Assembly (NCBI GenBank): GCA_002722615.1
Contig: PBMQ01000020.1
Span: 26,738-61,353 of the forward strand
Direction of reading: 5' to 3'
Source of the DNA: Methanobacteriota archaeon
GTDB lineage: Archaea > Thermoplasmatota > Poseidoniia > Poseidoniales > Poseidoniaceae
Length of the DNA: 34,616 nucleotides
Below, piece after piece: positions 1 through 34,616 of this stretch. The notes under the pieces are model-generated. The model made no database searches, was not told the DNA's origin, and worked only from the letters and a program-made list of their open reading frames with translations. Each line of letters begins with the position of its first letter. Positions within the stretch are counted from its first letter, which is position 1. A program made the translations under genes and the position numbers.

Positions 1-59
1 TGCATGATTGCTGTTCTGGCGCCGTCCTCAATAATTTTGGTTGTGACTACATCAGCCAT
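1..59 (-). CDS. Putative virion structural protein, 5' part only (runs out of the window)
   Basis: ATG at 59 with GGAGG RBS upstream. MADVVTTKIIEDGARTAIM resembles N-termini of proteins that follow capsid genes in related aquatic podoviruses. Not in the ORF track. Confidence 0.6.
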   Translation of the reverse strand, partial: MADVVTTKIIEDGARTAIM

Positions 60-75
60 CTTGTCCTCCAGATAA

Positions 76-90
76 GGGGGCTATGCCCCC
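76..90 (-). terminator. GC hairpin, weak terminator or processing site
   Basis: GGGGGC-ATA-GCCCCC then TTAT on the minus strand, just after the 97..579 stop; poor U-tract. Confidence 0.4.
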
Positions 91-96
91 GTCAAT

Positions 97-579
97 TTAT
101 GATGCGTCTGAAGAACTGGATATGCCAAAAAACTTCAGGACAATGACTGTGTCGCCACCCGGATCGCCAGATAGAACAACCTCTACCTCGTCAGCCGTTG
201 CTGTGGCCGCAGTGGTTGTGCCACCGGACATTCCGAGAACGCCGTTGCAAGGGAAGAATCCCTTGAAGCCTGTAGAGTTGACAGCGGCAGAGATACCATC
301 GACAAAGCCATCTGTGTCTGCGTCAGTGCCAATATCGTTAAGGTTGACGGCATTAGCGGCGGCTGTAGTGACAACAACCGTGACACCCATAGGGAGGAAG
401 TTTGACGGGATACCAATGGCGGCTTCTTTACCTGTCGTCGCACCGTCAGCAACGGTAATCGTCGCCTCGTAGGTGGATAACGTCATAGTGCTGGTAATAG
501 AGCCAGTGGTGGAGTTTTTGGTGATGTCTGAGAACCCGTTTTCAGAACGGACGGGACCGTTGAATGTAGAATTAGCCAT
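97..579 (-). CDS. Minor capsid/decoration-type virion protein
   Basis: 160 aa, Thr/Gly/Ala-rich, N-terminus MANSTFNGPVRSENGF, AGGAG RBS, directly downstream of the major capsid gene. Confidence 0.6.
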   Translation of the reverse strand: MANSTFNGPVRSENGFSDITKNSTTGSITSTMTLSTYEATITVADGATTGKEAAIGIPSNFLPMGVTVVVTTAAANAVNLNDIGTDADTDGFVDGISAAVNSTGFKGFFPCNGVLGMSGGTTTAATATADEVEVVLSGDPGGDTVIVLKFFGISSSSDAS

Positions 580-635
580 GTGATTCTCCTGTCGTGGCTA
601 GTGTCTAATGTTCCATGTGGAACAATTAGTCAGGG

Positions 636-657
636 AAAAAGGGGGGCAAAGCCCCCC
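636..657 (-). terminator. Rho-independent terminator after the major capsid gene
   Basis: Minus strand GGGGGGC-TTT-GCCCCCC followed by TTTTT, 6 nt after the MCP stop. Confidence 0.85.
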
Positions 658-663
658 GACATT

Positions 664-1572
664 TTAGGAAGTTCCGGGCGAGCCGTAAATTCCGAGTGGA
701 TCAGACACACCGAACGAGTAACGAGCGCGGGCTTTGTAGCGCACGTTTCCTGTGTCGAAGTCTCCGTCCATTGAGGTTTCAAGCGCGGTGCGCTCAAAAT
801 GCTTCATGCCATTCGGTACATCGGTAATCAAGAAGAAGGCATTAGTATCGGTCAAGAAGTGATTGATCGAATATCCTTCTGGGATTGATCCGTTGTTGCG
901 AAGGGCGTTCAGGTCATTGTCAGATGTTCCGACTCGACCCTCAGTCTCAAGCAAGCGAGTTGCTACAAACTGAAGTGCGGGGGGAACGATTAGACGCCGA
1001 GGTCTAGCCGCGATCAGCAGTCCACGCTCATCGGTAAATGCGGCGATGTTAATCACAGCATCTTCCAGTGAGGTTTCATTCAGATCAGCCGCAGTAGCAA
1101 ACGTATTGGAGTTAGTTCCTCCGTTTACCAGCGGGTGAGCCGTGCTGAACAGGGTTACACCATCACCAGAGTTAAAGGTGTTGAACCCGTTGTTGAGAAG
1201 CGCCGCCGCCTTCACTTGCTTGGTATGAGCCATTGCTCTTGCAAGAGACTTTGTGTATCTTGCAGACAGTGAGTCATATAGATTGTCCTCCATTGCTTCT
1301 TCTGTAATACTGAAGCCGAGAGCAATCGTTTCGTGATTATACCTAGCAGTGAACGACTCTTGCGCCGAGTCATAGCTGATGGCCGCGCCTTCAGCTTTAA
1401 CTGGTGCGGCACCGAAGCCGGACAGCTTTACTTCTTCTTCAAACGAACGCTCAGATGATTCAGTTTCGTAAATCATCGTGTGCTCGTCCTCATACCGCTC
1501 ATACTCCATTCCAAACAAAGCGTTCAGACCGGGGAGCAGTTCTTTCAACATTTGTGCGCGTGAAATAGCCAT
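664..1572 (-). CDS. Major capsid protein (HK97 fold; BPP-1/HTVC010P-like)
   Basis: 302 aa; MAISRAQMLKELLPGLNALFG, LFSTAHPL, LIVPPALQF, ARYSFGVSDP motifs; AAGGAG RBS; followed by a terminator. Confidence 0.92.
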   Translation of the reverse strand: MAISRAQMLKELLPGLNALFGMEYERYEDEHTMIYETESSERSFEEEVKLSGFGAAPVKAEGAAISYDSAQESFTARYNHETIALGFSITEEAMEDNLYDSLSARYTKSLARAMAHTKQVKAAALLNNGFNTFNSGDGVTLFSTAHPLVNGGTNSNTFATAADLNETSLEDAVINIAAFTDERGLLIAARPRRLIVPPALQFVATRLLETEGRVGTSDNDLNALRNNGSIPEGYSINHFLTDTNAFFLITDVPNGMKHFERTALETSMDGDFDTGNVRYKARARYSFGVSDPLGIYGSPGTS

Positions 1573-1585
1573 TTCCTAAGTCTCC

Positions 1586-2173
1586 TTAAACGCCGAGCTT
1601 GGTTTCGTAGGCATGGCTAAGTGGGAGGTACGTCACAATACAGTCGGTGAAAGCATCACCTACCGTGCTGTTAGGGCCGTCCACGAAGTCCACAATACGA
1701 AGCGGGAGCGTGTTGGTGGTTGCGACAGAGCCACCGTCAAGAGCATTCTTGCTCCTACCGATAGCAGTTGAGCCAGCAGTGCTGACAGCCGAGACGTTGT
1801 TACCCAGACCAGTCTGAGCAATTGCCTCGTCTCCCTGCATCTGGAACAACAGCTTGGGATCATCCACGACATAAGCCATGATGTCACTTGCCGCTGTTGA
1901 GGCAGGGAAGTATTGGTTAAAGGTTAACTGACCAGTACCGGGATCGGTGTAGGAAACGCCGACAAAGATGCCGACAGTGCCTGCCACGACAGCAGTCGTA
2001 ACCGCCGCCTTTTCCAAAGTACCAGCCGCAACCAGCTTGACGAAATCGCCATAAAAGATGTCCGTAGCATAACCACTAGCAATCTTGATATGGCGCACTT
2101 TTCCGGTGAAAGAACCAGAAGCACTAAGAGTGCCTACGGGTTCTGCACCCATCGGAGTAGCCGCTGTAGCCAT
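1586..2173 (-). CDS. Capsid cement/decoration protein
   Basis: 195 aa, rich in small residues, IFYGDFVKL and VVDDPKLLF motifs, immediately upstream of MCP as in BPP-1-like heads. Confidence 0.65.
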   Translation of the reverse strand: MATAATPMGAEPVGTLSASGSFTGKVRHIKIASGYATDIFYGDFVKLVAAGTLEKAAVTTAVVAGTVGIFVGVSYTDPGTGQLTFNQYFPASTAASDIMAYVVDDPKLLFQMQGDEAIAQTGLGNNVSAVSTAGSTAIGRSKNALDGGSVATTNTLPLRIVDFVDGPNSTVGDAFTDCIVTYLPLSHAYETKLGV

Positions 2174-2224
2174 TTTAAGTCTCCAAACTTAGATTAAAGG
2201 CCAAAGCTCTCCGGTAAACCGGAG

Positions 2225-2677
2225 TCAACTTCGACCAAAGGTAGTCCGAGTTGACCGCTCAGGATTGAGAACGGGCATTCGGGGATCGTTTTGCTTTAAG
2301 AAGTTGTTATCAACAGACGCCATCTGATTGTTAGCGACATCTTCGTAGTATGCCTTTCTCTTCTCAGCCTCTGCTTCTGGCTGTTTACAGAGTAAAAGAC
2401 CACCTATTTCAATGTTGCCTTTGAATCGGGAATCTATATCAGACATAACCTCAAGCTCTGGATGATCTTCCTGCTTTACAGGCACCCATCCTTCCCTAAA
2501 CTTCTGGGAAACATTCGTAGCATCTGACTGGCCCAATGTGCTGGTGCGTACCCATCTAAACACCCAGCCGTCTTGAGGGGCTGGGGTCGGCAGTACGGAG
2601 GCCGGTATCCACGAATCGCTAGGTCTTGTCTCAACTTCTCTGGACTCTGCGTCCCTTTTAGTGCGCTGTTCTGCCAT
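2225..2677 (-). CDS. Conserved head-module protein
   Basis: 150 aa with FRWVR, REGWVPV and IEIGGLLLCK motifs; TAATG coupling to the upstream gene. Confidence 0.65.
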   Translation of the reverse strand: MAEQRTKRDAESREVETRPSDSWIPASVLPTPAPQDGWVFRWVRTSTLGQSDATNVSQKFREGWVPVKQEDHPELEVMSDIDSRFKGNIEIGGLLLCKQPEAEAEKRKAYYEDVANNQMASVDNNFLKQNDPRMPVLNPERSTRTTFGRS

Positions 2678-3684
2678 TACTGAGCCTCCTTCATAAGCTG
2701 GTTGGCATACTGTTCAGGGGTTATACCCAGCCTCTTGGCTAGGCTTAGCTGAGTGCGAGTCAGCTTAACCTTGCGTGGCTTTGCACCGTTGTTCCGCGAG
2801 GAAGGCGCTGTGACCACGGGTGGACTTTTGGCAGAGACTTCGTCTTCACCAAAATATTCGGGAAACTTAGACCGCATGGTGCGATCAATTTCCTGAAAAT
2901 ACTCGTCAGAGTTGGGGTCGAAACCCTCATCCCTAACTAACCGCTCGTGGACGCCATACGCCAAAGCGGTCATATCTTTTTCTTGTCCGAACCATTGATT
3001 TTCTTGAGCCCATTTAGCCGCTTTTTCTGTCGGCTGTGGGGGCTCTTGAGGTTGCGGCTGTGGTTGTGGTTGCTGTTGGGCAGGTTGCTGAGGCGCTTGC
3101 ATTTGCGACTGTTGCCACTGCTTCCACTGCTCTCTGTTTTGAGAGAGTTGATTAAACTGCTGATCGGCAGAGCTAAACTCCGCCTGAGCACGGATCATAG
3201 CCTCTTGGGCTTCGACAACCTTATCCGTGTTTCCTTCTTCGTATGCTTGGCGATACTGACCCTTAGCTTGCTCCAGCGCCAAATTAGCTCGCTCTCGAAT
3301 CTGATGAACCAGATACTGCTCGCCCTCTTGGATGATCGCATGATACTTCTTGTTTTCGTCCGCATACTTCTGTGCCACTCGGACAGCTTCTTCCTGCATC
3401 TTTTCAGCGGCTTCGCGTTGCCGACGCTCCTCATGCTGTTGATAGCGGAGCTTGTTGATGCGTTTCTTAACCTTGTCGGAGTAACCCTCCAGTTCTTCTT
3501 CTTCACTGGGCTCCTCCTGCTTGGCTTCTTTTGCTGGAGGCCGTCTATCCTCCGGTGGTCGGTCATCTACAACCTCAACGTCTACGTCTTCAACAGGTAC
3601 TCCCTTGTCGTCAAACGTCGTCTTGACACCAAAAAACTTGTCCTCTGAGGACATGGTCTGCTCGTCTATCTGCTCTTCGCTCAT
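2677..3684 (-). CDS. Capsid scaffolding protein
   Basis: 335 aa, acidic, coiled-coil and Gln/Pro-rich; YSDKVKKRI, NQWFG, C-terminal AKRLGITPEQYA; lies between portal and MCP. Confidence 0.7.
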   Translation of the reverse strand: MSEEQIDEQTMSSEDKFFGVKTTFDDKGVPVEDVDVEVVDDRPPEDRRPPAKEAKQEEPSEEEELEGYSDKVKKRINKLRYQQHEERRQREAAEKMQEEAVRVAQKYADENKKYHAIIQEGEQYLVHQIRERANLALEQAKGQYRQAYEEGNTDKVVEAQEAMIRAQAEFSSADQQFNQLSQNREQWKQWQQSQMQAPQQPAQQQPQPQPQPQEPPQPTEKAAKWAQENQWFGQEKDMTALAYGVHERLVRDEGFDPNSDEYFQEIDRTMRSKFPEYFGEDEVSAKSPPVVTAPSSRNNGAKPRKVKLTRTQLSLAKRLGITPEQYANQLMKEAQ

Positions 3685-4037
3685 ACCTTCACTATCCCCC
3701 TCGGGTCTTCAACTACTGCTTCAACGCTGTCGTCATTGATCAGGCGAAACTCTTTGCCATGAACTTTAAATCGCGTCCCGCTATATGAGCGCATCAGCAC
3801 CCAATCTCCTTCTTCACACCACGGGCCGCTAGGAAAACGGGTTTTATCCCCGTAAGCGTCTGCGCCCATCTTCAGTACAAAACCGCAAACAGAACCAATT
3901 TCCTCTACTTGCATGGTTTCTCGTGCTTTTAGGATGCCCCCCTCCGTCATTTCTTCGGGTTCGGGGAGAGCGATGAGTAATTTGTAACCTTTAGGCTCAG
4001 GTAACTGCTTTGCAGTCTGAGTGTCTTCTTCAGTCAT
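3681..4037 (-). CDS. GroES/Cpn10-like co-chaperonin
   Basis: PKGYKLLI, TEGGIL, GFVLKMG, EGDWVL..YSGT, FRLINDDSVEAVV match the Cpn10 pattern. Start moved to ATG 4037 (GGAAGGA RBS). Confidence 0.8.
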   Translation of the reverse strand: MTEEDTQTAKQLPEPKGYKLLIALPEPEEMTEGGILKARETMQVEEIGSVCGFVLKMGADAYGDKTRFPSGPWCEEGDWVLMRSYSGTRFKVHGKEFRLINDDSVEAVVEDPRGIVKV

Positions 4038-4099
4038 AATGTCCTTCCTGCACCAGAAGTGGGTGTCTGGTGTCACCATGCGTTACTCTGTGTAACGAA

Positions 4100-4300
4100 T
4101 TACTCGCGCTCTATCCTTTCATCTAGGTCTAGTAGCGTGCGCTCTGCGTGGGCAAGGCCTTGAATGATGCCGACATTTCGGGAGTACTCATTCATGTCTT
4201 TACAACCGCCAACGGCGAGGTGATCTGTCACTTCGTTCATCTGGGTGCGGAGTTCAGCCTGTATTGCCTCCAGCAGGTTATTGCTTGCTTTCTTCGTCAT
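4100..4300 (-). CDS. Small conserved protein downstream of portal
   Basis: 66 aa with EY...VGIIQGL motif; overlaps the portal stop. Confidence 0.65.
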   Translation of the reverse strand: MTKKASNNLLEAIQAELRTQMNEVTDHLAVGGCKDMNEYSRNVGIIQGLAHAERTLLDLDERIERE

Positions 4301-6731
4301 CTATGATGTCCTTCACCATATTGAAGCCAGCCTTGAAGCCCTCTATTTCTTGCTGAGAAGCCTCTTTGCTGTCTTGCATCGCAACCTTAGCCGCGATCTT
4401 TGCGCTTTCTAAGCGTTCCTCTTGATCCATCTTCTCCAGATCAATCATGGTTTTGGCTTCAGCTTTTTGTGCATCGACTTGGACTTTTGCCATGTCGGTT
4501 TGCGCCCTAGCCATAGCCTGCTGTTCCTTGAGCGCCAACTCTCGCTGTTGCATCTGAATAACAGGATCTTGCGACTGTTTGGCGTTTTGTTCTGCCTGCT
4601 CCATCATCTTGGCCTTGCCCGTAAGCTGTTCAGCCGCAGGCACTGCCAGTCTGGATATACGCAGTTCAATATCTTCGGGTAGCTTTTCGTCTGGACCGGG
4701 AAGCTCCATTCCCAATTCTTTCTCAATCTTAGACCTGTATAGAAACGCTACATGTTCTGCAATGTGCGCGGCAAAAGCGGCCTCTATGGCCTTTTTGTTG
4801 GGCGCCCGGGCGACCATCTTCATGATCTCTGGGTTTTGCATCGCCGCCATGTGGACTTGGATGTGGGCTTCGTGATCCTGATATATAAACGCCTTGACCG
4901 GCTCTCCGGTGATGATGTTCATATTTTCTGTAATAGGATCAGTTGGCTTAATGTCGTCCTCTGTTGGAACGATTTTGTCTGCGTCCTGAATGCCCAAGAC
5001 ATCTAACATCTGACGGTGAAGCAGTGGCAAGTCATACATCTGGGGTGCCTGAGCCGCCAACTGCAACGCCGCCTGATACTGCATGATCCTTTGAGCCATT
5101 GTGCCTGCGTTAGGATCGCTGACCGGAATAATGTCTACCCGATCATCAAAGTCCATCGGCAGTGCCTGCCCATCCTCATCTTCGTAGGGATAAACCTCTG
5201 GACCGTAGTCCCTGACAAGCTCTGCCAATATCTTTAGTTCTTTGGAGACTGCCGCGTGAACACGAGCCTGTACCGCGCTCATCACCTTCATCTCTCGCTC
5301 TAGAACTGCAAGCGTGGTGCCAACCGGCGCTTCGCCATTGATGTCTGAGGCTTTTACATCCGCCGCTGACGCAAATCGACGCCCCTCCTGAACAATGTCG
5401 CCCAGCAACTGGTAAAGGACGTTGCTCGGCTCCTTGTAAGGCAGGAACGTGATGTTGTCGCGGATTGCACCACCCGGAACGTCTACGTCTCGGAACTCTC
5501 CGGGCATGATGGGAGTGTCATCGCCCTTAATTCTGAGTCCCCGAGATTTCAATCCCCCCGGTAGGTTGGCAAGTGTTCCGGCGTCTACCAGCTGTCTCAG
5601 CAACGATGTTGCCGACTTGGATAGACCACCGATCATATGTACTAGGCCGAAGCCATAAAAGCCCAGACCGGGCAAATACTGGTAGTGAACATAGTGATCC
5701 CGCTTCATCTTCTTGGGGTCACTTTCATACCAGTTTCGTCGAATCGACAGGATTGTTCTTGATGACTTGTCAATGGTAACGACATAAGGCAAAGCAATGC
5801 CCGTGGTCTTGCCTCCGTCCTTGTCCTCAAACCCAATAAGGTCGATATCGACGTGCATCTCAAGCAGGGTATGGCGGTTGTCAAACTCGTAATTGTCCGA
5901 GTCTCCAGTCAGCCGATCATACTTCTGCTGTATCTCTGAAATATCCGGTGATGGAGCAGGCAAGTCTATGTCAGAATAAAACCCGCTTACCTGTAACTTC
6001 CTGATTTCATTGGAAGTTTTCTTCATTACATGCGTAGCACGCTCGCAGGTAGTCAGGTCTGATGCACCATAACTAACAACAAAATCCTCTGCTGGCACAA
6101 ACATGGCACAAGGTCTGCCCATGCTTGGGTCAAAGTACACCTTGCGGAATGCAGAGCCTGCAATCGACAGAGAAAACAACAGCTTCTCTGTCTCCGTTCG
6201 GTATTCCGTCATACGCTGGGTAATCAGGTAGTTGAGGTAGTTCTCAACTCTGTGCGCCTGCTTGGTCTTTTCGTCGTCTATCTTGCCGACGATAGTGGTC
6301 TTTACAGGCCCACTGGCAGGATATATCTCCTGTATCGTTTGTGCTTGAAAGCGGATAACCGCCTCGGACAGCATAGGGTGAAATACCCCGCAGGCTCCTT
6401 CCCACGGCGTAGACCTGTCCTCAAACTTTAGTCCTAACAAGTCAAGACCACGGACATAGGAGTCTTCCCAGTCTGCACGGCTCATCCGGTCAGCATCAAA
6501 CTGGGATACTAGCTCACTAGCAAGACTGTCTAGGTCTCGCTCATCCATGTACTCAGCAAGGTTAGAGCCATGCTCAACGCCCATGAGGGCAGGCATATTG
6601 GGATCAAAATCAATAATCATCCCGCCATCTTCGTCCATCAAGCTGACAGACTCGGGATTCTCGATAACGATCTCTAGCTCTTCTGCGGCCCCAGAAGGGG
6701 CGAAGGGCGTTGCTACGCGGTCAACAGCCAC
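4278..6731 (-). CDS. Portal protein (P22-like, long C-terminal coiled coil)
   Basis: 817 aa, GTG start; SRADWE, PWEGACGVFHP, GSAFRKVY, PGLGFYGFG, PGEFRDVD motifs; Gln/Ala-rich helical tail. Confidence 0.88.
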   Translation of the reverse strand: MAVDRVATPFAPSGAAEELEIVIENPESVSLMDEDGGMIIDFDPNMPALMGVEHGSNLAEYMDERDLDSLASELVSQFDADRMSRADWEDSYVRGLDLLGLKFEDRSTPWEGACGVFHPMLSEAVIRFQAQTIQEIYPASGPVKTTIVGKIDDEKTKQAHRVENYLNYLITQRMTEYRTETEKLLFSLSIAGSAFRKVYFDPSMGRPCAMFVPAEDFVVSYGASDLTTCERATHVMKKTSNEIRKLQVSGFYSDIDLPAPSPDISEIQQKYDRLTGDSDNYEFDNRHTLLEMHVDIDLIGFEDKDGGKTTGIALPYVVTIDKSSRTILSIRRNWYESDPKKMKRDHYVHYQYLPGLGFYGFGLVHMIGGLSKSATSLLRQLVDAGTLANLPGGLKSRGLRIKGDDTPIMPGEFRDVDVPGGAIRDNITFLPYKEPSNVLYQLLGDIVQEGRRFASAADVKASDINGEAPVGTTLAVLEREMKVMSAVQARVHAAVSKELKILAELVRDYGPEVYPYEDEDGQALPMDFDDRVDIIPVSDPNAGTMAQRIMQYQAALQLAAQAPQMYDLPLLHRQMLDVLGIQDADKIVPTEDDIKPTDPITENMNIITGEPVKAFIYQDHEAHIQVHMAAMQNPEIMKMVARAPNKKAIEAAFAAHIAEHVAFLYRSKIEKELGMELPGPDEKLPEDIELRISRLAVPAAEQLTGKAKMMEQAEQNAKQSQDPVIQMQQRELALKEQQAMARAQTDMAKVQVDAQKAEAKTMIDLEKMDQEERLESAKIAAKVAMQDSKEASQQEIEGFKAGFNMVKDIIDDEESKQ

Positions 6732-7013
6732 TTAGCCTTTTCCGCCTCTCTTACCGCCCTTGGTGCTCATCTTGCTCATCACCTTGCCGCCTTTAAAGTA
6801 GCCCTTCGCCATCATCTTGTTGGCTACCTTTGTTTTTCCGCCGCCTGCCATCTTCCCTTGGCCGTCTGCGGCAAAATGCGGCACCTCTTGGCCCTTGTCG
6901 TTCGTGACCATTTTCATCTTGCCGCCTGCCTTCATACCCTTGGGCACCATCTTGCCGCCTGCCTTCATGCCCTTGGGCATCTTGCCGCCTCTACGATTCA
7001 TCTTGTTCTTCAT
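6732..7013 (-). CDS. Small, very basic Lys/Gly/Met repeat protein
   Basis: ATG 7013 with GAGG RBS; repeated (K)GMKAGGKM units; stop abuts the portal GTG. Confidence 0.65.
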   Translation of the reverse strand: MKNKMNRRGGKMPKGMKAGGKMVPKGMKAGGKMKMVTNDKGQEVPHFAADGQGKMAGGGKTKVANKMMAKGYFKGGKVMSKMSTKGGKRGGKG

Positions 7014-7689
7014 CGTCCTCACCTGCGTATAAGTTGTCGAATACTCTGTTTACGTCCAGCGTGTAGTCCAAATCCGACTTGGAGTAGTGGATGTGCTGTG
7101 ACGGCCTAAAATCTGGTGCGCCCTCTCCCGTTGACCACCATGCTGGGTGTGTCACCCGTACACGGTTGTTGGGTAGCGCCACAATATTGCCCGTCCACGG
7201 GCCTGCATCCAGAAGCTCCATCACATGGCTCTGCTTGTGTTGAGCAGGGTCATCAGCGATTTCGTTGTCTGTGTAGTCCACCGTGAACATGTACTTAGCA
7301 GGGTAGAACTCCCCGTCTATCTTGGCGATCCAAGGACACGGCGTTGCCCTTTCAAGGACATAAACGCTGTGCTCCCTAGATGAGCAGTCCCACGGCTGAG
7401 CCGCGTAGACCGGCATTGGCTCGGGCCACTCCACAAACGGGGTGTCTCCGACCAAAGCAGTGATAGGCATCCTTGCCCACATCGCGCCTCCGTGGACATT
7501 GGGATCGTCGTTGTCATAGGTTTCAGCGCCGGTAAATATCATCTGAAAGCTGAGACACCGACAAGGCATCGTTGTAACTGCAACCGCCATAGCATGTAGA
7601 AACTCGCCATGGTATTTGTCGTGGTTGTGTGTGTATTCGCGTCTTACCCAGCACTTAAAGTGCGGAATATTGCTTTGTAGGAATGCCAT
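6991..7689 (-). CDS. Conserved hypothetical phage protein
   Basis: 232 aa rich in His/Trp/Cys (GAMWARMPI, QPWDC, QHKQSHV, GNIVALPNNR); overlaps both neighbours. Confidence 0.7.
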   Translation of the reverse strand: MAFLQSNIPHFKCWVRREYTHNHDKYHGEFLHAMAVAVTTMPCRCLSFQMIFTGAETYDNDDPNVHGGAMWARMPITALVGDTPFVEWPEPMPVYAAQPWDCSSREHSVYVLERATPCPWIAKIDGEFYPAKYMFTVDYTDNEIADDPAQHKQSHVMELLDAGPWTGNIVALPNNRVRVTHPAWWSTGEGAPDFRPSQHIHYSKSDLDYTLDVNRVFDNLYAGEDDEEQDES

Positions 7690-8431
7690 CTTCTCCGTAA
7701 AACCTCCGTTCCCACGCCTTGTGCCGCTGGATCGGTATCTTGTAGTACGGCAAGAATCGCCCTATATAGATGCAAAACTTGTTCAACCAATGCAGAGGCA
7801 ACGGGAGTGGCCTAAGATAATCAATAAACAAGACCACCCTGACGTTGTCTGTCAGGTTGATCGCAAAATGCTCGTAGGTATCGTCGAACACAACGGCCTT
7901 GCCGTTCTTCCATCGATACTCCTTGCCCATCACAGACAACACGCATCCTTTTCCGTCTGTGGGTATATCTACACCAAGGTGCATTCTCAGCACCCCAGAC
8001 CACGGCCCCTCATGGGGTACAAGCATCTTGTTGGAGTCGAGGATGGAGAAGTAGGCCGAAACAAGGTTTTTGTCGCTATCAACAATCTCCATTGTTTTCG
8101 GAAACAACTCACAGTTCCGGTCAAAGCGCACATTGTTCGCCTTGAGAAAGAACATCCTCCACTTGTCGTCATTCGATATATAAACCTGTTCTGGGCTTAT
8201 ATCTTGGAACAACGGAAAGTCCTGCAATCGTTTTCTTACCTGATCAAACTCTCCGCGTATTAGGAAGTAATTTTCTTCCAGCTTCTGAGTGATCGGGAAA
8301 TCCTTGTTGTCAAAGTAAGCTGGGCCTCCTAGCTTGGAGAAACGCCTGAATACAGGGCGTAGCCTGTGCTCTATGTTATTAACAAAGTGATGCCAGCGAT
8401 TGAGGTCAGTAATAGTTTGCCACCCTTCCAT
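7655..8431 (-). CDS. Aspartyl/asparaginyl beta-hydroxylase family 2OG-Fe(II) dioxygenase (LpxO-related)
   Basis: AYFSIL, PHEGPWSGVLRMHLG, FDDTYEH, RVVLFIDYLRP motifs. Start probably ATG 8431 or 8446, not 8632. Confidence 0.85.
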   Translation of the reverse strand: MEGWQTITDLNRWHHFVNNIEHRLRPVFRRFSKLGGPAYFDNKDFPITQKLEENYFLIRGEFDQVRKRLQDFPLFQDISPEQVYISNDDKWRMFFLKANNVRFDRNCELFPKTMEIVDSDKNLVSAYFSILDSNKMLVPHEGPWSGVLRMHLGVDIPTDGKGCVLSVMGKEYRWKNGKAVVFDDTYEHFAINLTDNVRVVLFIDYLRPLPLPLHWLNKFCIYIGRFLPYYKIPIQRHKAWERRFYGEDGIPTKQYSAL

Positions 8432-9914
8432 GCGGGTCGAAGTCATCTTCCTCGTCAGACCTGAGCGCCACAAAGCCGCCCTGCCTGAAGCGAAGAAGTG
8501 CTTGCGTTGAAGAGTCAACAAGGTCGTCGTGCTCCCCCGCAGGGAACGCGGCAAACTCCTCCATGACCTCTTCAGCGAATCTTGTCTCCGGAGCCCACAC
8601 GGTCCCAGAGGCGAACAAGTCAGCAACGGCATTAACCCTTGCTATCTTGTCGTTACCACGCGAGGGGGTGTATTCCGAAACCGGAATCCCCATCGCCCGT
8701 AGCTCAAATATAAGCGGCATCCCTGCCGCCTTTCCTTCCACGATAAATGCATCTGGTTGCATTTCGCTCCACATCTCGTAAGCCGTTTTTTTTAGCTCTG
8801 GGAACTCCAGACGTTCTTTGTAGGCATCCAGTAGGATGACATTCGGCTGTGATACGCCGTCATCGTCGGGGTGATAAAAGACACCCCAAGTTGTGCAGGC
8901 AGAGTAGTCCGCCCGTTGAGTTTTTAAGAAAGCTGTGTCCCATGACTGAATCACGAACTCACATTGCGGAGGATAGTCTTTCTCCCAGACCTTCCACCAT
9001 TCTCTCTTGATAAGTGCGCCCTCTTCGGACGTTGGGTTTTGCTGATACTGCGCGTTCCACTTGGGGGAGGGCAGTTCACTCCGCAGAGCCTCAAGCTCCG
9101 TTTGGCTCCAGAACTCAGGCCACAGGGGTTTCCCTGACGGCATGATGGCTGGAAATTCTATAACCTCCCACTCATCGGAGCCTACCCGTTGAGCAGAAGA
9201 CTTAATAATCTTGCCGGTCAGATCACGCATATGCCAGCGTGTCATTACAATGACGATAGCGCCTCCCGGCTGAAGACGCTGTCGAGGCCCAGATGTGTAC
9301 CAGTCATACGTCCGGTCAAACACCGCTGGGTCTGCTGACTGGCCCTCTTGCTCTGAATGAGGGTCGTCAATAATCAAAAGGTCTGCACCTTTACCTGTTA
9401 CCGCACCGCCAACACCGATAGCGAAGTATTCGCCGTTCTTGTTGGTGCTCCAGCGGCCTGCCGCCTTGGAGTCTGCTCTTAGCTGTAGATTGGGAAAGAC
9501 TTTCTTAAAGTCATCCGAGTCCACAAGGTTTCGGACCTTTCGGCCAAAACCCACAGACAATTCCGCGGTGTGCGCCGTCTGGATAATCTTTTTCTCAGGC
9601 ATCTGGCCTAAGAACCATGCTGGTAACAAGTAAGAGGCAAACTCAGACTTGGTGTGCCGTGGTGGCATATTTACGATAAGGCGCTTCAGTTCGCCTCTGG
9701 CAATGCGCTCAAACGCCTCGGCCATGATCTTGTGGTGTCTGCCCTCAATAAATGCAGGCCACATGTGCTTCACAAAACCCATATAGGTGTTCTGTGCCGC
9801 CTCAACTTCTTTTGCAGTCTTGGCCTTTTCTAGTATTTCTGCGGCTCTTAACCGTACCTCTTCAGGTGCGTCCTGTAGCTTCTTGGCTAGATCGGGCGTA
9901 ATTAAGCCTGACAT
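8406..9914 (-). CDS. terL: Terminase large subunit
   Basis: Walker A NMPPRHTKS, Walker B LLIIDDP, coupling motif VMTRWH, nuclease SWDTA and HDDLVDS. Confidence 0.95.
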   Translation of the reverse strand: MSGLITPDLAKKLQDAPEEVRLRAAEILEKAKTAKEVEAAQNTYMGFVKHMWPAFIEGRHHKIMAEAFERIARGELKRLIVNMPPRHTKSEFASYLLPAWFLGQMPEKKIIQTAHTAELSVGFGRKVRNLVDSDDFKKVFPNLQLRADSKAAGRWSTNKNGEYFAIGVGGAVTGKGADLLIIDDPHSEQEGQSADPAVFDRTYDWYTSGPRQRLQPGGAIVIVMTRWHMRDLTGKIIKSSAQRVGSDEWEVIEFPAIMPSGKPLWPEFWSQTELEALRSELPSPKWNAQYQQNPTSEEGALIKREWWKVWEKDYPPQCEFVIQSWDTAFLKTQRADYSACTTWGVFYHPDDDGVSQPNVILLDAYKERLEFPELKKTAYEMWSEMQPDAFIVEGKAAGMPLIFELRAMGIPVSEYTPSRGNDKIARVNAVADLFASGTVWAPETRFAEEVMEEFAAFPAGEHDDLVDSSTQALLRFRQGGFVALRSDEEDDFDPHGRVANYY

Positions 9915-10165
9915 TACGCCATCCGTGCTGTTTTCGTGCGTTTAAACGACCTGTTCTTTGATCTGTTCGCCACCTTCAAGTTGCCCTTCTTGTTAGAGCC
10001 GCCTTTTGCCAGTGGTTTTTTGTGAGCAACATCCTTTCCGTCGCCCTTGGAAACCTTGCCTTCCTTCTCCATCAAGCGCCTAGCGGCCTTCCGCTTATCG
10101 TTGTTTCGGCGCTGTTTTGGCTTGGATTGGTAGTTTTCGTATTCCTTGCGGTAGTTTCGCCTCAT
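9914..10165 (-). CDS. HNH-endonuclease-like small basic protein
   Basis: GDGKDVAHKKPLAKGGSN...NL...NRS HNH-like pattern; TAATG coupling to terL. Confidence 0.7.
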   Translation of the reverse strand: MRRNYRKEYENYQSKPKQRRNNDKRKAARRLMEKEGKVSKGDGKDVAHKKPLAKGGSNKKGNLKVANRSKNRSFKRTKTARMA

Positions 10166-12201
10166 ATCGTGGTCATCACGCCGCCCCTGCGGAAGAACTC
10201 ATCGTTGTAGGGGCCACTATAAAAGCCAAAATTAGGAGCATAGCTTATAGTGTTGTCTAGACCGCCAACCGGAATATCTCTGAATCCACCAAATTGACGA
10301 CCGCTAAAGTATGGATTTCCGAACTGTTCTCTAAAGGGTGTGGTTGTGGGAGAGGGTCCACCTGCCATGACCCCGGAAAAACCACCGCCTGTCGCGTAGG
10401 GGTTGTAACCTCCGCCGAAACCGCCGCCTTTGCCGCCTCCCCCTCTTCCGCCTTTTCCGCCGCCAGATCTAGGCGGCTGGAATCCACCATATGGGCCAAA
10501 GCCAGTGGAGTATCCAGACATCAGTCCGCGGTTAGGCATGTACTGTTGAGACATGCCATAAGGAGAGCCGAAACCTCCGCCCTTACCGAATCCGCCCATA
10601 CCACTAAAGCCCATCGGATTACTCAGGCCGTAAGGACCGGAAAAAAGTTGATTGCCGGTAATGTACTGCCCGGGCATTCTGTAAAGACCGCCAGACGGAT
10701 ATGTTGAGCCGCCCGAAGATGTACCGCCTCCGCCAGATGTGGTGCCTCCACCACCCCCAGATGTATTGTCTGTTACTGCGTCTGCCCTCGCTTGATACTC
10801 GCTTAGGTCAGAGCCATACGGAACATTCGCAAAACCGCCATCTATAGCAAATGGGCTGTTTGCTCTGTCGATTCCGAGTGAGTTCAGATAGGCTTGATAG
10901 TCGTTACTCTGACCAGTGGCCGCACCACGATCATAAGCGAGTTGCACAAGGTTCCGTCTAAGCTGGTCTTCTGTTAATTGACCAGACTCAAGATTCCTCA
11001 TGTACTGGCCGTATCCGCCTGTGAACTCCCCTGTGGCATCGTCTCGTATACCCCTCGCTGGCCTTCTGCCAAATAACGCTTGAGTCGCCGAAAAAACAGG
11101 GTCGCCCGACTGACTGCCTTGGTAGTACAGACTATCTAGCGGGCCGGCCTCATTAATCAGAACATTCCTAAGGTTGGCAGGGTCGTATGCGCCAGCATTC
11201 AATCGCTGGTTGAAGTAGTCCAGACCGGCTTGACTGGGCGATCTGTTAAAAAGCTCTCGGTAATACTGATTAAGCAGGGTGTTGTAATTTGTTGGGCTGA
11301 AACCACCGTCTCCCCCCGAAGAGCTTGCTGAACTGCCACCTCCAGCACCCCCGGTGCTTCCGGACCCTCCAGTACCTCCAGCATTTCCAGTATCTCCGGC
11401 GCCTGCGCTTGAACCTGCACTACCTCCAGAGTCTCCAGTGCCAGAAGTGTCAGCAGTGCTGGCATCTCCAGCAGTGTCCTGCTGAGCAGAATTCGCTTCT
11501 AGTTCGCTTAAAATAGATTCGTAATTCTGCGCCGAACCAGAATTGACCGCCTGAAAGATCTTCTCACCGTAAAAATCTAGTGCTTCACTGTCAGCATCTC
11601 GTCCAAAATATTGACGAAAAAGCTCATTAGCATGTTCTTTTGCTCGGTTTCTTTGAGCTAACCGCGCCGCGCCGGAACTGCCCCCGTCTCCGTAAATGGT
11701 ATTGAAAATGCTTTGGTAGGCACCGAATGTGTCTTGGTTTTGGCTGGGCGTTGAGGATGGTGATGGATCCTGAGCAGGTTCCGACTCGCTTTCTTTAAAT
11801 TTTGCCTTGTAACTGTAATTGACGGGTCGAACGTCAAAGGAAGTGACGGTGCCGTCGGGATTTGCGAAATACTGCTTATCGCCAATCCGCGTAGTCTGAG
11901 AACTTTGAGGGAGTCTGTATAAGTTGCCTTCCGAGTCCGTAACGCTACGGCCTCCGCTGTTCAACATGTTTTGGCGAACGCGCTCCAAGTCAGACATGTT
12001 GCGCGGGTCTTCCTCATAAATGCCGAATGTAGGGTCGTATGTTGTACCACCGCCCAGCAATGCGGAAAACTCTGCCGGAGACAGGGTCTGCCCGGAGCCG
12101 GGAAGCGCCACCAACCCACTAAGCGCACTGCGCCGTCGATAAATCTCAGGGTCTATTTCCGCCAAGGCTGATGGGCTTACATAATCACTGTATTCGGCCA
12201 T
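10162..12201 (-). CDS. Gly-rich protein with DUF4214-like repeats and an aromatic/Gly low-complexity C-terminus
   Basis: 679 aa, AAGGAGG RBS, ATGA coupling; motifs LFRQYFGRDADSEALDFY, YYRELFNRSPSQAGLDYF, QALFGRRPA. Confidence 0.7.
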   Translation of the reverse strand: MAEYSDYVSPSALAEIDPEIYRRRSALSGLVALPGSGQTLSPAEFSALLGGGTTYDPTFGIYEEDPRNMSDLERVRQNMLNSGGRSVTDSEGNLYRLPQSSQTTRIGDKQYFANPDGTVTSFDVRPVNYSYKAKFKESESEPAQDPSPSSTPSQNQDTFGAYQSIFNTIYGDGGSSGAARLAQRNRAKEHANELFRQYFGRDADSEALDFYGEKIFQAVNSGSAQNYESILSELEANSAQQDTAGDASTADTSGTGDSGGSAGSSAGAGDTGNAGGTGGSGSTGGAGGGSSASSSGGDGGFSPTNYNTLLNQYYRELFNRSPSQAGLDYFNQRLNAGAYDPANLRNVLINEAGPLDSLYYQGSQSGDPVFSATQALFGRRPARGIRDDATGEFTGGYGQYMRNLESGQLTEDQLRRNLVQLAYDRGAATGQSNDYQAYLNSLGIDRANSPFAIDGGFANVPYGSDLSEYQARADAVTDNTSGGGGGTTSGGGGTSSGGSTYPSGGLYRMPGQYITGNQLFSGPYGLSNPMGFSGMGGFGKGGGFGSPYGMSQQYMPNRGLMSGYSTGFGPYGGFQPPRSGGGKGGRGGGGKGGGFGGGYNPYATGGGFSGVMAGGPSPTTTPFREQFGNPYFSGRQFGGFRDIPVGGLDNTISYAPNFGFYSGPYNDEFFRRGGVMTTI

Positions 12202-12238
12202 TAACAGCCTCCTTAGTTCGGAAAAAAAGGGTAAATCC

Positions 12239-12363
12239 CCCTAGGAATGTACTAGCTCTAGGAAGTTTCTAGCTAGAAACCACCCATAAACAAAAACTTA
12301 GTAACTTACTAGGCCAGAACAGTCCTAGTGCTAGGAGATTTCTAGATCTAGAACCTTACTAGG
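12239..12363. repeat. CTAG-rich palindrome array 1
   Basis: 11 CTAG in about 125 bp; perfect palindromes GTTTCTAGCTAGAAAC (12265-12280) and TTCTAGATCTAGAA (12340-12353). Confidence 0.85.
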
Positions 12364-12387
12364 TAGAAATACCCCCGGATTGTACAG

Positions 12388-12416
12388 AATATAACCCCTT
12401 GACAGTAACATGTCTA
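12388..12416 (-). promoter_or_regulatory. Sigma70-like promoter pointing into the late operon
   Basis: Minus strand TAGACA (12416-12411), 17-nt spacer, TATATT (12393-12388). Confidence 0.55.
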
Positions 12417-12643
12417 CAGTTAGACGGGTTTTTTGGCCGATTTTTTGTTAATTTTTGGCATTTTGGTCAAATTTTGCAGAAATATAGGGGGGTATGGGGC
12501 TCCTAAGGCGATTTCCCATGAAAAAACCCCCGATTAGACAGTGTGACAGTGAGACAAAGTTCAAAATTAGCTCATTTTTTGAGCGGATCACTATGTATAT
12601 AGAAGCGACATGGCCTCGAGCTACAGGGGGGGTGGGGGTCGCT

Positions 12644-13138
12644 TCAATGGATGTCCACAGTATCTGGCCGATCCCGGGAAAACTCGAGATCGTCTACGTC
12701 TGACGTGTCATCAGCAGTGGCTGAGTCGAGCATCGCATCGAGTTCGGCGAGCAGGTCAGCCGATGACCGCACGTCGACCTCAGCTGTCAGTTCGACAAAG
12801 GCGCCGGATGCGCGGCCCAGTAGCTCCAGAGCGCGGAGCCTGCCGCTATCCTGAGGGCTGGCAGTGAGCGCGAGGTCTCGCAGATGCTTCCTGACCATCT
12901 CACGGTCAGAGAGTGCAGAAGCAACCATACCGGCCTCTCTAGCGCGTATCAGCTGGTCATACCTTGACTTTACCTTGCGTGACCCAGCGAGCCTACTCGC
13001 TCTCTCATGCACGCTCTTGGCCTTGGCCTCCGGCCCCACGTCGAACGCTTCCCGATAGGCGTCAGACTGAGACATACCGCTAGCCCACGCCCGACAGAAG
13101 TGAAGCTGTTTGCTTGTGAGTTCCTTGTCGTCTGCCAT
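12644..13138 (-). CDS. terS: Terminase small subunit
   Basis: LTSKQLHFC...SQSDAYREAF...ASRL HTH-type N-terminus and RLRALELLGR C-terminal motif; AGGAG RBS. Confidence 0.8.
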   Translation of the reverse strand: MADDKELTSKQLHFCRAWASGMSQSDAYREAFDVGPEAKAKSVHERASRLAGSRKVKSRYDQLIRAREAGMVASALSDREMVRKHLRDLALTASPQDSGRLRALELLGRASGAFVELTAEVDVRSSADLLAELDAMLDSATADDTSDVDDLEFSRDRPDTVDIH

Positions 13139-13586
13139 GAGTGCTCCTATAAACTTGTTGCCTGCAAGGGGTCTGCAGATCGTAACCTAGAATTTACTTT
13201 AACTATAGCCCCTAAATGCACTCGGTTGTAACTTCCGATTAAATACCTAAAACGGCCTCTGAGCGACATTAAGACATGACTAGGGGTATGACATGGCTCT
13301 TGATAACATGTCTCACAGAGCCATACAGAGCCTCTGAGGGCATGTTCAACTGCAATTAAATGCTCTGAAACGCACTAAAAAGTCGTCACTAAATCACGCT
13401 TACAGGCCGAACTTAAAGTAGATTCTAGGTCTATCAGCTGTACGTTTTCGCGTAGGTATATAAAAGGCACCATGACTTCAGTGGTATTATTTCACACAAT
13501 GCTTCATGTCAACTTGTCATCAGATAGCCTTATAATCCGCTCACGGGCCGACGGTACCCATGTAAATATTACCGTTAATATTACCA

Positions 13587-13602
13587 ATCCTGTAGGAGGG
13601 AT
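13587..13602 (+). promoter_or_regulatory. Repeated RBS hairpin ATCCTGTAGGAGGGAT, copy 1
   Basis: Identical 16-mer at 14958 and 17578; each lies a few nt before an ATG. Confidence 0.75.
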
Positions 13603-13606
13603 TTGC

Positions 13607-14008
13607 ATGCGAAAAATCGAGACTGAAATGAACGCCGCGGTCATGCTTGGGCGTGACTGGACTCAGGCCAACACCAGCACCAAAAGGATATACGGCGCCG
13701 ATGCGAAGGTGGGCGTATACCTTCATGACAATCACATTGCTACGGTCTGGAATGCCTGCGATGGCCGTGATCGCTGGACCGTCGAGGTCAACACCCGCAC
13801 GCTGAGTGAGTATCCGACGCGCACCACCATGTCGCGGCTACGCGCTCTGGGCGCCGATGTCTGCACGCGCAAAGGTCAGGTCATGCTCGACGGGGAGGCC
13901 TTGTGCGACGTGCTCGTCTCACCTATCAAGCACTACACCCGACCATCGATGCTCACCGGCGACGGCGGCGTGATCGTGCTCGACGAGATTGGAGGTAACG
14001 ACTTGTGA
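13607..14008 (+). CDS. Early hypothetical protein
   Basis: MRKIETEM...VYLHDNHIA...TTMSRLRAL, similar to a recurrent phage early family; start set to ATG 13607 by the RBS. Confidence 0.7.
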   Translation: MRKIETEMNAAVMLGRDWTQANTSTKRIYGADAKVGVYLHDNHIATVWNACDGRDRWTVEVNTRTLSEYPTRTTMSRLRALGADVCTRKGQVMLDGEALCDVLVSPIKHYTRPSMLTGDGGVIVLDEIGGNDL

Positions 14009-14958
14009 GTACATTCATCGAGAACCTATCAAACAACATGTTATTGCTACCCGTTTCGATGGGGCGTATCCAGTTGGAGGTGAAGACTAAAAAGGGCGCC
14101 GATGCGATCAAATCCGCGCTGGGTGTCGCTGAGGGTGTCCGCGCTGGCGGCACCATCGGTGCGCTGGGCGCGATGACTGATCTAGCCGCTGAGTTGATCA
14201 ACCGCCCCTATGGCCACGCACGCACATACACTTACACCCGCACGCTCGCCGCCGCTGTCCGCGGTCATCGCATCGTGACCACTACCCGCACGCCTGAGCA
14301 CCTGACCCGCTATGCTGAGTTCAGGCACGCAATGAACAGCGGTATCGAAGAATTCATGCCGCAGTATGAGACGTACTACAAAAGCACCAATGGCATTGCC
14401 GACATGGGCTCCAGTCAGATCAAGATCCCGCACCCTGACGCCGTGCGCGAGAAGGCCTATATCAACATCGGCGTACCCCAGCAGATCCGGCCTACTGACC
14501 TCGATGGTATGAATCTCCCCGCCGGTCTGGCCGCTGACATTGCCGCACGCACTGACGCCCACATCATGCAACAGGCAGAGGCCGCGAAGACCGCCGCCGT
14601 CGAGGAGTTGGCAAAGGCCGTCGATAACATCGAGAAACAGTTGACCTCAGGCAAACGGCTCCACGACTCGCTGATCTCGAACGCACAGAATGCATCCCGC
14701 AACCTGCGCGAGTTCACCGACTCATTCGACAACGACCCCCGCCTGATCGAGGCCTGCGATATTGTCGACGACCGCATCGCGTCATCTACCCTTGAACAGG
14801 TTAAAAACAGTGAGACGTTGCGCTCTCAGGCGGTCCGCGCCGCGTCTACTGCAAGCAAATCCCTCAAGCGAGTCGCATCGGCCCCCGCCGTGTCCGCACC
14901 CGCTGAGGTTGGCACCATCATCACCGGCGACTCACTGCTCGCTGACTTAATCGACTGA
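14005..14958 (+). CDS. DUF3150-like helical protein
   Basis: 317 aa, GTG start with GGAGG RBS; RLHDSLISNA...DPRL pattern; adjacent to an AAA ATPase and a vWA gene. Confidence 0.55.
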   Translation: MSTFIENLSNNMLLLPVSMGRIQLEVKTKKGADAIKSALGVAEGVRAGGTIGALGAMTDLAAELINRPYGHARTYTYTRTLAAAVRGHRIVTTTRTPEHLTRYAEFRHAMNSGIEEFMPQYETYYKSTNGIADMGSSQIKIPHPDAVREKAYINIGVPQQIRPTDLDGMNLPAGLAADIAARTDAHIMQQAEAAKTAAVEELAKAVDNIEKQLTSGKRLHDSLISNAQNASRNLREFTDSFDNDPRLIEACDIVDDRIASSTLEQVKNSETLRSQAVRAASTASKSLKRVASAPAVSAPAEVGTIITGDSLLADLID

Positions 14959-14973
14959 TCCTGTAGGAGGGAT
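14958..14973 (+). promoter_or_regulatory. Repeated RBS hairpin, copy 2
   Basis: ATCCTGTAGGAGGGAT before ATG 14980. Confidence 0.75.
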
Positions 14974-14979
14974 ATCACA

Positions 14980-16122
14980 ATGCAAAACACAGTAATCAAC
15001 GCAACGATGGCCGACGTGGATAAGATGATCCCCACGATGCTCGCATCACCCCAAGGTTTCCAGCCTCTGGGCCTGATAGGCGCCCCCGCCATGGGTAAAA
15101 CCATGTACTTTCAGACTCGCTTTCGTGAGCATATGGCGAACCACTACGGTGTGCAGGTCGACGATATCGGCATCGTAATCGAGAAGATCGGGCAGGCCGA
15201 AGACGCCGCCGCCGTTAACGGGCTCACCCTGCCCAGCAAGCTGGCAGACGGTACGGTTGCCACTATCAAATCGAAGCCGTCGATATTGGTACGCATCGAG
15301 GCAACCGGCAAAGAGTACGGCGTTCTGCTACTCGACGAGGCCGCTCAGGCTGGCACCCATGTCGTGGGCTCGCTGGGTGACACCTTCAACCGTGCGGAAC
15401 ACAAGGTGGGCGACTGGCCTCTGCCTGAGGGCTGGGTAGTGGTCTTCACCGGCAACCGTGTCGAAGACAAGTCAGGGTCTAGGCAGTTCCCGTTTCACAT
15501 GATCGCAGGCCGTGGCCTTCTCGTTAACTTGTTACAGGATAGAGATGGCTGGGTAGGCTGGGCTCGCGGTGCCGGTATCAACCCGCTGTTTGTCGGATTC
15601 ATTGACGCCGATCTCAACAATGTCGGGTTCGCTGACGCGGTCCCGTCAGAGTATGGACCCTACCTGACGCCCCGCTCAGGTGTTGCCGCCGCCGCTCACC
15701 TTGATGCCTTCATGGCCTCAGAAGAGTTCGATGGCACTGAGATCCCCGCTCACATTATCACCCTGATGGCGATGAATATCGGACAGCGTGCGGCCTCTGC
15801 TCTTAACGAGTACATCAAGACCGCCGACAGCGTCCCCATGGGTCACGAGATCCTTGCTGATCCAGAGGGCGCCATGGTGCCAGACGATACCGGCTTTCAG
15901 CAGTTGGCCGCGAACCGCGCCATGAATGCCATCGTGAGTGAGGCTGACGCTGATGCCGCTCTCACCTATATCGTGCGGTTGCGTCCCGACCTGCAGGTAT
16001 CGTTGGGCACCAAACTGATCCGCCGCTCATCACGAGAAGGCTGGGCTATGGTCTCGCCCATAGCGAACGCCTTCATTCGGAAGTTCTCAGACTTCCTCCC
16101 ACTAGCCGCAGAGGAGCGATAA
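14980..16122 (+). CDS. MoxR-like AAA+ ATPase
   Basis: Walker A GAPAMGKT, Walker B LLLDE, sensor LPEGWVVVFTGNR, TPRS. Confidence 0.85.
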   Translation: MQNTVINATMADVDKMIPTMLASPQGFQPLGLIGAPAMGKTMYFQTRFREHMANHYGVQVDDIGIVIEKIGQAEDAAAVNGLTLPSKLADGTVATIKSKPSILVRIEATGKEYGVLLLDEAAQAGTHVVGSLGDTFNRAEHKVGDWPLPEGWVVVFTGNRVEDKSGSRQFPFHMIAGRGLLVNLLQDRDGWVGWARGAGINPLFVGFIDADLNNVGFADAVPSEYGPYLTPRSGVAAAAHLDAFMASEEFDGTEIPAHIITLMAMNIGQRAASALNEYIKTADSVPMGHEILADPEGAMVPDDTGFQQLAANRAMNAIVSEADADAALTYIVRLRPDLQVSLGTKLIRRSSREGWAMVSPIANAFIRKFSDFLPLAAEER

Positions 16123-16124
16123 GC

Positions 16125-17546
16125 ATGAAAGCTAAAAAGCTATACGCCGCAACGCACGATCTGACCAACAGCCGCAAGCATGTCGCGGCCATGATTATCC
16201 TGAATGCGAAGACGCCGGTCCACTACACCACCCTGCTGGCCACTGAGATCATATGGACCACAGCTATCCCTACCGGTGCCACTGACGGCGTGTGGGTGTA
16301 CATCAACCCTGAGTTTTACCGCGGGTTGGCGACTGACGGTCAGCGTGCATTCCTGCTGGCTCACGAGGTGTCGCACATTATCCTGCGACACCCCCAGCGC
16401 AGTCTGGCCTATCAGAAGCGCGGGTTCTTCCGGCATGGCATGAGGTTCGTGCACCGCATCTACAACAGCGCCGCCGACTATGTGATTGACGCTGACTTGG
16501 TCGCGATGGGGTTTGAGATGATCCCTGAGTGTCTCTATTCAGACAAGTATCAGCGCGATGACGTTGTCGATGCCGTGTACGCGGACATCTACAAGGATCA
16601 GCCCGAAGAGCCTGAGCACGGCGAGCCTGAGGGTGAAGAGGGCGGTTTCCCGTCTCCTGAGTCTGGCAACTCTCAGCCCAATGGGGACGGTGAGGAAACT
16701 GAAGGCGAGCCCAATGGTGCAGGTACTCAGAGCGGTGAGCCTACTGACAACATGTCATCAGGAGAAGGTGACCTGCCCGCACCCGCAGGCCACGACTACC
16801 ACCTCACCCCTGAGTATGAGGGCGATGCCGACGAGCAGGCCGATGCCGCCGCTCAAGACGAGCACGACATCAGCGAGGCGATCGACCGCGGTCTGGATCA
16901 GATGGAAGCTGAGGGCAAGGATACCTCGAAGGTCTCCGACAACGTCAGGGACGGCGGCAACCGCTACCGCTCAGACAAGCAATCCAATGTGGCGTGGAAT
17001 GCTGAACTTGCTGACCGTGTCAGCCGTGTGGGCAGGGGCGAGCGCACCAGCTTCTCCCGCATCAAGGTTCGGCAGTATGCCACTATCGGCGTGATCAGCC
17101 CTGAGACGCTGGGCGAGTTTACCCGCCTGACCGTGATCAGCGATATCTCATCGTCTGTCAGGGACGAGCCCTTCAAGGCCTACCTCAACGAGTTGGCCGC
17201 AATTCAGGACGCGGTCAACCCTATTGAGGGCGTGACCATTCTCTGGACTAACCATCAGGTCGAGCGTGCAGACGAGGCCTACTCTAGCGACGAGCTTCTC
17301 AACATCGAAATGCCATGGAAAGGTGGCGGCACGCGCATGTATGCCGGTCTCGATTGGCTGGATCAGAACGGCGTCGAGTCTGACCTGATCATGGTGTTCA
17401 CTGACGGCGAGTTATACGGCAACGACTGGACCCGTCTGGGCGCTCAAGATGACCTGCTGGTCGTGCTGGACCGCGAGCCTGACCTCTACACCCAGCGTGA
17501 GCTTGTCAGTCACGACATCGACTACATCGTCGCTGAGGCGGCGTAA
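16125..17546 (+). CDS. DUF2201-type metallopeptidase plus vWA-like domain protein
   Basis: ATDG, HEVSH (HExxH), acidic linker, then MIDAS-like DISSS, GGGT, FTDG. Confidence 0.85.
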   Translation: MKAKKLYAATHDLTNSRKHVAAMIILNAKTPVHYTTLLATEIIWTTAIPTGATDGVWVYINPEFYRGLATDGQRAFLLAHEVSHIILRHPQRSLAYQKRGFFRHGMRFVHRIYNSAADYVIDADLVAMGFEMIPECLYSDKYQRDDVVDAVYADIYKDQPEEPEHGEPEGEEGGFPSPESGNSQPNGDGEETEGEPNGAGTQSGEPTDNMSSGEGDLPAPAGHDYHLTPEYEGDADEQADAAAQDEHDISEAIDRGLDQMEAEGKDTSKVSDNVRDGGNRYRSDKQSNVAWNAELADRVSRVGRGERTSFSRIKVRQYATIGVISPETLGEFTRLTVISDISSSVRDEPFKAYLNELAAIQDAVNPIEGVTILWTNHQVERADEAYSSDELLNIEMPWKGGGTRMYAGLDWLDQNGVESDLIMVFTDGELYGNDWTRLGAQDDLLVVLDREPDLYTQRELVSHDIDYIVAEAA

Positions 17547-17547
17547 C

Positions 17548-17565
17548 GGGGGCACTGCCCCCTTT
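17548..17565 (+). terminator. Rho-independent terminator (short U-tract)
   Basis: GGGGGC-ACT-GCCCCC-TTT immediately after the vWA gene stop. Confidence 0.6.
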
Positions 17566-17577
17566 CATTAACAAGTT

Positions 17578-17593
17578 ATCCTGTAGGAGGGAT
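17578..17593 (+). promoter_or_regulatory. Repeated RBS hairpin, copy 3
   Basis: ATCCTGTAGGAGGGAT before ATG 17598; overlaps TAACAAGTTA (17569-17578) by 1 nt. Confidence 0.75.
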
Positions 17594-17597
17594 CGAT

Positions 17598-17822
17598 ATG
17601 CAACGCACCAGAGACTACCGAATCGCCCAGCGCAAGCGAGCACTGGCAAAGGCAAAGCGGATACTGCGTCAGAACTCAATGATTGAGTCCAGCGACGTGG
17701 AATGGCTGGCCCCACGCATGGCCGACAATCTCCGCAACTGCTCCTGCCACTTGTGTCAGGCACCAGAGAAGGCAAAGCCGCGCCTGCGGGTGACCGCCGC
17801 TGATTTACTGGAGGCCGCATGA
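17598..17822 (+). CDS. Small basic protein with CxCxxC motif
   Basis: 74 aa, CSCHLC, strong RBS. Confidence 0.65.
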   Translation: MQRTRDYRIAQRKRALAKAKRILRQNSMIESSDVEWLAPRMADNLRNCSCHLCQAPEKAKPRLRVTAADLLEAA

Positions 17823-18190
17823 AGTACAAGGTCACAGTGATTGAGTCATATGAATTGGAGGTCGAGGCCGACTCAGCAGAGGACGCTAAGAACTTCATGA
17901 TGGTCGGACAGCCGTGGGTCAGCGGCAGGCACTCAGAGGTCTGCGGCATCCCACGCCAGACCGGCTACCGCAAAACGGCATACGCCAGCATCCTGCCCCC
18001 AAAGAAACCAGCTGATGATGGGGGCTATCTCGACGTGCTGAATGAGATGGCACGGTACGAGGAATCGGACATGCGTCATGCTCCTAACTTGTTAAAGGAT
18101 TGGTACGGGATCAGCAAGGCCGAAGCGATGCGACTGTTCAACATGTGGATCAGGTCGCTGTCAGACGAAGAACAGCTGAGCCTTTTCTGA
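17819..18190 (+). CDS. Hypothetical protein
   Basis: 123 aa, GGAGG RBS, ATGA coupling. Confidence 0.65.
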   Translation: MKYKVTVIESYELEVEADSAEDAKNFMMVGQPWVSGRHSEVCGIPRQTGYRKTAYASILPPKKPADDGGYLDVLNEMARYEESDMRHAPNLLKDWYGISKAEAMRLFNMWIRSLSDEEQLSLF

Positions 18191-18252
18191 GAAATGTCCA
18201 TAGTAGATAAAGAGATTTAGACATAGGCATCAATGCCTGTTATCATCACAAC

Positions 18253-18270
18253 GTATCTGTAGGAGGATAT
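18253..18270 (+). promoter_or_regulatory. Repeated RBS hairpin, variant copy 4
   Basis: GTATCT-GTAGGA-GGATAT before ATG 18275; same loop, altered but still paired stem. Confidence 0.6.
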
Positions 18271-18274
18271 CATT

Positions 18275-18544
18275 ATGTTTTGTAGCGAATGCTCGAGATC
18301 AAACGGACATCACCCCAACTGCCCAAACGCAGAGGACATGCCTGAGCCCACCTTCACCGTCTGGCAGGTAGGCAAGGTGCCCGACACAGTGCTCAGGTCC
18401 GAAAGCGCCATGCGAAAAGCCGCCAGAGAACTGGGCTTTGACCCCAGCGTAGTCATCTCAGAGGGCGAGGCAGACATCGTAAGCGAGTGCGGGATCGTGA
18501 CGGGCGGTTGCTACGTCAACGAAGAGGGGCATGAATATGTTTAG
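18275..18544 (+). CDS. Hypothetical protein with N-terminal CxxC-H-C Zn-binding motif
   Basis: CSEC....HHPNCP; AGGAGG RBS. Confidence 0.65.
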   Translation: MFCSECSRSNGHHPNCPNAEDMPEPTFTVWQVGKVPDTVLRSESAMRKAARELGFDPSVVISEGEADIVSECGIVTGGCYVNEEGHEYV

Positions 18545-18767
18545 GCTCCCGAAGAAAAACCCGCTCAACACTGACCGGTTAGTGCGCTCTGCGATCTCAG
18601 GATCTGCCGGTGAGCCATACTGCAATCTTATCCTTGACTCGTTAGGAGTAGAGGATTACAGCCACTGGTCCCTCGACGATATTCACAAGTTCTGGGATGA
18701 CGCTAGCCAGTCTGACCTGACGGTGGCTGAGTTCATCCTGCTGAAGAAGCAGGAGGTAGCGGCATGA
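18531..18767 (+). CDS. Hypothetical protein
   Basis: 78 aa, overlaps both neighbours, GAGGGG RBS. Confidence 0.55.
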   Translation: MNMFRLPKKNPLNTDRLVRSAISGSAGEPYCNLILDSLGVEDYSHWSLDDIHKFWDDASQSDLTVAEFILLKKQEVAA

Positions 18768-19756
18768 AGCGCCCAGATTCTGACTTGATTCGCCGGTTTA
18801 TTAAGCACAAAGCCTTTAACTCTGTATCTATGACGCTCGAAGGAGTTTTCGAGTTGCCCTACTTCTATCTTTCTTACAAGAAGATGGAGGAATTTGACTT
18901 CACGACTGGCGATGATTTTCCCGACGCAACTGACGGCACACTGTTGGGAAACCCCGTCAAGGTAATTGAAAAAAAGCACAATGGTGTGGATGTGGTTAGG
19001 TCTTACGCGCATAGCGCAGAGTTTGTCTATGACGAGTTTGTATTGTCAGCCAAAACGGAGGTACAGCTAGAACTCCACGACTCTTCTATCCAGACGGCAC
19101 CTGTCAATTACTGGGGCGTTATCAAGGCATCTCACGATCACACGAACTTTGTCGATTCGATTTTATTGTTTATCGAATACCCAGAGGCTCCAAGACAGAT
19201 TGTAATCTGGGAGGGTTGGGCAAAATCAAATGATGGAAAGATAGACATGGTGATGGATCCTGAGTACGAAAAATATATGAGAACGTGGTATCAAAGTCTG
19301 GTTAATGGCGCCTATGCTGTCGAAGGCGGGTTCGACAAGTATATGAGCGGTATTACGAATCAGGCCGCTCAGTGGTATTTGTTTATTTGCAAACTGATGT
19401 CTCATATTAAGTACGGCGACAAGCACGTCGTCGAAGTAACTCCTACTCCTGACAAGTTAGCAAAAGCAAAGCGGAACCCCGTGAACCGCAAGCGTCCGTG
19501 GGCCAAGTCAAGTGGGCCTCATGTCTTGCTGTTGGATCGGATGCCGACAGAAAAGACGGAGTCTACAGGTACGCACGCTAGTCCAAAGCCACACAAGCGG
19601 CGAGGCTACTGGAAAACACTGCGAGACCCACGGTTTCGTCACCACCCGCAGTATCAAAAGCATATTTTTGTGAAGCCCTGTTTTGTGGGCGAAAAACAAG
19701 TCACATACGAAGGCAACATTTACCGGCTCGTCGAGCCACTGGAGGGGGAAGCATGA
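18764..19756 (+). CDS. Hypothetical protein with basic HASP-x-H-x-RRG C-terminal motif
   Basis: 330 aa; GTHASPKPHKRRGYWK...FVKPCFVG, a recurrent uncharacterised phage motif; AGGAGG RBS. Confidence 0.7.
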   Translation: MKRPDSDLIRRFIKHKAFNSVSMTLEGVFELPYFYLSYKKMEEFDFTTGDDFPDATDGTLLGNPVKVIEKKHNGVDVVRSYAHSAEFVYDEFVLSAKTEVQLELHDSSIQTAPVNYWGVIKASHDHTNFVDSILLFIEYPEAPRQIVIWEGWAKSNDGKIDMVMDPEYEKYMRTWYQSLVNGAYAVEGGFDKYMSGITNQAAQWYLFICKLMSHIKYGDKHVVEVTPTPDKLAKAKRNPVNRKRPWAKSSGPHVLLLDRMPTEKTESTGTHASPKPHKRRGYWKTLRDPRFRHHPQYQKHIFVKPCFVGEKQVTYEGNIYRLVEPLEGEA

Positions 19757-19905
19757 AAGCTACCTTGTTTATCGTGCTGATTGTACTGGCACTGGGCATA
19801 GTGGGAGAGGATGACTATCAGCAGGAAATTGCTGATGTTCGCCACTACTGCGAAATGGTGGGGTCAGGTGTCTGGCCTGACTTCAACAATAACGTGAACT
19901 GTTAG
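19753..19905 (+). CDS. Small membrane-anchored or exported protein (50 aa)
   Basis: Hand-translated MKATLFIVLIVLALGIVGEDDYQQEIADVRHYCEMVGSGVWPDFNNNVNC; ATGA coupling, GGAGG RBS. Confidence 0.65.
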   Translation: MKATLFIVLIVLALGIVGEDDYQQEIADVRHYCEMVGSGVWPDFNNNVNC

Positions 19906-19914
19906 GAGTAATAC

Positions 19915-20274
19915 ATGGCAAAGTATCGACGCAAAAGCAAAAGATGGTCACCTCGCGAAGACGCGGTGCTCATTTCTGGAATACAGAACGAAAAACCCTA
20001 CGAAGAGATTGGCGGTGAGCTTGGAAGAACAGCCTCCTCCGTCGCCCAAAGAATTTATTCTTTGCGACACAAATCTCTAGCCATCCCGCCGCTGGCCAAG
20101 GCAAAGCCACAAAAAGCGGTAAGGCGGGTAGAGCCTGTCATCAAGGCATCGGAGCCAGAGATCAAAGCTATTGCGGATGACAACCGCATTTGGCTGGCAA
20201 TGGCTAGCGGGGTAACCAGCGCCTTCCTCTCACTTGCCACCCTCGTAGTCATCTTGATTGCCTTGATGACATGA
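19915..20274 (+). CDS. Myb/GcrA-like HTH protein with C-terminal transmembrane helix
   Basis: WSPREDAVL...EIGGELGRTASSV; hydrophobic C-terminus; AGGAG RBS. Confidence 0.65.
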   Translation: MAKYRRKSKRWSPREDAVLISGIQNEKPYEEIGGELGRTASSVAQRIYSLRHKSLAIPPLAKAKPQKAVRRVEPVIKASEPEIKAIADDNRIWLAMASGVTSAFLSLATLVVILIALMT

Positions 20275-20435
20275 ATGCATATGACGCATTTGTCTTAGCG
20301 TCTGTTCTTTCGATTGGGGCACCGACAAATCAGCAAGCCAGACAGGCGGCACAGATAGCCAAAAGCATTGCTTTAGAGTTGAGTCCACTGCAAATTCAAA
20401 AGGGCAGAGAGGAGGCTATGAGTGTCATCGGATGA
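20271..20435 (+). CDS. Small hypothetical protein (54 aa)
   Basis: Hand-translated MNAYDAFVLASVLSIGAPTNQQARQAAQIAKSIA...; ATGA coupling; fills the gap between neighbours. Confidence 0.55.
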   Translation: MNAYDAFVLASVLSIGAPTNQQARQAAQIAKSIALELSPLQIQKGREEAMSVIG

Positions 20436-20604
20436 CGCACAGATAGCTGTGGAAGAGGCTATGTTACAGGCTGAAATTCTGGGCGAGGATGTGGCAATCA
20501 TGTCCGACCTCAGCGTTCAGCGGCTACGAAATACCACGGGCGCCGTGCTGGAGATAGTGCGGTGCCCCGCCCCTTTGAAAAGGCAAGATGGTGCCGTAGA
20601 CTGA
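20422..20604 (+). CDS. Small hypothetical protein
   Basis: 60 aa, GTG start with GGAGG RBS. Confidence 0.55.
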   Translation: MSSDDAQIAVEEAMLQAEILGEDVAIMSDLSVQRLRNTTGAVLEIVRCPAPLKRQDGAVD

Positions 20605-20686
20605 AGCTAGGGGGACACTCCTACACGGCGTGCGGCGGCGTCGATAGAGTTTACGCATTCCCCCGATCCTTGTGATTAGCGTACTC

Positions 20687-21166
20687 TCAACCGCCGCTCT
20701 TTAAATGCCTTACCGGATTCTTACCACCGGACATACGCCGCTCAGCAATCCAGCCCAGCCCCTTTTTTAGGGTGAGAAGCCTTTCTTTTGATGCAGAAAT
20801 GTCCCACCCATGGACCACCACCTCCTCGACAAGATACCTAGCATAGTCGCCATATCGCCTACCGACTAGTCTTAAAGTCTTTCCGTACCGCATCAAGGCG
20901 TCAGACGCCATCGAGTCTGGATTTGCATCTCCTGACCCCGCCTCGTACCTGAGGGGCTTGGAAAAGATGCCGGCCTTCACCGCCTGACTCAGAATATACT
21001 CTCCAGCTTGGTGCTCACCCAAGGTCAGTAAACCGTCCATGAGATATCTGTCAATCACATTCTGATCCATGACTTTGGCGCGAGGCATCGTGCCGCCCTC
21101 CACCATGACGGCGTGGCGCTTGTGTATCTCTTTTGTGCCTAAGTCTGTGTGTAACTTGTCAGTCAT
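20687..21166 (-). CDS. DUF6456-like protein, possible transcriptional regulator
   Basis: IDRYLMDGLLTLGEHQAGE motif and helical C-terminus; downstream of the helicase. Function is inferred. Confidence 0.5.
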   Translation of the reverse strand: MTDKLHTDLGTKEIHKRHAVMVEGGTMPRAKVMDQNVIDRYLMDGLLTLGEHQAGEYILSQAVKAGIFSKPLRYEAGSGDANPDSMASDALMRYGKTLRLVGRRYGDYARYLVEEVVVHGWDISASKERLLTLKKGLGWIAERRMSGGKNPVRHLKSGG

Positions 21167-21235
21167 ACGAAATGTCCCCGGACCCGGAAATTGTCCCCGG
21201 ATAATAAAAACTCTGCTGAGAACTTGTTAACAGTA

Positions 21236-22984
21236 CTAGAACTCATCGAAGTCATCCCATGCCCTGCCCCGCAATTTAGACAGGCTCGTGGTCGGCGGAT
21301 CTGGATCGGGTGTCCTCTCGGTGTATGTACCGTTAAACATGTTATAGCTAAGATGTGCTACGCCCTGAGATCCCACCCACTTGAATCTTGATTTCCAACA
21401 GTGTATCTCGACGCATTCATCTGTTCTGTGAACTGTCACACCTAGATCAGCCTTGGCAAACCATGCGGCAGAGCCTGAAATATTCATGCCCTTGGGGACT
21501 GCGTAGGTGCCATCCTCACGGGGGTACATCTTCTGGGGGTGCGCGACAAACCAGACGTGAATGCCATGCGCTTTGGCAAAGCTGGTGATTCGGGTCAGCA
21601 TCTGAGAAATGTTGCTGTGTTCTTCCTGACTGCTAGATTCTATGTAGTTGTACGGGTCGATGATGAGACCCCGCACGCCCATACGCATGACCGCCTGCTT
21701 GGCCCTATCGATAATTGAGTCAATCGTGCTGAGGCCACCGTCCTTGCTTTCAAGGAAGACAAAGTGATCGTTTATAAACTCGACAGCCTCACCTAGCTCA
21801 TCCTCTGTCATTCTCTCGCTAAGTCCGGTGTAAAACGGCTTGCCTGATACCTTTTCAGCCAGCTTGGCGATGTGCATATGTGGCGGGTTTTCAAACGAAC
21901 AGACCGCAAACTTCCACGATTCACGTTTAGCAAGGTTGATCATAATCTGATCGATAAACTCAGACTTTCCTGAGCTTGGCATCCCCGTCACAACAGACAA
22001 CTGGCCCTCAGCAACGGTAAATAACTCGTCAATCGAGTCAAATCCCGTCGAGGCGCCCCGCCCGTGACCGTTCTGGTAGATGTCCTTGACTGCATCCATG
22101 TACTCGCTGACACCATACACACCAGACAAGGGTATCGGCTCAGGGTTGTCGAAGATCCTGCGGGTTTCTTCGGCTCCTAACTTGTCAACAGCATCGTTTG
22201 CATCTTTGGCGCCCTTGGGGAATTTGACCCTCCAGCACTTTGCTCTGCCCACTCGGCGCGCAATCTCCTCTGCCAGCGCCTCGCCAGCCTCATCGCTATC
22301 TGTCGCCAGAACAATCTTCTTGCACCGATCTAATCGCTCGCGTTCATTCCACACAAACGCAAACTTTTTATCCTCCTCAGGATCTACCCTGTTGTGCGAT
22401 ACCTTTATCGGCGCCCCATTTGGGCAGGAAACGGCCTTGATTCCGATGCTGGCTAGAGCAATGACATCACACTCCCCCTCAACTATCGTTAACTCTTCAG
22501 CCTCTTCCTCTATGTTTTCGATGCCGTAAAAGGATCTTGGTGCGCCATCGCAGGTAAACCCCTTGCCCTCTACAGATCGCCACTTAATTGCCGTTGGCGA
22601 CTCCCGTGTGCCGTACACAAAACCAACCGCCTGCTTCTCCTCGCCCCCAAACCACTTGGTGCCGGTGGTCATCAGGGGTAGGTCATTGATGTCGTTGATT
22701 TTTACCCCTCGGGAGGAAAAGAAGTTCTTAACAAGTTCTACATTATCGTTTAGCTGTGTGGGTATCTTTACTACTTTACTTTGTGTCATATGAGCCTCGT
22801 AAAATTTTTCACGCCTGTAAGACCCAGACAAACCGCAATGGTGGCAGTGGTAAAGGGTATGGTCTGGCTTAACGGTGATTGAAAGTGTCTTTATAGTTTT
22901 CTTTTTGCGTGCATCTGAGCAGTCTGGGCAACGCTCTCTGGCATCTTGATTATGACTCAGGATGAAGTCTTTCAAGCTGTCCAT
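21236..22984 (-). CDS. Bifunctional primase-helicase (T7 gp4/Twinkle-like)
   Basis: Zn finger CPDC...CHHC; TOPRIM IVEGECD, ATDSDEAG, KDAND; SF4 helicase GMPSSGKS, IIDPYN, FVAHP, ISGS. Confidence 0.92.
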   Translation of the reverse strand: MDSLKDFILSHNQDARERCPDCSDARKKKTIKTLSITVKPDHTLYHCHHCGLSGSYRREKFYEAHMTQSKVVKIPTQLNDNVELVKNFFSSRGVKINDINDLPLMTTGTKWFGGEEKQAVGFVYGTRESPTAIKWRSVEGKGFTCDGAPRSFYGIENIEEEAEELTIVEGECDVIALASIGIKAVSCPNGAPIKVSHNRVDPEEDKKFAFVWNERERLDRCKKIVLATDSDEAGEALAEEIARRVGRAKCWRVKFPKGAKDANDAVDKLGAEETRRIFDNPEPIPLSGVYGVSEYMDAVKDIYQNGHGRGASTGFDSIDELFTVAEGQLSVVTGMPSSGKSEFIDQIMINLAKRESWKFAVCSFENPPHMHIAKLAEKVSGKPFYTGLSERMTEDELGEAVEFINDHFVFLESKDGGLSTIDSIIDRAKQAVMRMGVRGLIIDPYNYIESSSQEEHSNISQMLTRITSFAKAHGIHVWFVAHPQKMYPREDGTYAVPKGMNISGSAAWFAKADLGVTVHRTDECVEIHCWKSRFKWVGSQGVAHLSYNMFNGTYTERTPDPDPPTTSLSKLRGRAWDDFDEF

Positions 22985-23020
22985 CTGTTTGACTACCTCC
23001 TACTTGTATGATATTGGTAG

Positions 23021-23095
23021 CCCTAGGACTGTACTAGACTAGAACCTTCCTATTTAAAATAGGTATATATCTAGACTAGAACCTTCCTAGGGAAG
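23021..23095. repeat. CTAG-rich array 2, candidate replication origin
   Basis: 6 CTAG; 19-bp direct repeat CTAGACTAGAACCTTCCTA (23034, 23071); AT-rich inverted repeat CCTATTT-A-AAATAGG; just upstream of the primase-helicase. Confidence 0.75.
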
Positions 23096-23111
23096 TTACT
23101 CTTTGAGCTTC

Positions 23112-23134
23112 AGCCCCCGCTAGGGGGCTTTTTT
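23112..23134 (+). terminator. Rho-independent terminator, U-tract on the plus strand
   Basis: AGCCCCC-GCTA-GGGGGCT followed by a T run. Confidence 0.65.
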
Positions 23135-23384
23135 ATGCGCACTGAAACAACTCTTCCATCACCATTTCAGCAACAACCCTCTGTTGCGTCCGGCTCAAGC
23201 AGAGCATTTCGTCTAGTGCGTCTTGCAGGCCAACGGGGTAACCCGCCAGCCGGCAGTGATAAGAAAAAGCGTTAGATTTCAGATAGTTAATGGCGGCATC
23301 ACGGTCAACTTGCTGGTTACAAACCAAGTCTTTGATGGCCTGAAGGATGACCTTGCTATACACAATTTTATAGGTGTCTGACAA
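23133..23384 (-). CDS. Conserved hypothetical phage protein
   Basis: 83 aa, VILQAIKDL...F..HCRLAG pattern. Confidence 0.6.
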   Translation of the reverse strand: MSDTYKIVYSKVILQAIKDLVCNQQVDRDAAINYLKSNAFSYHCRLAGYPVGLQDALDEMLCLSRTQQRVVAEMVMEELFQCA

Positions 23385-23724
23385 TGATCTCTGCGCGTGG
23401 ATTTTCCTTGTCCACTCCCCCCCAATAAATATGCTTTTCTTTCACCTGCCTATCGTTTTTATACACGAAGCCTTGCATCACGTCCAGAATCAGTGACTCG
23501 TCTAGGTCGGGGCGTCTGGATTTATAGTAAATTTTAATGGTTACTGAAAGGTCGCCATCAAGAAGCGGGTCCATCTTTTTACATTGCTCGTGAAACATCT
23601 TGACGTACCCCAACGCTTTCTTTGACTTGATAACCATTGGGGCGCCAGCCCTGCTCTTAACAATTCTGCGGCTGTTGGCTTTGCTACACGGCTCTCCTGC
23701 AATTACCATACTTACCTTTGACAT
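23368..23724 (-). CDS. RusA-like Holliday junction resolvase
   Basis: PCSKANSR, RRPDLD...ILDVMQ...NDRQV, DKENPRAEI; AGGAG RBS. Confidence 0.8.
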   Translation of the reverse strand: MSKVSMVIAGEPCSKANSRRIVKSRAGAPMVIKSKKALGYVKMFHEQCKKMDPLLDGDLSVTIKIYYKSRRPDLDESLILDVMQGFVYKNDRQVKEKHIYWGGVDKENPRAEIIVRHL

Positions 23725-23746
23725 ATATCGACTCCTACGTTAGCAT
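23718..23746 (+). promoter_or_regulatory. Sigma70 promoter for the recombination operon
   Basis: TTGACA (23718-23723), 17-nt spacer, TAGCAT (23741-23746) in the divergent gap; overlaps the RusA-like start codon. Confidence 0.7.
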
Positions 23747-23775
23747 CCGTTCTCCACATTGAGGAGTGTATCACG

Positions 23776-24033
23776 ATGAGCAAAATGGGACGTTATGTCT
23801 TTGATCTACAGATGGCTGAGGAGGCCGAGTTTTATGGACATCCAGATAGAAAAGCACGTACCAATCCCCAAGCGGACAAAGATACCGGACCTGCCGCTGG
23901 CAGAGATGGAGATCGGCGACTCTTTTGTGGCACCCATCAACGCGAGCGAGCAGACGGAGGTCAGAGCACTCCGACAGCGGATCTCCCGATGGCAACGGGA
24001 CCGACTCCCTGTGAGATTCTCCGTCGTTCGTGA
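23776..24033 (+). CDS. Hypothetical ORF overlapping the next gene
   Basis: Strong GAGGAG RBS and plausible N-terminus MSKMGRYVFDLQ; last 200 nt overlap 23834..24067 in another frame. Confidence 0.4.
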   Translation: MSKMGRYVFDLQMAEEAEFYGHPDRKARTNPQADKDTGPAAGRDGDRRLFCGTHQRERADGGQSTPTADLPMATGPTPCEILRRS

Positions 24034-24067
24034 CGGCGAGCAGATGAGAGTCTTCCGAATCGCGTGA
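23834..24067 (+). CDS. Small putative DNA-binding protein
   Basis: IQIEKHVPIP...LPLAEMEIGDSF...MRVFRI family pattern; start set to ATG 23834. Confidence 0.7.
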   Translation: MDIQIEKHVPIPKRTKIPDLPLAEMEIGDSFVAPINASEQTEVRALRQRISRWQRDRLPVRFSVVRDGEQMRVFRIA

Positions 24068-24936
24068 AAGTCACCAACCACACAAACTTACCTGAGCCTG
24101 TATTCAAGGCGCTGACGCACAGTGACTATTCAAGGGGTCACAGCAACCGCTCAGTCACCCAGCTGATAGACAGCCCCCGTGTACGCATTCTCCGCAAGGA
24201 GCATGACGACGAGATCACGGAGGATGTGTCTGACATGTTGTGGAGTGTATTGGGCACGTCAGTACACACTATGTTTGAAAGGCATCAACCGGAGGGGCAT
24301 ATCGTTGAAGAGCGTTTGTTTGCTGAGGTTGACGGGTGGAGTATCAGTGGGGCGATTGATTTACAGCGTTCAGAGGCTGACGGCACCATGACCATCATGG
24401 ATTACAAATGCACCTCAGTGTGGTCTGTGATTCATGGCAAGGTTGAATGGCACAAGCAACTTAATTTTTACGCATGGCTCGCCGAACAGAAGGACGGGGT
24501 CAAGGTGATTGGCTTGCAGATTATTGCTGTCCTCCGTGACTGGCAAAGAGCTAAGTCCAAGATTGAAACCAACTACCCGCTAGCACCAATTGTCATTGTC
24601 GATGTTCCGCTTTGGCCTGCGGAGGAGAGGGATCGTTATGTCCGCCAAAGGGTAAAGATTCATCAGGAAGCAGAGTACGAGCGGCTGACAGGCGGTCACA
24701 TACCCCGCTGTAGTGATGAGGAGCAATGGAAGCGCGCAGACACCTTTGCTGTCAAAAAAAGGGGTAACAAACGTGCTCTGCGCGTATTTGACAGCATGGC
24801 AGAGGCCGAAACCTTTGCGGGGGAGGCGGCAGAGCGCGAAATAGAAGAGCGCAGGGGTAAGCGCGTCCGGTGCGAAGACAACTGGTGCCGCGTGGCGCAG
24901 TGGTGTGAGCAATACGAAAACGAGGCATGGTCATGA
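24064..24936 (+). CDS. PD-(D/E)XK (Cas4/RecB-like) exonuclease
   Basis: GTSVH, ISGAID, IMDYK, QLNFY, C-terminal Cys cluster RCEDNWCRVAQWC. Confidence 0.85.
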   Translation: MKVTNHTNLPEPVFKALTHSDYSRGHSNRSVTQLIDSPRVRILRKEHDDEITEDVSDMLWSVLGTSVHTMFERHQPEGHIVEERLFAEVDGWSISGAIDLQRSEADGTMTIMDYKCTSVWSVIHGKVEWHKQLNFYAWLAEQKDGVKVIGLQIIAVLRDWQRAKSKIETNYPLAPIVIVDVPLWPAEERDRYVRQRVKIHQEAEYERLTGGHIPRCSDEEQWKRADTFAVKKRGNKRALRVFDSMAEAETFAGEAAEREIEERRGKRVRCEDNWCRVAQWCEQYENEAWS

Positions 24937-25154
24937 TCCAGACTGATCCCGAGTTCTACCGCAAGGTTGTCGCACTGAATCAGATAACCACGCACAAGTT
25001 TAAGATAACCGTTAGCGGAGATAATATTAGGTTTTATATCGGCGACAAGTACGCTGGTGACATGAACTCAGGACTGTTTTTCAAGCTAACGCCCAGTGAG
25101 ATTCTCAAAACGATAGGAGTGAACAATGACCACAAAAAAAGCTGGCTCTACTGA
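24927..25154 (+). CDS. Hypothetical protein
   Basis: About 75 aa, fills the gap between the nuclease and Sak-like genes; start may be 24933. Confidence 0.55.
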   Translation: MVMIQTDPEFYRKVVALNQITTHKFKITVSGDNIRFYIGDKYAGDMNSGLFFKLTPSEILKTIGVNNDHKKSWLY

Positions 25155-25863
25155 GCCGACTTACGCAAGCGTCTGGAAAACGCTGAGTCAGATAGACTGC
25201 TCTGACAAAGCAGAAAATAAGAACGGACTGACCTACCTTTCGTGGGCGTGGGCGTGGGGCATCCTGATGGAGCATTACCCAGAAGCCACATATCAGTTCC
25301 TCAATGAGGAGTGGGATAGTGAGGGCCATGCCACTGTTTGGTGTAGCGTCAAGATAGGCGAGCTAGACCGCCTTATGTGGCTTCCCGTGATGGATTACAA
25401 GAACAAGGCTATCGTGAAGCCCGACACCAGAGCGGTCTCTGATACTCGTATGCGGTGTCTAACTAAGTGTCTGGCGATGTACGGGCTGGGCCACTATATC
25501 TATGCTGGCGAAGACCTTCCTGCCAGCAGTGACGCCGTGGAGGAGAAGCCTGCCCCTAAGGAAAAGCCCAAGCCGAAAGCAAAGGCCAAGCCCAAGGCAG
25601 AGCCAAAAACGGAGACGCAAGCAGAGCCTCTGCCTGACCACATTGGAGATGAAGAAGAAGCGGAGGGGGTTCTTGGTTTTCTGTGCGGTACTGCTGACAA
25701 GTTTGCAGGAAAAACAGAGGGCGAGCTAATCGAATGGTGGCAATACCCTGAAACCAAGAAAGCGGCAGACCTGCTTGATCAGGGATACCCAGAACATTAC
25801 AAGCAACTCATGGCGCATTTGTCTGCGCTACGAGCATCATTAAAGGAGAGTAACGATGAGTAA
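25126..25863 (+). CDS. Sak-like (DUF1071, Rad52-related) single-strand annealing protein
   Basis: LTYLSWAWAW, LPVMDYKNK, MRCLTKCLAMYGLGHYIYAGEDLP. Confidence 0.88.
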   Translation: MTTKKAGSTEPTYASVWKTLSQIDCSDKAENKNGLTYLSWAWAWGILMEHYPEATYQFLNEEWDSEGHATVWCSVKIGELDRLMWLPVMDYKNKAIVKPDTRAVSDTRMRCLTKCLAMYGLGHYIYAGEDLPASSDAVEEKPAPKEKPKPKAKAKPKAEPKTETQAEPLPDHIGDEEEAEGVLGFLCGTADKFAGKTEGELIEWWQYPETKKAADLLDQGYPEHYKQLMAHLSALRASLKESNDE

Positions 25864-26170
25864 GTACCACAAGACCGAAGGTGGCCTTTGGCCTAACGAT
25901 GAAAAGTCGAAGCCGTCACATCCCGACATGAAAGGGCGTGTCGAGGTCAGCCCTGAGCAGGTAAAAGGCTTGATTGCCATGGCAAAAGAGGGAAAGACAC
26001 CCAAAATTCAGCTTGCCGCATGGAATCGCAAGGCCAAGGACACTGGTCAGGAATACCAGTATGTCACCGCTGAGGTGTTCTGGGATCCAGAGGCACAGGC
26101 GGCTCCACCGCCCCCGCCCAAGCCCCAGCCCATCGAGATTGAACTTCCAGAGGACGACATTCCGTTTTGA
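25856..26170 (+). CDS. Putative single-stranded DNA-binding protein
   Basis: HPDMKG, AAW, acidic C-terminal EDDIPF tail; follows the SSAP gene. Confidence 0.7.
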   Translation: MSKYHKTEGGLWPNDEKSKPSHPDMKGRVEVSPEQVKGLIAMAKEGKTPKIQLAAWNRKAKDTGQEYQYVTAEVFWDPEAQAAPPPPPKPQPIEIELPEDDIPF

Positions 26171-26490
26171 TCAGGTCTAAAAAACTGCTGGATGCGGCGA
26201 AGGATCAGTCTTGCGTCAACTGCGGGGTCAGGGACGGCACCGTGGTTGCGGCACACTACACCGGCCTACGCGCACACCTGCTTGGCAAGGGTACAGGACA
26301 CAAGCCGCATGACTTGGTAATTGCTGACCTTTGCCACAAGTGCCACTACCAGTTCGATGTAGGCGGTGGTGGCGCAACCTTTGAGAAGAAGATCGACAGG
26401 TCAGAGCAATTCCTGTTCAACATAGTCAAAACATTGATACGCCGAATTGATCAGGGCGTCATCACAATAGAAGGAATGAAGGATGAGTAA
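26167..26490 (+). CDS. YbcO/DUF1364-like Zn-binding putative nuclease
   Basis: RSKKLL, CVNC, VVAAH, GKGTGHK, LCHKCH; TTG start. Confidence 0.7.
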   Translation: MIRSKKLLDAAKDQSCVNCGVRDGTVVAAHYTGLRAHLLGKGTGHKPHDLVIADLCHKCHYQFDVGGGGATFEKKIDRSEQFLFNIVKTLIRRIDQGVITIEGMKDE

Positions 26491-26915
26491 TGGAGATACA
26501 TCTACCCCAAAACAGGGCAATCCAGAGAATGCGAGTGCTACAGTCTCTGTGTCAGGAGTTTCCGCAGGCGGCGCCACAAATAGTGGAGGTCAACCTTCAG
26601 TCGAGACATGGAGTTACTCTGGAGGTAAAGCCTCTGCGAACTCACCGATCAAGACCCCAAGAAAATTACTACAGAAAGTGGTGCAATGGTTTCGCAAAGT
26701 TCTGCGGATTGACCCCTGACGAAATGCACGAAGAGATTCTCTGCCAATGTTATGGCTCAGAGGAGATAGAAACGCGGTTTGGAGTAAAAAGAAGGCCGAT
26801 CAAACGAAGTGGCGATACCACCCGTGGCGACTACTCCGAGCTTATTGAAACGCTATGCAGGGTGGCGGCACAGATGGGATATGACGTGCCGCCCCCAGTG
26901 CAGGAGGAAGAATGA
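26490..26915 (+). CDS. NinB/YbcN-like recombination protein
   Basis: RSRPQENYY..W, EMHE, RS......YSELIE pattern. Confidence 0.6.
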   Translation: MEIHLPQNRAIQRMRVLQSLCQEFPQAAPQIVEVNLQSRHGVTLEVKPLRTHRSRPQENYYRKWCNGFAKFCGLTPDEMHEEILCQCYGSEEIETRFGVKRRPIKRSGDTTRGDYSELIETLCRVAAQMGYDVPPPVQEEE

Positions 26916-27130
26916 CAAAGCTGACGCTTGAGTTAGAGGGCGAGGCCTACGCAGACGGGCTTGCTACTGCTGACAAGTTTCTGGCACTGATAACCGAGAG
27001 ACTCGACCGAATTGACAAGGTCACGGAAAACATCCTAGACATGACTAATATAAATGCCGATGCACTGGATGACATACGTGCCGCAATAAAGGATTTGGAG
27101 GAGGCAAAAGCCGCCTTGTCCGGTGACTGA
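26912..27130 (+). CDS. Small coiled-coil hypothetical protein
   Basis: 72 aa, AGGAGG RBS, ATGA coupling. Confidence 0.6.
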   Translation: MTKLTLELEGEAYADGLATADKFLALITERLDRIDKVTENILDMTNINADALDDIRAAIKDLEEAKAALSGD

Positions 27131-27575
27131 GATCAGGCTAACACTGGCAGAGATGCAGATCGCCGCCAATGTCGGAGTCCAGAGGCAGTTACAGAACCTC
27201 AAGAACGATGCCACACCTGCATACGGCGCTGGATCGTCTAACGACTGGCAACTGCATGTCGAGGGCGCACTTGGTGAGATGGCTCTGGCAAAGCACCTAG
27301 GTATTTATTGGGATGGGAAAGGCCAAATGAGGGCGCCGGATGTCGGTAACGTGGATGTGCGGACATCTAACAGGAACTCTGCTCGCTTGATCATCCACAA
27401 CTCAGATCCAGATGACAGGTTTTTTTTCCTGCTGATCGGAGGCAATGGAAGATATCGATGTGCTGGGGGGGTGTACGGCAGGGATGGTAAGCGAGATGAA
27501 TTTTGGACTGACCCAGCCGGAGGTCGCCCGGCGTACTTTGTTCCTCAAAACAAGTTAGGAGTAATAAATGGATGA
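27123..27575 (+). CDS. Hypothetical protein, possible restriction-endonuclease-like fold
   Basis: GALGEMALAK, PDVG.VDVR, YFVPQ; GTG start. Confidence 0.6.
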   Translation: MTEIRLTLAEMQIAANVGVQRQLQNLKNDATPAYGAGSSNDWQLHVEGALGEMALAKHLGIYWDGKGQMRAPDVGNVDVRTSNRNSARLIIHNSDPDDRFFFLLIGGNGRYRCAGGVYGRDGKRDEFWTDPAGGRPAYFVPQNKLGVING

Positions 27576-27657
27576 TATTCCAGAGCATTACATCGCACTT
27601 TGGATAGTTTGCTTCATCAGCGTCTACACCATATTGGTGATAGCGCCAAAGTATTGA
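27568..27657 (+). CDS. Single-TM microprotein (29 aa)
   Basis: Hand-translated MDDIPEHYIALWIVCFISVYTILVIAPKY; AGGAG RBS. Confidence 0.5.
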   Translation: MDDIPEHYIALWIVCFISVYTILVIAPKY

Positions 27658-27693
27658 TACACTGAGTGTCCGTTTAACAAGTAGGAGTATGTA

Positions 27694-28056
27694 ATGTCAA
27701 AGTATTTCACAGCTATCATCGCCTTTTTCTTTTCTTCTTTGGCGGCGTCTCAAACCATAATTTACTACGAGGATGGCTCTGTTTACACCGTTAAGGAGAA
27801 CGAAAAGGTGTACGTCGAAACCTCTAGCAAGTTGTACACAAAACAAGGCTACAAAAATGGGAATGAGTATTTCATTCACAAGGTGCCTAACCAAAAAGTA
27901 GATTATGAAGAACAGCCTTACGATGGCGAAGATCTTGGCTCACCAGAGTGGTGTGAGGCTTACGCGCCATATCTTTATGTCAATGGATTTACCTTTGACG
28001 ATCAAGCCTATATCCGGTATTGCAACCAAGATGGCTCAGGTGATGGCGACGGTTAA
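27694..28056 (+). CDS. Exported protein with signal peptide
   Basis: MSKYFTAIIAFFFSSLAASQ signal-like N-terminus, Tyr-rich, two Cys; AGGAG RBS; AT-richer than neighbours. Confidence 0.65.
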   Translation: MSKYFTAIIAFFFSSLAASQTIIYYEDGSVYTVKENEKVYVETSSKLYTKQGYKNGNEYFIHKVPNQKVDYEEQPYDGEDLGSPEWCEAYAPYLYVNGFTFDDQAYIRYCNQDGSGDGDG

Positions 28057-28502
28057 GCTATACGCCCCTCAGCCTTATGATGCTCTACGTTAATGAGGTG
28101 CTGATTAAGGATCTCCTCCTTTGACTGGCCGTGGTACGGCACAGCAAGAAGCTCATCCAGTAAAATTTCGTTGAGGCTTCTGGGCTGATATCCCTCTGTA
28201 TCGGGCGCTTCTGGCATAAACACCTCAGCCAGTATGCGTCCGAACTTACCCCGCCCATCTAGATGCGTTTTTAGTAGGACTTCTGAGCCCTCTGGAATCA
28301 TCTGGGACACATAGCTCTTTGCCAGATTGCCAAGCGCCTTCAGGTCTTCCGTCCCGCCACGAGTCTCTGCCGTGTCAATACCATACAGCCGCACAGACTG
28401 TGCCTTTAGCTGGATGTCAAAACCACAGTCGATATCAAGTATGACACTGTCTCCGTCAACACAACGCACCACTGTCGCTTTGTATGAATATGTTAACAGC
28501 AA
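28053..28502 (-). CDS. Thermonuclease (SNase-like) family protein
   Basis: VVRCVDGDS, VRLYGIDTAE, GKFGRILA. Confidence 0.85.
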   Translation of the reverse strand: MLLTYSYKATVVRCVDGDSVILDIDCGFDIQLKAQSVRLYGIDTAETRGGTEDLKALGNLAKSYVSQMIPEGSEVLLKTHLDGRGKFGRILAEVFMPEAPDTEGYQPRSLNEILLDELLAVPYHGQSKEEILNQHLINVEHHKAEGRIA

Positions 28503-31500
28503 TTACAACCCCCTTATCACGGACCTGTTAGCAAGACTTTCAAGTAGCGGGGTGACGCTCAGGATGTTGTTCTCGTACTCCCTTAGCGCGTCAAGCTGTT
28601 CCTTCTTCATCTCCGCATCTAGGTCAGAACGCATGATTGCGCGCCTCATTACCCTGATGTCATCAAGATCTTTCTTGATTGAGTAAACACCGTCCTTAAC
28701 CTCAGACAGGTTTCCTATCTTGGGTATCAAGGCGTCAAGCTCATCATGCCTGCCGTCTCTGATTAGGGCATTCATGCTATTGTAGTCCTGACGTATTTCG
28801 CTATAGAGGTCGTAGAACTGCTCTTTGAGGCCGCTCCCCTCCGGTGAGGTTAGGAAACGCTTGACCACAGGGTAGTCGTAAGTTGCAAGCGCGGACATCT
28901 CCGGCTGTTTGACGTTATAACCGATGGCGTCCAGACCTTCGCTGACTGTTGGGTCTCTGACTATTCTATCGATCCAGCTTGTAACAAAGACGCCAGTGCC
29001 TCCAGTATATCCCCTGATGATGTGGTCTATCTTCATGGGAGATATACCGCCACCGCCAAACGGGATAGTTGCTTTTTGAAGGAGCAACGAAAGCTCAGTG
29101 GTGGCATCTGTTCTCTGCATCTCTGGACGTTGACCCGTCATCCAAATAGGCACAATCGTCCTGCCCGTGTACACGTCATAATTAGTTATGGCTTCCAGCA
29201 CAGGCGTAAGCGCCTGAGGCACAGGGTTGAAGTTGAGCGTAGAAAGAATCGCCTGCTTGCCGCTCTCAAACGCCTGCTTCCCTGTCCTCTTATCTGATGT
29301 CGTGTCCAACACAACCTCAGGAATAGTCTTGAATATCAAGCCAACCTCAAATGGAATGGGTATGGCTATCGCTCCAACATCTTTAAGCCAAGGGACGGGG
29401 AACAGCCAGTTGTTGTCCCTTAGCTCCCTGCTTGCTTCCCTGTACTCGTCCTCGTCGCTGACCTGCGCCCAATACAGCGCAGTTGCAAAGCCCAGCAACG
29501 CACCTCGCATCGCAAAACCTATTATGGCCCTGTTCTGGGTTAGCTCTCTGTTCGCTGGGTTAACCCCAATTGCGCCACGATACAGAACATCTAAGCCCTG
29601 TATTCTTGCGTTGAGGAATGGCACGGCTGTCGCAATAGCCCTCATAACACCATTACTGCCGCGTCTGGAGAAGTTAAGTATCTCCATCGCCTGATAGTGC
29701 GCCTCAGCCTCGTTGCCCGTCCGAGAATACACATCGTTATAAACGGCCTGTCGGGTTGCCGCGTCCGATCTAGTTGTCTGGCGCCCGGCGAAACGCCACA
29801 TTGTCCTGATCATGTTAAGAGGAAGTCCCCGCCTTTTTCTGTTGGCTGACTCTTCCTCAAACAGCTTGCCGAGATCCTTTTGATCTATGTTGAAATCGTA
29901 GCCGCCAACAACGCCGGTTCTTTCCAGCCTGTTTACGTCAGCAAAGTATCCCTTGGTCGTATCTATCCACGGTAGGAACCTAGCGCCAGATGTAACAAAG
30001 GCGGACAAGCTATCCCTTAACAAGTTAGCAATCATAAATCCCGGGGTACGAGTGACCGTTTCCCTCAGCAACGAGGAGAATGGCCCGAAGTACATTCTGG
30101 ACAGGTTCTCCAGACCAGAACTTTCTATTGCACTCATCGACTCAAGGATAAGCGGGTCATGTATTTGGAAGTAGACGGGCTCTCCGCGAACCTTGAATCC
30201 GATAACAGCCGCATCATCCTTTCTGGAAGCAGGCACTTGGGTCGCAAGCTGTAGCTTCTGCATATCTCTCGCAATGCGTTGCTGGGCGACATTACGCATA
30301 CCGAGATCAATGGCAGACCCGACATTCTTGGTAATCGCCTCAATCAAAGGCACGTTGATCTTGTCTGTTTTGCCCTTGTACGCCTTAAATGCGCCCAGCT
30401 TTCGCAGATCGCCATACGCATTGGTAACGACCTTTCCGATCTCTGCTTTAGGGTCTAGGGCTCTGTAGTAGGGGATGTAGTCTGCGGCTAGACGCCAGTC
30501 TTCTGCTGTCTTCTCGTTGAGTACGCCCGTGTCCTGAAGGAATGTAATGACTTGGTTGTTGTATGCTTGCCAAGCACCGTACCATTCCTTAACGGGGTTG
30601 TTTCCGTTGGCGTCCGTGAACTGCTCTACATCCCTAAGCGCCTGCTGATAGTCCGCATCTGTGACAGGGGTGACCTTGCCGTCATCGTTTAGCCTTTTGC
30701 CCCGCATGGCAATCGCGTAAGCCTGAGCAAACTGTGTAAGGTCTCCGTATTGCTTTGTCCTTAACAAGTCAATGATATCGATCAGACCCCGGTACTGTTT
30801 GCCGTTGTGGGAGAAATCCACAACCTTCGTCAGTCCGTCTTTGTATTGGGGAACGCCGCTCTTAAACGCTTCAGCGGTGACACCCGCAGATCTATCAGCA
30901 AAAAGCACAGCCGCAATGGAACTGCTGTCCGCTAGATAGTCGTTAAAATACTTCTGGTTCAGCTTCTCCAGTCTGGCGTATCGGTTGAGGATCGCTTGGC
31001 GTGCTTTTGTAAACTTGTAGCTGAGAGGGCTGTTGTCCCCAGTCGCATCCATGTACTGTTGCATGGGGTCTACGCGATCTGGCCGGTCAGTTACAAGCCT
31101 GCCAATAAATGATTTGGTTTCTGGGCGGTATTCTGGGTCGCGTGATTCCAGTATCTCATCAGGGACAATCGCCGCCTCTGGGTTGCGCGCAATGTACTGC
31201 GCTTCTGGTGAGGCCTTGACGCTGTAGAGGGGCACGGTGGTGCCGGCTCTTTCCGCTTCTTGTTGGTTTTGTGCGACAACTTTTTCTATTTTAACCGGAT
31301 CTATGCTTCTGGCAGATGACCTGCTGTACATGATGTCGTCTTCGTAGCGCCTGCCTTCTGGCACAGACTCAGGGTCAAAGCGAGCGAACATCCCCTTGAT
31401 GTCCTCGCTGTTGAACATGGCAACAGCACTGTAGGGATCGCCCGGTCTTTCGATGTCGTAATAACCGACAAACCCAGCCTCTTTCATGTATGGCGCCAAG

Positions 31501-34500
31501 GGCTCAAGCTGAGTGAAATCTACGCCGTAAGGGTCTTCGACAATCATCCCGTACGCTTGAGGCGCAACCCTGTTGTGGAAGTCCTCAGCAAGACGTTCAG
31601 ACGCCTCCCGCAAAGACATCGCGCCCTCGTAGTAGAAGCGAGCAATATCATCCTGCTCAAAGCCTCTTAGCTTGGTCTTGTCTGGACCTAACTCTCTGCC
31701 CTTCTCAAGCTCGCTGGCAAAATAACTTTCAAGGTTAGATTTTAGCTCCGGCTGGTTGTTTAGCGTTCTGTTTATGGACTGGCTGACAGGGTTGCCTTCA
31801 TTCTGTATTGCCGACCTGACTTCAAACAACCCGCCTGCCTCGTTGTCCTCGCCGTATCTCAGGAATACCGGATACACCACAGGGTATTCAGGCTGGTAAG
31901 TCATCAGTTGAGGGGCAAAGTCGCTCGCAAACTTGGGGTTTTCTGTGAAATGCCCAGCAACCACACCCATACCCAGCTTGCCTTGGAAGCGGCGTATACC
32001 TTTGCCGCCGTCAACAAGAGGATCTGTGGCTGTGCCATGGTAATAAGGGATGTTTACCCTGAAGCGTTGATTTGCGGCTTCTGCTACGCGGCTTTCAAGC
32101 ACCTCATCAGGAGTGTCTGCCGCCCTTTTGCCGATATTCGGGTCAAGCTCTGGGTTGTCGGCTACCATCTGACCAACCTGCTCTTTGAGGTTGGCGGCTA
32201 TCGCGGTTATTTGCTCTTTGGTGGGGCGAGTACCAGTAACTAGCTGAAGGTCTTCGGTTGTGACTGCCCTTTCCTGAACCTCACCGAGGTTCTTCTCTGT
32301 CTGCATTAGAGTCCGAACAACATCGCGCTCTCTGCCCCCGACCTCCCCAGTCTGAATCCTGTCAACAAGTTGCTTGTAAGAGTCGATGTCGTTGTTTTGG
32401 GCGTAACCAACCATCCTCTTGAAGAAGTTGACGATACGCTTGATGAGAGTCTGTGGCTTGCCGCCAATCTTCTGCACGTTGCCGTTAATCAAGACGCCCT
32501 TTGTCATGGCATCCGACAGCATCTCCGCAATCGCCTCTTCCTGCTGGATGACAGCGTCCTGAGGGACTTCTTGGCCCGTCTCTGGGTCTTTCTTAGTCGC
32601 GTAGGTGCTGACCGCCCACTGAGCATATGTCTTATTCGTTCCGGGCTTGCCGTATTGACGGCTAAGTCTTTCGAGCAGGCTGAACTCTTTTGCTGTAAAC
32701 AGGTCCATAGCACGCAACGCATGAACAAGTTCGTGGTTCATAACCATTGCTGTCGCCTCTTCAAACGACATGCCTTGATCAACACGCTGTTTAACGCCGT
32801 CGAGGGCGATCTGAATGACTTTGGCTCCTGCCTGCGCGGACCCCATCGTGGTGATCTCGCCAGTCTGGGGCTTTTCGGGCGGCGTCACATAGACGTTCCC
32901 CGCGCTGTCCCTGCTGGCAATCCCGACCTGATCGACAATTTTCGCGGCGTAGTCACCGTCTATGCCCACACTCTTCAGGATGTCTTGCACTTGCTTGTTA
33001 ACAGCAGACTCAAGTTGCCTATCAACGGCCTTGGATTCGGCCTCTGGGTCAAACATGACAAGCTCTTTGCCTTTCTCAACGGGCTCCGTTCGCACGTCAG
33101 GCTGGGCTGGTTTTGCCACATCTGCGAAGTTAGGAATAAATATGGCGGCTTCTGGGCCAATCATTCTTGGTCGAGAAGGGACGGTGACGCCGGTCACAGG
33201 ATCGACTTGATCGACGCCTGTCCCGCGAGGTGTGGTGATCTGAGGGGCTTGCTCGATGGCTTGGAGGACGTAGTCCATCTCCGAGCGGGTAAGGTCGGTG
33301 AGAGGCTTGGATTCGGACACGGGGCGACCAACGATGGTCTGAACGACTCCGCTCCCTTCCTTGGAGTTTAGCCGATTGCCTATGCCCTTGCGGTTGAGGG
33401 CGGTGTCAATCCTTCTCTCCATCAAGTTAACGGCAGGGGCAGGTTCGGCTGTAGCGCGACGTGATGCGAGCCTAGGTTTGATTGGTTCTTCTGGGGTAAA
33501 CCTGCGGCCAGAGTCTCTGATTGACTGGTAAAAACGCTTCATCCTTCCCTTCATCAGGCCGTCAAACGCTTCTTGGCTTACCGTGCCCTCTGAGGTCATG
33601 CGGGCCAGCGCCTTGGTCCCAGCTTCTTCAATGGCGCGGGTTTTACGATTCTGCTTCTGCCTACGAATCTCATCATCCACAAGGGATTGCTCGATCAGCC
33701 CCTTCCCAGCGAGAGACTTGAGAACCCGTATGTCAGGATCTGGACCCCCCCCGCCCGTCTCCGCTATGTGCGCGTCGATAACGGCCTCAACCCTGAGGCC
33801 ATCACTTTCCTCACTGAGCCTAGCCTTAACCTCTTGCGCCTTTACAGGGTCTCTCATGGCGGGGCCAAACTGCCTGCCATTTTGGGAGACGATGTACATA
33901 CCGTCCTGCCCCTCAACCTCAAACATGGCGCCAGCGGGCACGGACTGCCGTCTCTGTATCTCAGCGACGATGTCTTCGGTGCCTAGCTCTGGGTCAATCG
34001 ACACGCTAGAGATGGGGTCTGGGGCAACAGAAGGTTCTCTGGCGGCGGCAAGCTCAGCGTCTTTGGTTGCGACTCTAGCGGCCTCTTGCTCTAGCTTTTC
34101 TGCTCTGGCCCTCTCTTCTTCGGCTATCTGGTCTTCTGTCGGCTCAGTTATCTCTTTGGGAGCCTCAACCTTGCGTGTTCTCCGGTTGCCGCCCATTGCC
34201 GCATTGATTGCAAAATCAAAGAATGCACCAGCACCACCGCCCAAGGTAAAGTCTTCTACCGCGCTATCCGCTATCTCCCTGTCGGGGTCATATATAGCAA
34301 GCGCCTTGAGATCCCTAGCAATGCCCTGTGCGGTTTCCTGAACGCCTTCCGCAACGCCCGATCTCAGCATTGACTCGATGCGGCGTAAAAACGGATTGCC
34401 TTCTGGGCTTTGGAAAAACCCCTTCGGAACTCCTCTTACAACCCGATCAAGGCCTAGCGGCTCCAGCAAAGCAAGGCCAATATCGCCGCCTTTATCTGCC

Positions 34501-34616
34501 AGTCTCTGGAAAGTCGTAAGGTCTTCTGGTCTCTCTTCGCCGCCTTCAGAAACAGACTGGCCTATGAAGGTGGCAAATCTGGCAAGGTTTCTTTCTCTCG
34601 CCCCCGGAATGGCAAG
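28503..34616 (-). CDS. Large polyvalent internal virion (ejection) protein with LPD38-like C-terminus, 5'-truncated
   Basis: The frame stays open from 34469 to the window end (checked by hand). NHELVHAL zincin motif, YYHGT...VYPVFL ART-like segment, IPIPFEVGLIFKTIPE and KIDHIIRGYTG C-terminal motifs. Confidence 0.8.
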   Translation of the reverse strand, partial: LAIPGARERNLARFATFIGQSVSEGGEERPEDLTTFQRLADKGGDIGLALLEPLGLDRVVRGVPKGFFQSPEGNPFLRRIESMLRSGVAEGVQETAQGIARDLKALAIYDPDREIADSAVEDFTLGGGAGAFFDFAINAAMGGNRRTRKVEAPKEITEPTEDQIAEEERARAEKLEQEAARVATKDAELAAAREPSVAPDPISSVSIDPELGTEDIVAEIQRRQSVPAGAMFEVEGQDGMYIVSQNGRQFGPAMRDPVKAQEVKARLSEESDGLRVEAVIDAHIAETGGGGPDPDIRVLKSLAGKGLIEQSLVDDEIRRQKQNRKTRAIEEAGTKALARMTSEGTVSQEAFDGLMKGRMKRFYQSIRDSGRRFTPEEPIKPRLASRRATAEPAPAVNLMERRIDTALNRKGIGNRLNSKEGSGVVQTIVGRPVSESKPLTDLTRSEMDYVLQAIEQAPQITTPRGTGVDQVDPVTGVTVPSRPRMIGPEAAIFIPNFADVAKPAQPDVRTEPVEKGKELVMFDPEAESKAVDRQLESAVNKQVQDILKSVGIDGDYAAKIVDQVGIASRDSAGNVYVTPPEKPQTGEITTMGSAQAGAKVIQIALDGVKQRVDQGMSFEEATAMVMNHELVHALRAMDLFTAKEFSLLERLSRQYGKPGTNKTYAQWAVSTYATKKDPETGQEVPQDAVIQQEEAIAEMLSDAMTKGVLINGNVQKIGGKPQTLIKRIVNFFKRMVGYAQNNDIDSYKQLVDRIQTGEVGGRERDVVRTLMQTEKNLGEVQERAVTTEDLQLVTGTRPTKEQITAIAANLKEQVGQMVADNPELDPNIGKRAADTPDEVLESRVAEAANQRFRVNIPYYHGTATDPLVDGGKGIRRFQGKLGMGVVAGHFTENPKFASDFAPQLMTYQPEYPVVYPVFLRYGEDNEAGGLFEVRSAIQNEGNPVSQSINRTLNNQPELKSNLESYFASELEKGRELGPDKTKLRGFEQDDIARFYYEGAMSLREASERLAEDFHNRVAPQAYGMIVEDPYGVDFTQLEPLAPYMKEAGFVGYYDIERPGDPYSAVAMFNSEDIKGMFARFDPESVPEGRRYEDDIMYSRSSARSIDPVKIEKVVAQNQQEAERAGTTVPLYSVKASPEAQYIARNPEAAIVPDEILESRDPEYRPETKSFIGRLVTDRPDRVDPMQQYMDATGDNSPLSYKFTKARQAILNRYARLEKLNQKYFNDYLADSSSIAAVLFADRSAGVTAEAFKSGVPQYKDGLTKVVDFSHNGKQYRGLIDIIDLLRTKQYGDLTQFAQAYAIAMRGKRLNDDGKVTPVTDADYQQALRDVEQFTDANGNNPVKEWYGAWQAYNNQVITFLQDTGVLNEKTAEDWRLAADYIPYYRALDPKAEIGKVVTNAYGDLRKLGAFKAYKGKTDKINVPLIEAITKNVGSAIDLGMRNVAQQRIARDMQKLQLATQVPASRKDDAAVIGFKVRGEPVYFQIHDPLILESMSAIESSGLENLSRMYFGPFSSLLRETVTRTPGFMIANLLRDSLSAFVTSGARFLPWIDTTKGYFADVNRLERTGVVGGYDFNIDQKDLGKLFEEESANRKRRGLPLNMIRTMWRFAGRQTTRSDAATRQAVYNDVYSRTGNEAEAHYQAMEILNFSRRGSNGVMRAIATAVPFLNARIQGLDVLYRGAIGVNPANRELTQNRAIIGFAMRGALLGFATALYWAQVSDEDEYREASRELRDNNWLFPVPWLKDVGAIAIPIPFEVGLIFKTIPEVVLDTTSDKRTGKQAFESGKQAILSTLNFNPVPQALTPVLEAITNYDVYTGRTIVPIWMTGQRPEMQRTDATTELSLLLQKATIPFGGGGISPMKIDHIIRGYTGGTGVFVTSWIDRIVRDPTVSEGLDAIGYNVKQPEMSALATYDYPVVKRFLTSPEGSGLKEQFYDLYSEIRQDYNSMNALIRDGRHDELDALIPKIGNLSEVKDGVYSIKKDLDDIRVMRRAIMRSDLDAEMKKEQLDALREYENNILSVTPLLESLANRSVIRGL

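Follow-up and report, generated by a model that had tools for sequence, protein, structure and literature searches.

What is the role of the short palindrome TRAC-(AA/TT)-GTYA that recurs through this stretch of DNA? The whole stretch analysed, 34,616 nucleotides and called the window here, is the right part of C20, a 61-kb phage contig binned into a 1.84-Mb MAG. The original prediction reported ten exact copies of a 10-bp palindrome and proposed that they are sites for a dimeric protein. All ten copies are confirmed, with cores starting at 5763, 6435, 15525, 17569, 18085, 19450, 21152, 22178, 30018, and 30762. TRACWWGTYA is expected 0.29 ± 0.54 times in dinucleotide-preserving shuffles of the window, and none of 100 shuffles reaches 10. 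The perfect form TAACWWGTTA occurs four times against 0.10 expected, as the earlier estimate of well under one chance copy implied. The near copies also stand as described, with one mismatch each at 9624, 21220, and 22729 and two deviations each at 27675 and 12406. The sites in the window are given below, where the outer letters are the T and A of the longer site described further on, and a strand is named only where one is assigned.

5757..5778: portal gene "site B", core TGACTTGTCA at 5763-5772, outer T and outer A both present
6429..6450: "site A", also in the portal gene, core TAACAAGTCA at 6435-6444, outer T and outer A both present
9618..9639: near copy inside the gene for the large terminase, core TAACAAGTAA (at 9624), one mismatch, both outer letters
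12406..12415: variant TAACATGTCT, two deviations, overlapping the -35 TAGACA of a minus-strand promoter-like site
12695..12716: near copy where the small terminase gene ends (3'), plus-strand core TGACGTGTCA, one central mismatch, both outer letters
15519..15540: site within the gene 14980..16122 (ATPase), core TAACTTGTTA, one of the outer letters present
17563..17584: site between genes, core TAACAAGTTA, with a terminator-like hairpin (17548-17562) on one side and the RBS of 17598..17822 on the other
18079..18100: site in 17819..18190, core TAACTTGTTA, conserved in the relative L110
18629..18650: near copy, one mismatch, both outer letters
19444..19465: site in 18764..19756, core TGACAAGTTA, both outer letters
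21146..21167: site over codons 2-5 of the p159 gene, core TAACTTGTCA at 21152-21161, both outer letters
21201..21235, minus strand: p159 promoter-like site, -35 TTAACA (21230..21225), 18-nt spacer, -10 TATTAT (21206..21201)
21220-21229: near copy supplying the p159 -35, GAACTTGTTA, one mismatch, both outer letters
22172..22193: site in the primase/helicase gene, core TAACTTGTCA
22729..22738: near copy in the primase gene, TAACAAGTTC, one mismatch, neither outer letter
25689..25710: near copy, TGACAAGTTT, one mismatch, both outer letters
26965..26986: near copy, TGACAAGTTT, one mismatch, both outer letters
27542..27563: near copy with GGAG directly after it, AAACAAGTTA, one mismatch, both outer letters
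27675..27684: weak copy, TAACAAGTAG, two mismatches, directly beside the RBS of 27694..28056
30012..30033: site in the gene for the giant polyvalent protein, core TAACAAGTTA, outer T and outer A both absent
30756..30777: second site in the gene for the giant polyvalent protein, core TAACAAGTCA, outer T and outer A both present

Such an excess could arise simply from composition, codon usage, or common descent. Relatives have inherited many of their copies, so that these do not count as independent, and the frame in which the motif is read, xxT-RAC-WWG-TYA, is forced by stop codons. However, dinucleotide shuffles, synonymous-codon shuffles, and Markov models all predict less than one copy. The synonymous-codon shuffle, in which codons are permuted within each gene so that protein sequence and codon usage are preserved and dicodons are not, is close to the codon-based check that had been proposed. 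It leaves 0.50 ± 0.67 copies in the C20 coding sequence (maximum 4, and 0 of 300 shuffles reach the observed 11), with 4 observed against 0.29 for the relative G001 and 9 against 0.79 for the relative G002. The proposed k-mer check gives the same picture, as ACTTGTTA and ACAAGTTA are the top words of an unbiased ranking once GCC-repeat words are excluded. ATCGACAA is enriched in G001 as well, and it was rejected as a motif because its palindromic partner is absent; it is read as a codon-level Ile-Asp-Lys effect. Copies with one mismatch on C20 fill 28 rows against 13.8 ± 3.6 in simulations, and both outer letters are present at 11 of 27 such places, compared with an expectation of about 1.5, which brings the C20 total to about 23 sites with near copies. 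After de-duplication across relatives, 72 independent site positions remain, flanking positions that were not selected for are conserved, and synonymous entropy is lowest at the motif codons. The artefact explanation is rejected on the shuffles, the de-duplicated positions, and the entropy, and has practically no probability left. The motif on C20 is a confirmed observation, far above chance and above a codon-preserving null.

Selection at synonymous positions is seen in the portal gene. The exact core of site B is present in 37 of 48 unique portal sequences, and its codons rank 1/36, 7/48, 1/31, and 2/27 from the lowest synonymous entropy, a constraint that the original prediction had named as a test. 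Site A is kept in 20 of 48 sequences and is under weaker constraint (ranks 11/54, 20/48, 3/54, and 14/54). The primase core is found in 10 of 22 aligned primase genes, and a D-to-N substitution in the primase leaves the motif intact. The divergent lineage L134 (59% primase identity, 41% G+C) has six sites in 8.2 kb, and its primase gene has a site of its own, three codons (9 nt) upstream of that of the clade and encoding other amino acids. Judged from these alignments, the L134 lineage evolved its own primase site.

The full site is longer than the 10 bp first described. The core is palindromic as claimed, but the symmetry extends over 22 bp as T-N5-TRAC-AA-GTYA-N5-A, and the outer letters, six bases past either core end, are strongly conserved. 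Among the 72 de-duplicated sites the outer T (offset -6) is present in 54 against a background of 0.24 (binomial p = 1e-19), and the outer A (offset +15) in 48 against 0.23 (p = 7e-15). The outer letters lie about one helical turn from the dyad and would therefore be on the same helix face as the core. Read by hand, the AA strand of the 12 C20 sites is sense to transcription in 5 and antisense in 7, which amounts to no orientation bias. By DNA strand, the AA-centred reading falls on the plus strand 7 times and on the minus strand 5 times in C20, and 5 and 5 times in the window. At the start of the homologue of 4100..4300, relatives have either TAACTTGTTA (encoding N-L-L) or TGACAAGTTA (encoding D-K-L) at the same place, so that the centre swaps between AA and TT at one position. 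As far as comparison of sequences can tell, the motif functions at the DNA level and not at the level of RNA or protein. A stable hairpin is unlikely, since the arms beyond the 4-bp stems are non-complementary in the logo. An AT-rich unwinding region beside the sites was considered and rejected, as the G+C content stays level at 0.46-0.54 over the ±150 nt around a site, apart from the site itself and the adjoining bins.

The location of the sites relative to genes bears on a further reading, that the motif belongs to promoters or to leader sequences at gene starts and is read in one direction. Copies at 17569, 27548, 27675, and 18085 (the last in minus-strand reading) lie directly before GGAG and a start codon, the 0..+30 zone of starts holds about twice the chance share (10.3% against 4.4%), and TRACA is similar to the -35 hexamer TTGACA. 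Of 165 unique-context sites, 38 are between -60 and +30 relative to a start, a zone that holds 13.8% of random positions, and 21 are in its upstream part, -60..-1, which holds 9.4%. However, the other 127 are beyond this zone for every start, the AA strand has no preferred orientation (sense in 5 cases, antisense in 7), the symmetry spans 22 bp, and the centre flips at one place among relatives, so this reading is very improbable. About three quarters of the sites are away from gene starts, which is unusual for a plain operator network. The start-associated sequences of Cluster K mycobacteriophages, by comparison, occur only just upstream of start codons; the C20 copies share with them a subset that abuts the RBS of small early genes, and differ in their wide spread elsewhere.

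Two copies overlap promoter-like sites. The -35 TTAACA of the p159 promoter-like site, with 10 of 12 consensus matches, lies within the copy at 21220, and TATTAT follows the half-site by 17-18 nt in the window, L109, and L112 (by eye). The promoter-like site that the variant at 12406 overlaps, at its -35 TAGACA, is directed towards the late genes and also has 10 of 12 consensus matches. The overlap with a late-promoter -35 that had been suggested for 12406 is real, but the match is no better than chance. For neither of the two promoter-like sites does the number of hits exceed that in shuffles (4 against 2.7 ± 1.8 for that of p159, 1 against 1.3 for that at 12406). Three sites had been placed next to an RBS; this is correct for 17569 and 27675, whereas 21220 lies 54 nt upstream of the start codon, inside the promoter-like site.

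Serine-recombinase crossover sites typically have a non-palindromic central AA or TT between inverted arms, and the C20 sites could by this likeness be crossovers of a site-specific recombinase, or short linkers for module exchange. An AA/TT centre is preferred over AT at 63 places against 9, and avoidance of ACATGT is not the cause. The copies at 17569, 21220, and 27548/27675 are found at the edges of blocks in which relatives differ, and the phage encodes Sak, exonuclease, RusA, and NinB-like proteins. Against this, PHROGs and Pfam searches of the whole contig found no serine or tyrosine recombinase, resolvase, invertase, or integrase, at least 12 sites in both orientations would scramble the genome, and the best-conserved sites are in the middle of conserved genes. 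Recombination sites are thus a highly unlikely explanation.

In relatives, which had been proposed as a check, the motif is enriched, with 120 copies in 717 kb where the control has 5, and a second set gives 101 against 1 over 376 kb. Where primase identity is 69% or more, there are 2.7-3.0 copies per 10 kb, compared with 0.23 per 10 kb at identities of 44-53%. Among cultured phages, the nearest four have 0-1 copy apiece, and G047, G048, and G049 have none. G001 is of a type that lost the early-region sites. L299 and L319 fall in the L125 lineage and in the lineage of C20 itself. On these comparisons the motif is limited to one clade. A megablast search of 12 kb against the phage collection gave no match. 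The stretch or part of it is present in 20 of 24 listed public sequencing runs, in all cases as assembled contigs, and no RNA run containing it is listed above a share of 0.05.

Enrichment in candidate host chromosomes, which had also been proposed as a check, was not found in the MAG or its genus. AA/TT-centred copies number 12 on C20 and 4 in the remaining 1.78 Mb of the MAG, where 9-17 are expected, and 24 genomes of the same genus have 0-9 copies each with no C20-like cluster. A host regulator should have host sites, and these counts argue against binding of the sites by a host protein, for instance a global regulator or a nucleoid protein, which the phage would recruit or titrate, with sites gained or lost according to the host infected. 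The host-site test is itself weak, because the G+C of C20 (0.521) is unlike that of the MAG (0.445-0.488) and C20 may have been binned wrongly. A host protein would fit the patchy spread of the motif off the phylogeny, as L134 (59%) has the 22-bp motif and G047 and G048 (60%) lack it, and no phage gene tracks the motif perfectly. G001, unlike C20, avoids ACATGT (4 against 22-28 expected) and ACTAGT (0 against 13), which hints at a different host. On the other hand, L134 and C20 are 11 points of G+C apart and have the motif in common, so that a shared host is not indicated. Overall, a host protein is unlikely, though it has more in its favour than the promoter or recombination readings.

A phage enzyme that nicks or cuts at specific sites, as in T5, phiKMV-like phages, and tf, is another candidate. 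As reported in PMC3517423, the nick sites of these phages number about 4-14, have a 9-19-nt consensus, are dispersed in genes at similar positions across related phages, and are all on one strand. The C20 copies, likewise dispersed, mainly intragenic, and conserved in position, resemble the nick sites of the LUZ24 group as described in that paper. A small, very basic ORF beside the large terminase gene, 9914..10165, occurs only in motif-bearing genomes and looks HNH-like by eye (D-x2-H...GG-x-N...N-L), but sequence searches of Pfam and PDB do not support the HNH call. Moreover, the nick sites described there are asymmetric and one-stranded, whereas the C20 sites are two-fold symmetric with no strand bias (7 on plus, 5 on minus), and a palindrome nicked on both strands would break the genome. 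Nick sites are accordingly improbable.

Enrichment, synonymous constraint, and 22-bp two-fold symmetry together form the pattern of sites for a dimeric DNA-binding protein, and the sites are probably bound by a protein of some kind. The preferred reading is that they are binding sites of a phage-encoded regulatory protein, with a probability of roughly 0.55. In this respect the original proposal of a dimeric protein fits the pattern. The analysis demonstrates the motif, with its enrichment, symmetry, DNA-level constraint, clade limits, and link to p159; protein binding, the dimeric state, repression, and the identity of the binder are inferred from these.

Several known systems resemble this arrangement in part. 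The stoperators of Cluster A mycobacteriophages are asymmetric 13-14-mers in twenty to thirty-odd copies genome-wide, also away from promoters and oriented with transcription, and are bound by the immunity repressor of a temperate phage. C20 similarly has one short motif in many copies, on and off promoters, and one putative phage binder, but its site is a 22-bp palindrome, mostly intragenic, and without orientation bias. PHROGs and Pfam scans of the whole-contig ORFs found no integrase or repressor family, and small ORFs with no family match remain. In phage P1, more than a dozen scattered C1 operators place many transcription units under a single regulator, and Streptomyces phage phiC31 has conserved inverted repeats that are palindromic and scattered; in both temperate phages the sites are mainly at promoters. 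C20 shares the dozen or more dispersed copies of one site, palindromic as in phiC31, and differs in that its sites are mostly deep in coding sequence and the phage looks lytic. The sopC-like centromere repeats of the plasmid-prophage N15 are dispersed palindromes, some of them in or beside genes, and a single dimeric protein binds them and silences promoters in their vicinity. The C20 palindromes are scattered, some in or beside genes, in a manner similar to the N15 repeats and to parS/ParB, but there is no sign of a plasmid lifestyle, and PHROGs, Pfam, and NCBIfam searches found no ParA, ParB, or Sop protein on the contig. The matS site is a 13-bp palindrome, GTGAC-N3-GTCAC, of the enterobacterial chromosomal Ter region, bound by the host protein MatP. 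C20 has the same inverted half-sites, TGAC/GTCA, in dispersed copies, whereas its spacer is 2 bp and not 3 bp, and neither the MAG nor the genus shows enrichment of the motif. The stoperator, parS, and matS analogies of the original prediction therefore do not hold as memberships, given the symmetry of the site, the lack of ParA/ParB, and the spacer length.

Three small proteins had been proposed as binders, and one of them has gained support.

20687..21166, minus strand: p159, 159 aa, adjoining the primase/helicase gene on its downstream side throughout the family, probably regulated through the motif and the leading candidate binder

Sites bracket the p159 start: of 23 related loci whose p159 is of the H.WD type (residues 119-122), 21 have a site between -150 and +30, and these loci have 2.95 other sites per 10 kb. 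Loci with other residues at 119-122 have a start site in 0 of 10 cases and 0.14 sites per 10 kb. The correlation is built on related sequences and may reflect one evolutionary event. All three contigs of the L134 lineage stop 70-154 nt past the primase gene, short of p159. In G001 and G046, p159 lacks H.WD and the early region has no sites, but 4 and 6 sites are present in other parts (0.29 expected for G001), so either p159 is not the sole binder or the H.WD residues are not decisive. Homologues of p159 are also present in the motif-less G047 and G048. In the C-terminal half of p159 (residues ~79-148), 8 of the 10 top VIA-align structure rows are entries that contain sigma factors (Z 4.9-6.1), and such entries make up most of the upper rows (Z 4.5-6.1). 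The match to sigma region 4 is weak, as no row reaches 8, the mark of the tool for helical proteins. Foldseek against PDB gave no match for p159 at E ≤ 0.001, and BFVD at the same threshold only uncharacterised phage proteins. A profile search of PDB sequences returned nothing, Pfam contained no Sigma70_r2 or Sigma70_r4 match at E up to 10 and only MDMPI_N at E = 0.15, and NCBIfam gave nothing relevant. The predicted homodimer scored 0.01 (mark 0.42), which has no weight either way. On the co-occurrence of sites and residues, p159 is a tentative candidate for the binder.

The other candidates are weaker. For 23834..24067 no support was found. The protein of 19915..20274 has a Myb/sigma-r4-like HTH and a C-terminal membrane helix, with matches to Myb_DNA-binding (E = 0.025, 15.2 bits, below the cut-off of 24.4), Sigma70_r4_2 (E = 0.021), and phrog_323 "transcriptional regulator" (E = 1.8e-7). 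It was rejected as the binder, as the family matches are weak and the predicted recognition helix varies, by eye, among lineages with the same motif. A comparison of gene presence and absence with motif density found no gene in all motif-bearing loci and missing from all others. C20, G001, G002, and G046 have six genes that occur nowhere else in the comparison (6991..7689, 9914..10165, 18275..18544, 20422..20604, 23133..23384, and 26912..27130); the split follows phylogeny, and a relative of 23133..23384 occurs also in the motif-less G047 and G048. The pair of ATPase and DUF2201 genes (14980..17546) is present in 11 of 14 motif-rich loci and in 0 of 9 motif-poor ones. It was rejected since it has no DNA-binding domain and is missing from the site-bearing G001 and G046; the "ATPase" 14980..16122 matches phrog_1297 only.

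Under the preferred reading, one sequence-specific DNA-binding protein, probably encoded by the phage, would occupy operator-like sites as a two-fold symmetric dimer. The TRACA half-site may double as a -35 hexamer in two places, upstream of p159 and upstream of the late operon, and occupancy there would block RNA polymerase. A second site over p159 codons 2-5 would add to the block of p159, and the conserved sites deep within genes may be extra anchoring or road-block sites for the same protein. A more speculative and rather unlikely extension is that p159 is a new sigma-region-4-like phage factor that binds TRACA as a dimer, shuts its own promoter and the late promoter, and organises the genome. 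Such a factor would displace host sigma at the -35 hexamer, and the outer T/A would be touched by a second contact of each monomer. The approximately twenty intragenic palindromes could then mark or organise the lytic phage genome, for example by coupling replication to the transcription switch.

Networks in which one binding site recurs across the genome have been described for a few temperate phages, with roles in immunity or partition. A full-text literature search for six exact 10-mers gave no match, among those listed, that concerns such a phage motif; TTGACAAGTTA appears in one literature match as a -35 region in Klebsiella phages. The main text of a paper on uncultivated HTVC023P-type genomes contains none of the terms "palindrom", "promoter", "binding site", or "inverted repeat".

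The C20 sites form a network of about 20 sites in abundant, uncultured, apparently lytic marine podophages. They offer a clean and testable case of a second code laid over phage coding sequence, as most sites are inside essential genes with their synonymous positions held by selection. Synonymous sites in motif-bearing genes are not neutral, which matters for annotation and for evolutionary analysis. Sister lineages with and without early-region sites provide a clear contrast, and one 22-bp probe with a few candidate proteins gives a handle on gene regulation in phages that have not yet been grown.

The motif is a TRACWWGTYA core with an AA or TT centre. All ten exact copies that the original prediction had placed in the window are found at their positions, versus 0.29 by shuffling, and the perfect TAAC form occurs four times (0.10 in shuffles). 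The whole phage contig, C20 (61,353 bp; the window is its bases 26,738–61,353), contains 12 copies with an AA/TT centre and one with an AT centre. The MAG without C20 (1.78 Mb) contains four of each, where Markov models of order 1–5 predict 9–17 AA/TT-centred copies. In an unbiased word count with GCC repeats set aside, the top C20 words are ACTTGTTA (12 versus 1.55) and ACAAGTTA (11 versus 1.55). The codon-preserving control proposed with the motif, run as a synonymous-codon permutation per gene that retains proteins and codon usage and not dicodons, leaves the C20 enrichment standing. Its coding sequence has 11 copies versus 0.50 ± 0.67 (maximum 4; none of 300 shuffles at 11), and coding copies in two relatives under the same permutation number 4 versus 0.29 (G001) and 9 versus 0.79 (G002). 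Further over-represented words in C20 are ACGTTTCCCG and ACGGGAAACG, with four copies each. G002 has a tandem array of GGAAACGGAAACGG and five copies of AAGCTAATTGAAG, and the k-mer lists of C20 and G001 are dominated by GCC/GGC repeat words.

C20 has a G+C content of 0.521 versus 0.445–0.488 in the remaining 37 contigs of the 1.84-Mb, 38-contig MAG. Its gene content is as follows.

Window, structural and packaging genes: major head protein, portal, large and small terminase
Window, replication and recombination genes: T7-gp4-like primase/helicase, RusA, exonuclease, Sak-like annealing protein, NinB-like protein, YbcO/DUF968-like nuclease
Window, further gene: protein of at least 1988 aa with an LPD38 domain
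12372–12404: spot within the divergent region between late and early genes, with loose contig ends on both sides in one DNA run, which may be a variant junction or genome end
14005–17546: 317-aa unknown, ATPase (phrog_1297), and DUF2201 metallopeptidase-like/VWA-like protein, a trio present in C20 and G002 and absent from G001 and the relative G046, with a Kyanoviridae Gp96-like gene just upstream
C20 left arm: genes for ejection, lysis, and tail; no integrase or recombinase found there

The nearest cultured phages are the Pelagibacter phages HTVC027P and HTVC023P, phage 023Pt_psg01, and phage DSL-LC04, with large terminase identities of 53–60%. Only structural genes are common to C20 and these four, and nothing from window position 12494 on has a match in them. 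The tailed-phage gene set and the cultured-phage matches indicate that C20 is a phage genome binned with the MAG. It is near-complete. Since its G+C deviates from the other contigs and no related prophage was found among 24 genomes of the MAG's genus, the MAG is doubtful as its host.

The site is longer than the core. C20, two near-complete relatives, and 156 related loci supplied 262 sites with complete flanks; merging at a flank identity of at least 60% reduced these to 72 independent sites, all oriented with an AA centre. In 54 of the 72, the base six positions before the core is T (background 0.24; p = 1e-19), and in 48 the base six positions after it is A (background 0.23; p = 7e-15). Between the core and these outer letters are weaker mirror-symmetric preferences, namely R, Y, and Y at −5 to −3 and Y at −1. 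The full site is thus palindromic over 22 bp, T-N5-TRAC-AA-GTYA-N5-A; the 10-bp palindrome of the original prediction is real as a core and too short as the full extent. Cores with one mismatch are also in excess (28 rows versus 13.8 ± 3.6 in 60 simulations, maximum 24), and both outer letters are present at 11 of 27 such places, where about 1.5 are expected. Another copy, C20:25332–25341 (TGACNTGTCA), about 1.4 kb left of the window, has an assembly N at its centre and both outer letters, and G001 has an exact copy at the equivalent place. The total for C20 is about 23 sites, including 12 exact cores, with one more N-masked. In a nine-genome set (232 kb), the centre is AA/TT at 63 places, AT at 9, and TA at 1. 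Avoidance of ACATGT is ruled out as the cause of this centre, as ACATGT occurs at the expected rate in C20, G002, and G046. G001 strongly avoids ACATGT (4 versus 22–28 expected) and ACTAGT (0 versus 13), and the other three genomes avoid ACTAGT only, mildly; the G001 pattern suggests a host with different restriction systems.

The AA strand at the 12 C20 sites is the plus strand at 7 and the minus strand at 5, and, read by hand, is sense at 5 and antisense at 7. Such mixed strands fit neither an RNA signal nor promoter behaviour. For most copies a directional promoter or leader element is excluded, and such elements are very improbable as a general explanation. Localized nick sites of phages are dispersed and conserved in a comparable manner, and targets of a phage nicking enzyme are a slightly less improbable reading; against it, known nick sites are strictly one-stranded (PMC3517423). 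The AA/TT centre is suggestive of recombination sites, a reading as improbable as directional elements, with no recombinase found on the contig.

Near the start of the homologues of the small gene 4100–4300, the same place reads TAACTTGTTA (Asn-Leu-Leu) in some relatives and TGACAAGTTA (Asp-Lys-Leu) in others, and in the primase gene the motif survives an Asp-to-Asn change. The portal alignment comprises 48 unique sequences, the window plus 47 of the 50 homologues found in 80 terminase loci. Portal site B (core at 5763) is exact in 37 of the 48. Ranked from the least variable within their amino-acid class, its Ile codon is first of 36 columns, its Asp codon seventh of 48, its Lys codon first of 31, and its Ser codon second of 27; the following Ser codon is 16th of 27. 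Site A (core at 6435) is exact in 20 of the 48 and is less constrained than site B. Two other portal positions carry the motif in four and three sequences, one through an Ile-to-Leu change. Three near-complete genomes have few site positions in common and the rest are lineage-specific, which means that individual sites come and go and the count remains high. The related locus L134, with a primase identity of only 59% and a G+C content of 41%, has six sites in 8.2 kb with identical outer letters. Its primase gene carries its own site three codons from the clade's site, in codons for different amino acids. This locus is the strongest single item for action on DNA and for selection. The three L134-lineage contigs (L134, L241, L242), from different data sets, all end 70–154 nt past the primase gene, at or after the post-primase palindrome, where assemblies seem to break. 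As judged from sequence comparison, the motif acts on DNA and is under selection.

Of 165 unique-context sites, 38 lie within −60 to +30 of a called start, versus 13.8% of random positions, and the zone from 0 to +30 holds 10.3% of sites versus 4.4%. The majority of sites thus lie well within genes, and starts are modestly over-represented. Copies and elements near starts are listed below.

20687–21166, minus strand: p159, a 159-aa gene adjoining the primase/helicase gene
21220: copy whose left half is the predicted p159 −35
21167–21210: conserved element TTATTATCCGGGGACAA between this upstream site and the p159 start, also in L109–L113, L127, L129, and L171; it includes the predicted −10 TATTAT, then a short CCGGGG-rich inverted repeat, terminator-like by scan (21190–21175)
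17569: intergenic copy between a terminator-like hairpin and an RBS
27548 and 27675: intergenic copies abutting an RBS
14950–14979, 17579–17597, and 18250–18274: near-identical leader (T)CCTGTAGGAGGGAT, then 4–7 nt and ATG, at three early genes; a second recurrent element, independent of the palindrome

The p159 gene is 3′ of the primase gene throughout the family. Motif-rich lineages have a short spacer after the primase stop, with one site at the beginning of the spacer and a second over p159 codons 2–5 (Met-Thr/Ser-Asp/Asn-Lys-Leu/Ser). Where a lineage has no early-region sites, the start of p159 and the primase stop overlap and no site occurs there. A consensus scan of the p159 strand finds one promoter-like site with 10 of 12 matches (−35 TTAACA, 18 nt, −10 TATTAT). 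By eye, TATTAT lies 17–18 nt past the half-site in the window, L109, and L112. At 12406, where a variant of the motif had been predicted to overlap a late −35, the overlap is found with the −35 TAGACA of a promoter-like site facing the late genes. Both matches are placements, not proofs, because neither scan exceeds its shuffles. TRACA beside a pyrimidine resembles TTGACA, and protein binding at that point would keep sigma off.

Among relatives, 80 terminase loci (717 kb) contain 120 copies versus 5 of a reversed control pattern. Primase loci with at least 69% identity (29 loci, 376 kb) contain 101 versus 1, four at 59–60% contain six, all in L134, and 41 at 44–53% contain 12 in 512 kb. Whole records have 9–10 (G002), 6 (G046), 4 (G001), and 1 (G050), with none in G047, G048, and G049, and the four nearest cultured phages have 0–1 each. 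Within the clade, 15–22 kb of early region are site-free in L114–L117 (the G001 type), L126 (G046), and L132, and G001 and G046 retain structural-gene sites. The primase site of this group is erased by codon changes, GAC AAG TTA to GAG AAG CTN. The 24 genomes of the MAG's genus have 0–9 copies each and no single-contig cluster. Binding by a host protein would explain the patchy distribution and is the least improbable of the alternatives; it is still unlikely, as the only candidate host is without host sites.

For a phage-encoded binder, p159 is the best lead. Its residues 111–124 are readable in 33 of 76 primase loci. The Y-L/I-V/I-E-E-V-x-x-H-x-W-D type (H.WD at residues 119–122) occurs in 23 loci and seven variants, with a site near the p159 start in 21 of the 23 and 2.95 further sites per 10 kb. 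Other residues occur in 10 loci and seven variants, with a start site in none and 0.14 further sites per 10 kb. As the 33 loci are related to one another, one evolutionary event may underlie this correlation. The AlphaFold model of p159 is all-helical (mean pLDDT 71, above 90 at residues 90–140), and a Foldseek search of the PDB gives no match at E ≤ 0.001. An exhaustive structure aligner has sigma-factor entries (region 4) in eight of its best ten rows, with Z of 4.9–6.1, below the telling level for helical proteins. BFVD gives four matches at E ≤ 0.001, all uncharacterised phage proteins, followed by a DUF6456 protein (E = 1.7e-3) and weak rows labelled ECF sigma factor, DUF1492, and sigma-70 region 4. 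Speaking against p159 as the sole binder are G001 and G046, which have 4 and 6 sites without the signature, and the presence of homologues in the motif-free G047 and G048. Six genes are restricted to motif-bearing complete genomes, a split that follows phylogeny. Two genes besides p159 are as follows.

19915–20274: family of small phage proteins with an N-terminal Myb/sigma-r4-like helix-turn-helix, a conserved IADDNRIW motif, then a C-terminal membrane helix
9914–10165, minus strand: very basic 83-aa ORF directly upstream of the large terminase gene, one of the six restricted genes

Family matches of the 19915–20274 protein are all sub-threshold, and its presumed recognition helix varies among lineages with a common motif. 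It would be a tail-anchored DNA-binding protein that could tether DNA to the membrane. The 83-aa ORF has, by eye, an HNH-like D-V-A-H-K-K-P-L-x2-G-G-S-N...N-L-K-V pattern without the usual cysteines, and this reading has no match in Pfam or PDB sequence searches.

No description of the motif occurs in the papers listed by an exact-word literature search or in the main text of the paper on uncultivated HTVC023P-type phages. Temperate phages have dispersed operator networks such as stoperators, P1 C1 operators, phiC31 inverted repeats, and N15 centromere repeats. These are the closest in logic to the C20 network, but it misses the defining features of each, where tested. Distinctive of C20 are a 22-bp palindrome, whose AA/TT centre is asymmetric, and a host genome belonging to a marine podophage that is apparently lytic; most copies are within essential genes, with measurable synonymous constraint and turnover between lineages. 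In the favoured mechanism, a dimeric protein would read the 10-bp core and make contact with the outer T and A, each a helical turn away from the dyad. It would repress at p159, and perhaps at the late operon, where a half-site also serves as the −35 hexamer, and the second site just inside p159 would reinforce this repression. The same protein would occupy the conserved intragenic sites, which may serve as road-blocks to read-through, anchor replicating DNA, or mark phage DNA.

Follow-up and report, generated by a model that had tools for sequence, protein, structure and literature searches.

In phage lambda, the operators OL and OR are bound by CI and Cro, and phage P1 carries dispersed C1 operators through which C1 controls replication genes and late-activator genes. 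Bipartite or iteron origins are known from P4 (ori/crr with the alpha primase-helicase), SPP1 (oriL/oriR with G38P), and SaPI (ori), and the Omega repressor heptad arrays of pSM19035 and the parC iterons of R1 consist of 7- or 11-bp units with ribbon-helix-helix readers. SeqA at oriC and the dnaA promoter and the GATC elements of P1 pac are precedents for the sensing of methylation. GafA of the Rhodobacter gene transfer agent (GTA) binds its own promoter and the promoter that precedes the small terminase gene and structural cluster of the GTA; in the accessible part of that report the protein is sigma-like and dimeric, its homologs are annotated as DUF6456, and its sites are not described as palindrome arrays (PMC9638019).

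The locus studied here, in a window (the whole stretch of DNA analysed) of 34,616 nucleotides, resembles each of these systems in part. As in lambda and P1, near-palindromic sites cluster at no fewer than two distant promoters, probably with one protein for all, and site type, and presumably the protein, differ among related phages in the manner of an "immunity" specificity. Unlike lambda and P1, however, this phage shows no integrase or recognisable repressor on its contig, its arrays comprise 4–7 sites each with 16–17 bp from centre to centre, and they lie 10.7 kb apart at the replication and late operons rather than at early ones. The likeness to GafA, as far as the available text on that protein goes, consists in a remote DUF6456 relative (p159) encoded behind array 2 and in array 1 heading the packaging/structural operon; in contrast to GafA (382 aa), p159 has 159 aa and no DnaA-like N-terminal domain was detected in it. 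With P4, SPP1, and SaPI the locus shares two distant homologous repeat clusters, or repeats flanking AT-rich DNA, beside a primase/helicase gene, and an apparently matched lineage specificity, but no origin-binding domain or initiator was found here, the second cluster lies in the late-operon leader past the promoter, and one lineage lacks the primase-side cluster. The pSM19035 and R1 arrays are similar in that they, too, consist of many short sites in direct succession at several promoters, coordinate replication control with further functions, and flank the promoter core, but neither a partition ATPase nor a ribbon-helix-helix gene was recognised here. A plasmid-type centromere (parS/parC) was rejected because no genes for a partition ATPase and centromere-binding protein were found on the 61-kb contig; its sole ATPase pairs with a VWA/metallopeptidase protein.

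The contig of ~61 kb represents an HTVC023P-like marine phage and was probably mis-binned into an archaeal bin (1.84 Mb). Phages of the HTVC023P-like group count among the abundant viruses of the surface ocean that have not been cultured. They lack an RNA polymerase gene, and a cultured relative uses the host enzyme, with temporal gene classes present (PMC12753301). A word search of two papers on this group found no mention of promoters. No phage RNA polymerase was found among the genes of the contig either, and the idea that the arrays are promoters of such an enzyme was rejected on this ground and because there are just two loci per genome.

The positions of both arrays, their 11 and 6 CTAG motifs, and the strings quoted from them in a first-pass annotation were all found in place. 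The arrays are homologous and co-oriented, as claimed, and share a 15-bp palindromic unit, CTAG-N7-CTAG (site consensus CTAG-D-A-M-N-K-T-H-CTAG). The reverse-complement match between them, which had also been pointed out, exists because the sites are palindromes. All six exact copies of the unit in the 1.84-Mb bin (6/6) fall within the two arrays, and the proposed CTAG density scan singled out the same places as the sole runs of at least five CTAG spaced ≤40 nt in the bin. With ≤3 mismatches, CTAGAACCTTCCTAG has eight matches, five in array 1 and three in array 2, vs. a mean of 0.75 in shuffled sequences (0/100 shuffles reach eight). The premise that CTAG is rare fails in this window, where the 89 copies observed compare with an expectation of 81 under a second-order Markov model and of 134 under base composition; the window is not CTAG-depleted, and the clusters stand out from it as local outliers. 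Three of the 54 distinct sites pooled over relatives are perfect 7+1+7 palindromes. The outer CTAG and A6/T10 are invariant in this pool, these positions being fixed by the collection criterion.

Table 1. Features of the two array regions (positions within the window).
Feature	Position	Strand	Remarks
Large terminase	8406–9914	-	after 83-aa HNH-like ORF
83-aa HNH-like ORF	9914–10165	-	after 679-aa gene
679-aa gene	10162–12201	-	first of late operon; start codon 39 nt after last array 1 site
Array 1	12239–12363	-	repeat-site matches; CTAG span 12241–12359; CTAG starts 12241, 12252, 12258, 12269, 12273, 12309, 12325, 12331, 12342, 12348, 12359
Array 1 sites	12348–12362, 12331–12345, 12314–12328, 12298–12312 (degenerate), 12258–12272, 12241–12255	-	GGGG after last site (12241–12255)
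Array 1 AT-rich centre	~12276–12297		between sites 12298–12312 and 12258–12272
Predicted sigma70-like promoter	12388–12416	-	TAGACA-17-TATATT; directly upstream of array 1
Terminator-like hairpin	12570–12584		after small terminase gene
Small terminase (164 aa)	12644–13138	-	gene beside array 1
p119	19915–20274	+	weak Myb/HTH-like N-terminus, C-terminal membrane helix
p159 (159 aa)	20687–21166	-	remote DUF6456 (GafA-family) member; after primase, co-transcribed
Primase-helicase	21236–22984	-	Toprim and DnaB-like domains; start codon 38 nt after last array 2 site
Candidate primase promoter	23008–23035	-	-35-like AGTACA (23035–23030), 16 bp, -10-like TATCAT (23013–23008)
Array 2	23021–23095	-	CTAG starts 23023, 23034, 23039, 23071, 23076, 23087
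Array 2 sites	23076–23090, 23060–23074 (degenerate), 23039–23053, 23023–23037	-	
Array 2 AT-rich centre	~23054–23070		
GC hairpin	23112–23129		between 83-aa gene and array 2; kept in relatives; contains an additional seventh CTAG (23120)
p90 (DUF7303 lead)	23795–24067	+	ortholog most diverged in switched-site lineage

As had been noted, the primase-helicase has one array in front of it and the packaging/late operon has the other. Array 1 is located between the small terminase gene and a long, leftward packaging/structural operon (packaging, head, tail, and lysis). This minus-strand terminase gene, the true neighbour of array 1, had been missed earlier. Phased A-tracts also occur close to the array. 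The sigma70-like promoter predicted next to array 1 sits in a block (~12372–12430) that is kept in relatives, where the -35 and -10 are retained and the spacer is variable. Counted from this promoter, array 1 would span the late transcript from about +18 to +140. Array 2 is directly upstream of the leftward operon formed by the primase-helicase and the GafA-family protein p159. The -35 element of the candidate primase promoter lies within the last array 2 site; its counterpart in distant relatives reads TTGACA-17-TATCGT. A 5'UTR hairpin with two compensatory pairs gives weak support to an alternative transcription start, at the GGG that follows the last site. The 5'UTRs behind arrays 1 and 2 show no homology to each other. 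The GC hairpin beside array 2 has its T-run on the plus strand and an A-run on the gene strand. The cruciform suggested in the first-pass annotation is improbable at array 1, where DNA folding gave z of -1.1 and -2.1; array 2 as a whole forms a 72-bp imperfect dyad (z of -3.5 and -3.8), albeit with a long mismatched centre.

Comparison with related phages located equivalents of both arrays, 9.5–10.9 kb apart in the four near-complete relatives whose records span both. Array 2 was present in 27 of the 69 primase loci examined, namely in every locus with a primase identity of at least 73%, and in 0 of the other 42. Array 1 lies upstream of the homolog of the 679-aa gene in four of six loci and is partial in a fifth. 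Among 22 loci with the conserved promoter block, 10 have at least six sites and seven a shortened array. In five relatives all 23 exact CTAG-N7-CTAG units (23/23) fall in the two array places. The distance from the last site to the primase ATG is 38–44 nt in 19 distinct relatives, and the last site is 38–39 nt from the ATG in the inspected type A late leaders.

One relative departs from this pattern, namely G006 (primase 69% identical), a variant of a type that occurs in the same sample as the window phage. Here the CTAG sites are missing at both places and CGTAwwwwTACG is found instead, with the flanks kept; all matches of CGTAWWWWTACG (≤1 mismatch) in its 24.5-kb contig (4/4) are in the two array places. 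That both arrays switch type together within retained flanks argues that one lineage-specific DNA-binding factor reads both, in agreement with the shared protein signal postulated earlier. Relatives at 46–48% primase identity have WACTAGTW arrays in both places, 10.6–11.2 kb apart (6+10 sites in G010, 11+6 in G013, and 3+4 in G011). In G010 and G011 the second array is likewise 5' of packaging genes, and in G010 it is preceded by the small terminase and, again, by the promoter-like block.

The interpretation that we favour, with a confidence close to even, is that the arrays are operator arrays co-regulating replication and late genes, repression being the more likely sign. The (pseudo)palindromic sites are clustered at a promoter or leader, as in operators of the lambda OL/OR type. 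One sequence-specific, probably dimeric, phage-encoded protein would bind the 15-bp palindromes of both arrays and thereby control the transcription of replication and late genes jointly. In front of the primase, the site closest to the likely promoter overlaps its -35, and binding may cause occlusion; in the late operon, the initial ~140 nt past the sigma70-like promoter are taken up by the sites, which may act as a roadblock. Because of this arrangement, the bound protein would most likely repress or gate transcription, and this state would last until the protein is removed or titrated. In distant relatives, however, the primase array does not overlap the promoter, which is complete and lies ~27 to 130 bp further downstream; an upstream activator site or an origin would explain this position better than an operator for a repressor. 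These conserved, co-switching, lineage-specific sites at two loci offer a concrete handle on the timing of replication and particle production, and the array signature is searchable in viromes.

An AT-rich core flanked by sites next to a primase-helicase gene also has the classic look of an origin. Array 2 could thus be the main replication origin, with initiator sites around an AT-rich unwinding element, and array 1 a second origin or cis element. We regard this as a real though unlikely alternative, which could coexist with promoter control and, if correct, would delimit the replicon in a group of phages that relies on the host polymerase. The layout of sites around an AT-rich centre recurs in both arrays and all lineages, although the centres measure only about 10–22 bp; the CTAG-type array 2 forms the dyad mentioned above, it always adjoins the primase-helicase gene, and in distant relatives the array does not cover the promoter. 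Neither a DNA polymerase nor a known initiator was found on the contig, so that recruitment of the host replisome at a defined site would be needed. Initiator-origin pairs, moreover, typically show lineage-specific matched sites. As in the first-pass annotation, no initiator was recognised in the vicinity, here with PHROGs and Pfam. Several observations weigh against the paired origins proposed there. GC skew, suggested as a check, merely follows gene orientation; the G008 lineage has an array in the late leader alone and none at the primase; and array 1 lies past a conserved promoter and is truncated or decayed in 7+2 of the 22 loci despite the retained promoter block. The conserved distance from array to start codon also speaks against an origin.

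A more far-reaching version of the operator hypothesis, to which we assign a rather low probability, treats the arrays and their reader as an exchangeable specificity cassette. One lineage-specific factor would lock the replication and 45-kb late operons, to be unlocked by titration or fork passage. Replication would multiply the arrays and titrate the factor, tying late expression to genome copy number; alternatively, the passing fork might alter the state of the array. Since site type and factor would switch together between co-occurring relatives, the cassette might in addition determine immunity or incompatibility among phages that infect the same cell.

It is very unlikely that array 1 is a pac-type site for the small terminase, similar to pacL-pacC-pacR, with array 2 as a second terminase site. 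Array 1 follows the small terminase gene at a distance of 280 bp in all lineages, and it is bipartite around its AT-rich centre, with the phased A-tracts nearby. This model is weakened, however, because the type of small terminase does not track the array type. Full CTAG arrays occur beside at least three very different small terminase N-termini, with a fourth in the shortened-array lineage G003, and the decayed array of locus L098 is next to an N-terminus near-identical to that of the full-array locus L108. A pac/cos specificity matched to the adjacent terminase was consequently rejected, array type and N-terminus being mismatched both ways. Both arrays are spanned by DNA contigs of two runs, in which no pile-ups of ends were seen, although contigs cannot display physical ends; the contig ends of relatives are not at the arrays, and the copy at the primase would be left without a reason. 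Least probable of all is a methylation-state sensor, i.e., a protein that would distinguish full from hemi-methylation of 4-bp palindromes about one helical turn apart and couple late transcription to fork passage: the CTAG pairs are spaced 11 bp (9–10 bp in G010) and every site type is a short palindrome of the kind targeted by methyltransferases, but the search of the contig for domains yielded no methyltransferase, and A6/T10 and the entire 15-mer are conserved beyond CTAG alone.

Returning to the proposed shared operators, three proteins are candidates for the array-binding factor and can be named for testing: p90, the putatively membrane-anchored, Myb-like p119, and p159. In p90, 14 of 27 CTAG-type-invariant positions are altered in G006 vs. 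2–13% for neighbouring proteins; its predicted model gave no significant fold match (best Z 5.1). The p119 gene occupies its syntenic position in every CTAG-type genome checked and is missing from G006; the Myb match of p119 is below threshold. The co-variation of p90 and p119 with site type stems from a single switch event. By sequence comparison, p159 appears linked to DUF6456 at the profile level only. Three of 42 distant matches exceeded the cut-off on PF20057 (44–63 bits), and hhalign against DUF6456 gave 97% probability (E 8.7e-11, 130 columns), whereas PF20057 searched against p159 and eight relatives had no match at E ≤10 and a six-frame search of the genome for DUF6456 none at E ≤0.01. 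Sigma region 4 domains give the best structural alignments to the C-terminal domain of p159 (no fewer than 11 of the top 50 rows are named as sigma, Z 4.2–5.7), making p159 a candidate transcription factor. In the switched-site lineage, p159 differs at 1 of 54 CTAG-type-invariant positions, p83 at 5 of 39, and the primase at 14 of 171; none of the three is specifically changed there. Being constant across site types, p159 may read the conserved promoter block instead of the arrays.

The repeat unit of both CTAG arrays is a 15-bp palindrome, CTAG-N7-CTAG. With up to three mismatches allowed, this 15-mer has eight matches against 0.75 expected, and none of 100 shuffles reached eight; all six exact CTAG-N7-CTAG occurrences in the 1.84-Mb bin lie inside array 1 or array 2. 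The CTAG counts of the first-pass annotation were recovered in full (11 at 12241-12359, 6 at 23023-23087). Its premise that CTAG is rare does not apply to the window, which is not depleted (89 observed versus 81 expected).

The arrays lie on contig C20 (61,353 bp), of which the window is positions 26738-61353. C20 has a G+C content of 52% and a CTAG density of 2.7 per kb, against 45-49% and about 0.5-1.5 per kb for most of the remaining contigs in the archaeal bin. The gene set of C20 is that of a tailed bacteriophage. Its large terminase shares 57% identity with that of Pelagibacter phage HTVC027P, and its portal 41-42% with those of Pelagibacter phages HTVC027P and HTVC023P and Synechococcus phage MinM2. 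A major head protein, a GroES-like protein, a holin, and an endolysin are also encoded, and Shine-Dalgarno sites, sigma70-type promoters, and hairpin terminators are predicted. C20 is probably a nearly complete genome of an HTVC023P-like phage, mis-binned into the archaeal bin. Every ORF of C20:1-26737 is read from the minus strand. By codon arithmetic, the truncated ORFs at the two contig ends fuse in frame into a polyvalent protein of ~2,307 aa with an LPD38 domain, which suggests a circular and complete genome. No GenBank phage matched in a megablast search with 15 kb, and the region read of phage DSL-LC04 has neither a primase homolog nor such arrays. Another contig of the bin, C9 (19.7 kb, 44.6% G+C), has the bin's maximum of 3.2 CTAG per kb and may also be foreign or viral.

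Coordinates (window positions) of the arrays and of features discussed in the text
Feature	Position	Strand	Remarks
Late-operon stretch with the three genes listed next	2225-8632	-	
GroES-like gene	3681-4079	-	late operon, among head genes
Ferredoxin-annotated PHROG member	6991-7689	-	late operon, among head genes
Asp/Asn beta-hydroxylase-family gene	7655-8632	-	late operon, among head genes
83-aa ORF, very basic	9914-10165	-	directly upstream of large terminase; phrog_4590, function not annotated
679-aa gene	10162-12201	-	
Array 1	12239-12363		
Predicted sigma70-like late promoter		-	5' of array 1; TAGACA-17-TATATT
Late-promoter block	12372-12430	-	
Small terminase, 164 aa	12644-13138	-	phrog_51, E 1e-11; Pfam Terminase_2 sub-threshold, E 0.002
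MoxR-like ATPase and DUF2201 protein	14980-17546	+	early region
p50 and p119	19753-20274	+	
p119	19915-20274	+	
p159	20687-21166	-	
Primase-helicase	21236-22984	-	
Primase 5'UTR	22985-23022	-	
Array 2	23021-23095		
GC hairpin	23112-23135		
p90	23795-24067	+	
ORFs cut at contig ends	28503-34616		joined with C20:1-810

The first-pass annotation had placed one array before the primase-helicase and the other before the late/packaging operon, and both placements hold. Array 1 heads an operon that runs from the 679-aa gene through the 83-aa HNH-like ORF, large terminase, portal, head, tail, lysis, and ejection genes to a giant polyvalent protein. On the minus strand, the small terminase is followed by a weak terminator-like hairpin, phased A-tracts, the predicted promoter, and then array 1, which consists of four sites, an AT-rich centre, and two sites. 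GGGG and a small GC hairpin come next, and the last site is 39 nt from the start codon of the 679-aa gene. The plus-strand ORFs at 12494-13231 were dismissed as low-complexity antisense artefacts, the true gene being the minus-strand small terminase. The late-promoter block (TATATTCTnnACAAT) is kept out to relatives with 46% primase identity and holds the near-palindrome TGTCTA-ACTG-TAGACA; a similar motif, AGACATGTTA, is present again near 13304, 5' of the small terminase. The 83-aa ORF of the late operon has an HNH-like H..P....GG....N pattern, read by eye, and may be a packaging-associated HNH protein.

Array 2 directly precedes the primase-helicase, 38 nt from its start codon, and is bordered on the other side by a GC hairpin and p83, the 83-aa gene following RusA; p159 is the next gene after the primase-helicase. 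In all relatives alike, the GC hairpin has its T-run on the plus strand; the gene strand has an A-run there. If it were an intrinsic terminator, it would halt transcripts that run from array 2 in the direction opposite to the primase, and not that of RusA-p83. The primase 5'UTR contains a possible hairpin, CTACC...GGTAG, that overlaps the ribosome-binding site; two of its seven pairs show compensatory changes among nine relatives, with a weak consensus energy (-4.9 kcal/mol).

Equivalent arrays, which the first-pass annotation had proposed to seek in related phages, are present at both syntenic places. A primase search yielded 76 IMG/VR loci, and the 69 with an N-terminus were examined for array 2. 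Similar CTAG clusters (within 260 nt upstream, 6-8 CTAG and 1-3 exact copies of the 15-mer) were found in 27 of these, exactly the loci with at least 73% primase identity, and in none of the other 42. Nineteen distinct sequences have site pairs around an AT-rich centre of ~10 bp, 38-44 nt from the ATG. Array 1 precedes the 679-aa gene homolog in 4/6 loci, and a fifth locus is partial. The conserved promoter block as query found 22 loci, of which 10 have at least six sites, 7 a shortened array, and 2 the sites of relative G006 (see below), while 2 are decayed and 1 is partial. In five relatives' records, all 23 exact 15-mers fall in the two array places, and in the four records spanning both, the arrays are 9.5-10.9 kb apart. 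Relatives with only 46-48% primase identity carry WACTAGTW arrays around an AT-rich run, with a second array 10.6-11.2 kb from the first (6 + 10 sites in G010, 11 + 6 in G013, 3 + 4 in G011; in G012, whose record is 47% complete, only the primase-side array was seen). In G010, both a TATATTCTACAAT block and the small terminase precede the second array, and the large terminase follows it. Because such distant relatives also have paired arrays, the two-array layout is old. In a lineage with 60% primase identity (G008), the late leader contains five AAGGATTWC sites, and the primase is without an array. Judged from these sequences, the site is lineage-specific and always common to both arrays of one genome.

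Both places have switched together in G006 (primase 69%, RusA 75% identity), where CTAG sites are absent from both. Inside the same conserved flanks, the late leader has CGTATATATACG and CGTAAATTTACG, the region 5' of the primase has CGTATATAAACG and CGTATATATACT, and these are all four matches, with at most one mismatch, in its 24.5-kb contig. Of 256 palindromic patterns of equivalent form, only 4 reach four matches, and control-pattern matches are scattered. The late-leader 5'UTR of G006 almost equals that of a CTAG-type genome. Since flanks and 5'UTR are conserved while the sites were replaced, the arrays behave as cassettes. A G006-type variant in one metagenome run matches the window in the promoter block only, its loose ends being at 12372 and 12404.

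The preferred reading, given an even chance, is that the arrays are operators through which the replication and late operons are regulated together. Their positions favour repression or gating, because array 1 fills the leader 3' of the predicted late promoter and the proximal array 2 site contains AGTACA, with TATCAT 16 bp downstream; other predicted promoters of the phage read TAGACA-17-TATCAT and TAGACA-17-TATATT. Against repression, the primase-side arrays of the distant WACTAGTW relatives are 5' of a canonical TTGACA-17-TATCGT promoter, and a weak conserved 5'UTR hairpin would place the start at GGG after the last site. RNA contigs from two metatranscriptome runs (same samples) were scattered, 150-360 nt long, and too sparse for start mapping. 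Paired replication origins, or a shared protein or cruciform signal, had been proposed by the first-pass annotation. An origin role, especially of array 2, is compatible with promoter control and plausible, though of lower probability; GC skew was uninformative on it. A packaging signal is quite improbable, as small terminase type does not track array type, and methylation sensing is rated as hardly probable. Promoters of a phage RNA polymerase and operators of a lysogenic repressor were rejected, since neither a polymerase gene nor an integrase or repressor was recognised on the 61-kb contig. Comparison systems include lambda, P1, P4, SPP1, SaPI, omega/parC, and SeqA. Literature searches, among them one on HTVC023P and HTVC027P, found no description of such arrays. 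The main text of PMC9599517 lacks 'promoter', 'palindrom', and 'intergenic', and that of PMC12753301 lacks 'promoter'.

Which protein would bind the sites was approached through co-variation, counting positions invariant in eight CTAG-type sequences that are changed in G006. The small terminase was rejected as reader and is an unlikely binder: the small terminases next to full CTAG arrays have at least three strongly differing N-termini (a fourth if relative G003 is included), and a decayed array adjoins an N-terminus almost identical to that beside a full array. No special change in G006 was seen for RusA (2/69 positions), p83 (5/39), the primase (14/171), p159 (1/54), or p60, which were rejected as specificity determinants. 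In p90, 14/27 positions are changed, part of which may be C-terminal alignment noise, and overall identity is 36% versus at least 52% within the CTAG type. DUF7303 is a lead for p90; for an AF2 model of its core (pLDDT 84), Foldseek gave nothing at E <=0.001, and the best VIA match, an R3H domain (Z 5.1), was not significant. The candidate regulator p119, with a weak Myb/HTH match (PF00249 in one homolog) and a C-terminal membrane helix, was found at the syntenic place of each CTAG-type genome that was checked and is missing from G006. For both p90 and p119, the co-variation evidence comes from one switch event. The tail-anchored Myb-like p119 is always accompanied by p50 (phrog_6168), a small membrane protein with conserved Cys residues, and p50 and p119 may be partners in a membrane complex. 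A Pfam scan of 20 G006 ORFs found no DNA-binding family at E <=0.1. In G010, a 109-aa XRE/Cro-like helix-turn-helix protein, recognised by eye in the early region (locus L118, 8688-9017, minus strand), could be the array reader of the WACTAGTW lineage.

At profile level, p159 is a remote DUF6456 member; direct Pfam searches gave no DUF6456 match, and Foldseek with its AF2 model (pLDDT 69) returned nothing. Its modelled C-terminal domain appears to resemble sigma region 4, with low-Z sigma-region-4 rows only in VIA, and the gene keeps its place after the primase in relatives as distant as G010. The p159 family counts 261 hits. According to PMC9638019, homologs of GafA carry the annotation DUF6456, and two promoters are bound by GafA, its own and that upstream of a gene transfer agent's small terminase gene. 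Because p159 does not vary along with site type, the sequence that it reads may be the conserved promoter block and not the arrays.

Further genes of the phage include a MoxR-like ATPase (phrog_1297) paired with a DUF2201 metallopeptidase/VWA protein, homologs of which are retained in G001, G004, and the distant G010, and three genes (GroES-like, ferredoxin-annotated, and Asp/Asn beta-hydroxylase-family) within one late-operon stretch.
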